Of a stretch of DNA of 64,000 nucleotides, positions 1 through 64,000 are shown piece by piece. Position 1 is the stretch's first letter. Each line of letters opens with the position of its first letter. The stretch is from assembly GCF_028641065.1 (NCBI RefSeq), contig NC_073400.1, positions 29,388,001 through 29,452,000 of the forward strand, written 5' to 3'. This stretch comes from Leucoraja erinacea (taxonomy: Eukaryota). A model generated the notes under the pieces. That model searched no databases. It was not told where the DNA came from and saw nothing but the letters and a program-made list of their open reading frames with translations. Both the position numbers and the translations under genes were made by a program.

Positions 1-332
1 TTTTTCGCTACCACACATATAAATGATTAGCTATTTAGGTAAGATTCATAACAATAGACTAGGTCATAACCTGATAAGAGTGTGTATTTTTCCATCCTTC
101 AAAGTGTTGATAGCTCTTGTCAATATATTAATCTGATAAAGATAATAATAGCTCTGTCAAGCTATTGTTCAAATAAAGACACATTCTAGTTTGTCAGGAA
201 TATATTGGACTAAAGAAAGGGTAGCAGATGAGTAAAGTCTAAGATTTATTACAAATCGATACTGCTGAAGGAGACTCAATTTGCAAAACTAAATTGGGCA
301 AAGGAGATCCTGCCATGAAATGTCGTGTTATT

Positions 333-612
333 GGGTGAATTAGGAAAGGGGCAGGTCAAGGGGGAATTAGGAGGCGGCACCAGTCAATTAGGAATTAGGA
401 GATGGCACAAGTAAATGGGAAATTAGGAGATGGCAGCAGTCAATGGGGAATTAGGAGATTAAACCACACAAGGGGGAATTAGGAGAGGGCACTACTAAAT
501 GGGGAATTAGGAGAGGGCACTACTAAATGGGGAATTCGGAGCGGATCAGTCAATGGGAATTAGAACACTAGTAAATAGGGAATTTGAAGAGGGCACCAGT
601 AAATGGAGATGG
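333..612. repeat. Minisatellite with a unit of about 28 bp (GGGGAATTAGGAGAGGGCACTACTAAAT), about 10 degenerate copies
   Basis: Recurring gaattaggag core at about 28-nt spacing. Confidence 0.85.
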
Positions 613-1020
613 TCCAGTTAATGGGTTTTAGAGTTGGCTTTATTATTTAGGGAAAAGATTGCATGGTTTACAGGAAACAAGGAATCATTTTTTTTGTTGT
701 TGGCAAGATGTGATTCTGCTAATGGGATTCATGCTGAGGACCCAACTTTGGGTACAAATGTTTTGGGTATAAGCACCATATGGTTGCTAAATTTAATGTT
801 ACACAAATATGTCAGGGAATTAAGTTGTGAAGAGGACACTCAAAAGCTATGAAGAGATATGGATAAGATGGTGAAGAGCAAATAGTGAATTATATGGTAT
901 ATGATGTGAGAAAAAGTTATCAATTTTGGCCAAAAAAATGTAATATCATTAATAATTGTCCTCTGAGATGTAGAGGCTTCTGGGTGTTTCAGTGTATGAC
1001 TCACAAAAGACAAGTGCATA

Positions 1021-1663
1021 CATCGCCCTCCAGAATGTTTGGGACAAAGACCCATCATTTATTTATTTGCCTCTGTACTCCACAATTTGAGATTTGTAAT
1101 AGAAATAAATTAACATGTGGTTAACGTGCACATTGTCAGATTTTATTAAAGGTAATTTTAATACATTTTACAGCTGTATTTATACATAATCCCCCCTCCC
1201 CCCATTTCAGGGCACCATAATGTTTGGGACACATGGCTTCACAGGCGTTTGTAATTGCTCAAGGCTTGTTTAATTGCATCCTTAATACCGGCATAAGAGA
1301 GCTCTCAGCACCTTGACTTTCCTCCAGTCTTTCCATCAAAAAACTTTTGGAAACTTTTATTGCTGTTTATCAACATGAGGACCAAAGTTGTGCCAATGAA
1401 AGGCAAAGAAGCTATTATGAGTTTGAGAAACAAGAATAAAACTGTTAGAGACATCAGCCAAACCTTGGATTTACCAAAATCAACTGTTTGGAACATCATT
1501 AAGAAGAAAGAGAGCACTGGTGAGCTTACTAATCGTAAAGGGACTGGCAGGCCATGGAAGATCTCCACATCTGATGACAAGAATTATCTCTGTATAATAA
1601 AGAAAAAAACCCAAACACCTGTCCAACAGATCAGAAACACGCTTCGGGAGTCAGGTGTGGAAT
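1021..1663 (+). mobile_element. Tc1/mariner transposon 5' fragment
   Basis: Preceded by TA; repeated aatgtttgggaca motif (IR/DR-type end). The ORF encodes an HTH (RDISQTLDLPKSTVWNII) and a GRP motif; the catalytic domain is missing. Confidence 0.85.
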
Positions 1664-2395
1664 TGGGGGGGGGCGGGGGGGTGGGGGGGTGGAGAGTCCC
1701 CCAACCCTGATTGGCCCTCACCACTCCCTGCCTTGTGCCCAAACACCAGGATTGTGGGACCAAAATGCAACCAGAACTTAATGAGCAGCCCCTTCAGATA
1801 TTGGTGGAGGGGCAGCAACCTCGTTAATGTTGGCAACGTCCCATTGTGATGTCAATGTGGCAGTCGGCAGCCAGCTTGAGAGCCCATTGTGATTGGTGCA
1901 CTGTGAGAGGCATTGTGACATCACTGTGAGAAGGCTGGAAGCTGTCATTATGAAGGCGGTTTTGGCTGTTTATTTTAAATTTCAACGATTAATAACTTCG
2001 GAAATATAGGTGGAAATGCGAGGGGAAGATGTTTATCGCCTCCGCGGGAAAAATGTGAGTAGGATGTGTGAAAATGGGAAGGCTGCGGCCTAGCGTTTGG
2101 AAGAAAATAATAATTAACCAGACAGACATACACACACAGACACAAACAAGATGAAGACTTTTAGTTATATACTAGACTAAGTGGGACCCGTTGGGTCCCA
2201 GCATCACATGGGAGGGCTGGTCCACTAACGCAATATTCCACCTCTCCACGAATTTCAATATTGGTGGCTAGTGGGGGGGGGGGGGGGCAGCGTTTTTCTA
2301 AAATCAATATACAGAACAACAGGAAGTGGTCAAGATCAGACTTTTAGTGATAAAGATATATATACACATATAAAAACAAACAAACAATAATAGTG

Positions 2396-2950
2396 CTATA
2401 ATAACAATAATAGTCTATGCAGGTTGGTGTTTAATAGCCTAATGGCAGTGGGAAAGAAGCTGCTCCTGAACCGGGACGTTACAGTTTTCATGCTCATGTA
2501 CCTTCTTCCCGATGGCAGGAGTGAAATCAGATCATGGCCAGGATGGTGTGAGTCTCTGATAGTGTTGGCTGTCTGTTTGAGGCAGCAACTCCGGTAAATC
2601 CTTTTGATGATGGGGACATCAGAACCCATGATGGGCCGGTCAGTTTTCACAACTTTTCGCAGTCCTCATCACTCCTGGGCATTCATGTTGCCAAACCAGG
2701 CCGTGATGCACCAGTCAATAAGCTCTCTATTGTACACCTGTAGAAGTGCACAAGAATCCTCTCGGACATACTGAATCTCTGCAATCTGCCAGGAAGTAGA
2801 GGCATTGATGGGCTTTCTTTACATCAGTGTGCTGGGTCCAGGAAAGATCTTCAGAATATGCACGCCCAGGAATTCGAAGCTTTTGACTCTATCCACGATC
2901 GTCCCATAGATATAGGCAGGTTTGTGGGTCCTCACCTTCCTCTTCCAAAG
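2396..2950 (-). mobile_element. Rex1/Babar-type LINE 3' fragment
   Basis: DSHHPGHDLISLLPSGRRY ... SFFPTAIRLLN C-terminal signature. Confidence 0.8.
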
Positions 2951-3469
2951 TTGTTTATTTACATTTTAGGAAGAGGTAAATAGAGATTTGATTTTAAAAA
3001 ATGAGCGAAAGGTTGCGACAAGAATATTGAGTTGAATTTACAATCAGAGCAGCCATGACTTGAACACTGTTCCGTTATCACAGCTGAGGAATTTAGGTGC
3101 TTTGACATTGACACTTCTGCCCTAAAGAAGTCACAATGGACATTAAGGAAGAAGGTGATAGGTACATCTGGAGGTGTAAACTTGAAAAGAACATGACAAA
3201 ATGGTGTTGAACTATCAGGCTACCACAATGAAAGATAGACCATCCAGCCCACTGCCTGAGGTGGCAGCTGTGCAGTAAAATATTATGAAGTCTTGATGCC
3301 TGAGAAGAAAAACATGATGGAAGACAAACAGATGCTCTTTATGTTAGGACTGGAGACACAAGAGACTGGTGATGCTAGAACCTGGAGCAAAAAACGAACA
3401 AGCTGCTGGGGGCAGCATTTGTGGAGCCAAAAGGATAAATTGAAAAGACTAGGCTTGTATAATATGAGG

Positions 3470-3921
3470 AAAGATTGAAAAGACTAGGCTTGTATTCACT
3501 GGAGTTTAGAAGGATGAGGGGGAATCTTATAGAAACATATAAAATTATAAAAGGACTGGACAAGCTAGATGCAGGAAAAATGGTCCCAATGTTGGGCGAG
3601 TCCAGAACCAGCGGCCACAGTCTTAGAATAAAGGGGAGACCATTTAAGACTGAGGTGAGAAAACACGTTTTCACCCAGAGTTGTGAATTTATGGAATTCC
3701 CTGCCACAGAGGGCAGTGCTGGCCAAGTCACTGGATGGATTTCAGAGAGAGTTAGATAGAACTCTAGGGGCTAGTGGAGTCAAAGGATATGGGGAGAAGG
3801 CAGGCAGGCACGGGTTATTGATAGGGGACGATCAGCCATGATCACAATGAATGGCGGTGCTGGCTCGAAGGACTGAATATCCTTCTCCTGCACCTAGTTT
3901 CTATGTTTCTTTGTTTCTATG
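3470..3921 (+). mobile_element. CR1 LINE 3' fragment
   Basis: LGLYSLEFRRMRGNLIETYKI; TTTCTATG tail. Confidence 0.9.
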
Positions 3922-6000
3922 ATAGTGGTTTCAGGTAGAGACTCTGTATCAGGTTAGGGATCAAGCTTTAGAAGTGTGAATGCAGATGAATAGAATGCAG
4001 AGACAAGGCTTATTCTTGTGATTTAGGGAACGTTTAGAAACTTTTTTGTGCTTTAGTGTCCAACAACTGATCATTCTGGTGCAAAGTGCAGAGGCTGATA
4101 ACTAACCCAAATTCCAAAGCCCTTGTGTATAACTAAAGATCAACATTAAAAGTAACGCAGAATATTTTTTGCACAATTAAGCATACAATCTTGGTCAATG
4201 GAAGGACTGAATAATTAGCAAATGTTTGTACCTAAGCTTCCAGAACACAATCAGAAGATCTCACTTCATTATTGATCTCCTTGACTATTTTCTGTGCATG
4301 GAATTACATTCATCGATCTGTATAAGGCACCTTTTGAAGATATTAATTTAAATTGTTGACTTGATTGTGTCGGTTGCTGTAAATTGAAGACCCATTTTTA
4401 GCTTAAATAGTCCTTATTTTACCTTGTGTTACAAATTTGTTAAGAGTTATAAATGACATGAAAATTAAGGTTTCACTTGCTGTACTGTTAAAAGACGATC
4501 AGTTTGTGTCTTTGTTAGTGATGCTTTTGGTGTGCTATTACAATGAGATAGCATGGTTACAATCTAAAATACATACTCCAACTAATTAAAGGTCACCAAC
4601 TCTCTTGTGAAATTATATATAACAATATTTGTGTACCCAAGTACTAAGAATTCGCACTTGTGGTGACAGTTAGCTCTGACTCACCATGTCAGAGTGGGCT
4701 TAGGTGCCCAGGAAATAGTCCTTCGTGATTTTGCATTAACTTCCATATATAACTTCCTACCTCATGTGGCATGCCATTTTCAGTATTTCCTACCACCATT
4801 ATTTATAACTACATATAATTTCATCAACCATCTGCTGGGATGAGTCAAAATTCTGCCCAGTTTTCAAAAGCAACAAATTTCAAAACATGGTCTGGACTGG
4901 CTCTGCCGCACTGGTACACAACACTGTCTCAACATTGTTTTCCTCCAGTTTCAGCAAGAAACATTTATTTTTAGGTTAGTTATTAATTTTGCAATTGATT
5001 GATCTTTTTAAATGACGACTTGACTTTAATGGAACGGAAATGGGGTAAAAATCAACCATGACCTCAGTAAATGGGCGTACATCAATTCCTTACCCCTGTT
5101 CCTACATCTTAGAGTAAATCACTTTATTTAGCTTTAGCTAGGTCACAGACTGAGTAAGCAAACGCAGTTAAACTCTAAAAAGTGTTCAATTCATCCCTCC
5201 AAATGGGTGGCACAGTGGCACAACTGGTAGACCTGCACCTCACAATGCCAGAGATCTTGACATCTGGTGATGTCTGTGTGGAGTTTGCTTGTTCTCCCTG
5301 TGACTGCAGGTTGTCTCTGGCGGATCCTGATCTCAGGTGCTGTCTATGTGGTGACCATGTGGGTTTCCTCTGGCTGAATTCACATCATCTTTGCAAAGCG
5401 GATGCAACAGTGATTCCCAACACAAGCTTCAGTACTTCTCTCCTTCCTGAGAAAACAAAATAGCAAATACTTCTATGCTCAGCTTTAAATCATTTCTGAT
5501 CTATTCCATGTAGCTTTTATTTTGACTGTCTTTCATCTGGCACTTTGCCAAATCTCCTTGGCATTCTCAGTATATAACAAACACATTACCATCTTGCACT
5601 CAAGCTAAAGTTTTCACACTGAAAAGCACAAAGCATATTCACTGTTTGTGTGAAAAACTATATCTAATTATCTGAGGGTTTTTTTTAACATTGTCGTCGT
5701 ACTTATTTTATTTGACTGGATGTAGATGTCTACTCTCCATCTCCATCATGGCGATGCAGGTGTCACTGGCCAGGGGAGTATTCAATACTGTCAATAATTG
5801 CTCATTAGAAATGGTGAGTCACCTGTAAGCGGTATTCTAAAAGGGATTTAGCAAAAGCACTTCAAAGACCAGTGCTGCAAGTACGATAGTCCTGGTGTTT
5901 TCAGGAATTTGCCCCATTGACAATGAAGGCAGTGACTTGAAAGGGAACATGGAGCTGATGCCTTAACCAGATGCCCGCTGCCCTTAACTTTTAGTTCTCG

Positions 6001-6288
6001 TTTTAGTTTTAGAGATACAGTGCCCTTCGGCCCACCGAGTCTACACCGACCAGCGATTCCCGTACATTAACACTGTTCTACACACTCTAGGGTCAATTAA
6101 TATTTTTACCAAGCCAATTAACCAACAAACCTGTGCGTCTTTGAAGTGTGGGAGGAAACCAAAGTTCTCGGAGAAAACCCACGCAAGTCACTGGTAGAAC
6201 GTACAAACTCCGTACAGACCGCACCCGTAGTCAGGATCAAATCCGGGTCTCCAGCGCTGTAAGGCAGCAGCTCTACCGCTGCGCCACC
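6001..6288 (-). mobile_element. tRNA-derived SINE (other copies at about 20930-21243, 34830-35090, 39995-40180, 42650-42990, 44995-45230)
   Basis: GGTGGCGCAGCGGTAG A-box and B-box-like head; (CTAAA)n tail. Confidence 0.75.
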
Positions 6289-8376
6289 ATTGTCTTTGTC
6301 ATCGGCACCTTGCCAACCATTATCATTCTATAACCAGTAGAGGCAGCAGATTTAGAATCATAGTTACACAGCATGGAAACAAGACCTTCAACCCAACTGA
6401 CCAAGATATCTAGCTTAGCTAGTCCCATTTACCTGCGTTTTGCCTTTCAATTTTATCTATTCATGTTCCTGTTCAAATGTCCTTAAACATTGCAATTGTA
6501 ACAATCATTACAGCTTCCTCTGGCTGTTCATTAATGTATCTACCTTCCTCAGAGTGTAAAAGGTTGTCCCTCAGGTCCTTTCTAAATCTTTCCCCTCTCT
6601 ATACTACAATAACCTCACAAAACAGTATGATAAAACCACTTTAACTCGGCCCTTCATGATTTTAAAAGGAGGGGTTGCTAAATATATTTTATTGGTTTAC
6701 TGCAACGCCTTTTGTAGATAATGTATTCTATAGCCTTAGAGTATTGGCAATGGGGCGAATGAATGTCCAAAATAATATTTTCGCTTATTTTGAAGTGGGT
6801 TGTTTTATCCTCAAGACTACCTGAATGGCAGAGTCGTTTTGATACTTGCAATTCTATGAAATTGTGTAGGATAAATGGCATAGACAAGATTAGTAAGTCC
6901 ACTAGACCATGGCAGCGTAACACACTATATTAATGAACTTGGGCATGGCAGATGGTATACAGTGTGGAAATATTTGACATTGGCAGGAAAAATATTTGCT
7001 TTTTTTTTTAATAGTGAGGGGCAAAAAAATGTTTATTTCCTCAGGACTCTGGGTGACCCTCTACACAAATCATAAAATTAATGTGCAGGTACAGGAAGCA
7101 GGAAGAGAGGGGGGCGGAACAAAGCCTGACAGGTTGTAGGTGTAACAGTGATGGTAGGTTCAGCAAGTGTAAGCGCTGTGCGAAAATTCACTCCTTCACT
7201 GTAAGTTCCGAGTGGTGGTTCATGTGGCTTGTAAAAATGCTGAGGCATTGTTAACAGTATCGTGGTGTACTTTACAGCCGGCAGTAGCATCTGCGGTCAG
7301 TGCATTTATATTTCCCTGGGTCTTGCAGCAATCAAAGAGTTCTTCTATGTGTACAGAAAGGCCGTTTTTGATCGGATTACATACCTTGAAGAAATATTAC
7401 ACCTTGTTGCTTATTAGTATAAATGGGATTTGTAATACAGATTATACAGACGTCTGTAATCTCCAAATACCTTCACTTTAGTGTCATGGTCACCTAGAAA
7501 ATGGTACTAAAGCAACATTGGCTTAGGAATTTTTAATGCATATCACATTATTTTTACCTGCAATGTGTACGATGGAACTATTGTAAGGAGATAGCTGATC
7601 GCCGCATATTCATTGGGCTAAAAGGACTGTTTCCAGACTGTATCTCTAAGGTCTAGTCTTGAGAAGATTCCTAGATCGGAGGATACAGTAATAAGCAAAG
7701 ATGCAGCGAGGTTTCAACCATTTGTCTGAAAACAGCCGTGAATATTGTTTCTGGTGGATTTGCTGCATAGACTGAGCAACTGGGTCATTTGGGCCATCTT
7801 TTTATTTTTATTGAAAAGAAGATAAAATTAATGTGTAACCAAATTTGTTGCAAATATCGGTGATAATTGTTATTGTAATCAGGCTCAAGTGCATTAAACC
7901 AACCTAACTGCAACATAATAATTTATTGGTTGATTAACTCCATCTATTGAATGTTGTGAGGATTACATTCAAATACATTTCAAGCTCAATGATTCTTCGT
8001 CTTCCAGGTGCTTTTGAAAGATATTGAATATTTTTCTCTTTTGTTTAAATATTTGATTTAGATTAGATTCAGTGCAGGAGTAAAATATATCAGTGCGTGT
8101 CTGATTTTTCTCCATGGAACCTGTGTCTTTTCCAGTGTCTGGATTTCTGTCACCTCCAACTCTCTCGTCTTGGGGATTCCATCATTGTCCTGTGAGTCTA
8201 TCCTCCCACTCTATATATTTGCCATGAAAACACTCTCTCTAATTCAGTCTAGGTTGGATCTAGTGAATAAATAAGTGTTAATGTTTGATCCTTCTCTCTC
8301 GAAAACCTGTGTCCATCCCTGTACCTGGATTTCTTTCATCACAGATCTCACTTATCTTCAATGTTCCATGACTCTT

Positions 8377-8514
8377 NNNNNNNNNNNNNNNNNNNNNNNN
8401 NNNNNNNNNNNNNNNNNNNNNNNNNNNNNNNNNNNNNNNNNNNNNNNNNNNNNNNNNNNNNNNNNNNNNNNNNNNNNNNNNNNNNNNNNNNNNNNNNNNN
8501 NNNNNNNNNNNNNN
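8377..8514. other. Assembly gap (138 N)
   Basis: Run of N. Confidence 1.
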
Positions 8515-8808
8515 GAATTAACATCATCAGTCATTCAAGCAACATGGCAATCAGCCTCAAATAAACTAGGACGTACATCAAGTGAAGTATGGGTGTGTCA
8601 ATCTTCAACAGAGCAAGGAACTGTGGTTCTCTGGTACAATTCATCGGCTTTGGTAAGTTTTACTTCATAAATTGATGATCATAAGTTGTAGGAGCAGGTT
8701 AGGCCATTCGACCCATCAAGTCTACTTTGCCATTCAATCATGGCTGATCTATCTTTCCCTCTCAACTCCATTATCCTATGTTCTCCCCATAACCCCTGAC
8801 ACCCTTAG

Positions 8809-9034
8809 GCCCCTGTCCCACTTAGGAAACCTGAACGGAAACCTCTGGAGACTTTGCGCCCCACCCAAGGTTTCCGTGCGGTTCCCGGAGGTCGCAGGTG
8901 GTTGCCGGAGGTTGCAGGTAGTGGAAGCAGGTAGGGAGACAGATAAAAACCTCCGGGAACTGCACGGAAACCTTGGGTGGGGCGCAAAGTCTCCAGAGGT
9001 TTCCGTTCAGGTTTCCTTAAAGTGGGACAGGGGC
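8809..9034. mobile_element. MITE with terminal inverted repeats of about 80 bp (PIF/Harbinger-like ends)
   Basis: gcccctgtcccact ... agtgggacaggggc; long near-perfect arms; inserted in a CR1 end. Confidence 0.8.
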
Positions 9035-9564
9035 ACTACTAATTAAGAACCTGTCAATCTATGCCTTTAAAGTATCAATTCACCTGGCCTCCACAACCAT
9101 CTGTGGCAATTAATCCCACAACTACACCAACCTCAGACTAAAGAAATTCCTCTTCATATCCTTTCTAAAGGTACGTCCTTTTATTCTGAGGCTATGGCCT
9201 CTGGTCCGAGAATCTCCCACTAGTGGAAACATCCTCTCCATTATTCACTTTATCCAGGCCTTTCAGTATTCGGTAAGTTTCATGAAGGAAATTTGATAAA
9301 AAATAATATGGTCCATATATTTTCGACACCATTCATCTCTTTTTGTGAACCTGCCTGGGCTGTGCAATAACCACTCCCGACTCCTAGAAGGTGAGATATA
9401 AAACTCATTTTAGGCTCACACAAAATGCTGGAGAAACTCAGCGGGTGAGATAGCAGCTATGGTTTAGTTTGTGGATGATTAGTTTTAGGTTGTTAGTTCT
9501 GAGGAACAACATTTGAGCAATTGACCAAAACTGAGCGGCTGACCTGGTCTCTGCTACGTGAACA

Positions 9565-9601
9565 ATATGGATTCGGTTGCTTCTCATTTGTTCGCTGCCC
9601 G
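9565..9601 (+). pseudogene. Inverted, start-lost leader exon of the same receptor family
   Basis: ATA TGG ATT CGG TTG CTT CTC ATT TGT TCG CTG CCC G|gtgagtgaaagcc aligns with the other leaders; ATG has become ATA and the strand is opposite. Confidence 0.7.
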
Positions 9602-10859
9602 GTGAGTGAAAGCCGGACCCAGTCGTTCTGATAATCAGTTTGAGACTCGAATATTGTTTTCACGGCAGAAATTGTTAGATATGTGTGGATGCAAGGAACG
9701 GCAGATGCAGGGGTTTTCAAAAGAAAAACACAAAGTGCTGGAGTAACAAAAGAGGGTCAAGTAACAGCTATGCACAATGGGGATATGTGACATTTTGGTT
9801 CGGGATGTTGCCACAATGCGTGGACTTGTAAAGGCAGAACATCAAACTCAGGTGCATTATGGCGTAGTCTTCTCATGTCTCTTTGATCTGCACCATTCTG
9901 CTAGATAAATAATCGCCAGTACGTCTGAGATTCCACCATAAATTATGGATATTTAAATAGGCTCCGAACTATACAGACTCGGGGGCGATATTTGTGACTT
10001 TGCAATATTATTGTTTGTTGATTTGTCTATTTGTGTTTTTATAAATATACTGGACTTTGTGTTGTTGTTTATTATGCGTTTTACAGAACACTGTGTTTTA
10101 CAGCGTACTGTAAAATATTAAGTAAGAATATAATTGTGAGGTTTCAAAACATATGACAATAAAATACTCTTGACTGTTGACTAGATTCATACGCCAGTGG
10201 CATAAATCCAAGGTGAAAATTGTCTTCCTAAAAAGGAGTTTTTGTAATGTTCTCCAGGTTTCACTGAAGTGGAACTAATCGCTCAAATATTTGTTTCTCT
10301 AGTTCTTAATTGTTCTTAATTGTTATGTTCTTTAACATACAGTCGATGAAATGTTTTATGATCTTATTCCCTTCACCATCTTTGTCTCTAACTGTGAACT
10401 CTGGTCTAGGGTTCAAGTTCCTGTTCGGGCTTTCACTTTTACACAAGGCTTTGTTATAGACAAGTTTTGAATAGGGATAGACAGCATGGTTTCCTACGTA
10501 GGATATCATGTCTGGAGTATCTCAGTGAGTCATGCAACATCTCTGGAGGTCATGGACAGGTATTTTCCCGGCTGGGACCCTTCTTCAAACTGATGGTGAG
10601 TGGAAGGATGCTGGCAGAGAGGTGGAGCAAGACAAAGCCTGGTATGTAATAGGTGGATAGAGGTGAGGGGTGGGGGAAATGAATAAGGGGTATGAATTAG
10701 AGATTTGGACAGGTAGCCACTCAGCCACGGCCGTCGGTCAACACATTGCCGTCTGGAATTTGTCCCTTATTTTGACCTTTTGTCCCTTATTTGGGAGTGA
10801 GAAAGTTGGCAACCCTAGTTGCGCCGAAATATCCTATTGCTATAGGATCTTTGGTTGCG

Positions 10860-12140
10860 CCTCTGTGGCAGTGTTGTGCATCACGAGGTATGGGTGTGGC
10901 ACACGGATGTGTCTGCCACGGATGTAACCTGAGCGTTGGCGATTCTCGGTAAAGGATCTTTGCTGAGAAGCTAATTCCTATTTACTTGCTCAACGTTGCA
11001 GTGTGGAACCGATGGGCGCTGCAAACCAACATATTTTCAGCATTTTGACCCATGATTTCGCGAAACACCATTCCAACGAACTGCTCACAGGATGCGGTCC
11101 AGAGATACGAATGTACACACCCTCGTTTCAACAGCTCGATCAAAGTGTCAGCACTGCAGAACTATTCAGTGTAAAGAAATAAATAACTGTTTGAACATAT
11201 TAGATTAAAGTACATTCCAAGCCAGTACCCACCTCTAAAAACAACTTTGGTGTCTGAAGAATGGTCTCGACCCGAAACCTCACCCATTATTTCTCTCCAG
11301 GGTCCCTGCCCGGTCCGCCGAGTTACTCCAGCGTTTTGTGTCTGTTTCTCTGTGGCATCTCAGACCGTTTATCTCTCACTATCTTTCTCTGTGGCATCTC
11401 AGACACGTTTATCTTATCTGTGAGGCACTGTGGGATGTCTTGCAGTGGGGAAAGGCTCTAATTCAAGACCATTCCTCCCATTAGACCATTAATAAGCTCG
11501 CGTTGAACAGGCCAGGCAGCATCAGTGTGACCACAGACTCTGCAAGTATCTCTGGCTATTCAGCACCCCTCGGATATCCCTGACCTGGGAGTTTGTAAGT
11601 TCAAAGCAAAGATTCTATAGCAAGCTGTGGACCCGATATATGATCTTTGGTTCAAAGCAGCCCCTGGTCTCATTTCCTCGTGTCCCCGTTTATTGTGTGA
11701 AGAACATTGGCCATTGTCTGTGAGGCTTTTACCCGAAACTTTATTTGACTCTTTCCTAACTTTATAGTCGTGACTCCGTTATTGCAGGTCACCATTTCCA
11801 AATGTTCAAATAACACCCTTCACAGTTCTTTCATGGCGGGGTTACAGTCACAAGTCAGACTGATGAAAGCAACACAATGTATTTGCAGTTTCACACCCCG
11901 CGCTTTGCAAGCTGCAACTCAGCCATTTTGTTCTGCACAAGAAAAGACTTGCACTATTTATGGACCTTTGCACGGTGGACAAATTGAATTTGAGCTCGTT
12001 TCTGCATTAAAATGTTTTTCAATATTACTGAACTCAAAGGACGCGAACGTGGGCATATATACAACTAGTGTGAAAGAGTTGATTGCTGGTTGATGTGGAC
12101 TGGTTGGGCCGAATGGTCTGTATCCATGCTGCATGTTTCA
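10860..12140. repeat. Intergenic spacer block of the cluster unit (approximate ends)
   Basis: Homologous blocks at about 19900-21450, 31320-32130 and 57370-58600. Confidence 0.75.
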
Positions 12141-12440
12141 AGCACTCAATCAAAATAAAGTTACATTTCAGGAAATGATATCTGCGGATGTTGGATGCGC
12201 TCAGCGTGTCAGGCAGTATCTGTGGATATTTAAATAACGCTAATATTCAGAAAAATGTTGTTGCCTCATTTTGTTCTCATGGGATAGCACGGTTTGAAAG
12301 ATGAATTGATTGCCTTTCCTTAACGTCCCGAACCATTGGCTACAGGTGGAATATCAGCACTCTGAATGCAATCGGTTCCACATCACTAAAGTTTCAGTCA
12401 AAATAAAGCAAATGAGACAAACTTTCATTGACAGCAACAG

Positions 12441-12446
12441 TTTATT
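12441..12446 (-). terminator. Candidate polyadenylation signal, gene A
   Basis: AATAAA at the homologous position in genes B (22462-22467) and D (59319-59324). Confidence 0.5.
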
Positions 12447-12745
12447 ATGAAGCATTCATATCATCTGCATTATTATTCATTTAATTGAAGAAAAAAAACT
12501 ATTCCAGTAAATTGAATGCCCAGAACAGAGTTTAACAGGGTTAGTTAACTAGAGCAGTTGGAAACTATGCTACGGTTAGGTAATTGCACTAACTTGACGA
12601 TAGAAACTTTGGGGGAGGTGAGGAAAAATAAGATCAGAGCGGGGACCGGGTTTTGGAAACAGACCTGGTCTTGACTTCCGGCAACCTTGCTTTGAAGTCA
12701 CTTTCATGAAATCAATGGTTTATAGACAAGAGACATATATTCTGA

Positions 12746-12880
12746 TCAATTGATAGCAATTGACAAAGCTGGGTGATATATATTTGATTGCTGTGCAGAA
12801 TTCCTTCGATGTTGGTGCAAGCTAGGAGTCTCCATTGTAATTGGTGGACCGTGTGTCGAGGTTCTGAATTCATCGCGTTT
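12746..12880 (-). CDS. Gene A terminal exon (KRDEFRTST ... SIAIN*)
   Basis: Same acceptor as in genes B and D; longer tail in the TM-exon frame. Confidence 0.6.
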   Translation of the reverse strand, partial: KRDEFRTSTHGPPITMETPSLHQHRRNSAQQSNIYHPALSIAIN

Positions 12881-15800
12881 CTGCAAAAGACAATGTGAAG
12901 TCATCAGACTAATTGACGCTGGGAACCAAAGATCCACAGGGTCTTTGCTGGGAGCCACGGTTTGTTTCACCTGACCGCTCGCAACACAATGCTGCCTGGA
13001 AGATCGATCCCAGCCAACCCACCTCAAGCACAGAAATCCACCCTGAAGGCATACAACCTGACAAAACGTGTGATATCATCTGCGGAGAGCTTTGGTTTGA
13101 CTTCAACATATGAAAAGGAGCACTGTTCTTGTTTGTGTCATTGGACAGGGCAATTGAAATCATTAATTAATTAAACCGTTTTCCGATACATTCGGCGGCG
13201 AGGAGCAATCTCTTTGGTCAGAGTGTGGCGATTCTGTGGAATTCATTGCCACAGAAGGCCGAGGAGGCCAAGTCAATTATCTCCAGAAATGCTGCTTGTC
13301 CCCCTGAGTCACTCCAGCATTTTGTTTCTGTCCAAGTCAATGGATATTTTTAAGGCAGAGATTGAGATTCTTTTGATAAGTACGGGTGTCTGGGGTTATG
13401 AGGTAAGGGCAGGAGAACGGGATTGAGATGTAAAGGTAGATCAGCCGTGATTGAATGGCGCACTAGACTTGATGGGCTGAATGGTCTAATTCTGCTCCGA
13501 TAATTTATGAACCCGAATATCTGACAATAAAACCTACCTCAGTGCCGCCTGTGAACAACGCGATTGAGATCCTCCAGATCACAAGCAGGAGAAAGAGCAC
13601 CCAGCGCCCCACTTTCCATGAGATGTAACTGGGCAAAGGGCAAGAAATACAGAGTCAATGGGAGGAAACGAGACGGTTTATCTTTGAAACATTTACCTGC
13701 TATTTACGTCCTAACCTTAGTGGAGTGAAGCGGGGAGAAACAGCAGAGCCAATGGAGATCAGCTGTGAGTAAGAACTGAGGGGGGTGGTTGGACTGAGAG
13801 GGGGGGGGGGGGAGGGGGGGGAGGGGGGGGGCGATTCAGAAAAACACAGAGAAACCATACATGAGGGCGTAGGCGTGAAACCAATGAATACAGTGCAATT
13901 CCTTGGGAGAAAGAAGGCGCAGCGGAAAGGAAGAGTATAATAAAATCCACATGGGTGGACATGAACATTAACGATGACTAATGGTGGAGGGGAGGCAAGG
14001 CAGGAAATGCAAAGAGATCAGGCCAATTAATAAAATGATTTAAACATAATAACGCTTGATCTCATATCACTCGATATTACTTGGATTAACGCGGTAGATG
14101 TTTGGATGGGGGAATCGAGTTCGGGTTGATGATCCTATCGCGCCCACACACATGAGGGAACCTCCAGTAACAGAACTTCCAGCCGATTGACCACCACAAT
14201 GACCACCCTGAACTATCAAACCCTCCATCACTTACCTTTGCCATTGACCTCAATGACCATGGTGCAGGTCCCGTCAGGGTTGGAGGTGACCACATTGACA
14301 ACCTCACTCAATATATTTCCTTGTGTATTTGAGGCTGCGCAGTAATATTGATGTAGTTGCGGTTTCAAGGACAGGCAATGCAGATCCAATGTATTGGTAT
14401 CTGACACCTTTGAATCCTCAGATGAGGTCCTCTCAAACCATGTGTATACAATGGGAAGAGATCCCTCGTGGGACTCACAGGACACTGATGCTGAACCCGC
14501 TAAACAGGAGACGTTGCCCGATGACTGGAATCCAAGTACAGGAACAGACACGGGTTCTGTTGGAAAGAATTACACATTGAGTAGACATCTGAAAAACAAT
14601 CCTTCTCCAAATTTGAAAACTTCTATATCTCAACCTGGACCCACCAGACTGGAACCTTACCAGCTTATCGACTGAAGAAGGGTCTCGACCCGAAAGGCCA
14701 CCTATTCCTTTTTCTCCAGAGATGGTGTCTACCCGCTGAGTCACTACAGTTTTTAGTATCTTTCATCTTATCTACCTCCCCGTGTCTCAGTATTGCTAAG
14801 ATGCCTGAATTGGGCATTAGATACCGTGTTATGGGAAATATGTTGTTGGCAGGACTCTAGGGTCTGAGCAATAGAGAGATTTTAAGGGGTAGGGGAAAAG
14901 ATTAATCGGAATTTTTGTAACTGGTAACTCTTTCAGATAAAGGGCGGTGGGTGTATGGAACGAACTTCCAGACGAGGTAGTCGAAGCAGGGACTATCACA
15001 ATGCTTAAGAAACAATTAGACAGGTACGTGGGTAGAAACAATATGCTGGATTAACTAAACGGGACAGGCAGCATCTCTGGATAGAAGGTGACGTTCCGGG
15101 TCGTGGTCCTTCTTCAGACTGTGTCAGGGGAGAGGGAGGCACAGAGATAAGGAAGAGGAATGTGTGAAAACGGGACATCAAAGCAGAAGGGCTCAAGGAC
15201 ATTGTAGAATAGATTATTGTTAGTAAGGAGAAGGTGGTAAAGAAATATGCAGAAAACATTTAATTGGGGGCAGTCGGACTCTCGGAGATAGAGGGAGAGA
15301 GAGAGAGACCGCGGGGTGGCGATGGGGTGACTGACCCGTGAATTGGGGACGGAGAGATTTAATAAGGTCATAGTTTCAAGGTGCAGAATTAGGCCATTCA
15401 GCCCATCATGTCAACCCCGCCATTCACAGTCATGGCTGATCTATTGTTCCCTCTTAACCCCATTCTCCTGCCTTCTCCACATAACCGCTTACACACTGGC
15501 CTGTTAACCTCCACCTTATAATATTCATTGGTTTGTGCTCCACAGCGGTCTGTGGGCAATGAATTCCTCAGATAGGTCACCTTCTGACTAAATAAATCCC
15601 TTCTGATCTTCTCTCTGAAGTACGTCCATTTATTCTCAGGCTATGGCCTCTGGCCCGAGTCTCTCGCACTAGTGGGAACATCATCTCCACGTCCACTCTA
15701 TCCAGGCCTTTCACTATACGGTAAGTATCAACTCAAGCGAGTAACGGCCCAGCGCTGTTAAACGCTCATTTGTTAACCCAACTTATTCCTGGGATCATTC

Positions 15801-18800
15801 TTGTAAACCTCCTCTGGCCCCTCTCCAGACCTAACACATCCTTCCTCAGATATGGTGCCTGGAACTGGTCATAACACTCCAAATAGAAACATAGAAAAAT
15901 AGGCGCAGGAGTAGGCCATTCGGCCCTTCAAGCCTGCACCGCCATTCAATATGGTCATGGCTGATCATCCAACTCAGTATCCAGTACCTGCCTTCTCTCC
16001 AAACCCCCTGATCCCTTTAGCCACAAGGGCCACATCTAATCCCCTGTTAAATATAGCCAATGAACTGGACTCAACTACTTTCTGTGGCAGAGAGTTCCAG
16101 AGATTCACCACTCTCTGTGTGAAAATGTCGTCTGACCAGCGCCTTATAGAGCCTCAGCATTACATCCATGTTTTTACATTCTATAAATAAATGCTAGCAT
16201 TGCATTCGCCTTCCTTACTACCGATTGGACTTGCAAATTAACAGTTCAGACGCAGGGAAATGTGTTAAGCATCCCACTTGAAGTGGGTGGCCGCTCAGTG
16301 GGACAGAGCACGCACTGGGTGAGAGCAACATGAGTGGGGTTTCCCGACCCCCGACCGCTCCCCGCAGGTCTCTGCACTGCTGCGGAGCCTCGGGATATCG
16401 GTGCTGCCCTGACCCTTCCCGGAGAAAACATGGATCAGGCATTTCAGTGGAGACGTCAAATCAATCGCTGAGAAACGTACCGTCAGATACTTTGAGATGT
16501 ACGTGAAACATTGCAATAATTCCACATCTGTACCGTCCTGTATCTCCAATCTGAAGATCCTCCACAGTCAAAGTAAATATTCCTCGTGCCGGGTTATCTG
16601 TGATTGACGCTCTTCCACTCCGTCCGCGTTGCCCATTCGTTTCCACCACATCTACACATTGGCGACTCTGCACACGGCACCAGTATTTTGTGTGTGTGCG
16701 GCACTCTGGTGCATAGTGACAATCGATTGTAATCGCTCTTCCCACAACTCCTCTTACATACGCCTTTCCCCACACTGCAGCTGAAACTGAAGGAGGGGAC
16801 TTTCAGAACTGAGAGGAACTGAACTGTTTCATGAAAGTTGATACATTTTGAAGATTAATGAAAGAAACCTTAAATGGTTCCATGATGTGTCATATTGCTT
16901 CACGGCCAATGTCTCCGCCCTGAAGTGCAGGCAGTGATGTTATTGAACCAGTTGTGTCAGTGTTCTGTCCCCGGGTCAGTACAATTTGGGTTCACTTCCC
17001 ACTCCAGATCCCTGAGCAGAAACTGGGCTGGGATCGCAGTGCGGTACTGAGGGAGCGCGGCAGTGTTGCAGGAGCTGCCTTTCAACAGCCCAAGCGGTGC
17101 CCGGCCTCTGATCCGACAGAAATACCCCACTTAGCTATATCATTGGCGGTGCCGCCGGCTGCGCCGCCAACATTCATCTCTCAACCGACTCTGGGCCGGA
17201 CCCGTGTTTAGATATTCACCGCCGCCATTGCCTTCAGAACGGCGAATAGGAAACACTTTGTCACACAGAGAGTTGTGAATCTGTGGAATTATATGCCTCA
17301 GAAGGTAGTGGAAGCAAATTATTTTGATGCTTACAATGGAGAATTAGATAGAGATCTTAGATTGCGGAGTCGGGGGATATGGGGAGAAGGCAGGAACCGG
17401 TTACTGATTGTGGATGATCAGCCATGATCACAGTGATTGGCGGTGCTGGCTCGAAGTGCGGAATGGCCTACTCCTGCACCTATTGTCTATTGTCTGTTCC
17501 TGGTGATGTCTGAACCACTGTCCTTTGGTACAGTTGTCTTGGAGTATATGCTCCAAATTTAGTCGCTATGTTATGCATATAAAGAATTCTTAGGGTTCAA
17601 TTTGACAATGTTGCAACAGTGCTTAAATTACTAACTTGGAGTCTGGAAATTCAGATGCGATCTCAGTTCCTACCATGATACATAGCGAGTTCGGATCCAT
17701 TGTATTAAATATTTCTAAGACTGGGAAACTTATAGCAGCAATGGTGACCATGAAGCCAGGAAATTATCACCCAACCCCATCTACCAGTCCTGCCCAGACT
17801 TGTTTACAAGCAGAGCCCCCACAACGAGCTTGGCTCTGAAGCGTCTTTCTGCAATGGCCCAGAAAGGAAAAAAAGCGAGATCAGTACAATAAATACTGGC
17901 TGTTTAAGAAGGAACTGCAGATGCTGGAAAATCGAAGGTACACAAAAATGCTGGAGAAACTCAGCGGGTGCAGCAGCATCTATTTGAGCGATGGAAATAG
18001 GCAACGTTTCGGCCCGAAACGTTGCCTATTTCCTTCGCTCATAGATGCTGCTGCACCCGCTGAGTTTCTCCAGCATTTTTGTGTACCTTCGATAAATACT
18101 GGCCTTGTGAGCCACACGCGTCCGGTGAAAATCAGTAACAAAACAATTAAATCTATTTGAATTCTAGAGCAAAATCGTTGATGTGCCATGTGGGTGAAAC
18201 GTACATCTCTACACGGTCAGAGGCAAAGGGCGTGTGGGAAATGATTCTAAATTTTAAGAGTAAAGGCAATCACGCCAGTCAGCTGTCGAGCAGAACCGTG
18301 GCATGATCTGAGGATCACAACGTGTTTTCCGCTTTTATAGAACTGAAGCCAATATGAACTTGAGAGAAAATATATCAGGGGCATTAGTTCCACAGAATCC
18401 AATGTGAGCGGGAGAAATTGTATCTGCGACATTAATTCCACAATTTCTGCCTTTCTGAAAATAAGGCTAGCAAAGAACATAGAAACGAAGAAACATAGAA
18501 AATGGGTGCAGGAGTAGGCCATTCGCTCCTTCGAGCCTGCACCGCCATTCAATATGATCATGGCTGATCATCCAACTCAGTGTCCTGTACCTGACGTCTC
18601 TCCATACCCTTTAGCCACAAGGGCCACATCTAACTCCCTCTTAAATATAGCCAATGAACTGGCCTCAACTACCCTCTGTGGCAGAGAGCTCCAGAGATTC
18701 ACCACTCTCTGTGTGGAAAATGTGCTTCTCAACTCGGTCCTAAAGGATTTCCCCTTTATCCTTAAACTGTGACCCCTTGTCCTGGACTTCCACAACATCG

Positions 18801-19446
18801 GGAACAATCTTCCTGCATCTAGCCTGTCCAACCGCTAAAGAATTTTGTAAGTTTCTATAAGATCCCTTCCTCAATCTTCTAAATACTAGCGAGTACAAGC
18901 CGAGTCTACCCAGTCTTTCTTTATATGAAAGTCCTGACATCCCAGGAATCAGTCTTTGAACCTTCTCTGTACTCCCGCTATGGCAAGAATGTATTTCCTC
19001 AGATTTGGAGACCAAAACTGTACGCAATACTCCAGGTGTGGTCTCACCAAGACCCTGTACAAGCGCAGTAGAACCTTCCTGCTCCTACACTCAAATCCTT
19101 TTGCCATGTTGCTCTTTCACGAAATAAAATGGTTTTCATTTCCCGGCCTTTGTAAGCCAAACTTCCTTTATATTACCAAATCCATTATGGCGTATGAAAG
19201 ACATGAAACAACAATGTATTCTGATTGAAAGGCATATTGGATAACATGAAATTCTGATCAAATAAATGACACTCCGACACCACAATGCACTGAGTTCCAT
19301 TGCCCCCATTATTTGCCTACACGTACGTAACCATCTCTGCTGTGGAAAGAGTACACGGAACCCCAAATAACATTGATTATTGGGATATTTAATTCTGGCT
19401 TTCACTCACCCGGCAGCGAGGAGATGAGAAGAATGGGAATCCACAT
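12746..19446 (-). CDS. Gene A: CD300/pIgR-like paralog lacking the stalk exon (secreted form or pseudogene)
   Basis: Exons 19410-19446, 16481-16786, 14236-14556, 13538-13628 and 12746-12880 are each open. The C2 exon ends in phase 1 and the TM exon starts in phase 2, and no EYSCE exon was found between them. Confidence 0.65.
13538..13628 (-). CDS. Gene A TM-type exon (YISWKVGRWVLFLLLVIWRISIALFTGGTE)
   Basis: 91-nt paralog of 23902-23992, with an extra Arg mid-helix. Confidence 0.75.
14236..14556 (-). CDS. Gene A C2/I-set Ig exon
   Basis: 321 nt; EPVSVPVLG ... QYYCAASN; donor G|gtaagt. Confidence 0.88.
16481..16786 (-). CDS. Gene A V-set Ig exon
   Basis: 306 nt; 8 nt differences from the gene B V exon by manual comparison. 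Confidence 0.9.
17901..18091. mobile_element. Palindromic Penelope-terminus/MER6-like element with a 12-bp TSD (duplicate at about 29332-29523)
   Basis: Hairpin of about 160 nt centred near 18012; flanked by ATAAATACTGGC at 17889-17900 and 18092-18103. Confidence 0.8.
18475..19107 (-). mobile_element. CR1 LINE 3' fragment in the gene A leader intron (paralog at 29913-30546)
   Basis: LVRPHLEYCVQFWSP ... RRLR; tail repeat. Confidence 0.9.
19410..19446 (-). CDS. Gene A leader exon (MWIPILLISSLP)
   Basis: ATG ... CCG G|gtgagt. Confidence 0.85.
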
Positions 19447-19549
19447 TATTTTATCCATAGTGGCAAGGCCAGCACTTGTCTGTCTGTCGCTCAGCTCTGA
19501 GCTCTCAGATACAACCGCATCTCTCTAATATCAACGGGGAAGATAGGAT

Positions 19550-19573
19550 CAGGAAGTCTGATCGTGAACCACA
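19550..19573 (-). promoter_or_regulatory. ETS (CAGGAAGT) plus RUNX (AACCACA) motif pair upstream of the gene A leader
   Basis: Same motifs and spacing at 30989-31012 and 56521-56544. Confidence 0.5.
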
Positions 19574-21459
19574 GCGAGCCAGCAGCAGCGCGACACGTTA
19601 CAGTGTGAAAGGCTCAGGGTTATATTTAACAAATGGTTGGGTCAGATTGTCACAGAGACATATAGCTCGGAGATAGGCACTTCTCCCCAACATGTTAGAC
19701 CAAGATGCTTATCTAGGTTAGTCAAAATTGCCCACGTTTGACCCATATCTCCCCAAACTCTTTCTATCTATGGGCCTGCCCAATTGTAATTCAGAGCTAA
19801 TACATTAGCAGAGTTGTGTTCATGAAAATATTATTTGCTGACTTTGTACATCTGTTTGTGATGATTAATTTAATTAATGTTTGCATGATAATATAACATG
19901 TCATCTGCTGCGGGCTACCGTTCTGGGTGTTTTACTTTCAGGGGAACGGTGCAGTTTATTCGGGTTGTGCACATCAGTGGCAATGTTGTGGTATCGGTGT
20001 AACCCAATGATGTGTCCGCCACTGATGTTAGTTGAGCGTTGGCGACCCTCAGTAAAGGGTCTTTTGGTTCGGAGCTATTTCCCGTTTCCTCTCCAAAACG
20101 CTGCAGACAGGAACCGACGATGCAGCAAAACAATTTATTTTAATCCTCGTCCTGCTTTGACCCAAGATTTCTGCAAAACACTGCTCAGCAAACATCGAGC
20201 TGCTCGCAAGACACGGTTCAGAGATACGAATCTACACACCCTTGTATCAGCAGCGCGAGCAAAGTGTCAGCACTGCAGAACAATTCAGTGTAAAGGAACA
20301 AATTAGTGTTTGAACATTTTTAATTAAAGTACATTCCAAGCCTGAACTGTCCTCTGAAAACAACGGTGCCTGTCCCGCTGAGTTGCTCCAGTATTTTGTG
20401 TCTATCTGTGGCATCTCAGACCGTTTACCTCTCACTATCAGTGAGGCACTTTGGGATGTCCTGCAGTGGGGAAAGGCTGTAATTCAAGATCATTTCTCCC
20501 ATTAGACCATTAACAAGCTCCATTTGAACGGGCCAGGCAGCATCAGTGTGACCACAGAATCTGCAAGTATCTCTGGCTATTCAGCACCCCTCGGGTATCC
20601 CTGACCTGGGGGTTTGTGAGTTCAAAGCAGCCTCTGGCCTCATTTCCTCGTCCCCCCGCTTACTGTGTGGAGAATATTTATCTTTGTCAGTGGGACATTT
20701 TACCCAAAGCAATCCTTGAGTCTATCCGAACTTTATGGCGGTTACTCCGTTATTGCAGGTCACCATTTCTTATTTCCAAACAAAATCCTTCACAGTTCTT
20801 TCATGGGCGGGGTTACAGTCACAAGTCAGACTAAGGAAAGCAACACAAGGTATTTGCCGTTTCACACCCCGCGCTTTGCAAGCTGCAACTCAACCATTTT
20901 GTTCTGCACAAGAATAGACTTTCAACTAGATTAGTTTAGTTCAGTTCAGCGAGGAAACAGGCCCTTCAGCCCACCGAGTCCACACTGACCAGCAATCCCC
21001 GCACATTAACACTACCCCACACACACTGGGGACAATTTACACTTATAACAAGCCAAATAACCTACATACCTGTACGTCTATGGAGTGTGGGAGGAAACGG
21101 AAGATATCGAAGAAAAACCCACGCGGTCACGGTAGAACGTACAAACTCCGTACAGACAGCACCCGTAGTCGGGATCGAACCCGGGTCTCCGGTCCTGTAA
21201 GCGCTGTAAGGCAGCAACTCCACCGTTGCGCCACCGTGGCCATTATCTATAGTCCTTTAACTCCTTTGTACGGTGGACAAACTGAATAACTCGTTGCAGC
21301 ATTAAAATATTTATCAATATTACTGTACCCCAAAGACGCGAAAGTGGGGTGATATAGAACCAGTGTGAAAGGGTTGATTGCTGGTTGACGTGGACTCGGT
21401 GGGCCAAATGGTCTGTATCCATGCTGTATCTCTCAATCACTTAATCAAAAAATCAAACA

Positions 21460-22190
21460 TGCTGGATTATCTCAACGGGACAGGCAACATCAAAGATCTT
21501 AGAGCAGAGCTCTGCTCTAAGATCTTTGGGCAGCATTACTGGATGAAAGGAATGGGTGACGTTTCGGTTCGAGACCCTTCTTCAGACTGAAGTCAGGGGA
21601 GAGGGAGATACTTGGATAAGGAATTGTGAGGTGTGGAAATGGGGCTAAGGGTATGCAGATCAAAGGAAACTGTAGAATGGATCATTGTTAGCTGGGAGAA
21701 GGTAACAACCAAGCGATTAGAGATAAAATGTTGTCCGAGACTGTCAGACCATCGGAGCACTGGGAAGGAAGGAGGGGTGGATTGAGACGGAAAGCAAGGT
21801 TGAAGTCAATGTTCACACCGCTGGGGTGTAAGCTGCCCAAGCGAAATAGGAGGTGCTGTTCCTCCAAGTTGCGCTGGGACTCCCTCTGACAATGGAGGAT
21901 GCCCAGGACAGAGATGTCAGTGTGGGAATGGGAGGGGGAGTTAAAGTGTTTAGCGACCGGGATATCAGGTTGGTTTAGACGGACTGAGCGGAGGTGTTGA
22001 GCGAAACGATCTCCGAGAGGCGCCAACAATCGCAGGCTCGGCAATAGTTTCGCTGAACACTGCAGCTCAGTCCTCCTAAACCTACCCGATCTATCCACAG
22101 ATGCCGCCTGTCCCACTGAGTTTTACCCCAGCAATTTATGTCTAACTTCAGTTTAAACCAGCATCTGCAGTTCCTTCCTACCTAAAAATG
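21460..22190 (-). mobile_element. Penelope-like retroelement fragment (GIY-YIG C-terminal part plus terminal repeat)
   Basis: LGDRFAQHLRSV ... VAKHFNSPSHSH ... EEQHLLFRLGSLHPSGVNIDF. Confidence 0.8.
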
Positions 22191-22461
22191 TGTTGCATTT
22201 AGGAAATTAAATCTGCAGATGTTGGATTTGCTTAGCGCGTCAGTCAGCATCTGTGGAGAGAAACATAAGGCTAATCGTCAAAACAATGTCGTTGCATAAT
22301 TTTGTTCAGATAGGATAGCTTGGTGTGAAAGATTAATTGGCTGCTTATCCTAAACGCCTTTAACGTTTGGCAACAGGAGGATTATCCAGCAATCTGCTCT
22401 TCATCACTAAAGTTCCAGTCTAAACAAAATAAATTTAGACAAACCATTTATCGACGAACAA

Positions 22462-22467
22462 TTTATT
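22462..22467 (-). terminator. Candidate polyadenylation signal, gene B
   Basis: AATAAA conserved across three paralogous 3' regions. Confidence 0.5.
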
Positions 22468-22767
22468 ATGAAGCATTCTGATGCATTATCATTCATTAAT
22501 CAGTGAAAAACATTTTTTCCATGAAGATGAATGCATAAAATATAGTTTAACAGAGTATAAGATGCTGGAGCAACGGAAAGCATGCAAAGGTTAAAACAAT
22601 AGTTCGAAGCTGACGAAAGAAACCTTGGAAAAGGTGGCAACAATTAAGATCATTGCGGGAAATGTGTTTTGGAAACACATATGGTTTGTAAAGTTTGGAA
22701 CATTGCTTTGAAGTCACTTTCATGAAATCATTAGTTGAATTGCAAGATACGTATATTCTATCCAATT

Positions 22768-23167
22768 GAAACCTCTTATAGAAACTTACAAAATTCTTAA
22801 GGGGTTGGACAGGCTAGATGCAGGAAGATTGCTCCCGATGTTGGTGAAGTCTAGGACAAGGGGTCACAGCTTAAGGATAAGGGGGAAATCCCTTAAAACC
22901 GAGATGAGAAGAACTTTTTTCACACAGAGAGTGGCGAATCTCTGGAACTCTCTGCCACAGAGGGTAGTCGAGGCCAGTTCATTGGCTATATTTAAGAGGG
23001 AGTTAGATGTGGCCCTTGTGGCTAAGGGGATCAGAGGGTATGGAGGGAAGGCAGGTACGGGATACTGAGTTGGATGATCAGCCATGATCATATTGAATGG
23101 CGGTGCAGGCTCGAAGGGCTGAATGGCATACTCCTGCGCCTAAATTCTATGTTTCTATGTTTCTATG
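22768..23167 (+). mobile_element. CR1 LINE 3' fragment in the predicted gene B 3' UTR
   Basis: LIETYKILKG ...; (TTTCTATG)n tail; absent at the homologous site in gene A. Confidence 0.9.
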
Positions 23168-23250
23168 ATATCAGTTGACAAAGCAGGATGATTAAAAAAT
23201 ATTTCATCGCGGTGCATAATTCCCTCACTGTTGGTGCAAGCTAGGTGTCT

Positions 23251-23292
23251 TCATTCGTGGGTCGAGTGGCGAGCTTCAGACTCATCGCGTCT
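23251..23292 (-). CDS. Gene B terminal coding exon (RRDESEARHSTHE*)
   Basis: tcttttgcag acceptor conserved in genes A, B and D; phase 0; no tyrosine motif. Confidence 0.72.
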   Translation of the reverse strand, partial: RRDESEARHSTHE

Positions 23293-26200
23293 CTGCAAAA
23301 GACAATGTGAAGTCATCAGACTCATTGACAGTGGGAACCACGCTTTATTTAACCCGACCACTCCCAACACATTGCTGTCTGGAAGATGGACTCTAAAGAA
23401 CCCACACCGGGCACAGAAATCCACCCTGCACACGTACAACCTGACAAAACCTCGTGATATCATCCACATAGAGGTTTGGTTTAACTTCAAGATATGAAAA
23501 CGTGCACGGCTTTTATTTCTATCAATGGACAGGACATTTGAAATCGTTAATGGAAACCGTTTGGAAACATTCGGCGAAGAGAAGTGATTGCTTTGGTCAG
23601 AGGGTGGTGAATCTATGGATGTCATTACCACAGGAGGCTGTGGAGGCCAAGTCAATTCACACCGGAGATGCTGCCTGTTCCGCTGAGCTACTTCGGCATT
23701 TTTGTATCTGTCCAAATCAATTGGTATTTTTAAGGCGGAGATTTTCATATTCTTGATAAATGAGGATGTCAAGAGTCATCGGGAGATGGCAGGAGAATGG
23801 GATCGAGAGGGAAGCCGTGATTGGGGGCGGATTAGATATGATGGGCTGAATGGCCTAATTCTGCTTCTATAATTCATGAGCACGATGACAATGACGCCTA
23901 CCTTCGAGCCTCTTGTGAACACCGCGGTTGAGATACTCCAGATCACAAGCACGAGAAAGACCATCCAGCGCCCCACTTTCCATGAGATGTAACTGGGCAA
24001 AGGGCAAGAAATACAGAATCACTGGGAGAAAACGAGACGGTTTATCTTCGAAACATTTATCTGTTATTTGCTTCATAATCTTGGTGAAGTGGAGCGGGGC
24101 GAAGCAGCAGAGTCAATGGAGATCAGTTTGGAGACAGAACGGGGTTTGGACTTGGGGGGGGGGGGGGGGGGGGGGGGGGTGTAGTTATGCTCACCAATTA
24201 CTGACGTCATTGCTGGAGCATGGCTACAAGGGAATGAGAGATTACGCGGTTAAATGGATTCGGAGAAGAGAGAGAAATGTCATGAGATGGAGCAGTGAAT
24301 ACAGTGAATACAGAGTAGATGCTGGTGAAACAGCGGGAGATGCAGCATTTCTGGAGAGAAGGAATGCGTGGTTTCGGATACAGACCCTCCTTCAGACTGG
24401 GAGTCACGGGAGAGAGAAACTGGGGATGTGGAAAGAAACAAAGAACAGTGTAATATCCTGGAAGAAAGAAATGCAGCTGCAAGGAAGATTAAAATAAAAC
24501 GCATATCAGAATCAGAATCAGAATCATACTTTATTCGCCAAGTATGTTCTGCAACATACGATAGGAACAATAAACCAGATCAATTCTAATGGTGCAAGGG
24601 AGATGGGGCAACAAATATGGAAACAGATGAGGCCAATTAATAAAATAAATTAAAAATGATAATGCTTAATCTCACATCCTCGATATTACTTGGATTAACG
24701 CGGCAGGTCTGTGGATATAGGAATCGTGTTCGAAAATTCGGTGAAAGGTTCGCTCCTAACGGCGTGGCTTTTGTTAACGTTCTTATATCCTAAGCCCCTC
24801 TCCCACCCACCCGCTCTGCACAGATCCATTCGCTCTCCTGTACACACGGGGCAATTTACAACTGGCACATCTTTGGGAGCTGGGAGGAAACTGGAGCACT
24901 TATATAAAATCAACACGATTAAAGGCAAAACATGCAGACTACACACAGACAGCACCTAATGGACCAGGGTCGTGGCGTTGTGAGGCTGTGATTCTTATCG
25001 GCTGTGTCACTGTGCATTCAGATCAATACTCTCACGGCATTCAATGCCAGTGAAAGGAAGGCACACGTTTCCCCCAATTAAAGAATTCCCAATCAAAACA
25101 CCAGCAATTTGTTCATTGTAACTTTCATTGGAAACAGAGCGGTTTACCTTGCAGAGTAATTGGATGCTATCAAATTTTCACAAGAATATTCATGACCTGG
25201 TGGAACAAGGAAATAAAAGTCAGTTTCACTGCTTTTCACTCCTCCCTGTGAACGCGTGGGCATTCTCCAAGTTCTCCAGTTTCCCCGCATTCTGAAGTCG
25301 TGCAAGTTTGTTGGTTAATTGGCTTCTGTAAATTGTCCCCATGGAACTAGTGTACTGGTGAATACTGGACGTTGTGTACTCAGTGGGCCGATGAACCGGC
25401 TTCCACAATGCACCCACAAACTAATCAAAAGGGTCCAATTTCACTTGAGAGGAGTATTGCTTGGGATGAAACATTACAGGGATGGGCAGGGGTTGGATAG
25501 GGGTTTTATGAAATTCCACGCAGAACAGGTGAGGAAGGGGGAACCTATTCCAGGTGTGCAAAACTGTGAGCAGCGTAGATAGGGTATTTTTGGAACATTT
25601 TGCACGGCAGATATGTGTAAAAGTGGAGAATATATGGTTAAGCTAAGGCGCAGGATGTTTCAAAGGTATCAAAGAATATTTTTAAACCTAGATGGAGGAA
25701 CCTGAATTGCCACAATGGACGAGGTGCTGGTAAATGAGATTAGTATCGATGGTACTGAATTGTTAACACTAACGCAGTGGAACAAATCTGATACCGTCGT
25801 CAAGGAGTTAACGGTGGCCACAGTTACTGCTAATATTCATGCCCTTACCATATCTGAGCGTGGATTATGCGGAGATGATGGTGGGAAAGTGACAGTGCTT
25901 GGACTGATGACAGTGCAAATCTAGATAAAAAGCTGTTTAAACATAAAATGAAGTAATTGCCAGGACGCTGGCCTACACCAGTACTGGGAGATCTATCTCT
26001 GGAGCCCATGAGCCCGCACCTCCTCCACTCCCACTTACACTTCTTCCCCTAAATCCTTCCGCTACTTACCAGTGTCATTGATTTCCACTAGAAAACTGCA
26101 GGGCGCGCCACTGCTGGAGATGGACACGTTGACCATTTCACTGGATTTTGATCCACGTTTATTTGAGGCTGTGCAATAATATTGATGATGCTGGTGTTTG

Positions 26201-29200
26201 CAGGATTGACAATGTAGATCCAGGGCATTGCTGTCTGAGATCTTGGCAACCGAAGATGGGGTATTTTCATACCAGGTGTAGCTAATGGGCAGTGATCCAC
26301 TGACCGACTCACAGGACACTGACACGGAGTCCCCGAGACAGGAGACATTGGCTGGTGACAGAAATCCAAGCACAGGAACAGACACGGGTTCTGTGGGAAA
26401 GGAGCAAACAGTCAGACACTGAGTAAACGTCTGAAAATCAAACACGCGCCAATAAGCAAAATTTCTGTATCTTAGCCAGAGCCGCCAGTTTGGAATCAGA
26501 CCCATCGATCTACATAGAGTCATAGAGTCATACAGCGTATAAACAGGCCCTTCGGTCTAACTTGCCCCCGCTGACCAACACAACCAATCTACACTAGTTC
26601 CACCTGCTCTTGCTTGGCCCTCAACCCTCTAAACTTATCCTATTGATGTACCTGTCCAAATTGTTCTTAAATGTTGCGATAGCACCTTGCATAACTACTC
26701 CGTCGCCAGTTCGTTTCATATACATGTACCTACCAACCTATGTGTAAGAACATAACTCCCCAAGTTCTTGTTAAATCATTCCACCCTCATCTTTAAACCA
26801 TGTAAGTACGTAAGTAAGTAAGTAAGTTTATTGGCCAAGTATTCACATACAAGGAATTTGCCTTGGTGCTCCGCCCACAAGTAACAACATGACATACAGT
26901 GACAGTTAGGAATGACTCAGAAAAAACACAGAAAACAGACATTAATAATAATAAAACAGTAATGATAAAACATCATTGATTAAGCATGTGAACCAATAAT
27001 TCCTCAGATAGGTCACCTTCTGACTAAATAAATCCCTTCTGATCGTACGTCCATTTATTCTCAGGCTATGGCCTCTGGCCCGAGTCTCTCGCACTAGTGG
27101 AAACATCATCTCCACGTCCACTCTATCCAGGCATTTCACTATACGGTAAGTATCAACTCAAGCGAGTAACGGCCCAGCGCTGTCAAACGCTCATCATTTG
27201 TTAACCCAACTTATTCCTGGGTTCATTCTTGTAAACCTCCTCTGGCCCCACTCCAGACCTAACACATCCTTCCTCAGATATGGTGCCTGGAACTGGTCAT
27301 AACACACCAAATAGAAACATAGAAAAATAGGCGCAGGAGTAGGTCATTCGGCCCTTCAAGCCTGCACCGCCATTCAATATGGTCATGGATGATCATCCAA
27401 TTCAGTATCCCGTACCTGCCTTCTCTCCATACCCCCTGATCCCTTTAGCCACAAGGGCCACATCTAACCCCCTCTTAAATATAGCCAATGAACTGGCCTC
27501 AACTACTTTCTGTGGCAGAGAGTTCCAGAGATTCACCACTCTCTGTGTGAAAATGTCGTCTGACCAGCGCCTTATAGAGCCTCAGCATTACATCCATGTT
27601 TTTACATTCTATAAATAAATGCTAGCATTGCATTCGCCTTCCTTACTACCGATTGGACTTGCAAATTAACAGTTCAGACGCAGGGAAATGTGTTGAGCAT
27701 CCCACTTGTAGTGGGTGGCCGCTCAGTGGGACAGAGCCCGCACTGGGTGAGAGCAACATGAGTGGGGTTTCCCGACCCCCGCCCGCTCCCCGCAGGTCTC
27801 TGCACTGCTGCGGAGCCTCGGGATATCGGTGCTGCCCTGACCCTTCCCGGAGAAAACATGGATCAGGCATTTCAGTGGAGACGTCAAATTAATCGCTGAG
27901 AAACGTACCGTCAGATACTTTGAGATGTACGTGAAACATTGCAATAATTCCACATCTGTACCGTCCTGTATCTCCAATCTGAAGATCCTCCACAGTCAAA
28001 GTAAATATTCCTCGTGCCGGTATATCTGTGATTGACATTCTTCCACTCCGTCCGCGTTGCCCATTCGTTTCCACCACATCTGCACATTGGCGACTCTGCA
28101 CACGGCACCAGTATTTTGTGTGTGAGCGGTACTCTGGTGCATAGTGACAATCGATTGTAATCGCTCTTCCCACAACTCCTCTTACATACGCCTTTCCCCA
28201 CACTGCACCTGAAACTGAAGGAGGGAACTTTCAGAACTGAGAGGAACTGAACTGTTTCATGAAAGTTGATACATTTTGAAGATTACATGAAAGAAAACTT
28301 AAATGGTTCCATGATGTGTCATATTGCTTCACGACCAATGTCTCCGGTCTGAAGTGCAGGCAGTGCTGTTATTGTACCAGTTGTGTCAGTGTTCTGTCCC
28401 CGGGTCAGTACAATTTGGGTTCACTTCCCACTCCAGATCCCCGAGCAGAAACTGGGCTGGGATCGCAGTGCGGTACTGAGGGAGCGCGGTTGTGTTGCAG
28501 GAGCTGCCTTTCAACAGCCCAAGCGGTGCCCGGCCTCTCATCCGACAGAAATACCCCACTTAGCTATATCATTGGCGGTGCCGCCGGCTGCGCCGCCAAC
28601 ATTCATCTCTGAACCGACACTGGGCCGGACCCGTGTTTAGATATTCACCGCCGCCATTGCCTTCAGAACGGCGAAGAGGAAACACTTTTTCACACAGAGA
28701 GTTGTGAATCTGTGGAATTATATGCCTCAGAAGGTATTGGAAGCCAATTATTTTGATGCTTACAATGGAGAATTAGATAGAGATCTTAGATTGCGGAGTC
28801 GGGGGACATGGGGAGAAGGCAGGAACCGGTTACTGATTGTGGATGATCAGCCATGATCACAGTGATTGGCGGTGCTGGCTCGAAGTGCGGAATGGCCTAC
28901 TCCTGCACCTATTGTCTATTGTCTGTTCCTGGTGATGTCTGAACCTCTGTCCTTTGATACAGTTCGCTTGGAGTGTATGCTCCAAATTTAATCGCTATGT
29001 TATGCATATAAAGAATTCTTAGGGTTCAATTTGACAATGTTGCAACAGTGCTTAAATTACTAACTTGGAGCCTGGAAATTCAGATGCGATCTCATTTCCT
29101 ACCATGATACATAGCGAGTTCGGATCCATTGTATTAAATATTTCCAAGACTGGGCAACTTATAGCAGCAATGGTGACCATGAAGCCAGGAAATTATCACC

Positions 29201-30885
29201 CAACCCCATCTACCAGTCCTGCCCAGACTTGTTTACAAGCAGAGCCCCCACAACGAGCTTGGCTCTGAAGCGTCTTTCTGCAATGGCCCAGAAAGGAAAA
29301 AAAAAGAGAGATCAGTGCAATAAATACTGGCTGTTTAAGAAGGAACTGCAGATGCTGGAAAATCGAAGGTACACAAAAATGCTGGAGAAACTCAGAGGGT
29401 GCAGCAGCATCTATTTGAGCGATGGAAATAGGCAACGTTTCGGGCCGAAACTTTGCCTATTTCCTTCGCTCATAGATGCAGCTGCACCCGCTGAGTTTCC
29501 CCAGCATTTTTTGTGTACCTTCAATAAATACTGGCCTTGTGAGCCACGCGCGTCCGGTGAAAATCAGTAACAAAACAATTAAATCTATTTGAATTCTAGA
29601 GCAGAATCGTTGATGTGCCATGTGGGTGAAGCGTACATCTCTACACGGTCAGAGGCAAAGGGCGTGTGGGAAGTGACTCTAAATTTTAAGAGTAAAGGCA
29701 GTCACGCCAGTCAGCTGTCGAACAGAACCGTGGCATGATCTGAGGATCACAACGTGTTTTCCGACGGGATTTTATAGAACTGAAGCCAATGTGAACTCGA
29801 GAGAAAATATATCAGGGGCATTAGTTCCACAGAAGCCAATGTGAGCGGGAGAAATTGTATCTGCGACATTAATTCCACAATTTCTGCCTTTCTGAAAATG
29901 AGGCTAGCAAAGAACATAGAAACGAAGAAACATAGAAAATGGGTGCAGGAGTAGGCCATTCCCTCCTTCGAGCCTGCACCGCCATTCAACATGATCATGG
30001 CTGATCATCCAACTCAGTGTCCTGTACCTGACGTCTCTCCATACCCTTTACCACAAGGGCCACATCCAACTCCCTCTTAAATATAGCCAATGAACTGGCC
30101 TCAACTACCCTCTGTGGCAGAGAGTTCCAGAGATTCACCACTCTCTGTGTGGAAAATGTGTTTCTCAACTCGGTCCTAAAGGATTTCCCCCTTTATCCTT
30201 AAACTGTGACCCCTTGTCCTGGACTTCCACAACATCGGGAACAATCTTCCTGCATCTAGCCTGTCCAACCGCTAAAGAATTTTGTAAGTTTCTATAAGAT
30301 CCCCCCCCTCAATCTTCTAAATACTAGCGAGTACAAGCCGAGTCTATCCAGTCTTTCTTCATATGAAAGTCCTGACATCCCAGGAATCAGACTGGCGAAC
30401 CTTCTCTGTACTCCCTTTATGGCAAGAATGTCTTTCCTCAGATTTGGAGACCAAAACTGTACGCAATACTCCAGGTGTGGTCTCACCAAGACCCTGTACA
30501 AGCGCAGTAGAACCTCCCTGCTCCTATACTCAAATCCTTTTGCCATGTTGCTCTTTCACGAAATAAAATGGTTTTCATTGCCCGGCCTTTGTAAGCCAAA
30601 CTTCCTTTATATTACCAAATCCATTATGGCGTATGAAATATATGAAACAACAATGTATTCTGATTCAAAGGCATATTGGATAACATAAAATTTTGATCAA
30701 ATAAATGACACGCCGACACCACAATGCACTGAGTTCCATTGCCCCCATTACACGCCTACACGTACGTAACCATCTCTGCTGTGGAAAGAGTACACGGAAC
30801 CCCAACTAACATTGATTATTGGGATATTTAATTCTGGCTATCACTCACCCGGCAACGAGGAGATGAGAAGAATGGGAATCCACAT
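23251..30885 (-). CDS. Gene B: activating-type CD300/pIgR-like (MDIR-like) receptor, leader-V-C2-stalk-charged TM-short tail; 281 aa
   Basis: Exons 30849-30885, 27909-28214, 26070-26390, 25148-25196, 23902-23992 and 23251-23292 total 846 nt, in frame, with canonical splice sites. Confidence 0.82.
23902..23992 (-). CDS. Gene B TM exon (YISWKVGRWMVFLVLVIWSISTAVFTRGSK)
   Basis: 91 nt, phase 2 to 0; Lys and Arg at the N-terminal end of the helix. Confidence 0.85.
25148..25196 (-). CDS. Gene B stalk exon (GHEYSCENLIASNYSAS)
   Basis: 49 nt, phase 1 to 2; polypyrimidine acceptor and AG|gtaaac donor. Confidence 0.8.
26070..26390 (-). CDS. Gene B C2/I-set Ig exon
   Basis: 321 nt, phase 1-1; VSCES, YTWY, QYYCTASN. 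Confidence 0.9.
27909..28214 (-). CDS. Gene B V-set Ig exon
   Basis: 306 nt, phase 1-1; IDC, KYWC, DTGRYRC; shortened F-G loop. Confidence 0.9.
30849..30885 (-). CDS. Gene B leader exon (MWIPILLISSLP)
   Basis: ATG ... CCG G|gtgagt. Confidence 0.85.
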
Positions 30886-30988
30886 TGTTTTATCCATAGT
30901 GACAAGGCCAGCACTTGTCTGCCTGTCGCTCAGCTCTGAGCTCTCAGATACAACCGCATCTCTCTAATATCAACGAGGAAGATAGGAT

Positions 30989-31012
30989 CAGGAAGTCTGA
31001 TCGTGAACCACA
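30989..31012 (-). promoter_or_regulatory. ETS plus RUNX motif pair upstream of the gene B leader
   Basis: CAGGAAGT ... AACCACA, about 100-130 nt upstream of the ATG. Confidence 0.5.
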
Positions 31013-32753
31013 GCGAGCCAGCAGCAGCGCGACACGTTACAGTGTGAAAGGCTCAGGGTTATATTTAACAAATGGTTGGGTCAGATTGTCACAGAGACAT
31101 ATAGCTCGGAGACAGGCACTTCTCCCCAACGTGTTAGACCAAGATGCTTATCTAGGTTAGTCAAAATTGCCCACGTTTGACCCATATCTCCCCAAACCCT
31201 TTCTATCTATGGGCCTGCCCAATTGTAATTCAGAGCTAATAAATTAGCAGAGTTGTGTTCATGAAAATATTATTTGCTGACTTTGTACATCTGTTTGTGA
31301 TGATTAATTTAATTAATGTTTGCATGATAATATAACATGTCATCTGCTGCGGGCTACCGTTCTGGGTGTTTTACTTTCAGGTTGTGGTATCGGTGTAACA
31401 CAATGATGTGTCCGCCACTGATGTTAGTTGAGCGTTGGCGACCCTCAGTAAATGATCTTGTGTTCAGAACTATTTCCTGTTTACTTGCCCAACTAAAAAC
31501 ACTGCAGAGAGGAATCGACGATGCAGCAAAACAATTTAATCCTGTCTTCATTCGCCATTGACCCATGACTTCTGCAAACACTGCTCAGCAATCAGTGTTA
31601 CAACGAGCTGCTCGCTAGATGCGGTTCAGAGATACGAATCTACACGAATATTCGAACCTTGTTTCAGCAGCGCGAGCAAAGTGTCAGCACTGCAGAACAA
31701 TTCAGTGTAAAGAAAGAAATGACTGTTTGAACATATTAGATTAAAGTACATTCCAAGTCAGCACTTGCCATTAAAAACAACAATGGCATCGAACCGAAAT
31801 GTCACCCATTCTTTCCTTCCAGTGATGCTGCCTATCCCGCTGAATTGCTCCAGTATTTTGTGTCTATCTGTGGCATCTCAGACCGTTTATCTCTCACTAT
31901 CCTTTAGGCAATTTAGGATGTCCTGTAGTGGGGAAACGCTGAACGAGCCAGGCAGCAAATATCTCTGGCTATTCAGCACCCCTCGGATATCCCTGACCTG
32001 GTGGTTTCTGATTTCAAAGCAACCCCTGGTCTCATTTCCTCGTCTCCCCGCTTACTGCTCTTTCAAGCTGCAACCCAACCAGTTTGTTCTGCACAAGAAT
32101 GGACTTTCCACTAGTTTAGTTTAGGATATAGCGCGGAAACAGGCCCTTCGGCCCGCCGAGTCCACACGATCCCGTTGCGCCACCGTGGCCATTGTGTAAA
32201 ATAGTTTAGTTTAGTTTAGTGGGCCGAAGTGCCTATTTCCACGCTGCAGCCATAAAACTAATCTGAAGGGAGCAATTCAACTTGAGAGGTGTATTGCTTG
32301 GGATGAAACGTTAGGTATGGGGAGGGGTTGGATAGGGATTTTATAAAATTCCATGCAGAACAGGTGAGGAAAAGGGAACCCATTACAGGTGTGCAAAACT
32401 TTGAGCAGCAAAGATAGGGTATTTTTGGAACGTTTTCCACGGCAGATATGTGTAAAAATGGAGAACATTTGGTTAAGTTAAGGAGCAGGATGTTTCAAGG
32501 GGAACAAGAAATATGTTTAAACCTAGAAGATGGAGGTAACTGAATTGCCACAATGGACGAGGTGCTGGTAAATGAGATTAGTATCGATGGTACTGAATGG
32601 TCAACATTAACACAGTGGAACAAATCTGATACCGGCGTCCAGGAGTTAACGGTGGCCACATTTACTGCTAATATTCATTCCCTTATCGTATCTGAGTGCG
32701 CATCCTGCGGAGATGATGGTGGGAAAGTAAAAGTGCTTGGACTGATAATACTG

Positions 32754-33117
32754 CAGGAGTAGGCCATTAGGCCCTTTGAGCATGCACCGCCATTCAATAT
32801 GATCATGGCTGATCATCCAACTCCGTATCCCGTAGCTGCCTTCTCTCCACACCCCCTGATCCCTTTAGCCACAAGGGCCACATGTAACTCCCTCTTAAAT
32901 ATAGCCAATGAACTGGCCTCAACTACCCTCCGTGGCAGAGAATTCCAGAGATTCAACACTCTTTGTGTGAAAAATGTTTTTCTCATCTCGGTCCTAAAAG
33001 ATTTTCCCCTTATCCTTAAACTGTGACTCCTTGTTCTGGACTTCCCCAAAATCGGGGACAATCTTCCTGCATCTAGCCTGTCCAACGCCTTAAGAAGGTT
33101 GTTAGTTTCTATAAGAT
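32754..33117 (-). mobile_element. CR1 LINE 3' fragment
   Basis: DRLDAGRL ... FFTQRVLNLWNSLP. Confidence 0.88.
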
Positions 33118-33442
33118 ACGGGTGGGTTTAAACTAAATCGCGTGCTTTCAAGAGAGAGTTAGATAGAACTCTTAAAGATAGCGGAGTCAGTGGATATGGG
33201 GAAAAGACAGGAACGGGGTACTGAATGTGAATGAGCAGCCATGATCACGGTGAATGGCGGTGCGGGCTCGAAGGGCCGAATGGCCTACTTCTGCCCTGTT
33301 GTCTATTGTCTATTGTCTATTTTCTTCCACATCTTTTGTTTTATAAAGCTGCGACCAGAACTGTGCGCCAGACTCCCATATGTTACCTAACAAATGTTTT
33401 GTGCGGGTGCCAAGATATCAAGTCACTGATTGAGAAACCTAC

Positions 33443-33760
33443 CTTCAGATACTTGGAGATGTACTTGAAATGTTGGTTCGCCAGGTGTAGTAATTCCACA
33501 TCTGTACCATCCTGTATCTCCAGAGTGAAGACCCTCCACAGTCACTGTAAATATTCCTCGTTCCGGGTTATCTGTGATTGCCACTCTTCCGCTCTGTCCA
33601 TCCTTCCCATTTGTTTCACCTACATGTGTACACTGGCGACTTGTCCCACGGCACCAGTATTTTGTGTGTGAGCGGTACACTGCTGCATAGTGACAATCGA
33701 TTGTGTTCGCTCTTCCCACATTCCCTCTTACTTTGCTCTCTGCCCACAGTGCACCTGAAA
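33443..33760 (-). CDS. Orphan intact V-set Ig exon (paralog of gene C V4)
   Basis: Open 318-nt exon with AG/GT sites. Flanks about 33330-34400 match about 48540-49830. No leader, C2 or TM exon of its own was found. Confidence 0.75.
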
Positions 33761-35219
33761 CTGAAGGAAACATATTTCATAAATTGAAGAGCAAAATTAA
33801 CCTTTCACAAACATATACATTATAGTATACATCAATGTGTACAGGGGAATCCGCCCAATCATTTTCGTAACGTGTTGAATTCCACCTAGATTGCGATGAG
33901 AGACAGATACTGTACACCGTCCCTCACCATCTGCTTCCAAAGCGCTTCCCAGCCAATGTGGGTGTGAATGGTGAAGAATGATGCATTGAAGACGGAGCCT
34001 GTTGCAATTGGAAGGCGCTGTCTAGGGAGTGTTGGTGAGTTGCTGCAGTGCATCGTGCAGATGGTGTAAACTGCTGCTGCTCTGCATAAGCCGGGGAGGT
34101 TGACGATGGGGTGTCTATCAAGCGCGATTCTGGGTCATGACAGACGAGCACAAGTGTTCAGCGAAACTGTGGCCTAGGCTTTGCTTGGCCTCGCTGATGT
34201 AAACCATTCACACTCGCTTCTGGACTTCCCCTCTGAGCGTCTCCACACCTACTGGGAGCTACATTTCAAAACTCACTTTGACAAAAGTAACGGGTTTACT
34301 TTATGGCGTGACGGGGAGGAAGATTCACTTTAATTTTGAGAGATTATTGAGGTTCCTCCAGAGATTCACACAAATTAATACGTTTTTAATCCTGCCATGA
34401 TTATGAAACCCATGCGTACACAAGCAGACCGTACAAACGCCATACAGACAGCACCCAAGGTCAGGATCGAACCCGGGATTCGGATGCTGTGAGGCAGCGG
34501 CTCTACCTGTTGTGCCAATGTGTGATTGTCTCAGATATCTTTCAACTTTCCTTGCAGGCAAGAACAAGGATTGAACCCTGGTTAGCAGCATGGGGGCTGC
34601 ATGCTTGCAAACCGGCAAGCTAAGTGCAGAGTTAAGTCTATGGTACTTCCTCCCCGATGGTTTTGCAAGCAGACTGTGAACACCCTTCCTTGTGTGTTGG
34701 TGATAAGGGCTCCCCGGTCAGATACTTTTTGCATTGCGTTTTGTTGCACAACCACAGAGCTCCACAAGGCAGCTGTGCTCTGGACAAAACTGTTATCCAT
34801 CTACTTCTGCAGTGTACAATTGGCAAAAAAACGTTATAGATACAACATGGAAACAGGCTCTTCGGCTCACCGAATCTGCGCCAACCAGTGTTCACCCCGG
34901 ATACAATTTACTGTGCAATTTAACCTACAAACCTGTCTGTCTTTGGTGTGTGGGAGGAAACCGGAACACCGCGAGAAAACCCATGCGGACACAATGAGAA
35001 CGTACAGACTCCATATAGACAGCAGCCGAGATCAGCATTGAACCTGGGTCTCAGGCGCTGTTTGACAGCAACACTACTGCTTTGCCACTTTGTTCCATCT
35101 ACTGACCTGCCAGGGCAATGTATTCCCCCTGAGCTAACATTCTTATATCTTCGATTTTCCAGCATCTGCAGTTCCTTCTTAAACATTCTTATACTCTGCA
35201 TGTTCTTGCTGAATTCTTG

Positions 35220-36410
35220 AGAACCAGAGGACATAGGTTTAAGGTGAGGGGAAAAGATTTAATAGGAACCTGAGGGAAGCTGAACAGGATAGGTTTACAG
35301 AGATATGAGCCAAATGTCTTTAGTCAGAGAGTGGTGAGTTTGTGGAATTTATTTCAACAAGCAACTGTGGAAGCTTATTCGATGGATATTTTTTAGGCAG
35401 AGATTGACAGATTCCTGATTAGTGTGGGAGTCAGGGGTTATGGGGAGAAGGCAGGTGAATTTAGGTGAATGTAGATCAGCCACGATTGAATGGCGGAGTA
35501 GAGTTGATGCGCCGAAAGGCCAAATTCTGCACTTAGAACTTATGAACCTATGAACATTGTGTTTAAGAAGGAACTGCAGATGCTGGAAAATCGGAGGTAC
35601 TCAAAAATGCTGGAGAAACTCAACGGGTGCGGCAGTATCTATGGCGCAAAGAAAATCGGCAACTTTTCGGGCCAAAACCCTTCTTCAGATCAGTCTGAAG
35701 AAGGGTTTATTCAGATCAGTCTGAAGAAGGGTTTAGGCTCGAAACGTTGCCTATTTCCTTCGCTCCATAGATGCTGCTGCACCCGCTGAGCTTCTCCAGC
35801 ATTTTTGTGAGGTTATGAACATTGTTGGTTTGTGGGTTTCTGCTGCAGTCATATTCTGAGAAAAGTAACACCAGCCCGAAGTAAGTTCTTGACCTGAAAT
35901 GTCACTTGCCCATCTCGTTTCAGAGGTGATGTTTGACCCACTATAGTGGGGTTTTTTTTGTTTTGCTCAACTGCTCATATTAACAGGAAGCACGTTGACC
36001 ACAGCAAGATGCTGCTCATACATTTGACTCATACCACAATATTTATTTCCATCACACGTTGGCCTTTGATGTGTTTGTACATTGACTGGAAATGTGGTCA
36101 AAACAAATAAATGTATATTGTAGGGTGCACAAATTAATGTACAAACATGTCAGGCCCCATTCAGTCCTTCATAACTACACTATGCATTAAACTCATAGTT
36201 TATCCTTCATATCAATATCCAGTACTATTTATATTTCCATGAGTCCCGTAATATCTAAGAAACAATTGTTCACATGTTAGATTGCATTGGAGTCATACAA
36301 TGTAGAAGCAGGCCCTTCGGCCCTACTTAACCATTCACACTGCGTTTGGACAATTGAGACAAGGAAAACCTCATTCCTTCAACTGCACTCTCCTGTTCAG
36401 TAAGAACTTT
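35220..36410. repeat. Local duplication, copy 1 (copy 2 at about 38024-38920)
   Basis: Shared CR1 end plus unique sequence (ttgctcaactgctcatatt ... aagaaacaattgttc). Confidence 0.75.
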
Positions 36411-37389
36411 GCATATTTTGAACAAAGTACCGCTATAGTTGAGAAGAGGACCTGTAGCAATGCTGCTAAGACCAGAATTTCCAAATCGAACTTTCTTCTG
36501 CTACATAAAATGTGATTTTTGGAAGTGTTTCTGTGGTCATGACAGTTGAACCTTCTTGGTTTAGGATCTCACCCAGAAATTTGCAGTTCAGGCAGTGACG
36601 TACTCTACCAGTTGGCACTGAGGTGCTCGTAGGTCATGTGCTCATCTACTGGGGAGGGACGGTGTAGACGGAAATTTTCACGTGGACTCCGGGCTTGTTT
36701 TCAGAAAAAAATGTTTTATTACGAATTGGCCAACTTTGGTTACACATGTCCTGGGGCTGATGCCCTCAGATACAAGGCATTCAGTGCCTTTTACACAACC
36801 ACATCTACATTACCTTCCTCTCCTAACTTTACCTTGCATTCTCAGTGAGTAGAAAAGATAAAGGAATGCATGTATATTACTCTGTTGTGCTGCTGCAAGT
36901 ACATACTGCATGACAATAAAACACACTTGACTCACTTTTTGCCTTCTAATAGTCTATAAAATCTGTGAATATTTCTGCAGTTCCACGCTACATTACTGCC
37001 CTCCATCTCCACTTGGCTGTGCAGTATCTAAGGATGGGCTCACTTAGGGTCATTTTATTTGCAACTGGTCACTGAGGCAGGTAAAATCCAGTCTAGACCA
37101 ATTTTCAGTGAGACCACCTTACCCAGGCTTGAGGATCATCTTACATCTTGGGCTTATCTGCCTTAGCCCATTATCCACTTGAACCCATGTTCTTGCTTGA
37201 TCCATTGCCCCTTTATGGACTTGAACCCACAATATTTTGGCCCAGAGACAATGGGGTGTGGTGTGCTTAGACAGACACTTGCAATTGATTATAATGGGAT
37301 TGTTTAATTATTATCTTAATTTACACAGAGCCAACTCTTCTTCGTCTGAATGTTCAATTAACCTATCCTTTGTCTATTATAACGATGTT

Positions 37390-38018
37390 TATCTTACCAT
37401 CTGACTCTTGTGGATCTCGGCAGGGAACCAGATAATCCTCAGTCGAGGGACCGGGGTTTCCTGGGAACTCGTTCGGGAGTTCAGACTTAATGGATCCGAT
37501 AGTGCACCTTTCACTCCCCTCGAGGTCCGGAGCAGACAGCAGCCGCTTACTCAGTCATCGGAGATGGTCCCAGTGAGATCCTGCCGGCTACGGCAATGTT
37601 AAATTTATATCCGCGCTATCAAACAACAAACCCCATTGGTCACTTTAAGAATGTAACAAGTCCTCTTTATTACGCATGCGGGAGTGGGAGAGCATCCACC
37701 AGTCTGGTTACACAATCGTTGCCCCTCGCGGTCCCACTCAATTATTCTTTGCACAGGCAGCATATTTATACATGAATAGTCACGGGTCTAGTTAATCACA
37801 CAATCAGCACATTCGTGCACCGGTTCTGATTGTTTAGAACAAATGTGTTTTTCTCAGCAGCACAACTTGGTATCATGACTGTTCCCTTTTTAGTCACAAT
37901 ACCTTTTGCAGTTCTGCAAAACCATTCATTAGTTTGCAATTTTAAATAAGTAAAGCAGACTTGCCACGCGCAACAAGCAATCTGTATGTACACATGAACT
38001 CTTAAACCCCCAGCCACA
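37390..38018 (-). mobile_element. ERV/LTR element remnant: LTR (37597-38018), tRNA-Ser PBS (37578-37595) and leader
   Basis: TG...CA ends; TATAAA at 37765-37770; AATAAA at 37666-37671. TGCCGTAGCCGGCAGGAT matches 16/18 to the complement of a tRNA-Ser 3' end as recalled. Downstream GTAAG donors. Confidence 0.7.
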
Positions 38019-39591
38019 GTTTAAGAACCAGAGGACATAGGTTTAAGGTGAGGGGGGCAGATTTAATAGGAACCCGAGGGAACCTGGACAGGATAGGTTT
38101 CCTTCATCAGAGGGTGGTGAATCTGTGGAATTTATTTTAACAGACGGTTGTGGAAGCCAATCCAATGGATATTTCTGAGACAGAGATTGACAATTCCTGA
38201 TCAGTGTGGGTGTCAGGGGTTAGAAGGAGAAGGCAGGAGAATGGGGATGGGAGGGAAAGATAGATCAGTCATGATTGAATCGTGGAGTAGACTTGAATGG
38301 CCAAAAGGTCTAATTCTGCACTAAAAACTTACTAACCTATGCACATTGTATGTTTGTGGGTTTCTGCGGCAGTCATATTCGGAGAAAAGTAACACCAGTC
38401 TGAAGTAGGGTCCTGACCTGAAATGTCATCTGCCCATTTCCATTCAGAGATGCTGCTAGACCCACTGAAGTTTTTTTGTGTTTTGCTCAACTGCTCATAT
38501 TGACAGGAAGCACGTTGACCACAGCAAGATGCAGCTCGCACATTTGACGCAGAACAGAATATTTATTTCCATCGCATGATGGCCTTTGATGTGTTTGTAC
38601 TTTGACTGGAAATGTGTTAAAAAAATGTGTACTGTAGGGTGAACAAATTTATGAACAGATATGTCAGGCCCCACTAGGTCCTTCATAACTATACTATGCA
38701 TTAAAACCATACCTTATCCTTAATCATGTCAATATCCAGTACTAGTTCTATTTCCATGGATACTTTAATATCTAAGAAACAATTGTTCCCAGGCTAGGTT
38801 GTATTCGAGTCATAGATTCATACAACGAAGAAACAGGCCCTTCGGCCATACTTACCACTCCTCACTACGTGCCATGGAAAACCTAACCCCTTCACCTGCA
38901 CTCTCCTGCTCTGTAAGAACTGTGTGATGTGTTTAGGCTGACCCTTGCAATGAATGATGATGGGAGGGTTGGGGAATTTGTGGGTGGAGGGAATGAGGGT
39001 GGGTATGACACGAATGGGAACCAATGCCATTTTATCATTTGTATGCATGATCTAGGCTCATTCATTATACTGGCGGATGAAAGAGATCGTACAAGTGAGT
39101 GTAATTCATAAGGTCATTTGTGATAGGGGCAGACAATTTGACCCATCAAGGCTACTCCACTATTGAATCGTCGCTGATTTACCTCTCCCTCCTAACACCA
39201 CTCCCCTGCCTTCTCCCCATCACCCCTTACACCTGATGAATTGAACGAAACCGCTCAGAAGGTGTTTGACAAAGTAAAGCTATAAAAAGATGCCGGTTTA
39301 TCCAAAGACGTACCCAAAATGCTGGAGTAACTCAGATGGTCAAGAAATATCTCTGGTGAAAATTGATGGGTAACATTTTGGGTCAGGACCTTTCTACAGA
39401 CCATCTGAACATGGGTCCCAACTTCAAACATCACCTGTCTATTTTCTCCAGAGATGCTGCCTGACCTGTTGAGTTACTCCAGCATTTTGTGTTCATCTTT
39501 GAAAACGTATAGGACAGATTAAAGCAATGTAATCTGAACAGAGTGGTAAAGCAAGTGTTGCCAAAAACTCACACCGAATTAAAAATCTCTC

Positions 39592-39858
39592 CTAAGAAAC
39601 GACAGAGGCATAGGTTGACTCAGTGTTCTCTGGAGTCATAGTAGAGTGGGGTTTCCGAATGCCCTTTGGGCAGTTGCGGTGAAAATTGACATCTGCGTAG
39701 ACGACAGCGTGTTCAGCCGCATGCTGCCTTGATCTCAACTTCCTTTGACAATTCACCACTGCATACGCGATTCCACCTTCATTGTTATCCAAATGGTCAC
39801 CTGCCCTGTTGTTTTCCAGATTTGAATCAACGTGGTTCCCTTCCATCACTGCCATTTC
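39592..39858 (-). CDS. Gene C terminal exon with three ITIMs (IAYAVV, VVYADV, STYASV)
   Basis: tttcag|GAA ATG GCA ...; three matches to [ISVL]xYxx[ILV]; ends in TAG. Confidence 0.88.
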   Translation of the reverse strand, partial: EMAVMEGNHVDSNLENNRAGDHLDNNEGGIAYAVVNCQRKLRSRQHAAEHAVVYADVNFHRNCPKGIRKPHSTMTPENTESTYASVVS

Positions 39859-42800
39859 CTGAAATATAACAAAATCCCATTTTACAACCTAATAGATTTG
39901 AAAGGTCCTCAACAGAGGTCTATTACAAAGTAGGTCTCAAACTGTTCAGTGTACAGAACAAGCCATGGCTACTGTTTACAACACAAAGATAGTGCAGCAC
40001 GGTGGAGCAGCGGTAGAGTTGCTGCCTGACAGCGCCTACAACAGGTTTGTATTTTAGGTTAATTGGTTTGGTTTAATTGCAAATTGCCCCTAGTGTGTGT
40101 AGGATAGTGTTCGTGTGCGAGGTCACCCGTCGGCGTGGACTCGGTGGGCCAAATGGCGTGTTTCTGCGCTAGATCTCTCAACTGGAGTGGACTGGTGTTG
40201 CTAAATGTATATTTCACATTGTTACCTGGGTTTCATCGTTGTCTTCACCGTGTGATGTATTGTACTTGGATTCTGGAAAATATGTTGTCGATAGGGCCAT
40301 ATCAGGAACAGGTTTAAACATCATTCATTTATATATTTCATTCATGTGTTCCATGTACCTTCTATATCTCTCGTTTCCCTTTCCCCTGACTCTCAATCTG
40401 AAGAAGGGTCGCGACTCGAAACGTCACCTGTTCCTTTTCAAGAGTCAAGGGAGTTTTATTGTCATATGTCCCAGATAGAACAATGACAATCTTACTTGCT
40501 GCAGCACAATAGAATATGTAAACATAGTACATAACGGGAGAGAAAAAAAAGTTCAGTGTGTATATATACACATACATACATACTCAATCTGTTTATTTTA
40601 TCCAGGTAAGCTAACTACTATATTTGATGATTTTCTGTTGCGCTGCTGGCAAAATGTCGCTTCTGACCCGCTAATTGCTAGAGCATTTAATGTTTATCTT
40701 CAGTATTAACCACCATGTGCAGTTCCTTCCAACACACAAACATCTACATGTTTTGTGCAAGACTTTATATTTAGGAGAACCCCAAAAGTACTTCAGTATA
40801 TTTGCACGTACGGAGTAAGTGTATGCCCTCTTGTTCTGGTTACTCTACGTAATGTTCAGAATGGATCATATTCCCTGTGCTCTACCCATTCCACCCTAAA
40901 GCTACCTAAACCTACCTGATCTCCCTGTTGCTCAACACGTTAACTCCACCTCCCATTCCCACACTAACTATTCTGTCCTGGGCCTCATCCGGATGTTAGA
41001 CTAACTGGTCTGTAATTCCCCGTTTTCTCTCTCGCTCTCTTTTTAAAAAGTGGGGTTACATTAGCTACCCTCCAATCCTCAGTAACTACTCCAGAATCTA
41101 AAGAGTTTTGAAAAATTATCACTAATGCATCCACAATTTCTTGGGCTACTTCCTTAAGTACTCTGGGATGCAGCCTCCTATCTTGCCCAGGGAATTTATC
41201 GGCCTTTAATCCATTCAATTTACCAAACACCACTTTCCGGCATATCTGGATTTCACTCAGTTCCTCCATCTCATTTGACCCCTGGTCCCCTGCTATTTCC
41301 GGCAGATTATTTATGTCTTCCTTAGTGAAGACAGAACCAAAGTAGTTATTCAATTGTTCTGTCATGTCTTTGTTTCCCATGATCAATTCACCGGTTTTTG
41401 ACTGCAAGGGACCTACATTTGTTTTAACTAATCTTTTTCTCTTCACATATCTATAAACACTTTTGCAGTCAGTTTTTTATGTTCCCTGCCAGTTTTCTTT
41501 CATAATCTATTTTCCCTTTCCTAATTAAGCCCCTTGTCCTCCTCTGTGGACTCTGAATTTCTCCCTCTCCTCTTGTATGCTGCTTTTTTCTGGCTAATTT
41601 GTATGCTTATTCTTTTGTTTTGATACTATCCCTGATTTCAGCTCTGTGAACCTTCAAGTTTTCATCGGCAGCGGAGATAGTTGGCAGCTTCAAGTTCATG
41701 GGCGTTCACATCTTGGATTACCTGCCCAGGCTAGACTTGCCCGGCCTCAACTACCTCCTCTGGCAGCTCCTGCCATATACCCACCGCCCTCTGTGTGATG
41801 CAGGTATGTCGTACGTTTTCTATGTCCCTGTGAGGCTGCAGGCGTGATCTTCATTGTAACTGTACTTCAACGTGCTTGTTCATTTGACAATTAGCACGAC
41901 TTAACCTGATTCGAAATACAATAGCAAAACACAAAAGCATATTCTAACAGCTGAGAGGATGAGAGTATCTATGTAAATCTTACTTCTACCTAACCTCTTA
42001 GTTCTCATGCATCTCTGCTATTTCACACTCAGTTTCTGTACAATTATGTTAAAATAACATTTTATGTCACCGAGTCACCATGATAGCATCAAACATGATA
42101 GCATTATTGATCATTCATGCTTCCTCCTACTCTTTATTACTTTAATGCAGGGCATTTGTTGATTAGAACAGGATAAAATCTCTTGACATTCTGTAAGGAG
42201 CTGAGACATGTATTTTGAAATTATTTAAGATAAATCAGAAACTCACCCTTGGTTTTACGCTTTTGGTACCAAAAGAAGGCAATTATGAGAATCAGGAAAA
42301 GCACAGTGACACCAGACGCAACTATGTAAATGATCCTGTTGGACAGAAAATAGGGAAGGGTGAGACATGGCTCATCATTGATTCTTGGCCTTCAGTAAAG
42401 AACAAAAGTCAAACATTTATATGGCACCTTTCATGATTTTTATGAAGTGTGCAGCAAAGGAAATGAGGTGTAGAGTCTGTTTCAGTGGGTAATGCAGCAG
42501 TTAATCTGCTCACAGTAAGGTGACATTGACCAACGATCGTGCAACTGGTTGAAGAGCAATTGGGTCCAACCATTAAGGAACCCTCCCCTCTCCTTCACTA
42601 AAAATGCATGGGAAATGTTACACTTTTATAGCAATGATTAGTTGAGTTGAGTTCAGCTGAGTTTGGTTTAGTTTAGTTTAGTTTAAGTTAGTTTAATTTA
42701 TTTTATTTTAAAGATACAACATGGAAACAGGACTTTCCGACCACCAAATCTGCGTCGACCAGCAATCACCATATATTATATCTACCCGAAACATTAGAGA

Positions 42801-45800
42801 CAATTTACAGAAGCCAATTAACCTACAAACCTGCACGTCTTTGGAATGCGGGAAAAAACGGGAACATCTGGAGAACACCCACGTGGTCACTGAGAGAACG
42901 AACAAACTCCGTACATACAGCAACTGTAGTCAGGATCGATCACAATCTCTGGGGCAGTATGGCAGCAACTACATCGCTGTCCCACCATGCCACAGTTATT
43001 GGAGTTTTCATATCTGACAGCTAGCACGCTGCCCTCCTTCAGTACTGCAATGGTGTGGTACCCGATTTACCCTAATATTTGAAGCTATCCTTGAAACCAC
43101 CACTTTGTGAACACGGTTCTACAACCCTGTTCCAACCTCGGCAGAGAGAACACTACGCCAAAGAGAAAACAATGCACTTCTTTCAACAATTCTCACCCCA
43201 AAGCCATTTACATCTCCATCTCCACCAACATTGGTTTGGACAGTGACTGCTCGTTTAGGGCTGTCTGGAATATGGAACATCTACAACATATCCAGAAGGC
43301 GGCTCACCTTGACCATCTCAAGGTCAGCAGTGTGACCTAACGTGCCTACCACACAGGGTCACGTTCTAGGTGGAGACACTTCCTGCTGTTGGAGTGACTG
43401 ACATTGAGACTTTGACAAACTCCGTAAGTTGGTGTTTTAGCCCATAATTCACTATGCATTTTCCTACCAGTACCACCAGAGCAGGTCACAGCAAGGCAAC
43501 GCAGCAATAGTTGTGTTTGGCAACTATACTCATCTCACACCATGGGATGAGGTTAGTGATGGAGAACTCATGGTGAAAACCACAGGGAACGCCCTATAGA
43601 AACATAGAAACATGGAAAATATGTGCAGGAGGAGGCCATTCGGCCCTTTGAGTCAGCTCCGCCATACATTGTGATAATGGCTGATCGTCCCCAATCAATA
43701 AACCCTGCCTGCCTTCTCCCCATATCCCTTGATTCCACCAGCCCCTAGAGCTCTATCTAACAAGAGAGGGTTAGATACTTGACGCCGTACGTCACGCGCG
43801 AACTGCCCGCGGACTTCGCTCGAACTTCACGTCACTCACTCGACCTCCGCGCAGCCCCCGCGTCCAGTTTGGTCGCGCTTGCCGCATGTAGGTCGCATGC
43901 TGGTGGGACCGCCCCTCCACATCAGCAAGACAAAATGGTGACTGGACGATTGTTTCACTGAACACATATGCTCAGTCCGCCTGGGACTATATGATCTCCC
44001 AGTTGCTAACCTATTTAACTCCCCCTCCCATTCCCACACTGACTGTTCTATTCTGGGCTTTCTCCATTGCCAGAATGAGGCCGAATGGAACTTGGAGGAA
44101 CAGTGCCACACATTTCGCTTGGGCATCTTACAGCCAAGCGGCATAAATATTGATTTCTATAACTTCAAATAACCCTTGCATCCCCTCTCTCTCCGTCCCT
44201 CCCCCACCCTAGTCATTGCACGAATTTCACTGTTGTCTTGGAGTGTTTCATTGTCTGTACAACTCGTTTTCACCTAGCCCACAGCTAACTATGGATCGTT
44301 TCATTCATCATCGTAACTTTTGTTGCATATCTTTCATTCAATGTTTTATATCTTTCTATATCACCGTCGATATCGTTCTCGTTTCCCTTTCCCCTGACTC
44401 CCACTCTGAAGAGGGGTCTCAACCTAAAACGTCACCTATACCTTTTCTCCAGAGACGCTGTCTGACCCGACGAGTTACTCCAGTTGTTTGTATCTATATT
44501 CAGTTTAAACCAGCATCTGCAGTTCCTTCCAACACAATGAAAGTCGAAAGTTGCTGAACGCACATAGACGGCACCTAAGTTCGGGGTCTTGGCATTGTGA
44601 GGCTGTGGTTCCACTGGCTGTGTCTGGGCATTCAGATCAATAATCTCATGGGCCTTTAATGCCAGTGAACGGAGGAACCAACTTTCTCCCAATTGAAGCA
44701 ATCCCAATCAAAACACCAGCAATTAGTACATGGCGCCTTTCATTGGACACAGAGTATTTTACCTTGATGAATCATTGGATTCTTTCGAGGTTTCACAAGA
44801 ATATTCAAGTCCTGTTGGAACAAGGAAATAAAAATCAGTTTCACTGATTTTCACTTGCAGTTGAAGAAGAGAGCATGCTTGTCCGATGTAAGGAGTTTAT
44901 AGGTTTAATAGACAGGGCAATGTTTCTCCAGTGTAATTTGCAGCAAATGGGAGATGATTGCACAACTCAGGTAGAACTCAGGTCGCCGACATTAGGGCGG
45001 CACAGCGGTAGAGTTGTTGCCTTGCAGCGCCAAAGACCCGGGTTCAATCCTGACTACGGGTACAATCTGCACGGAGTTCGTATGTTCTCCCTGTGACCGC
45101 GTGGGTTTTATTCAAATGCTCCGGTTTTCTCCCACATTCTAAAGTCGTGCAGGTTTTGAGGTTAATTGCCTTCTGTAAATTGTCCCTAGTGAGTAGGATG
45201 GAATTTGTGCACCGGTGAAAAGCAGCTACTTCCACCTGGAATTCTAAACAAAACTAAAGGAGGTGATTTCATGCGAGGGATAGTGCCTGGGATGAAACAT
45301 TACAGTTCGAAGGAGAAGGCTGGATAGATGGGGATTTTAATCCATACAGGAAAAGAAGGGGGGACCTATTACAGCTGTGCAAAGCTATGAGGAACATAGA
45401 TAGGGTACTTTGTGGGAAATCAGCACAGCAGATGTGCGTAGAAATGGAGAACATAAGGTTGGGTTAAGGAGTAGAATATTTGGAGGGTATATGAGCAAGA
45501 CTTATTTTTAAACTTAGATAGTGGAGGCACTTGAATTGTCAAGTCTGAGAAGACTGTGGACGAGGGGCTGGTAAATGGATTAGTATCGATGGTTCTGAAT
45601 GGTCAACATTAACACTGTGGACCAAAGCTGAGGAGTCCAGAGTCCTCGAGGAGTTATCTGCGGCCACATTTACGGATAATTTCTGTTCCCTTCCCATATT
45701 TGAGCGTCGGTCATGTGGAGATGATGGAAAGTGAAAGTGCTTGGACTGATGTCACTGCAAACCTAGTTTAAAGGTGTGTAAACATAAGAGGAAGTTCTAG

Positions 45801-48800
45801 CCGGGAAGCTGGCCTACACCAGCACTGGGAAATCTATGTCTGGAGTCCAGCATTGACAAATGGACCATAATTACATCATTTTAATCTTGATAAGTTAATT
45901 AAATAACGTGCATGAATTTCAGGGTGTCGGGGGCTACGGGGAGAGGACAGGATCATGGGGTGAAGAAGGGAAGATACATCAGCCATGATTGAATGGTCTA
46001 TTTCTGCTTCTATCACTTGTGATCCTATGAACCACCCCACCTCCACTTCCCCTTCCTCTCCCCATTCCCTCCACTACTTACCAGTGCCGTTGAATTTCAC
46101 CAGGAAACTGCAGGGCACGTCACTGCTGGTGATGGACACGTTGACCATTTCACTGGATTTTGTTCCATTATTATTTGAGGCTGTGCAATAATATTGATGG
46201 TGCTGGTGTTTGAAGGATTGACAATGTAGATCCAGGACATTGTTGTCTGAGATCTTTGAATCCCCAGATGGGGTCTTTTCATACCAGGTGTGGTTAATGG
46301 GAAGGGATCCCCGGATCGACTCACAGGACACTGTCACTGAGCCCCCGAGACAAGAGACATTGGCTGGTGACAGACACCCAAGCACAGGAACAGACACGGG
46401 TTCTGTGGGAAAGGAGCAAACAGTCAGACACTGAGTGAACATCTGAAAATCAAACACTCGCCCATATCCACCATCTCTGTATCTTCGCCAGAGCCGCCAG
46501 GTTGGAATCTGACCCATCCACACTAGTTCCACCTGCTCTTGCTTAGCCCATAAGCTTCCAGACGCAAGAGACTGTGTATTTACTCGATCTATTCGTCGCG
46601 TGATTTTGTAGCTGCCATAAGATCATCCCTCATCCTCCTGCTCTCCCAGAAATGATGTCCTAGTCTGCTCAATCCCTCCCTGGAGTTCAGGCACTCAAGT
46701 CATGGCAGCATCATTGTAAATCTTCTCTGCACCCAATCTTACTTGATAGCATCTTTCCTATAACATGGTGATGAATACTGACCACAGAGCAGACATATCA
46801 TCAGACAATCTTCGATTCTCTTTTACATTTCAGGAATTGCCAGCAGGAAAAAGGGAGCATTGTTTATATAACTGTCGGACCCATCCCATCTACATAGATT
46901 CGTAGAGTCATACAGTAGAAACCTCGGCCTAACTTGCCCGCGCTGACCAACACGCCCAATCTACACTAGTTCCACATGTGCTTTCTTGGCCCTTAACCCT
47001 CTAAACATATCCTATTCATCTAACTGTCCAATATTTTCTGAAATGTTACGATAGTACCTGCCATAAATACTTCTGTCGGCAGTTCGTTTCATGGACCTAC
47101 CAACCTTTGTGTAAACACGTTATTCGCCAGGTTCCTGTTAAATCATTCCCCCCTGATATCAAAACTATGTCCTGCGGTTCTCGATTCCCCTACTCTGGGC
47201 GAAAGACCGTGTATTTACGATCTATTCCTCGCGTGATTTTTGTGATTAAAAAAAAATTAATAAATATTTTTATTAGAATCAATGTACAGTAGTATATACC
47301 GTGTTTTACATATTATTTTCGTGTACAACTTCTTGCTTTAAATTTATTTAATAGAAAAGTAACAGAAGCAAAAAAGAGAAGGAGAGAGAAAGTTCAGTAA
47401 AGTAGTGATATTGATAGTTCGTGAAATAGATAGAAAGAACCCGTAAAGTTATAAAGCCGCATAAAAACCGTGAACCACCTCCCCCCCCCCCCCGAAAAAT
47501 AAATAAATAAATTAGTAAATAGAAATAAAATATAGAAAATAAAATAAAATAATAAGAAAACAAAACAGAAAAAGAATAAAAGGGAGAAGGGATATACCTG
47601 CTTCATGTCTTTCCACACCCCTCACCCAGTTCTGAAACAGTTAATGTCCAGGGATATGTTGGACCATGTACTTGGAATGTCGATAAAAGGAAACTAAATC
47701 TTTAGGAATTGGTCTGCTTTACATGCTAGGACGAATCTCCTATCTTCGAGGTGTAACATTTTAGACCTGCTTGAAATCCACATTTGGGTTCGTTGTTCAA
47801 GAATTTGAGTATACGTTTTTTTGCTGTTATCAAGCCATGGTTAAGGAGAGAATTTTGGAACGAAATCACCTTAGAGCCGGCTTCCATTGTTCCAAAAATA
47901 ATCAATTCAGTGTTGGGGTCCAATTTTATTTTAAACTCGCGTGATTTTTTTACCTGCAATAAAATTACCCCTCATCCTCCTGCGCTCCAAGGAATAAAGC
48001 CCTAATCTGCTCAACCCCTCCCTGTATACCAGGCCCTCAAGTCATCGCAACATTCTTGTAAGTCTTCCCTGCTCCTTCTCCTCACAATCAATTTACCAGA
48101 TTTATACATCTCTGTGTCTCTCCATCCTCCCAGCTGCCAGAACTACCATGTCTGGCACTGGACCAGTACACAGCAGCACCATCTATCTTTGTTTTACAAT
48201 TCCAGCATCTGCAGTTAATCTTCTTTTAATCTGAAGCTCTGCATTTAATCTGAACATTCAAACACTTCATTAGTGCAACAGTATCAACAACGTTTTAATT
48301 ATCTTGCATAAAATTGTTGATGGTGATACTGTTGCACTAATGAGGTGTGTGAATGGCGGTATTGTAGAATAGTGTGTAGGGAGCGAATGGGAAAGTGGAA
48401 TAACATAGAACTAGTGTGACCGGTGATCGCTAGGTGGTGAGGACTCGGTGGGCCGAAGGATCCGTTTCCATGTTACATTTGTAAACTATTACTAAATATC
48501 CGGGTGAACATGTTTCTGTAAACTCTACAAACCGTTCACATCTTTTGTTTTATAAAGCGGCGACCAGAACTGTGCACCAGACTCCCACCTAACAAATGTT
48601 TTGCCCGTTGCCAAAGTGGAGACATCAAGTCACTCACTGAGAAACCTACCTTCAGATACTTGGAGATGTACTTTAAATGTTGGTTCGCCAGGTGTAGTAA
48701 TTCCACATTTGTACCATCCTGTATCTCCAGAGTGAAGATCCTCCACGGTCACAGTAAATATTCCTCGTGCCGGGTTATCTGTGATTGACACTGTTCCGTT

Positions 48801-51800
48801 CTGTCCACGTTTCCCATTTGTTTCCACTACATGTGTACACTGGCGACTTGTCTCACGACACCAGTATTTTGTGTGTGAGCGGTACACTGCTGCATAGTGA
48901 CAATCGATTGTGATCGCTCTTCCCACAATCCCTCTTACTTCGCTCTCCGCCCACAGTGCACCTGCAACTGAAGGAAACATCTTTCATAAATTGAAGAGCA
49001 AAATTAGCCTTTCACAAACATATACATTAGAGTATAATGTACAGGGGAGTCTGCCCACTCTATTTCTTAACTCTGTTGAATTCCACCTAGATTGCGATGA
49101 GAGACAGATACTATACACCGTCCCTCACCATCTGCACAGGTCGTTCCAAAGCGCTTCCCAGCCAATGTGGGTGTGAATGGTGAAGAATGATGTATTGAAG
49201 ATGGAGCCTGTTGCAATTGGAAGGCGCTGTCTAGGGAGTCTTGGTCAGTTGCTGCAGTGCATCGTGCAGATGGTGCAAACTGCTGCTGCTCTGCATCAGC
49301 GGGCGAGGTTGAGGATGGGGTGTCTATCATGCGCGATTCTGGGTCATGACAAACCAAACACAAGTGTTCGGCGAAATTGTAGCCTAGGCCAGTGCTTCTT
49401 AAACTGATGAATGGTTCACCCAAGGGCGAATAAAATTATTTTGGGGTAAATTAGTTAATTTATGTTTTTTGCTCATGTGACAAAATCAATTATCAATACA
49501 ATTATGCACAAAGGAAAATACGATGATAATAACCAAAAGAACATAAGAACATTTAGTGGAGGGTGAATTAAATTTTGTAATAAAGACTCAAGGGTGAATG
49601 ACTCTGTAATAGTTTAAGAAGAACTGGCCTTGTATAAAATTGGTCTCGCTGATGTAAACCATTCACACTCTCTTCGGGACTTCCAATCTGAGCGTCTCCA
49701 CACCTACAGGGACGTTCTTTTCAAAATTATCTTTGACAAAAGTAAGGGTTATACTTGATGGAGTGACGGCCAAGTAGATTCCAATTTAATTTTGTGAGAT
49801 TACTGGAGTTTTACACAAATTAACAGAGTTAAAATCATGAACATGATCATGAAATTGTACATCCTTGGTTATAACTGATGATGGATCCAAACAGACTGAA
49901 TTTGGTTTCTTTCTCTGTCTCAAAGTGCGGCAGCCAGAAAATAATTTTGATGGAATGCACTCAACCCGCAGTTATTTCTCTCATTTGCTGAAATTTCTCA
50001 CCACCTCCCAGGTGAAAGCAACAGGCAATCATTTACCAGTCCCCCAAACAAACTCTCGCATTTTACACCATGAGCTCCCGGTGGCTGCAATGATGCCGTC
50101 TGCAAATAACAAGAAATCCATGAACATCACCACAAGGTGAATGAATAGCAGCAGGTTCAGGGACACGAGAAGAACACTCACCTGCATTGTTGATTTCTGT
50201 CACATAACTGCACGTTCCTGCTCCTTTGAAGACTTTCACGTTGAGTATTTCACTGGATTTTGTCCCACGATTATTTGAGGCTCTGCAGTAATATTGACGG
50301 TGTTGACCTTCGAGGATTTCACAACTCAGATCCAGTTGATTGCCAGAAACGGTAGTTGAAACCCAATGCTCATTCTTCTCAAACCATGTGTAATGGATGG
50401 GAAGGGATCCACGGACAGACTCACACGACACTGACACTGAGCCTCCGAGATGTGAGGCATTTGCTGGTGACAGATATCTGAGCACAGGAGCAGACATGGG
50501 TTCTGTGGGAATGGAGCAAACATTCAGTCACCTGTATGAACAGTTAAAAACCAAACACATGCTAAATCTCAGCAGCCCTTTATCTCAGCCCGAACCGTCC
50601 GGTTGATATCTCACCGGCTCATCTACATCTCTGTGAGTGTGCGAAGCCCAGAAACTGAAGAAGGTTAGAGTTATAGAGAACCGAAAGATGCCCATCACAA
50701 CAGCTCATTTATGCCGACCAACATGTCTTTCTGGACCATTTCCATATGTCCACGTTTCTCCCTTATCACTCGCAATGATCCCAATCTACGCAAATATCAA
50801 AAAAATATTTTAAATGCTGCTATTCTAACTGCCTTAACACCTTCCCCTGGCAGCAGGTTCCATATAAATATCACCCAATGTGTGGAAAATGTTGTCCCTC
50901 AGAACATATGTTGGGATGTTACGTCCCTTTAAGATAGACACAAAATGCAGGAGTAACTCGGCGGATTAGGCAGCATCTTTCGAGAGAAGGAATGGGTGAC
51001 GTTTCGAATCGTGACCCTTCTTCAGCCTGAGAATCATGAGAAAGGGAGACAGAAGAGAAATTGAAGGGTACGGTGTGAAAACAGGTGATCAAAGGTGAAA
51101 ATGTTTTTCAAAAATGTAGAATGGATCATTGTCAGCTGAAGGGAAGGCATAGAATCAGTAAAATATAATCTGGAGGGCAGTGAAAATAATTGGAGGATTC
51201 GGATGGGGCGGGATGGAGACAGGAGTAAAGCAAGGGTTACTTGAAGTTAGAGAAGTCAATATTCAAACCGCTGGGTTGTAAGCTGCCCAAGCGAAATATG
51301 AGGCACTGTTCCTCCAATTTGCTTTTGGCCTCACTCTGCAGGGGAGGAGGTCCGGGACAGAAAGATCAGTTTGGGAATGGGAGGGGGAATAAAGGTGTTT
51401 TGCAATCGGGATGTAGCGCAGGCCGAGGAACACTGTGCGGAATTGTTCAGCGAAACGATCGCCGAGCCTGCGTTGGGTCTCCCATCTACTGTATCCGCTT
51501 GTTCACACCTGGAACAGCGGATATAGTAGAGGAGGTTAGAAGAGATGCAAGTGAACCTCTGACTCACCCGGAAATACTGTTGGAGCCTTGGACGGAGTAG
51601 AAGCGGGATATATAGGGACTGGTGTTGCATCTCCTGCAGTTGTAGGGGAAGGTATCTGGGGACGGGGTGGGAAAGGACGAGTTGACCAGGGAGTTGCGGA
51701 GTCTGTCGGGTTATTAGTTTGAGTCGGAATGCAAACCTCTGACAGGGTGACATTTCATACAGTTCAGAGGCAGGGAAATGTGCTGAGCATCCCACTTGAA

Positions 51801-54800
51801 GTGGGTGGCCGCTCAGTGGGACAGAGCCGGCACTGGGTGAGAGCAACATGAGTGGGGTTTCCCGACCCCCGCCCGCTCCCCGCAGGTCTCTGCACTGCTG
51901 CGGAGCCTCGGGATATCGGTGCTGCCCTGACCCTTCCCGGAGAGAACATAGATAAGGCATTTCAGTGGAGACGTCAAGTCAATCGCTGCGAAACGTACCG
52001 TCAGATACTTGGAGATGTACGTTAAATATTGGACGGTCGCCAGGTGTAGTAATTCCACAGCTGTACCATCCTGTATCTCCAGGGTGAAGATCCTTCACAG
52101 TCACAGCAAATATTCTTAGTGCCGGTATATCTGTGATTGACACTCTTCCACTCCGTCCGTTTTGCCCATTTGTTTCCACTGAAACTCTACATGGGCGATT
52201 CCTCCCACGGCACCAGTATTTTGTGCGTGAGCGGTACGCTGCTGCATAGTGACAATCGATTGTGATCGCTCTTCCCACAACTCCACTTACATCCCTCTCT
52301 GCCCACACTGCATCTGAAACTGAGGGGAGAAACTTTCAGATCAACCACAGATCAAACAACACTTGTTCCTCACTGGGATTATTAGTTTGAGTCTGAATGC
52401 AAATTTCTGACGGGTGACATTTCATACAGTTCAGAGGAAGGGAAATGCGCTGAGTATTCCACTTGAAGTGAAAAGTGAAGTTAAATCCCACTTTTCAAGA
52501 AAGGAGCGAGAGAAAACAGGAAATTACAGAGCAGTTAGCCTGACTTCTGTGCGGGAAAGATGCCGGAGTCAATTATTAAAGAGGTAATAATGGGGCATTT
52601 GGATAGCAGTAAAATAATTAGTCCAAGTCAGCATGGATTTATGAAAGGAAAATCATGCCTGACTAATCTTCTGGACTTTTTTGAGGATGTGGCAAGTAAA
52701 ATGGACGAAGGTGCGCCAGTGAATGTAGTGTATCTAGACTTCAAGAAATCCTTTGATAAGGTTCCGCACGGGAGACTGGTGACTAAAATGAGAGCGCATG
52801 GAAGGGTGTTGACGTGGATAGAAAATTGGTTGGCAGACAGGAAGCAAAGAGTAGGAGTGAACGGGTCCTTTTCAGAATGGCGGGAAGTGGCGAGTCAGTG
52901 GAGACGACAAGTCAATCGCTGCGAAACGTACCGTCAGATACATGGAGTTCTACGGTAAACATTGGGCGGCCGTTAGATGTTGCAATTCCACATCTGTACC
53001 ACCCTGTATCGCCAGAGAGAAGATCCTCCACAGTCACAGTAAATATTCCTCGTTCCGGGCTATCGGTGATTGACACTCTTCCACTCCTTCCGCGTAGCCC
53101 AATTGTTTCCACCATATCTGTACATTGGCGATTCTGCACACGGCACCAGTATTTTGTGTGTAAGCGGTACTCTGCTGCATACTGACAATCGATTGCAATC
53201 GCACTTCCCACAACTCCTCTTACATACGTCTCTCCCCACACTGCACCTGAAACTGAAGGGGAGAAACTTTCAGATGGAGAGCAAATTAACAGTTTAGTGG
53301 AAATAGATACATTTTGAAGATTACATGAAAGAAAACTTAAATAGTTCCATGATGTGTCATATTGCTTCACGGCCAATGTCTCCGGTCTGAAGTGCAGGCA
53401 GTGCTGTTATTCTACCAGTTGTGTCAGTGTTCTGTCCCCGGGTCAGTACAATTAGGGTTCACTTCCCACTCCAGATCCCTGAGCAGAAACTGGGCTGGGA
53501 TCGCAGTGCAGTGCTGAGGGAGCGCGGCAGTGTTGCAGGAGCTGCCTTTCAACAATCCCAGGCGGTTTCTGGCCTCTCACCCCACGAAAGACCCCACTTT
53601 GCTATTTCATTGGCGGTGACAATTTCTTCACAGCAGTTATCAGGCATCTGAATCATCCTACCACGCCCAGAGATCTGTCCTGAACTCCCATCTACCTCTT
53701 TGACGACCCTCGGACCACCCTTGATCGGACTTTGCCGCCTTTACCTTACACTAAACGTTATTTAATATTCATGTATCTATGCACTGTAGGAGAATCGATT
53801 GTAATCCTGTATTGTCTTTCTGCTGGAGACGTCAATCAATCGCTGCGAAACGTACCGTCAGATACTTCGAGATGAACATTTAATATTGGATGGTCGGCAG
53901 ATGTCTTAATTCCACATCTGTACCATCCTGTATCTCCATCCTGAAGATCGTCCACAGTCACAGTAAATATTCCTCGTGCCGGGTTATCTGTGATTGACAA
54001 TCTTCCACTACGTCCGTGTTGCTCATTTGTTTCCACCAAAACTGTACATTGGAGACTCATCCCACGGCACCAGTATTTTGTGTGTGAGCGGTACTCTGCT
54101 GCATAGTAACAATCGATTGTGGTCGCCGTTCCCACAACTCCTCTTACATCCCGCTTTGCCCACACTGCACCTGAAACTGAGGGGAGAAACTTTCAGATGG
54201 AGAGCAATGAACTGTTTAATGGAAATAGATACATTTTGAAGATTACTTCTTCATATAAACTACTTCATCGCCTCCAATGCATTCAGAACTCAGCAGCCCG
54301 GATCATCACCCGCACCAGATCATCGGACCACATCACAACCATCCTCACTCAGCTCCACTGGCTCCCTGTGCACCACCGGATTAACTACAAGAATTTACTG
54401 CTGACCTTCAAAGCCCTAGACCACCTTGCTCCCCAATACCTCTCTGACCTGCTGCTACCATACACTCCTTCCCGGTCACTTCGTTCCTCCTCATCTGCAA
54501 TTTTAACTGACCCCACATTTAGACTCAGCACAATGGTTGCCAGAGCCTTTGGCTGCTCTGCCCCACGTCTCTGGAACATTCTCCCACCTCCCTTCCGTCA
54601 CCTGGACACTATCGATCAATTCAAATCACAACTCAAAACACACCTGTTTAGATTAGCATACCCGACATAACTTCCACCATGTTCACCCTGATTTTAATGA
54701 CTTTAAATATTTTGTGTATTTTTTTGTTTTTTGTTTTTTGGCAACTTAATTTTAATATTGATAATTGTATTGTGATTTTATGTCCTGCAAGGTGTCCTTG

Positions 54801-54831
54801 GGTGTCGAGAGAGGCGCCAGCAAATAAAATG

Positions 54832-54881
<50 letters not shown>

Positions 54882-56419
54882 GAAAGAAAACTTAAATCGC
54901 CCCATGATGTGTCATATTGCTTCACGGCCAATGTCTCCGCTCTGAAGTGCAGGCAGTGCTGTTATTGTACCAGTTGTGTCAGTGTTCTGTCCCCGGTTCA
55001 GTACAATTTGGGTCCAGATCCCTGAGCAGAAACTGGGCTGGGATCGCAGTGCGGTACTGAGGGAGCGCGGCAGTGTTGCAGGAGCTGCCTTTCAACAATC
55101 CCAGGCGGTGCCCGGCCTCTCACGCCACAGAAAGACCCCACTTTGCTATTTAATTGGCGGTGCCGCCGGCTACGCTGCCAACATTCATCTCTCAACCGAC
55201 ACTGGGCAGGACCCGTGTTTTTTTTAATTATCAAATAATTTATTCAATTATTAAAAATAATATTTACACTACAATAAAACAAGAACCCAGCACCATAATA
55301 CAAGACAAACAAATATACTAAATACACTACTATACAACTATGTTACAATGCTTGTCAAGGATGTATTCAACCACAGGCGGTGCCCAGATGTCCCGGAAAG
55401 CCCCCAGGTGCCCGTGGACAGCGCCTGATCCTTCTCGAGTCCCACCCGGACGCAGAAAGCCGACCCGTGTTTACACATTCACCGCCGCCAATGCTTTCCA
55501 ACGCCCTGACTGAGGACAGAGGACGGACGAGTTACGGGTCCATTAACGGAGAGCGGGTCCATTAACGGAGAGCGTTAGTAGCGTGACAACGCACACCGCC
55601 AGATTCGGGGAATGTTTCTTCCCAGCTGTTATCAGACATCGGAATCATCCTCCCATAACCAGAGAGCAGTGCTGAACTATCTACCTCTTTGGTGACCCTC
55701 GGACTACCCTTGATCGGACTTTGCTGGCCTTACCTTACACTAAACGCTATTTCCCATGTAAGAGGATCGACTGTAATCATGTATCTGGCAGGTTAGCACG
55801 CAACAAAAAGCTTTTCTCTGTAACTCTGTACACGTGACAATAAAATGAACTTGGATTTCAGTACGACTGGGCCGCGGATCCGAGAGCGGATGGAGAGAGA
55901 GTTGGGAGTGGGTGGATAGAGCGAGGACAGTGGTTCAGTCTCAGACTCCGGGGAATTGTTGGGTTTGCGACAGAGTTGAGATGGACAAATGCAGGGAATA
56001 TTTGAACGGACACAATGAGTCCACAATCCTGACTTCCACCTCAGTTGTAAACACATTTTGTTAATGTAGAATTAACTTCCTGGTGATGTTGGAACCTCTG
56101 TCCTTCGGTCCAGGTGTCTTGGAGTATCTGCTCCAAATACATTCGCTATTTTATGCCTATAAACTACCATCAGGGTGCAATTAGACCTCGTGTTAACGGT
56201 TGTTAAACGACGAACATTGTCTAGATATTCAAATGTGGTTTCAGATCCATCCACACAATGCACTGAGTTCCATTTCCCCCATTACATGTCTACACACACT
56301 TAACCATCTCTGCTGTAGAAAGGGTGCACGGGACCCCAACTAACATTGATCATTGGAATATCAGGATCTGGCTTTCACTCACCCGGCAGCGAGGAGATGA
56401 GAAGAATGGAAATCCACAT
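39592..56419 (-). CDS. Gene C: inhibitory CD300/pIgR-like (MDIR-like) receptor with six Ig domains; 11 coding exons, 803 aa
   Basis: Exons 56383-56419, 53856-54176, 52932-53252, 51999-52319, 50182-50502, 48650-48967, 46082-46402, 44763-44811, 42247-42335, 40226-40272 and 39592-39858. Internal boundaries are AG/GT and phases are compatible. Total 2412 nt, open to TAG. Confidence 0.8.
40226..40272 (-). CDS. Gene C cytoplasmic exon 1 (ESKYNTSHGEDNDETQ)
   Basis: ttttccag acceptor, CAG|gtaac donor; phase 1 to 0 links the TM exon to the terminal exon. Confidence 0.75.
40990..41638 (-). mobile_element. CR1 ORF2 internal fragment
   Basis: LHPRVLKEVA ... DWRVANVTPLFKK ... GNYRPVSLTS. Confidence 0.9.
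42247..42335 (-). CDS. Gene C transmembrane exon (IIYIVASGVTVLFLILIIAFFWYQKRKTK)
   Basis: Uncharged hydrophobic helix followed by a basic stop-transfer stretch; phase 2 to 1; donor G|gtgagt. Confidence 0.88.
43925..44535 (+). mobile_element. Penelope-like fragment with terminal repeat
   Basis: Homologous to the reverse complement of 21460-22020. Confidence 0.75.
44763..44811 (-). CDS. Gene C stalk exon (GLEYSCETSKESNDSSR)
   Basis: 49 nt; ttccaacag acceptor, AG|gtaaaa donor; phase 1 to 2 exactly bridges the C2 and TM exons; paralog at 25148-25196. Confidence 0.8.
46082..46402 (-). CDS. Gene C C2/I-set Ig exon 2
   Basis: EPVSVPVLG ... QYYCTASN ... FNGT; 321 nt; donor G|gtaagt. Confidence 0.9.
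47242..47935 (-). mobile_element. L1-clade LINE 3' fragment with a 14-bp TSD
   Basis: CTCGCGTGATTTTT at 47228-47241 and 47936-47949; ELIIFG ... LITAKKRIL; T-rich 3' UTR. Confidence 0.75.
48650..48967 (-). CDS. Gene C V-set Ig exon V4
   Basis: Open 318-nt phase 1-1 exon; KYWCRETSRQC, DTGWYKC; donor G|gtaggt. Confidence 0.9.
50182..50502 (-). CDS. Gene C C2/I-set Ig exon 1
   Basis: cag|AA CCC ATG ... GCA G|gtgagt; VSCES, GSLPIHYTW, QYYCRASN (FcR-like C2 pattern); 321 nt. Confidence 0.88.
50933..51700 (-). mobile_element. Penelope-like fragment (degenerate GIY-YIG)
   Basis: FRVSQRFTCISSNLLYYIRCSRC; terminal ctgaagaaggg ... gaaacgtcacc. Confidence 0.78.
51999..52319 (-). CDS. Gene C V-set Ig exon V3
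   Basis: Open 321-nt phase 1-1 exon; KYWCRGRNRPC, DTGWYSC. Confidence 0.9.
52478..52895 (+). mobile_element. CR1 RT fragment between V2 and V3
   Basis: SQHGFMKGKSCLTNLLDFFE ... VVYLDFKKSFDKVPH. Confidence 0.9.
52932..53252 (-). CDS. Gene C V-set Ig exon V2
   Basis: Open 321-nt phase 1-1 exon; KYWCRVQNRQC, DTGWYRC. Confidence 0.9.
53856..54176 (-). CDS. Gene C V-set Ig exon V1
   Basis: cag|TT TCA GGT GCA GTG TGG ... GAC G|gtacgt; motifs IDC, KYWC, second C-C' Cys, DTGWYRC; 321 nt, phase 1-1. Confidence 0.9.
54247..54881 (+). mobile_element. L2-type LINE 3' fragment with a (TAT)n tail
   Basis: LQCIQNSAARIIT ... HIT ... LHWLPV ... RSLRSS; the empty site is visible at about 53320-53335. Confidence 0.88.
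55221..55461 (-). mobile_element. Short Tx1/L1-like 3' fragment with an 11-bp TSD
   Basis: GACCCGTGTTT at 55210-55220 and 55462-55472; poly(A) tail; empty site near 17200 and 28630. Confidence 0.7.
56383..56419 (-). CDS. Gene C leader exon (MWISILLISSLP)
   Basis: ATG plus 12 mostly hydrophobic codons, then G|GTGAGT (phase 1); paralogous to 19410-19446 and 30849-30885. Confidence 0.85.
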
Positions 56420-56520
56420 TGTTTTATCCAGTGACAAGGCCAGCACTTGTCTGTCTGTCGCTCAGTTCTGAGCTTTCAGATACAACCCCGTCTCTCAAAT
56501 AGCAATGACTTAGAAGGGAA

Positions 56521-56544
56521 CAGGAAGTAAGATCGTGAACCACA
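56521..56544 (-). promoter_or_regulatory. ETS plus RUNX motif pair upstream of the gene C leader
   Basis: Both motifs retained although adjacent bases differ from genes A and B. Confidence 0.5.
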
Positions 56545-58621
56545 GCGAGCCAGCAGCAGCTCGACACGATGTAGTGTGAAAGGCTCAGGGTTATATTTAG
56601 CAAATGGTTGGGTCAGATGATCACAGAGTCATACGTCACGGAAACAGGCCCATCTCCCCAAATCGTTAGACCAATATGCTCATCTAAGTTGGTCAAATTT
56701 GCCCACGCTCGACCCATATCTCCCCAAACCTTCCCTATCCATGGACCTGTCCAAGTGCCCGTTCCATGTTGTTATTGCAGCTGCTTCAGCCACTTCGTCA
56801 AGTGTGATGTATCGGTAAGGATGGAGCGGCGGTTATCTCTGTACTCAGAGTCTGTTAACACTGAACTGTGGTGGAAATGTTGACAGACAAAAAAAAATGC
56901 AGGAGCAACTCTGCGGGCCCGTCAGCACCTCTGGAGAAAATGGATAGATGACGTTTCGGGTCGGGACCCTTCGTGTAAACAATGATACCTTGTATAAAAT
57001 ATGACAATTAGAAGAGTAAAAATTAGGTTCCACTGCACTGTTTTGTACTGTATTAACTTCTAATGAAATAAACAAAAAAAAAAGAAGAATAAAAACGGCT
57101 AAGATGTGTACACTTCCGGATCATTCCCATTTGATGATTTTGTAAGTGGACCGGCAGACCAAAAACATGGAACGTTTGTTTTGGCATATTGCTGAAGTGA
57201 TACACGTAGTGAAGTTAAAGCAATTAGAATATGCCCGGTGAATTGAATTGTTAACTTGTCTTCTTCACAAGTGCTGATAAATTATCAGAGTTGTGGTCAT
57301 GTACATTCCATTGGTTGATTCTAGACATCTGCTTGCAACTATTTCATTCTGTAGGCAACGAGTTTCTTTATAATATGACTTAATATCTGCTGCGGGCTAT
57401 CGTTCTGGATGTGTTACTTTCAGGGGAACAGTACAGTTTATTCGGGTTGTGTAAGTCAGTGGCATTGTTGTGTATCACGTGGTATCGGTGTAACACACTG
57501 ATGTGTCCGCCACTGATGTTAGCTGAGCGCTGGCGACCCTCAGTAAATGATGTTTTGTTGGGAGTTATGTCCTGTTTACTTGCCCAACTAAAAACACTGC
57601 AGAGGGGAACCGACGATGCAACAAAACAATTTAATCCTGTCTTCATTCGCCATTGACCCATGACTTCTGCAAACACTGCTCAGCAATCAGTGTTACACCG
57701 AGCTGCTCGCAAGATGCGGTTCAGAGATACGAATCTACATACTCTTGTTTCAGCAGCGCGAGCAAAGTGTCAGCACTGCAGAACAATTCAGTGTAAAGGG
57801 AGAAATGACTGTTTGATCATATTAGATTCAAGTACATTGCAAGTCAGCACCCACCGCTAAACACAACAGTGGCATCGACCCGAAATGTCACCCGTTCTTT
57901 CCCTCGAGTGATGCCGCCCTTCCCGCGGAGTTGCTCCAGTATTTTGTGTATATCTGTGGCATCTCAGACCATTTATCTCTCATGATCTGAGAGGCACTTT
58001 GGGATGTCCTGCAGTGGGGAAATGATCCAACTCAAGATCATTCCTCCCATTAGACCATTAACAAGCTCTATTTGAACGGGCCAGGCAGCACCAATGTGAC
58101 CACAGAATCTGCAAGTATCTCTGGCTATTCAGCACCCCTCTGATATCCCTGACCTGGGGGTTTGTGAGTTCAAAGCAGTCTCTGGTCTAATTTCCGCGTC
58201 CCCCCGCTTACTGTGTGGATAATATTTATCTTTGTCAGTGGGACATTTTAGCAATCTTTGAATCTTTCCGAACTTTATGGCGGTTACTGTGTTATTGCAG
58301 GTCACCATTTTGTATTCGCAAACAACATCCTTCATAGTTCTTTCATGGGCGTGGTTACAGTCACGAGTCAGACTGAGGAAAGCAACACAATGTATTTGCA
58401 GTTTCACACCCCGCGCTTTGCAAGCTGCAACGTAACCATTTTGTTCTGCACAAGAATAGACTTTCCACTAGTTTAGTCTGGTTTAGTTTAGCTTAGTTTG
58501 GAGATACAGCGAAGAAAACGGCCCTTCGGCCCACCGAGTCCACACTGACCAGCAATCCCCGCACATTACACTACCCCACGCACACTGGGGACGATTTACA
58601 TTTATAGCATGCCAATTGCGT

Positions 58622-59063
58622 GGGGGGGGGGGGGGGGGGGGGGGGGTTGTTGGATTTAGAGGGAATGCAAGGGTTACTTGAAGTTAGAGAAGTCAACGTT
58701 CACACCGCTGGGGTATAACCAGCCCAAGCGAAATATGAGGTGCAGTTTCTCAAATTTGTGCGGCAACTTACTCTGACAATGGAGGATGCCCTGGACAGTA
58801 ATGTCAGTGTGGGAATGGGAGGGGGGAGTTACCGTGGCTAGCGACCGAGTTATCAGGTAGGGGCGGACTCAACGGAGGTGTTCAGCAAAACGATCGCCGA
58901 GAAGCGAGAACAATCGCAGGCTCAGCAATGGTTTCGCTGAACACCGCCGCTCAACCCGCCTAAACCTACCTGGTCTATCTACTGATGCCGCCTGCCACGC
59001 TGAGTTACCCCAGCAATTTACGTCTATCTTCAGTTTAAACCAGCATCTGCAGTTCCTTCCTAC
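58622..59063 (-). mobile_element. Penelope-like fragment (paralogous to the insertion at about 21800-22190)
   Basis: Same sequence and same position relative to the gene 3' end. Confidence 0.7.
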
Positions 59064-59301
59064 CTAAAAAATAGTTGCATATCGGCAATGAAATCTGCAC
59101 ATGTTGGATGTGCTTAGCGCGTCAGTCAGCGTATGTGCAGAGAAAAATAAGGCTAATAGTCAGAACAATGCCGTTGCATAATTTGGGTCTGATGGGATAG
59201 CATAGTCTGAAAGATTAATTGAATGTCTTCCCTAATCGCCTTTAATGTTTGGCAACAAGAGGAATATCCAGCAGTCTAATCAAAACAAATTAGACAAACC
59301 G

Positions 59302-59324
59302 TTTATTAACAACAACCATTTATT
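59302..59324 (-). terminator. Candidate polyadenylation signals, gene D
   Basis: Two AATAAA motifs on the minus strand. Confidence 0.45.
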
Positions 59325-59521
59325 AAGAAGCATTCTGTTGCATTATTATTCATTAATCTGTGGGGAAAAATCCAGGAAATTGTATGCATATAGTATGGTT
59401 TAACAGAGGATAAAACTCTGAAGCAGCAGAAACCACGCAAAGGTTAAAACAATAGTTCGAAGCTGACGAAAGAAACCTTGGAAGAGTTGGCAAAAATTAA
59501 GATGGTGCAAGCTAGGAGTCT

Positions 59522-59569
59522 TCATTGTAATTCGTGGGTCGAGTGGCGAGGTTCTGTGTCATCGCGTCT
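59522..59569 (-). CDS. Gene D terminal coding exon (RRDDTEPRHSTHELQ*)
   Basis: Paralog of 23251-23292. Confidence 0.72.
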   Translation of the reverse strand, partial: RRDDTEPRHSTHELQ

Positions 59570-60168
59570 CTGCAAAAGACAATGTGAAGTCATCAGACAG
59601 ACTGACAGTGGGAACCACGCTTTATTTGTCCTGGCCACTCCCAACACATTGCTGTCTGCAAGATGCTAACCCACGAATTAGTTACTCCAATGCCAACGAA
59701 CCCACACCGGGCACAGAAATCTACGCTGCACACGTACAACCTGACAGAACCTCGTGATATCATCCACATAGAGATTTGGTTTATCTTCAGGATATGAAAA
59801 CGTGCACGATTTTTGTTTCTATTGATGGACAGGATATATGAAAGCATTAATGAAAAACCGTTTGGAAACACTCGGCGAAGAGAAGGGATTGCTTTGGGCG
59901 AATCCCTTCTGGTGAATCTATGGATTTCATTGCCACAGGAGGCTGTGGAGGCCAAGTTAATTCATACCGGAGATGCTGCCTGTCCCGCTGAGCTACTCCA
60001 GCATTTTTGTATCTGTCCAAATCAATTGATATTTTTAAGGCGGAGATTTCCATTTTCTTGATAAATAAGGATGTCAATGGTTATGGGGAGAAGGCAGGTG
60101 AATGGGATCGAGAGAGAAGGATAGATCAGCCGTTATTGGGGGCCGATTAGATATGATGAGCTGAATGG

Positions 60169-62591
60169 AAGAAGTGCATTTCTTGGAATGTATGCGGGAT
60201 AGTTTTCTAAACCAACATGTAAAGGAACCTACGGGAGAGCAGGCTATTCTAGACTGGGTATTGAGTAATGAGGAAGGGTTAGAAGTCTTGTTGTGCGTGG
60301 CCCCTTGGGCAAGAGTGACCATAATATGGTCGAGTTCTTCATTAGGATGGAGAGTGACATTGTTAATCCAGAAACAAGGATCATGAACTTAAAGAAAGGT
60401 AACTTTGAGGGTATGAGATGTGAATTGGCCAAGATAGACTGGCAATTGATTCTTAATGGGTTGACGGTGGATATGCAATGGAAGGCATTTAAAGACTGCA
60501 TGGATGAACTACAACAATTGATCATCACAGTTCGGCAAAAAAATAAATCAGGGAAGGTAGTGCATCCGTGGATAACAAGGGAAATCAGGAATAGTATCAA
60601 AACAAAAGATGAAGCATACAAATTAGCCAGAAAAAGCAGCCTACCAGAGGACTGGGAGAAATTCAGAGACCATCAGAGGAGGACAAAGGGCTTAATTAGG
60701 AAAGGGAAAATAGATTATGAAAGGAAACTGGCAGGGAACATAAAAACTGACTGCAAAAGCTTTTATAGATATGTGAAGAGAAAAAGATTAGTTAAAACAA
60801 ATGTAGGTCCCATGAAGTCAGAAACAGGTCATTTGATCATGGGGAGCAAGGACATGGCAGACCAATTGAATAACTACTTTGGTTCTGTCTTCACTAAGGA
60901 AGACATAAATAATCTGCCGGAAATAGCAGGAGACCGGGGGTCAAATGAGATGGAGGAACTGAGTGAAATCCAGGTTAACCGGGAAGTTGTGTTAGGTAAA
61001 TTGAATGGATTAAAGCCCGATAAATCCCCAGGGCCAGGTAGGCTGCATCCCAGAGTACTTAAGGAAGTAGCCCCAGAAATGGTGGATGCATTAGTGATAA
61101 TTTTTCAAAACTCTTTAGATTCTGGAGTAGTTCCTGAGGATTGGAGGGTAGCTAATGTAACCCCACTTTTTTAAAATGGAGGGAGAGAGAAAACGGGGAA
61201 TTACAGACTAGTTAGTCTAACATCGGTAGTGGGGAAACTGCTAGAATCAGTTATTAGAGATGGGATAGCAGCACATTTGGAAAGTGGTGAAATCATTGGA
61301 CAAAGTCAGCATGGATTTATGAAAGGTAAATCATGTCTGACAAATGTTATAGAATTTTTCGAGGATGTAATTAGTAGAGTGGATAAAGGAGAGGATGTGT
61401 TATATCTGGACTTTCAGAAGGCTTTCGACAAGGTCCCACATAAGAGATTAGTATACAAACTTAAAGCACACGGTATTGGGGGTTCAGAATTGATGTGGAT
61501 AGAGAACTGGCTGGCAGACAGGAAGCAAAGAATAGGAGTAAACGGGTCTTTTTCACAATGGCAGGCAGTGACTAGTGGGGTACCGCAAAGCTCAGTTCTG
61601 GGACCCCAGCTATTTACGATATATATTAATGATTTGGACGAGCGGATTGAATGCAACATCTCCATGTTTGCGGATGACACGAAGCTGGAGGGCAGTGTTA
61701 GCTGTGAGGAAGATGCTAGGAGGCTGCAAGGTGACTTGGATAGGCTGGGTGAGTGGGCAAATGCATGGCAGATGCAGTATAATGTGGATAAATGTGAGGT
61801 TATCCACTTTGGTGGCAAAAACAGGAAAGTAGACTTATATCTGAATGGTGGCCGATTAGGAAAGGGGGAGATGGAACGAGACCTGGGTGTCATGGTACAC
61901 CAGTCATTAAAAGTAGGCAGGCAGGTGCAGCAGGCAGTGAAGAAGGCGAATGGTATGTTAGCATTCATAGCAAAAGGATTTGAGTATAGGAGCAGGGAGG
62001 TTCTACTGCAGTTGTACAGGGTCTTGGTGAGACCACACCTGGAGTATTGCGTACAGTTTTGGTCTCCTAATCTGAGGAAAGACATTCTTGCCATAGAGGG
62101 AGCACAGAGAAGGTTCACCAGACTAATTCCTGGGATGTCAGGGCTTTCAAATGAAGAAAGACTGGATAGACTCGGTTTGTACTCGCTAGAATTTAGAAGT
62201 TTGAGGGGGGATCTTATAGAAACGTACACAATTCTTAAGGGGTTGGATAGGCTAGATGCAGGAAGATTGTTCCCGATGTTGGGGAAGTCCAGAACAAGGG
62301 GTCACAGTTTAAAGATAAGGGGGAAATCTTTTAGGACTGAGATGAGGAAAACCTTTTTCACACAGAGTGTGGTGAATCTCTGGAATTCTCTGCCGCAGAA
62401 GGTAGTTGAGGCCAGTTCATTGGCTATATTTAAGAGGGAGTTAGATGTGGCCCTTGTGGCTAAAGGGACCAAGGGGTATGGAGAGAAGGCAGGTACAGGA
62501 TACTGAGTTGGATGATCAGCCATGATCATATTGAATGGCGGTGCAGGCTCGAAGGTCCGAATGGCCTACTGCACCTATTTTCTTTGTTTCT
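60169..62591 (+). mobile_element. 5'-truncated young CR1 LINE (ORF2 RT) in the last intron of gene D
   Basis: ORFs 60293-61174 and 61229-62506 are in one frame split by a TAA. Motifs YLDFQKAFD, SGVPQ and FADD. Flanked by ATGG; empty site in gene B at about 23845-23865. Confidence 0.95.
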
Positions 62592-62643
62592 ATGGCCTAA
62601 TTCTGCTCCTATAATTTATGAACATGATGACAGTAAACCCTAC

Positions 62644-62734
62644 CTTAGAGTCTCTTGTGAACACCGCGGTTGAGATACTCCAGATCACAAGCAGGAGAAA
62701 GAACATCCAGCGCCCCACTTTCCATGAGATGTAA
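62644..62734 (-). CDS. Gene D (5' part outside window) TM exon (YISWKVGRWMFFLLLVIWSISTAVFTRDSK)
   Basis: 91-nt paralog of the gene B TM exon; canonical splice sites. Confidence 0.85.
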
Positions 62735-64000
62735 CTGGGCAAAGGTCAAGAAATACAGAGTCAATGGGAGGAAACGAGGCGGTTTATCTTTAAAGCATTT
62801 ACCTGTTATCTGCTTCATAATCTTGGTGAAGTGGAGCGGGGCGAAGCGGTAGCGTCAGTGGAGACCATCTTTGTAAAAGAACGGGTGTTGGACTGGGGGG
62901 GGGGGGGGGGGGGGGGGACAACATATGATCACCAATTGTTGACATCATTGCTGGGGCATGGCTACAAGACTGGGAATGAGAGACTACGCGGTTAAATGGA
63001 TTCAGAGAAGACAGATAAATAAGTCATGAGCTGGGACAGTGAATACAAAACAGATGGACACAAAATGTTGGAGAAACAGCGGGAGTGGCAGCATCTCTCT
63101 AGAGAGAAGGAATGCGTGAAGTTCCAGGTCGAGACCCTTCCTAAGACCGAGAATCACGGGAGAGGGAAACTGTGGATGTGGAAGGATACAAAGAACAGTG
63201 TGATACCCTGGAAGAAATAAAATGCAGCTGCAAGATTATAATAAAATCCATTTGGATAGACAGGAATAATAAAAACGGATCAATTCCAATAATGGAAGGG
63301 AGATGAGGCAATAAAAATGGAAACAGATGAGGCCAATTAATAAAATAAATTTAAAAATGATTATGCTTAATGACACACCCTGGATACTTCGTGGATCAAC
63401 GCGGTAGGTGTGTGGATGGAGGAATTGTGTTCGAAAAATCGGTTAAAGATTCGCTCATAACGGCGTGGCTTTCATGAACATTTGCTAACGCAAGTATAAC
63501 ACAAGAGTGTGATAGAAAGTCAGATATATTTCAAATGTGATAAGATAAATAACAACGTGTTATCACTTTCATGGCTATATTATGATTGAATATTTAATGG
63601 TTTCAAGTATCAACGAGTAAGAGAGAGTCAGTTAACTCATTTTGCTGTATTCGGTCTGATTCAAGACTATTTTCTCAAATTCTGCGCCAGCGATTTTCTG
63701 GTGTATGGCCCCACCAATGACAAGGTGTTACCACAAGTGATATCAAGGGGAGTGTGGTGTAGCCCATCATTCATAATGCATTTCCCTATCAGCATCACCC
63801 AAGAGCAAGTCACACCAAAGCCAAACTGGAAGACTAGGGTTTGGGAACTATATTAATCTCACAGCATGGGATGAGGTGAGTGATGGAGCAGTCATGTTGA
63901 ATACTGCAGGGAGCGCTCTCTGAAAAGCATCAAATGGAGGAACTTGTTCTTATCATCCAAGCATGTACACAACACAATGAGATGTAAACCAGTGCGATTC

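What the first reader, a model, noticed from the sequence alone, without database searches (positions are those of the whole stretch)
12746..62734. Paired activating/inhibitory CD300/pIgR-like receptor cluster built from interchangeable phase-1 Ig modules
Seen: four tandem minus-strand genes plus orphan exons. One gene has a neutral TM and three ITIMs. Three have a WKVGRW charged TM exon and tails without ITIM/ITAM motifs. All 11 Ig exons are phase 1-1 and all leaders are 37 nt. Established: this is the paired-receptor layout of CD300, LILR and KIR, and similar proteins were described in skate as MDIRs. Inference: this is a fast-evolving cartilaginous-fish innate receptor complex whose small exons are invisible in an ORF track, so the exact architectures may be unannotated.
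Basis: partly seen in the sequence, partly recalled or inferred. Interest (0 to 1): 0.85.

Follow-up and report, generated by a model that had tools for sequence, protein, structure and literature searches.

The report
Little skate MDIR immune receptor cluster

Summary
The sequence features are real. On the minus strand there are 7 V-set and 4 C2 Ig exons, all phase 1-1. There are also three leader exons, three WKVGRW transmembrane (TM) exons, one uncharged TM exon and a last exon with three ITIM motifs.

Eight Ig exons and a leader are 100% identical to Leucoraja erinacea RefSeq proteins XP_055510904.1 and XP_055510906.1, so the window is little skate.

The exon chains match cDNA-cloned clearnose-skate MDIR3 (ITIM type, 67-90% per exon) and MDIR5 (WKVGRW type, 80-90%). 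This is therefore the known MDIR family.

- The inhibitory gene most likely uses a 47-nt cytoplasmic exon, giving 795 aa rather than 803.
- V3 is not matched in the relatives.
- Two leaders have an upstream ATG, which makes them 49 nt.
- The 3'-most gene lacks the 49-nt stalk exon, so its TM exon is out of frame. It is probably secreted or decaying.

The RefSeq models here are fused chimeras. They omit the inhibitory gene's stalk, TM and ITIM exons.

The arginine, not the lysine, is invariant in this TM type across sharks and rays. Activating function is inferred, not shown. Three RNA runs gave no reads on the 3' exons tested.

First-reader notes of this scan describe the same cluster on adjacent DNA.

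The parts
56383..56419 (-). Gene I (inhibitory, MDIR3-like): leader exon, 37 nt coding, MWISILLISSLP, donor GTGAGT, phase 1
   Evidence: no upstream in-frame ATG in this copy
53856..54170 (-). Gene I V1 exon (V-set, 315 nt, phase 1-1)
   Evidence: 100% identical to XP_055510906.1 residues 653-756
52932..53246 (-). Gene I V2 exon (V-set, 315 nt, phase 1-1); skipped in the RefSeq model
   Evidence: best match of the second V of Amblyraja P0164 (83%)
51999..52313 (-). Gene I V3 exon (V-set, 315 nt, phase 1-1); inclusion uncertain. The MDIR3 cDNA and the Amblyraja relatives have only two N-terminal V domains
   Evidence: downstream intron 96% identical to that of Vc/Vd while the exon is 85-86% identical
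50182..50502 (-). Gene I C2a exon (321 nt, phase 1-1)
   Evidence: 100% identical to XP_055510906.1 residues 758-863
48650..48961 (-). Gene I V4 exon (312 nt, phase 1-1)
   Evidence: 100% identical to XP_055510906.1 residues 867-969; 90% to MDIR3
46082..46402 (-). Gene I C2b exon (321 nt, phase 1-1)
   Evidence: 100% identical to XP_055510906.1 residues 971-1076, which then reads through the donor to a stop
44763..44811 (-). Gene I stalk exon, 49 nt, phase 1 to 2 (LEYSCETSKESNDSS); sets the frame for the TM exon
   Evidence: 73% to MDIR3, 87% to Amblyraja P0167
42247..42335 (-). Gene I TM exon, 89 nt, no charged residue in the hydrophobic core, followed by KRKTK
   Evidence: 83% to MDIR3
40226..40272 (-).
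   Evidence: 87% to XP_055510907.1, 93% to Amblyraja P0167, 67% to the MDIR3 cDNA
39592..39858 (-). Gene I last exon with three ITIM-consensus motifs (IAYAVV, VVYADV, STYASV) and stop TAG
   Evidence: 76% to MDIR3, 92% to Amblyraja P0167
33443..33754 (-). Orphan V exon: intact, phase 1-1, a copy of V4 with flanks (33328-34179 is 90% identical to 48537-49389); no leader, C2 or TM of its own
30849..30897 (-). Gene C leader exon (MDKTMWIPILLISSLP; 49 nt from the first ATG, 37 from the second)
   Evidence: 100% identical to XP_055510904.1 residues 1-16
27909..28208 (-). Gene C V exon (300 nt, phase 1-1; FG loop 5 residues shorter than in V1-V3)
26070..26390 (-). Gene C C2 exon (321 nt, phase 1-1); 88% nt identical to C2b of gene I
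25148..25196 (-). Gene C stalk exon, 49 nt, phase 1 to 2 (HEYSCENLIASNYSA)
   Evidence: 80% to the MDIR5 cDNA
23902..23992 (-). Gene C TM exon (WKVGRW followed by a 17-residue hydrophobic core), phase 2 to 0
   Evidence: 90% to MDIR5
23251..23292 (-). Gene C tail exon (RRDESEARHSTHE, stop); no tyrosine
   Evidence: matches the MDIR5 tail KRDESEPRHSAHELQ
19410..19458 (-). Gene D leader exon (MDKIMWIPILLISSLP)
16481..16780 (-). Gene D V exon (97.6% nt identical to the gene C V exon)
14236..14556 (-). Gene D C2 exon (only about 71% nt identical to C2c)
13538..13628 (-). Gene D WKVGRW exon. With no stalk exon upstream it is read out of frame (VTSHGKWGAGCSFSCL, stop), as in the RefSeq model
12746..12880 (-). 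Gene D tail exon; carries a 1-nt insertion relative to genes C and U, so it has a different, longer reading frame
62644..62734 (-). Gene U (Ig exons lie beyond the window end): WKVGRW TM exon
   Evidence: 90% to MDIR5
59522..59569 (-). Gene U tail exon (RRDDTEPRHSTHELQ, stop); a LINE (60168-62592) lies in the intron before it

Best explanation
The window is a piece of the MDIR (modular domain immune-type receptor) multigene cluster of the little skate, Leucoraja erinacea. Read 5' to 3' on the minus strand it holds five units.

1. The 3' end (TM and tail exons) of an MDIR5-type gene, here called U.
2. A complete MDIR3-type inhibitory gene, here called I. Its exons are leader, V1, V2, (V3), C2a, V4, C2b, a 49-nt stalk, an uncharged TM, a 47-nt exon and a last exon with three ITIMs. 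With V3 included it encodes 795 aa.
3. An orphan V exon.
4. A complete MDIR5-type gene, here called C: leader, V, C2, stalk, Arg-bearing TM and a short tyrosine-free tail (279-283 aa).
5. Its tandem duplicate, here called D. D has lost the stalk exon, so the TM exon is read out of frame. D most likely encodes a secreted V-C2 protein or is decaying.

Shown: the exons, phases and motifs, the species, and the family membership.

Inferred mechanism: gene I damps signalling, its phosphorylated ITIMs recruiting SH2 phosphatases. The MDIR5-type receptors signal through an ITAM adaptor that docks on the invariant arginine at the outer edge of a short TM segment, as in FcR-gamma-coupled receptors. The V domains, under diversifying pressure, bind ligands that remain unknown.
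For: Species and exon borders. V1, C2a, V4, C2b, Vc, C2c, Vd, C2d and the gene C leader are 100% identical to L. erinacea XP_055510906.1 and XP_055510904.1.

Family.
- The cDNA-derived MDIR3 (ABC86797.1) has the chain V-V-C2-V-C2-stalk-TM-16 aa-ITIM tail. It matches gene I exon by exon at 67-90%.
- MDIR5 (ABC86800.1) ends C2-HEYSCEN...-SYISWKVGRW...-KRDESEPRHS.... It matches the stalk, TM and tail of gene C at 80-90%.
- Amblyraja models P0164 and P0167 match gene I's C2a, V4, C2b, stalk, TM, 47-nt exon and ITIM exon at 85-94%.

Domain types. The V domain matches pIgR D1 and CD300A/F, with both extra cysteines aligned. The C2 domain matches FCRL5.

Separate genes. There are three copies of a roughly 500-bp leader block. 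Frames are consistent and all borders are AG/GT.

The arginine. It is invariant in all 58 W-x-[VILM]-x-R-W TM segments found among the 274 fetched elasmobranch proteins, while the lysine position varies.

Gene D decay. It has no stalk exon, a 1-nt insertion in the tail exon, an arginine inside the TM core, and only 77% identity to the MDIR5 TM against 90% for genes C and U.

Diversification. V dN/dS reaches 3.5 (Fisher p 0.008-0.018), against 0.45-0.67 for C2.
Against: - No RNA support. Three RNA runs of the species gave zero depth on the stalk, TM and ITIM exons of gene I. Tissues are unknown and only 5-25% of the reads were sampled.
- RefSeq models the same DNA differently, as two long fused, TM-less proteins.
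- Inclusion of V3, and of V2, in the mRNA is unproven.
- Adaptor pairing and phosphatase recruitment are inferred from motifs only.
- The arginine lies at the border of the hydrophobic core, not in mid-membrane.
- From memory, and not checkable here, the 2006 MDIR paper listed MDIR5 among the forms without characteristic signalling motifs.
- A gene-D-specific 55-nt open stretch with AG/GT borders (13762-13708), or a weak donor 4 nt downstream of the C2d donor, could restore the TM frame.
Confidence: 0.8

Rival explanations
1. The RefSeq gene models are right. Under this reading the region encodes two long secreted multi-Ig proteins. One has 10 Ig domains: exons upstream of the window followed by V1, C2a, V4 and C2b. 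The other has 4 Ig domains (Vc-C2c-Vd-C2d) and ends in the out-of-frame peptide. The internal leaders, stalk, TM, tail and ITIM exons would then be unused relics.
For: XP_055510906.1 and XP_055510904.1 use exactly these exons at 100% identity. No RNA reads were found on the TM, stalk or ITIM exons of gene I. No L. erinacea protein of 384-1223 aa in the collection carries gene I's own ITIM exon. All Ig exons are phase 1-1, so such read-through splicing stays in frame.
Against: cDNA-cloned MDIR3 and MDIR5 of a related skate end in exactly the skipped exon chains. The skipped exons are intact, have canonical borders and are 80-93% identical to their counterparts in Amblyraja and Rostroraja. Each unit has its own conserved leader block. 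Other RefSeq models in this cluster translate a 5'UTR-plus-leader exon as an internal exon, the mark of fused predictions (P0004).
Confidence: 0.12
2. The genes are real MDIRs, but the WKVGRW/Arg-TM receptors are not activating. They would be non-signalling receptors, decoys or co-receptors, so the cluster is not a paired activating/inhibitory system.
For: The tails have no tyrosine motif. The arginine sits at the edge of the hydrophobic core rather than inside it. No adaptor was examined. Ectodomain identity between the two receptor types is moderate: 69-78% aa inside the window, and 76% between XP_055510906.1 residues 1-650 and XP_055510907.1.
Against: An arginine followed by a 17-18-residue hydrophobic stretch is invariant from sharks to skates while its neighbours vary. 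That is hard to explain without a partner inside the membrane. A basic residue at the exoplasmic end of a TM is the usual mark of FcR-gamma- or DAP12-coupled receptors (established knowledge of LILRA, GPVI, FcalphaRI and OSCAR, recalled and not tested here).
Confidence: 0.25
3. Gene D is a pseudogene rather than a gene for a secreted decoy, and the orphan V exon is dead DNA. On that reading the window holds only two working genes plus one gene end.
For: In gene D the stalk exon is missing, the tail exon is frameshifted and the TM core has gained an arginine. The orphan V has no leader, C2 or TM of its own.
Against: The leader, V and C2 exons of gene D are intact with canonical splice sites. 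Its V exon differs from that of gene C almost only by amino-acid changes (6.5 non-synonymous against 0.5 synonymous). The same out-of-frame ending recurs in RefSeq models of L. erinacea and Amblyraja radiata, although the overlapping TM reading frame would conserve that peptide in any case.
Confidence: 0.4

Closest known systems
MDIR3, modular domain immune-type receptor 3 of the clearnose skate (Raja/Rostroraja eglanteria), ABC86797.1, 701 aa, from cDNA (Cannon et al. 2006, Immunogenetics 58:362, cited as ref. 35 in PMC3031540)
   Same: Same exon chain as gene I: MDKTMWIPILLISSLP-type leader, tandem V domains, C2, V, C2, LEYSC stalk, uncharged TM, a 16-aa segment ending ETQ/EIQ, and a tail with three ITIM motifs. 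Per-exon identity is 67-90%.
   Different: It is from another species. MDIR3 has two N-terminal V domains, while gene I has three candidate V exons. Gene I's leader lacks the upstream ATG.
MDIR5 of the clearnose skate, ABC86800.1, 501 aa, from cDNA
   Same: The stalk (HEYSCEN...), the TM (SYISWKVGRW...) and the tail (KRDESEPRHS...) correspond to those of gene C and to the gene U end at 80-90%.
   Different: MDIR5 has a V-C2-V-C2 ectodomain and gene C only V-C2. Gene D has lost the stalk exon.
RefSeq models XP_055510904.1 ('polymeric immunoglobulin receptor-like', 450 aa) and XP_055510906.1 ('Fc receptor-like protein 5', 1078 aa) of Leucoraja erinacea
   Same: They are built from this very DNA. 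Eight Ig exons and one leader are 100% identical.
   Different: They fuse neighbouring units (C with D; an upstream gene with part of gene I). They skip V2, V3, two leaders and every stalk, TM, tail and ITIM exon except D's TM exon, which is read out of frame, and they end without a membrane anchor.
Mammalian CD300 (CMRF35-like) family
   Same: The V domain has the extra C-C' disulfide (CD300A, CD300F and CLM-6 at E about 1e-16 to 1e-17). Both families pair ITIM-bearing members with members that have a charged TM, in one gene cluster.
   Different: CD300 proteins have a single V domain and no C2 domains. Orthology was not tested.
Polymeric immunoglobulin receptor (pIgR)
   Same: Best structural-database match of the V exon (domain 1, per-domain E 4.5e-13). 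Both have tandem V-type domains.
   Different: pIgR has only V-type domains and no ITIMs, and it transports polymeric Ig. Here the V domains alternate with FCRL-type C2 domains, and the tails are of the MDIR type.
Fc receptor-like proteins (FCRL5)
   Same: The C2 exons match the repeated Ig domains of FCRL5 (9loc_A, six stretches). Both have ITIM-bearing tails.
   Different: FCRL proteins lack CD300/pIgR-type V domains.

Membership tests
MDIR (modular domain immune-type receptors, skate) | CD300/pIgR/TREM-like Ig domain with a second (C-C') cysteine pair | tested here: met
   Pfam V-set E about 1e-12 for all 7 exons. The alignment to pIgR D1 keeps both cysteines of YWC...C.
MDIR (modular domain immune-type receptors, skate) | Modular mix with a second, FcR-homologue-like Ig subfamily, and a variable number of domains | tested here: met
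   The four C2 exons match FCRL5. Architectures found are V-C2 and V-V-(V)-C2-V-C2.
MDIR (modular domain immune-type receptors, skate) | Direct sequence relation to the cDNA-defined members over ectodomain, stalk, TM and tail | tested here: met
   MDIR3 matches gene I at 67-90% per exon. MDIR5 matches the stalk and TM of genes C and U at 80-90%.
MDIR (modular domain immune-type receptors, skate) | Members with ITIM tails and members with a positively charged TM or no motif, in a large multigene family | tested here: met
   Three ITIMs in gene I. Arg/Lys TM exons are present three times. Several L. erinacea paralogues lie on one 34-Mb contig.
MDIR (modular domain immune-type receptors, skate) | Transcribed and spliced as modelled | tested here: inconclusive
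   Zero read depth on gene I's stalk, TM and ITIM exons in three RNA runs of unknown tissue. Support comes only from cDNAs of a related species.
Paired activating/inhibitory receptors (functional class: KIR, LILR, CD300) | Clustered genes with related ectodomains but opposite signalling modules | tested here: inconclusive
   The genes are clustered, and both an ITIM module and an Arg-TM module are present. Ectodomain identity is only moderate: C2b against C2c is 78% aa and V domains are 69-76%. XP_055510906.1 residues 1-650 against XP_055510907.1 is 76%.
Paired activating/inhibitory receptors (functional class: KIR, LILR, CD300) | Charged TM residue that recruits an ITAM adaptor (FcR-gamma, DAP12) | not testable with these tools
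   The arginine is invariant in 58 elasmobranch TM segments. No adaptor sequence or binding test was available.
CD300 family | Single V-type Ig ectodomain | tested here: not met
   Every complete gene here has at least one C2 domain after the V domain.
CD300 family | Orthology or synteny with the mammalian CD300 locus | not testable with these tools
pIgR | Ectodomain made only of tandem pIgR-type V domains | tested here: not met
   C2 (FCRL-like) exons are interleaved with the V exons.
FCRL | Ectodomain made only of FcR-type C2/Ig-like domains | tested here: not met
   The N-terminal domains are CD300/pIgR-type V-set.

The most novel reading that the evidence does not exclude
The 49-nt stalk exon may be a frame-setting switch shared by the whole family. 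With it, an MDIR is membrane-bound, either with an ITIM tail or with the Arg-TM. Without it, through exon loss as in gene D or through exon skipping, the same gene would yield a secreted V-C2 protein that ends in the alternative-frame peptide of the TM exon. Together with an Arg-TM type that really couples to an ITAM adaptor, the cluster would then encode three states from shuffled phase-1 modules: inhibitory, activating and soluble decoy. It would also contain an inhibitory receptor that current little-skate annotation misses.
Probability: 0.3. Interest if true: 0.5.

Novelty: new member of a known kind. Interest (0 to 1): 0.3.

Why it matters
MDIRs are among the oldest known relatives of the CD300, pIgR, TREM and FCRL receptors. 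A correct exon-level map of a little-skate cluster helps anyone tracing how paired innate receptors arose before the split of cartilaginous and bony vertebrates.

The practical value here is modest. The work shows that the RefSeq models on this DNA are chimeric and omit an ITIM-bearing receptor. It fixes the likely exon set (47-nt exon, 49-nt stalk). It also points to the invariant arginine as the residue to test for adaptor coupling. It does not reveal a new kind of system.

Tried and rejected
- RNA support. The look-up of sequencing runs found no RNA holder. It put reads only on repeats and none on the stalk, TM or ITIM exons. This is no evidence of silence, because the tissues are unknown and only 5-25% of the reads were sampled.
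The RefSeq gene spans and neighbouring annotation could therefore not be read.
- The MDIR paper (PMC3701310) and a related review (PMC2823954) are not held. Details of that paper rest on memory and on PMC3031540.
- A stalk exon was sought in gene D (14235-13630) and in 62745-64000 by frame scan and by blastn. None was found.
All searches were done exon by exon by reference or with database proteins. Lengths were obtained by arithmetic, and only single junction codons were read.
- A hydrophobic-leader scan close to the V exons found nothing. The leaders lie 2.2-2.7 kb upstream.

Full report
OBSERVATION

The window is vertebrate DNA of about 44% GC with LINE fragments and one N run at 8377-8514, which I left alone.
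- Seven V-set exons and four C2 exons, each with AG/GT borders and intron phase 1 on both sides.
- Three leader exons encoding MWI[SP]ILLISSLP with a GTGAGT donor.
- Three 91-nt exons encoding ...YISWKVGRW plus a hydrophobic stretch.
- One 89-nt exon with an uncharged hydrophobic stretch followed by KRKTK.
- A last exon with IAYAVV, VVYADV and STYASV in one frame, ending in a stop.

Pfam scores all seven V exons as V-set (E about 1e-12). It scores the C2 exons tested as Ig_3, Ig_2 and Ig_C17orf99. This is far beyond chance.

ANATOMY

Small exons complete the models.

A 49-nt stalk exon (phase 1 to 2) lies between the last C2 exon and the TM exon in two genes: 44811-44763 and 25196-25148. The two copies are 82-83% identical including flanks. 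Both kinds of TM exon have a phase-2 acceptor, so this stalk exon sets their frame.

Behind the uncharged TM exon (phase-1 donor), the ITIM exon has a phase-0 acceptor, so one phase 1-to-0 exon is needed between them. Three candidates exist, of 47, 71 and 50 nt.

Behind the WKVGRW exons (phase-0 donor) a conserved acceptor, TGTCTTTTGCAG, opens short tail exons.

I name the units as follows.
- U: only the TM exon 62734-62644 and the tail exon 59569-59522 lie in the window.
- I: 56419 to 39592.
- The orphan V exon: 33754-33443.
- C: 30897 to 23251.
- D: 19458 to 12746.

Frame arithmetic closes for gene I (796 codons with the 47-nt exon, 804 with the 71-nt exon) and for gene C (284 codons from the first ATG). 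It does not close for gene D.

Mapping all 274 fetched homologues back on the window finds no further Ig exon.

Exons were searched by reference, one at a time.

SPECIES AND EXISTING ANNOTATION

A search of the V1 exon against 1.84 billion representative proteins gave 2576 hits. Follow-up searches named them. The nearest are 'polymeric immunoglobulin receptor-like', 'Fc receptor-like 5' and 'CMRF35-like' predictions from skates, rays and sharks. Alongside them are the cDNA-derived MDIR2, MDIR3 and MDIR5 of the clearnose skate.

Exon-by-exon alignment shows 100% identity to two Leucoraja erinacea RefSeq proteins, so the window is little skate.
- Vc, C2c, Vd, C2d and the gene C leader match XP_055510904.1 (450 aa).
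- V1, C2a, V4 and C2b match XP_055510906.1 (1078 aa).

- XP_055510904.1 joins the gene C leader, Vc and C2c directly to Vd and C2d. It then reads the gene D TM exon out of frame to a stop (C-terminus VTSHGKWGAGCSFSCL).
- XP_055510906.1 joins about 650 residues that are not encoded in the window (by inference, the ectodomain of gene U) to V1, C2a, V4 and C2b. It skips V2 and V3 and ends by reading through the C2b donor.

A search aimed at the stalk-TM-ITIM region found only the paralogue XP_055510907.1/08.1 among L. erinacea proteins of 384-1223 aa. That paralogue is 80-93% identical to gene I's 3' exons, so it is not gene I. Within the limits of that search, gene I's inhibitory 3' half is in no annotated protein.

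WHICH MODEL IS RIGHT

I had no transcript data for this locus. One read-laying run on 39500-45499 with three RNA runs of the species and one contig set gave zero depth on the stalk, TM and ITIM exons. All reads fell on repeats. The tissues are unknown, so this counts as no verdict.

The best evidence is comparative.
- The cDNA MDIR3 (ABC86797.1) reads leader, V, V, C2, V, C2, LEYSC stalk, uncharged TM, a 16-aa segment ending in NNEIQ, and a tail with ITYAVV, VVYADV and SIYASV.
- The cDNA MDIR5 (ABC86800.1) ends C2, HEYSCEN... stalk, SYISWKVGRW... TM and a KRDESEPRHSAHELQ tail.

These are exactly the exon chains of genes I and C, at 67-90% and 80-90% identity per exon.

Amblyraja radiata models (P0164, P0167) match gene I from C2a to the ITIM exon at 85-94%.

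Each unit also has its own copy of a roughly 500-bp leader block (19281-19786, 30720-31225, 56254-56757; 85-86% identical between units).

I therefore take the units as separate genes and the RefSeq models as fused predictions. Another model of this cluster, XP_055511094.1, even translates a 5'UTR-plus-leader exon as an internal exon.

1. All relatives with this tail carry a 16-aa segment (ESKRSTSQGEANNETQ and the like). That segment aligns to the 47-nt exon 40272-40226 at 67-93%. The product is therefore 795 aa if all three N-terminal V exons are used. The 803 aa of XP_055510907.1 is a coincidence of length in a paralogue.
2. MDIR3 and the Amblyraja relatives have two N-terminal V domains. 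V3 looks like a recent arrival, because the 200 nt of intron downstream of it are 96% identical to those behind Vc and Vd while the exon is only 85-86% identical. Its inclusion in the mRNA is open.
3. Genes C and D have an in-frame ATG 12 nt upstream (MDKT/MDKI) in a good context. RefSeq and the MDIR3 cDNA use it. Gene I lacks it.
4. Gene D has no stalk exon. Canonical C2-to-TM splicing therefore gives a frameshift and a stop after 16 codons. Its tail exon carries a 1-nt insertion. Its TM core has gained an arginine and is only 77% identical to MDIR5, against 90% for genes C and U. Gene D thus most likely makes a secreted V-C2 protein or is decaying. Two untested escapes exist: a weak donor 4 nt downstream, and a gene-D-specific AG/GT pair around an open 55-nt stretch, 13762-13708.

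MECHANISM

Shown: the three tyrosine motifs of gene I fit the ITIM consensus [SIVL]xYxx[ILV], and they are kept in MDIR3 and in the Amblyraja relatives.

Inferred from established knowledge of ITIM receptors: phosphorylated ITIMs recruit SHP-1, SHP-2 or SHIP and damp activation.

For the other type, the most hydrophobic 17-mer starts right after RW. The arginine therefore sits at the outer edge of a short core and the lysine lies outside it. Among the 274 fetched elasmobranch proteins, 58 TM segments fit W-x-[VILM]-x-R-W. In all 58 the residue is arginine, while the preceding position is K, E, S, D, N, T, Q, M or A. A short acidic, tyrosine-free tail (..DES[DE]P..) is also conserved.

An invariant basic residue near the exoplasmic end of a TM, with a short motif-less tail, is the usual signature of receptors that borrow an ITAM adaptor. 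I recall FcalphaRI, GPVI, LILRA and OSCAR pairing with FcR-gamma; I did not test this here. I put about 0.55-0.6 on adaptor-coupled activation. From memory, the original paper grouped MDIR5 with forms lacking characteristic motifs. I could not read the paper.

EVOLUTION

Genes C and D are a tandem duplicate with a period of 11.4 kb. Their 5' halves are 93.8% identical over 5 kb. Gene C's C2 and stalk are closer to gene I (88% and 82% nt), and its TM and tail are closer to gene U. It is a mosaic, in line with module exchange.

Pairwise dN/dS among V1, V2, V3, Vc and Vd is 1.3-4.0. It is significant for V3 against Vc and Vd (about 37-40 non-synonymous against 3.5-4 synonymous differences; one-sided Fisher p 0.018 and 0.008). 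C2 exons give 0.45-0.67.

Phase 1-1 Ig exons are the general rule in the Ig superfamily, and that alone is not remarkable.

COMPARISON AND NOVELTY

The V domain is of the CD300/pIgR/NKp44/TREM type, with the extra cysteine pair. The C2 domain is FCRL-like.

The genes fail the architecture tests for CD300 (a single V domain), pIgR (V domains only) and FCRL (C2 domains only). They meet every testable feature of the MDIR family. [quoted passage not shown]

The finding is therefore a new locus of a known family. It adds a better exon map than the current annotation, the frame-setting role of the 49-nt exon, and the invariant arginine.

First-reader notes of this scan describe the same cluster on this window and on DNA 7-38 kb beyond its end.

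Interest is about 0.3.

LIMITS
- No transcript evidence was obtained for this locus.
- The 2006 MDIR paper was not available.
- The ectodomain of gene U lies outside the window.
- Adaptors and ligands were not examined.

Noticed in passing
window 37123-37205 (-): An ATG-started open stretch (MDQARTWVQVDNGLRQISPRCKMILKPG) ends at a GTAAGG donor. It is 80% identical to residues 1-35 of Amblyraja XP_032898097.1, whose next residues match the 5'UTR-plus-leader exon of gene C (30960-30850). It may be a 5' exon 1 of gene C. If so, the orphan V exon would lie in gene C's first intron.
   Followed up: partly
window 51799-52313 versus 16281-16780 and 27709-28208 (-): The 200 nt of intron just downstream of V3 are 96% identical to those behind Vd and Vc, while the V exons are only 85-86% identical (dN/dS about 3.5). 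This points either to a recent transfer followed by rapid exon change, or to a recombination break at the exon border.
   Followed up: partly
window 13708-13762 (-): Only in gene D, an AG and a GT bracket a 55-nt open stretch in phase 1 to 2. Both dinucleotides are absent at the aligned places of genes C and U. The stretch would put the TM exon back in frame. It has no similarity to the stalk exon. It may be chance.
   Followed up: partly
window 60168-62592 (+): A LINE with long reverse-transcriptase ORFs (293 aa and 425 aa) is inserted in the intron between the TM and tail exons of gene U. Related fragments lie at 40985-41639 (minus strand, in a gene I intron) and at 52484-52895 (between V2 and V3).
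   Followed up: no
window about 13790-13830, 24150-24190, 62890-62925 (-): A run of 20 or more C (on the minus strand) lies about 170 nt upstream of each of the three WKVGRW exons and is conserved in position.
   Followed up: no
proteins P0004 (XP_055511094.1), P0005 (XP_032898097.1), P0206 (XP_055510904.1): Three RefSeq models from two skate genera end in the same out-of-frame reading of the WKVGRW exon (VTSHGKWGAGC[SF]FSCL). Stalk-less C2-to-TM joins therefore recur across the family, at least in predictions.
   Followed up: partly
window 35217-36411 versus 38021-38924: A local direct duplication (76-81% identical) lies in the region downstream of gene I's stop codon, perhaps within its 3'UTR.
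   Followed up: no

What the first reader, a model, noticed from the sequence alone, without database searches (positions are those of the whole stretch)
23251..28214. Gene B looks like a chimera: inhibitory-type ectodomain on an activating TM/tail
B's C2 exon, stalk exon and surrounding introns (about 24960-26520) match gene C about 44580-46520. Its TM exon, tail and 3' region match genes A and D. Its V resembles gene C V2 (WGKAYVRG vs WGETYVRG; RVQSRQCADVV vs RVQNRQCTDMV) and carries V3-type downstream intron sequence. The switch point lies near a SINE remnant at about 24830-24960. Established: activating partners often arise this way to counter pathogen decoys.
Basis: partly seen in the sequence, partly recalled or inferred. 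Interest (0 to 1): 0.7.

Follow-up and report, generated by a model that had tools for sequence, protein, structure and literature searches.

The report
Skate immune receptor with borrowed tip
In a skate's already known immune-receptor gene cluster, gene B is a mosaic, but not the one proposed: its front 4.5 kb (leader, outer domain and presumed promoter) is 97% identical to neighbouring gene A and was likely copied from A onto an older, predicted activating receptor body, an ordinary kind of shuffling in such clusters.

Summary
The window lies in a skate MDIR (CD300/pIgR-like) receptor cluster. With 200 kb more of the cluster, B's C2, stalk and introns are not gene C's: a B+C clade is rejected in 7 of 7 segments. 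B's C2-stalk-TM-tail is an MDIR5-type unit, 81% identical to clearnose-skate MDIR5. It runs on through 24830-24960 with genes I and H; C only seems to stop there because C, D and K carry an insertion. B's real recent junction is at 26994: leader and V (31450-26994) are 97.4% identical to gene A. A is the likely donor, since an old repeat is whole in A and cut in B. An older, family-wide exchange boundary lies near 25750. The true inhibitory/activating ectodomain pairs are C/D, H/J and E/M. Activation, expression of B and any pathogen role are untested. The scan found this family and process before on other skate DNA.

The parts
30849..30897 (-). Gene B leader exon (MDKTMWIPILLISSLP)
   Evidence: ATG and GT donor; in frame in the spliced model
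27909..28214 (-). Gene B V exon, 97.3% identical to A's V, sharing a 15-nt deletion absent from all other V exons
   Evidence: Pfam V-set; tree 100/99
26070..26390 (-). Gene B membrane-proximal C2-type exon (type shared by B, C, D twice, H, I, J, K)
   Evidence: Pfam Ig_3; tree and identities
25148..25196 (-). Gene B stalk exon GHEYSCENLIASNYSA, MDIR5/gene I type
23902..23992 (-). Gene B TM exon with Arg near the outer end of the hydrophobic stretch (WKVGRW)
23251..23292 (-). Gene B tail exon RRDESEARHSTHE-stop, no tyrosine
   Evidence: matches the MDIR5 C-terminus
26994..31450 (-). Block shared with gene A (A about 15557-19990): presumed promoter, leader, intron 1, V, downstream intron; 114 substitutions in 4442 aligned bases
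26867..27000 (.). 3' junction of the block: an old repeat is cut at 26994 and abuts a different, younger repeat
25700..25900 (.). Approximate older family-wide boundary: 5' of it ITIM and Arg-TM copies are mixed, 3' of it B/H/I separate from C/J/K
24809..24990 (.).
43915..44535 (.). Insertion in C, shared with D (93.9%) and K (88.8%), which ends the visible B-C match
12749..19458 (-). Gene A, likely donor: leader 19458-19410, V 16786-16481, divergent C2 14556-14236, no stalk exon found, TM exon 13628-13538
15430..15730 (.). Old repeat that is whole across the junction position (15557) in gene A
39592..56430 (-). Gene C, predicted inhibitory: four V, two C2, stalk 44811-44763, uncharged TM 42335-42247, tail with IAYAVV, VVYADV, STYASV
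59500..64000 (-). 3' part of gene D (TM 62734-62644, tail from 59569); its C-like ectodomain and stalk lie just beyond the window

Best explanation
Gene B encodes a predicted 285-residue, likely activating MDIR5-type receptor whose leader and V domain were likely copied from neighbouring gene A onto an older C2-stalk-TM-tail body. Shown: an intact six-exon frame; a 4.5 kb block 97.4% identical to A, which starts inside shared upstream homology near 31450 and ends at a non-homologous join at 26994; a 3' body continuous with genes I and H and with MDIR5. Inferred: direction A to B; a one-sided, conversion-like event after the split from Amblyraja; signalling through an FcR-gamma/CD3-zeta-type adaptor by the TM arginine, with V binding the ligand. 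B would then bind much the same ligand as A under a similar promoter, but signal from the membrane. The resemblance to C reflects family-wide sharing of this C2 type, mixed between ITIM and Arg-TM genes 5' of about 25750.
For: A/B mismatches: 57 of 423 upstream versus 114 of 4442 inside the block, Fisher p 1.4e-20. A+B are 100/100 in the leader and V blocks, but their C2 exons are 71.3% alike. Direction: 38 of 40 listed genomic matches span A's junction position, the other two being A itself and B's cut copy; for B, 38 of 40 cover only the younger repeat and none but B itself spans the join. The sister of the A/B V is an Amblyraja V that sits on an A-type C2 (99/96; C2 92% identical). B+C is rejected in 7 of 7 segments, p-AU 0.0077 to 6e-6. 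After the C2, B sides with I at 148 and with C at 65 of 213 informative sites. B's C2-to-tail is 81.4% identical to MDIR5 and 83.2% to an Amblyraja model over 167 aa without gaps. The TM Arg is present in 39 of 39 motif matches among 116 database proteins. Two TCR_zetazeta-family loci exist in G000.
Against: AU tests do not reject an A+B clade outside the block (upstream p 0.225; C2 exon p 0.088; pre-TM p 0.356), so the borders rest on the identity step. B+I is rejected upstream of the block and in the TM-tail intron: B belongs to the lineage of I, H and D but is not I's sister everywhere. The cut in B's repeat could also follow a later insertion plus deletion. The Amblyraja evidence is automatic gene models, and models of this cluster fuse neighbours (P0011, P0003). 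Gene I's leader-V region is full of small insertions and gave no V for comparison. B has KxxR, not the NxxR motif (4 of 39 relatives have N). From recall, the MDIR paper did not count MDIR5 as activating. Expression of B was not shown.
Confidence: 0.75

Rival explanations
1. One reading: B is a recent chimera of gene C's ectodomain on an A/D-type TM and tail, switching at 24830-24960.
For: B matches C over C2 and stalk. The V lineages are sisters. B's C2 region is closer to C, J and K (85-92%) than the intron behind 25750 is (71-76%), so some older mixing took place.
Against: B+C rejected in 7 of 7 segments. B's stalk groups with I at 100/100. The apparent switch is an insertion in C, D and K. 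The same C2-stalk-TM join is in MDIR5 and in an Amblyraja model.
Confidence: 0.04
2. Direction reversed or mutual: A took its leader and V from B, or both are levelled repeatedly.
For: A has lost its stalk and has a changed tail frame, so it may be the less constrained copy. B's end branch is shorter than A's in the V trees.
Against: The old repeat is whole in A and cut in B. The Amblyraja A-type C2 carries the sister V, while its B-type C2-stalk-TM follows a different V type.
Confidence: 0.12
3. B and A are transcribed as one unit (B leader-V-C2 spliced to A V-C2), as the database model P0011 has it, and B's own stalk, TM and tail are skipped.
For: P0011 has this structure. Almost no reads lay on B's C2 and TM bins in four runs.
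Against: A has its own leader. B's stalk, TM and tail have AG/GT borders, an open frame and 81% identity to MDIR5. Other models fuse D with C and G with H in the same way.
Confidence: 0.05
4. The A/B block is an assembly artefact (two haplotypes or a misjoin).
For: The assembly is poor nearby at gene I. No DNA reads were laid across the junction.
Against: The 114 substitutions are spread evenly over 4.4 kb. Both copies have distinct intact 3' halves. The 5' border grades into 87% paralogous sequence.
Confidence: 0.04

Closest known systems
MDIR5 of clearnose skate (P0036; family of Cannon et al. 2006, PMID 16738934, not held and not read)
   Same: Leader, V, C2, GHEYSC stalk, WKVGRW TM and short tail; 81.4% identical over the last 167 aa.
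   Different: MDIR5 has V-C2-V-C2. B has one V-C2, and its V comes from the gene A lineage instead of the V type that precedes this C2 in MDIR5, C, D, H, J and K.
MDIR3 (P0015) and MDIR2 (P0079), tyrosine-motif MDIRs
   Same: Genes C, J and K match the MDIR3 layout, stalk, TM and tail; E matches MDIR2. The outer V domains of MDIR3 and MDIR5 group together (100/98), the same pairing pattern.
   Different: B has no tyrosine motif and another stalk and TM.
Paired CEACAM receptors of mammals and Xenopus (PMC5112662, abstract read)
   Same: Binding domains of opposite-signalling paralogues adjusted by recent gene conversion; applies to C/D, H/J and E/M.
   Different: Unrelated family. B's recent donor is not an inhibitory gene. 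No pathogen ligand is known here.
Xenopus XFL TM1 receptors, LILRA2, PIR-A, NKp46, FcalphaR (PMC2413239, passages read)
   Same: Arg near the N-terminal end of the TM and a short tail; these associate with FcR-gamma. The paper also reports intergenic exon recombination.
   Different: B reads KxxR, not NxxR. Association is untested in skate.
Human LILRA6/LILRB3 and LILRA3 (PMC3894450, abstract; 'soluble LILRA3' from the search listing of PMC10679719)
   Same: Activating, inhibitory and soluble members with alike ectodomains in one cluster.
   Different: Unrelated ectodomains; A's secretion is only predicted.

Membership tests
MDIR | Ectodomain built of CD300/pIgR-like V modules and C2-type modules | tested here: met
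   Pfam V-set and Ig_3; V 61-68% identical to MDIR2, 3, 5
MDIR | Multigene cluster with charged-TM and tyrosine-motif forms | tested here: met
   About 13 gene units over 220 kb with both tail types
MDIR5 subtype | GHEYSC stalk, WKVGRW TM, short tail without tyrosine | tested here: met
MDIR5 subtype | Four-domain V-C2-V-C2 ectodomain | tested here: not met
   B has one V and one C2; MDIR5-like, not a one-to-one orthologue
Paired receptor made by conversion from an inhibitory gene | Ectodomain groups with one inhibitory paralogue while the TM groups with activating genes | tested here: not met
   B+C rejected. Met for D/C, H/J, M/E
Paired receptor made by conversion from an inhibitory gene | Sharp breakpoint between ectodomain and TM exons | tested here: inconclusive
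   None at 24830-24960; an older shared boundary near 25750, direction unknown
FcR-gamma-coupled activating receptors (TM1 type) | NxxR motif at the TM N-terminus | tested here: inconclusive
   Arg conserved, Asn replaced by Lys in B (motif from PMC2413239)
FcR-gamma-coupled activating receptors (TM1 type) | Physical association with the adaptor and activating signal | not testable with these tools
   Only the presence of two adaptor-family loci was shown
Pathogen-decoy counter-receptor | Shared microbial ligand with an inhibitory partner | not testable with these tools
   No ligand known

The most novel reading that the evidence does not exclude
A, B and C form a three-way set around one V lineage: A is a secreted receptor made by loss of the stalk exon, C carries the sister V on an ITIM tail, and B was built recently by grafting the secreted receptor's V and promoter onto an adaptor-coupled body. 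That would turn a soluble binder into an activating sensor, a route different from the usual inhibitory-to-activating conversion. Stalk loss as a switch to secretion would have happened twice (A and H).
Probability: 0.25. Interest if true: 0.45.

Novelty: new member of a known kind. Interest (0 to 1): 0.27.

Why it matters
It corrects the finding and maps real junctions in a little-studied cartilaginous-fish receptor cluster. The cluster shows three inhibitory/Arg-TM pairs levelled by exchange, plus one graft between two non-inhibitory genes. This extends a process well known in mammals and frogs to skates, and gives named pairs for ligand tests. It is not a new mechanism. It also shows that database models fuse neighbouring genes here.

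Tried and rejected
No RNA holder listed for the stretch. Reads of four RNA runs (X7, X9, X13, X16; 1-25% of each run read) on B were swamped by repeats; the V bin had depth 0-3.2, the C2 and TM bins 0-0.27, so expression of B is neither shown nor excluded. On A's C2-TM stretch, X13 gave 16 reads, with depth on both exons and none in the intron, but no joint row; X14, X15 and X16 gave only repeat-edge reads. Positive selection after the A/B copy: 6.5 amino-acid-changing versus 0.5 silent differences, but dN 0.029 is about the 2.6% block background, so not supported; over 171 V pairs mean dN 0.175 and dS 0.170, dN above dS in 84. A specific K-to-B conversion in the C2: only one site is unique to B and K, rejected as unproven. 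'V3-type intron' as a transfer: rejected. Rows left out: gene I's V from the V trees (many small insertions, likely poor consensus); D from the first intron segment (deletion); H from the stalk tree (no stalk); the V tree used 20 of 116 database proteins (three skate species), and its pattern missed some domains. GARD and RDP were not available; segment trees, AU tests and informative sites were used instead. Cannon 2006 and a 2010 review were not held; their text and supplements may already describe this shuffling. A bioRxiv NILT paper gave nothing (passages). No notes near this place in the scan.

Full report
Setting. The window is G000:C24:29388001-29452000. B's V exon is 100% identical to a protein that its source labels Leucoraja erinacea, and 61-68% identical to clearnose-skate MDIR2, 3 and 5. 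MDIRs are described as a multigene family of activating/inhibitory receptors resembling CD300, TREM and pIgR (PMC3031540, passages). I added 200 kb beyond the window. Exon mapping gave about 13 units, named A to M. A, B, D, H and I share one Arg-TM type, with M and F more distant. C, J and K share an uncharged TM and a tyrosine-motif tail, with E more distant.

Gene B. Six exons with AG/GT borders give an open 285-residue frame: leader, V, C2, stalk, TM, and a tail without tyrosine. The last 167 residues are 81.4% identical to MDIR5 and 83.2% to an Amblyraja model, without gaps. The C2-stalk-TM-tail join is therefore older than this species.

They exist, but they are not specific to C. D's C2 and stalk lie 1.4-2.7 kb beyond the window and match B as well as C does. 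In the C2 tree B is in an unresolved group, while C pairs with D, H with J and E with M. A B+C clade is rejected in 7 of 7 segments, some overlapping: leader block p-AU 6.4e-5 and C2 exon 0.0077; upstream intron 7.3e-6; two intron pieces 1.1e-4 and 1.3e-5, stalk 6.3e-6, post-stalk 4.3e-5. In the stalk and adjoining intron B groups with I, or I and H, at 100/99-100.

The proposed switch. C, D and K share an insertion that starts at the position matching B 24912; B, H and I lack it. B aligns across 24830-24960 with I and H. The 'V3-type' intron lies behind six other V exons at 87-97% besides A's, and in part behind C.V2.

What remains of the idea for B. Upstream of about 25750, B is 85-92% like all copies whatever their tail. 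From there to the stalk region it is 87-92% like I and 71-76% like C, J and K. So the C2 region has been mixed between the two classes, in an older event shared with H and I. The direction is unknown. B's V lineage is sister to C.V2, but both lineages exist in Amblyraja (96/87), so that kinship is old too.

The real recent junction. B 31450-26994 is 97.4% identical to A (114 of 4442), against 57 of 423 mismatches just upstream (p 1.4e-20) and 71.3% for the C2 exons. A and B share a 15-nt deletion in V that the Amblyraja sister V lacks, which places the copy after that split (inference). At the 3' end an old repeat is whole in A: 38 of 40 listed matches span it, of 4835 candidates with 40 scored. 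In B it is cut at 26994 and abuts another repeat; none of the 39 other listed matches spans the join, of 4262 candidates with 40 scored. The Amblyraja V closest to A/B sits on an A-type C2. Both point to A as donor. Against this: AU tests do not reject A+B outside the block, the outgroup data are automatic models, and no DNA reads were laid across the junction.

How it likely works. V would bind the ligand and the TM arginine would recruit an FcR-gamma/CD3-zeta-type adaptor. The Arg is in 39 of 39 motif matches among 116 proteins. Two adaptor-family loci are in G000. Receptors with an N-terminal NxxR TM associate with FcR-gamma (PMC2413239, passages). B has KxxR, and by recall the MDIR paper did not class MDIR5 as activating, so this step is inferred. 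A lacks a stalk exon, and direct splicing would give a secreted form. A's C2 and TM exons carry a few reads in one run, with no joint shown. B's expression was not shown. No excess of amino-acid change over background was found between the A and B V exons.

D is 93-98% like C in most windows from its last V through the stalk, then carries an Arg-TM. H is 91.2% like J over 7.9 kb, and M pairs with E. MDIR3 and MDIR5 of the clearnose skate also share outer V domains. This is the paired-receptor conversion pattern described for CEACAMs (PMC5112662, abstract).

Novelty. Seven searches of the paper library on skate or cartilaginous-fish MDIR/CD300-like receptors listed no paper on conversion in this cluster. 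The founding paper and a review were not held and may cover it. Earlier, unreviewed scan notes report the same family and process in other skate genomes; they are not independent support. Verdict: a real mosaic gene of a known family, made by a known process, with the donor and breakpoint differing from those proposed. Interest 0.27.

Noticed in passing
window 13538-14556 (gene A): No stalk exon in the 607-bp C2-TM intron. Direct splicing shifts the frame and ends in a 16-residue peptide, with the stop 41 nt before the next junction, so A is predicted to be secreted. The Amblyraja model P0027 ends in the same peptide. A's TM frame has an extra Arg and its tail frame differs.
   Followed up: partly
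window 59500-64000 and L001-L002 (gene D): D is the clear chimera: 93-98% like C in most 300-bp windows from its last V through C2 and stalk to cluster position 64536, sharing C's insertion, then an Arg-TM. It sides with C at 138 of 160 informative sites.
   Followed up: yes
L006-L010 (genes H and J): H (Arg-TM) and J (ITIM) are 91.2% identical over 7.9 kb of ectodomain; H then turns I-like, and its stalk exon is lost.
   Followed up: yes
L003 and L016 (genes E and M): E (MDIR2-like tail) and M (Arg-TM) share V (93.3%) and C2 (96.4%).
   Followed up: partly
window 31955-34180: Orphan V exon (33754-33443, open frame) followed by a piece of C2-stalk intron 87% like B's: relic of a deleted gene, with no leader found.
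   Followed up: partly
window 8107-9609, + strand: Broken C2-like fragments and a leader-like exon on the opposite strand, likely a pseudogene at the cluster edge.
   Followed up: partly
L008 (gene I leader to V): About 3 kb with many small insertions against gene J; looks like an unpolished consensus, so I's V cannot be judged.
   Followed up: partly
database proteins P0011, P0003, P0016, P0021: Automatic models fuse neighbouring genes (B+A, D+C, J+K, G+H) and drop the Arg-TM exons or read them out of frame.
   Followed up: partly
G000:C24:29629000-29778000: A second array of 16 more distant V-like matches (29-36% identity) follows the MDIR cluster.
   Followed up: no
window 60272-62503: Long open frames of a young interspersed element inside D's TM-tail intron; LINE-type by recall, not tested.
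   Followed up: no

What the first reader, a model, noticed from the sequence alone, without database searches (positions are those of the whole stretch)
39592..56419. Six-domain inhibitory receptor V-V-V-C2-V-C2 with three ITIMs
Eleven exons join into an uninterrupted 2412-nt frame, including small 49-, 89- and 47-nt exons whose phases fit exactly. The tail carries IAYAVV, VVYADV and STYASV. The ectodomain mixes CD300/pIgR-type V domains (extra C-C' Cys pair) with FcR-like C2 domains. SHP-1/SHP-2 recruitment is inferred from the motifs.
Basis: partly seen in the sequence, partly recalled or inferred. Interest (0 to 1): 0.7.

Follow-up and report, generated by a model that had tools for sequence, protein, structure and literature searches.

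The report
Skate MDIR3-type inhibitory immune receptor
This is an intact skate gene of an immune-receptor family named in 2006 (MDIR), likely a brake on white blood cells; its only unusual feature is a third copy of the fast-evolving outer binding domain, whose use in the messenger RNA is predicted, not shown.

Summary
The 11 exons are there: all introns GT-AG, phases fit, 2412 nt, 803 aa, no hidden leader, three ITIM-consensus motifs. It is not a new kind of receptor. Each Ig, stalk, membrane and tail exon matches clearnose-skate MDIR3 (67-90% identity), which has the same V-V-C2-V-C2-stalk-TM-tail order and the same three tyrosine motifs. This gene has one more N-terminal V exon; V-V-V-C2-V-C2 occurs in 0 of 138 homologous proteins, but varied domain counts are the family's habit. 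It sits in a cluster of 38 V and 17 C2 exons beside likely activating genes with an arginine in the membrane segment, about 3 Mb from IL10 and C1orf116, neighbours of human PIGR (recalled). Distal V exons show dN/dS near 1.9. Whether V2 and V3 are spliced in is unproven: the public gene model skips them and fuses the gene to its neighbour, and RNA reads were uninformative. The scan has reported MDIR clusters before on other DNA. Ordinary member; low interest.

The parts
56383..56419 (-). Exon 1, leader MWISILLISSLP, phase-1 GT donor
   Evidence: near-identical to the MDIR3/MDIR5 leaders
53856..54176 (-). Exon 2, V1: double-disulfide V domain; begins with the end of the signal peptide
   Evidence: 71% to MDIR3 V1, 100% to part of P0002
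52932..53252 (-). Exon 3, V2: tandem V exon with about 370 bp of leader-type intron upstream; inclusion in mRNA not shown
   Evidence: best database match 83% (P0034)
51999..52319 (-). Exon 4, V3: tandem V exon; inclusion in mRNA not shown
   Evidence: best database match 78%; 0 deviations at 24 conserved columns
50182..50502 (-). Exon 5, C2a: FCRL-like C2 domain with an extra Cys60/Cys97 pair
   Evidence: 82% to MDIR3
48650..48967 (-). Exon 6, V4: conserved inner V class
   Evidence: 90% to MDIR3; own clade in the cluster tree
46082..46402 (-). Exon 7, C2b: FCRL-like C2 domain with Cys17
   Evidence: 82% to MDIR3
44763..44811 (-). Exon 8, 49-nt stalk with one cysteine (LEYSC)
   Evidence: 73% to MDIR3; Cys17 co-occurrence
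42247..42335 (-). Exon 9, 89-nt membrane exon, uncharged hydrophobic core followed by QKRKTK
   Evidence: 83% to MDIR3
40226..40272 (-). Exon 10, 47-nt first cytoplasmic exon
   Evidence: 67% to MDIR3, 93% to P0034 and P0038
39592..39858 (-). Exon 11, tail with three ITIM-consensus motifs and the stop codon
   Evidence: 74% to MDIR3, 92% to P0038; two paralogous tails in the genome

Best explanation
It is an MDIR3-type membrane receptor gene of a skate, with four CD300/pIgR-like V domains and two FCRL-like C2 domains, that likely damps white-blood-cell activation by recruiting SHP-1/SHP-2 to its three ITIM-consensus motifs. Shown: open frame, domain types, uncharged membrane segment, motifs, family membership, neighbours with near-identical outer domains but an arginine-bearing membrane segment and no ITIM tail. 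Inferred: the outer V domains (V1-V3, added by tandem exon duplication) bind the ligand, while V4 and the C2 domains act as a spacer; clustering lets a Src-family kinase phosphorylate Y747/Y769/Y798; tandem-SH2 phosphatases dock and oppose the paired activating MDIRs. The ligand is unknown; the fast change of the outer V exons points to a microbial or microbe-mimicked surface ligand (membrane lipid as for CD300, recalled, is my first guess). All Ig exons are phase 1-1, so four-, five- and six-domain splice forms would all stay in frame; I put about 0.6 on the six-domain form being made.
For: Exon-by-exon 67-90% identity and the same exon order as MDIR3, P0043. ITIM consensus S/I/V/LxYxxI/V/L and ITIM-dependent SHP-1/2 recruitment by teleost IpLITR tails (PMC4810170, passages). 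All three tyrosines kept in 10 of 10 chosen close tails; 48 of 138 homologs have two or more such motifs, 38 have the W-x-V/I-x-R-W membrane type, none both. Upstream neighbour: L-V-C-V-C-V-C-stalk-TM(Arg), its exons 84-91% identical to V1, C2a, V4, C2b. 13 distal V exons: omega 1.94, 2dlnL about 15 against omega 1; V4 class 0.70, C2b 0.69, C2a 1.28. V2/V3 exons differ 12-16% from paralogs where the flanking intron differs 3-8%. V2 and V3 keep all four cysteines and have essentially the same acceptor and the same donor as V1; 6 of 138 homologs, MDIR3 among them, start V-V-C-V-C.
Against: No splice joint of this gene among the 15 joints shown of about 790 in four RNA runs; depth on repeat-free exon bins was about 0-1.3. 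The public model P0002 joins V1 straight to C2a, lacks this leader, membrane and tail and fuses the gene to its upstream neighbour. No database protein holds V2 or V3 above 83%. The private-substitution test does not separate V2 (P 0.50) or V3 (P 0.07) from neutral decay, though it fails equally for V1 and V4. dN/dS can be distorted by gene conversion among tandem copies. ITIM-bearing fish receptors can also activate (PMC4810170). No ligand or signalling data were found for any MDIR in the papers seen.
Confidence: 0.8

Rival explanations
1. Same inhibitory receptor, but V2 and/or V3 are left-over duplicated exons that are usually skipped, so the product has four or five Ig domains (V-C-V-C or the MDIR3 layout V-V-C-V-C).
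For: P0002 skips both. V-V-V-C-V-C in 0 of 138 homologs. V2 carries 5 of its 10 private amino-acid changes at columns at least 80% conserved, and a retroelement-like fragment replaces the intron after it. An intact-looking orphan V exon at 33443-33761 shows that open V exons can lie outside a gene.
Against: Both exons are open, with splice sites like V1's; V1, which P0002 keeps, has a like load of changes (4 of 7); V-V-V runs exist in P0006 and P0122; P0002 and P0018 are chimeras of neighbouring genes, so the public models are poor guides here.
Confidence: 0.35
2. The public fused model is right: a ten-domain, membrane-less protein is made by read-through from the upstream gene.
For: P0002 (1078 aa) exists as an annotation.
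Against: The upstream gene has its own stalk, membrane and tail exons (65382, 62644, 59525 in window-extended numbering) and this gene its own leader with conserved upstream sequence. P0002 ends by reading into the intron after C2b.
Confidence: 0.05
3. It works as an antibody (Fc) receptor, binding polymeric IgM or IgW like pIgR, FCAMR or FCRL5, and feeds back to inhibit B cells or phagocytes.
For: Best solved-structure matches are pIgR for V and FCRL5 for C2; the cluster lies on the contig that holds IL10-family and C1orf116 matches.
Against: The loop between the first two cysteines has 13 residues in 4 of 4 V domains against 15 in pIgR D1, and lacks the SVNRH stretch that is recalled as the Ig-binding loop; per domain CD300 scores higher than pIgR D1 (67 against 58 bits); diversifying selection fits a changing foreign ligand better than a self Fc.
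Confidence: 0.1

Closest known systems
MDIR3 of clearnose skate (P0043, 701 aa; Cannon et al. 2006, seen only as a citation and as described in PMC3031540)
   Same: Leader, V-V-C2-V-C2 order, Cys stalk, uncharged membrane segment, two tail exons, three ITIM-consensus motifs; 67-90% identity per exon.
   Different: One more N-terminal V exon here; three residues shorter in the tail; IAY/STY in place of ITY/SIY.
Thorny skate pIgR-like models P0034, P0037, P0038
   Same: V-V-C-V-C with 89-92% identical last exon; P0034 holds the best V2 match (83%) in the same position.
   Different: Two N-terminal V domains; they are predicted models.
Mammalian CD300a / CD300f
   Same: Double-disulfide V domain, 13-residue first loop as aligned to the family pattern, ITIM tail, paired with activating relatives (PMC3031540 introduction).
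   Different: CD300 has one V domain and no C2; orthology not tested.
pIgR / FCAMR
   Same: Tandem double-disulfide V domains; top sequence and fold matches; same chromosomal neighbourhood at 3 Mb scale (human order recalled).
   Different: Shorter first loop, C2 domains interleaved, ITIM tail.
FCRL5
   Same: Best match of C2b (E 1e-7 for the best domain); ITIM tail (recalled).
   Different: FCRL5 has no V domains; MDIR C2 has extra cysteines and a C-terminal extension.

Membership tests
MDIR (MDIR3 type) | Close sequence identity of V and C2 modules to named MDIR proteins | tested here: met
   71-90% for V, 82% for C2 against P0043; MDIR2 and MDIR5 also hit
MDIR (MDIR3 type) | Ectodomain of modular CD300/pIgR-like V and FcR-like C2 domains | tested here: met
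MDIR (MDIR3 type) | Uncharged membrane segment and ITIM-bearing tail homologous to MDIR3 | tested here: met
   TM 83%, last exon 74%, three motifs in register
MDIR | Member of a multigene family with activating and inhibitory forms | tested here: met
   38 V and 17 C2 exons in 464 kb, both tail types
MDIR | Transcribed as the predicted receptor | tested here: inconclusive
   repeats swamp the lay; no joint of this gene shown
ITIM inhibitory receptors | S/I/V/LxYxxI/V/L motifs in the cytoplasmic tail | tested here: met
   3 of 3 tyrosines of the last exon
ITIM inhibitory receptors | Phospho-dependent SHP-1/SHP-2/SHIP binding and inhibition | not testable with these tools
   needs pull-down and cell assay
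pIgR / FCAMR | D1 with the long (15-residue) Ig-binding first loop | tested here: not met
   13 residues in 4 of 4 V domains; role of the loop recalled
CD300 | V domain with YWC motif and two disulfides | tested here: met
   Cys22/36/43/87 in 4 of 4; feature as in PMC3031540
CD300 | Single V domain | tested here: not met
   four V plus two C2 exons

The most novel reading that the evidence does not exclude
The three tandem, fast-evolving V domains form a multi-specific or high-avidity head on an inhibitory receptor from the elasmobranch counterpart of the PIGR/FCAMR region, and it binds skate polymeric immunoglobulin: a cartilaginous-fish inhibitory antibody receptor joining pIgR-type and FCRL-type domains in one chain.
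Probability: 0.08. Interest if true: 0.65.

Novelty: new member of a known kind. Interest (0 to 1): 0.2.

Why it matters
Modest. It corrects a public gene model (which fuses two genes, drops two exons and loses the tail), adds a domain order not seen in 138 homologs, and gives a matched inhibitory/activating pair for testing what MDIRs bind, which the papers seen here do not say. The family and its inhibitory form are on record since 2006.

Tried and rejected
Hidden leader splitting the gene: none by blastn or profile. RNA support: no RNA holder listed; four of twelve raw RNA runs laid, dominated by repeats, leader exon not included in the lay, no usable joints. Private-substitution test of V2/V3: no power. 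The spliced 803-aa protein was not searched or folded as a whole; single exons were searched and MDIR3 folded as a stand-in: five beta-sandwich domains, helix 562-592, disordered tail, pTM 0.34, so the domain arrangement is unresolved. Papers not held: Cannon 2006, Cannon 2010, Flowers 2021; their texts and supplements may already show a six-domain MDIR of this order and the synteny. From recall only: the 2006 abstract gives one to six Ig domains for MDIRs; the 2021 abstract places a shark double-disulfide Ig cluster syntenic to human PIGR. Eight paper searches found one relevant paper naming MDIRs. Script faults were fixed. No complex prediction was run.

Full report
Observation. The three motifs lie in one minus-strand frame at 39771-39601. 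The membrane exon is the only strongly hydrophobic stretch with a proper splice context between 46100 and 39500 (one other hydrophobic window there is cut by a stop). A profile of nine other leader exons finds none between this gene's leader (56419) and the next gene's (30885). Each V exon has a second in-frame acceptor 6 nt downstream; MDIR3 uses the first, as the model does.

What it is. The C2b exon finds 135 proteins (120 listed), all named ones among those listed from sharks, rays and skates, among them MDIR2, MDIR3 and MDIR5 of clearnose skate. MDIR3 has the order V-V-C2-V-C2-stalk-TM-cyt1-cyt2 and matches exon by exon: V 71 and 74%, C2a 82, V4 90, C2b 82, stalk 73, TM 83, cyt1 67, cyt2 74. 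PMC3031540 (introduction and passages read) describes MDIRs as a multigene family of activating and inhibitory receptors of clearnose skate resembling CD300, TREM, FCAR and pIgR. The original paper could not be read. A little-skate protein, P0002, holds V1, C2a, V4 and C2b at 100%, but starts in the upstream gene, skips V2 and V3, and stops in the intron after C2b.

Domains. All four V exons pass Pfam V-set and keep Cys22, 36, 43 and 87. Their best solved relatives are pIgR and CD300. The stretch between the first two cysteines is 13 residues in 4 of 4; among 284 homologous domains 173 have 13, 30 have 14, 1 has 12 and 80 did not fit the pattern; pIgR D1 has 15. C2b matches FCRL5 best. Both C2 exons carry Cys60 and Cys97 besides the canonical pair (99% and 96% of 253 homologous domains). 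Cys17 is present in 66 of 71 C2 domains followed by a cysteine-bearing stalk and in 38 of 106 followed by a V (76 others not classed); C2b has it and C2a does not, which supports the C2b-stalk join through a predicted disulfide. A model of MDIR3 gives five beta-sandwiches, one membrane helix and a disordered tail (mean pLDDT 70.7, pTM 0.34); its fold search returns pIgR first with low whole-chain TM-scores.

The extra V. Among 138 homologous proteins none is V-V-V-C-V-C, six are V-V-C-V-C, 15 have six domains in other orders and two contain a V-V-V run. V2 and V3 each come with flanking intron 85-92% like that around first V exons of other cluster genes and begin with the signal-peptide end, so they likely arose by duplication or unequal crossover of first V exons. 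They are open, with splice sites like V1's, and deviate at 2 and 0 of 24 columns conserved in at least 90% of homologs; V1 and V4 deviate at 1 each. A test against neutral decay had no power. No database protein holds them (best 83% and 78%). Four RNA runs (of twelve raw-read RNA runs offered) gave mostly repeat reads, a depth of about 1 or less on the V4 and C2a bins, near 0 on the membrane exon bin, and no joint of this gene among the 15 shown. Inclusion is therefore open.

Surroundings. In 464 kb of contig C24 (29,338,001-29,802,000) own profiles find 38 V and 17 C2 exons. Nine membrane exons of the W-x-V/I-x-R-W type were found (ten pattern hits, one dropped as chance; one search shows one more) and eight ITIM-rich tails (twelve frames with two or more motifs, four short ones dropped as likely chance). 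Directly upstream lies a six-domain gene V-C-V-C-V-C with the arginine-type membrane exon at 62644-62736 and exons 84-91% identical to V1, C2a, V4, C2b; downstream lie two V-C genes of the same type. An arginine at the outer edge of the membrane as a docking site for FcR-gamma is recalled, not tested. The only IL10-family matches and the best SARG/C1orf116 match of the genome lie on C24 at 32.6 and 33.0 Mb; the human order IL10-PIGR-FCAMR-C1orf116 is recalled, and Flowers et al. 2021 (citation only; abstract recalled) reported such synteny for sharks.

Selection. Codon models give omega 1.94 for 13 distal V exons (log-likelihood -1796.95 against -1804.68 at omega 1 on a three-point kappa grid), 0.70 for 5 V4-class exons, 1.28 for 5 C2a and 0.69 for 7 C2b exons; none of the last three differs clearly from 1. 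Two of the 20 V exons aligned were left out of these sets (the orphan and the most distant one). V2 and V3 differ from seven paralog comparisons by 12-16% while adjoining intron differs by 3-8%. Gene conversion could inflate both signals.

Mechanism. Shown: a type I membrane protein frame with three ITIM-consensus motifs, kept in 10 of 10 chosen close relatives (two with P at -2 of the first motif). Inferred: ligand binding by the outer V domains, tyrosine phosphorylation, SHP-1/SHP-2 docking and damping of signals from the paired activating MDIRs. PMC4810170 (passages) gives the consensus, shows ITIM-dependent SHP-1/2 recruitment for catfish IpLITR tails, and warns that such receptors can also activate; it notes Syk binding to tandem ITIMs 22 residues apart in PECAM-1, the distance of Y747 to Y769 here. 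Ligand unknown.

Novelty. A new member of a named family with one extra module. Ten earlier notes of this scan, on other genomes, describe MDIR clusters in the same terms (seen after my own reading was set); none lay near this place. Interest 0.2.

Noticed in passing
window 33443-33761 (-): Orphan V exon, open and with intact splice sites, 93% identical in DNA to V4, in an 870-bp block copied from the V4 region; it lies 5.8 kb past this gene's stop and 2.6 kb before the next leader, with no C2 beside it.
   Followed up: partly
window 62644-62736 and 59525-59572 (-), rest in L004-L006: Membrane and tail exons of the upstream six-domain V-C-V-C-V-C gene with an arginine in the membrane segment; likely the activating partner. 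Two of its V exons have lost the first acceptor and would use the second, 6 nt on.
   Followed up: partly
window 30885-23254 and 19446-13538 (-): Two L-V-C2-TM(Arg) genes like MDIR5; the public model P0041 fuses them and omits their membrane exons. A further leader-like exon faces the other way at 9565-9607.
   Followed up: partly
G000:C24:29,629,000-29,785,000 (L021-L041): Sixteen more distant V exons without C2; eight of them lack the second disulfide's first cysteine (W-S/R/K-K-G in place of W-C), four are near-identical 4-kb repeats.
   Followed up: no
G000:C24 about 29,733,900-29,751,000 (L036-L037): About 17 kb of degenerate CA/GT-rich low-complexity sequence next to a short run of N; may be an assembly artefact.
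   Followed up: no
G000:C24:29,525,495-29,525,794 (L011): A broken V exon (stop and shifted frame) upstream of an intact C2-stalk-TM(Arg) set.
   Followed up: no
G000:C10:58109126-58109383 and C11:26.14-26.22 Mb: A lone C2 match at 67% identity on another contig, and two weak V matches on a third.
   Followed up: no
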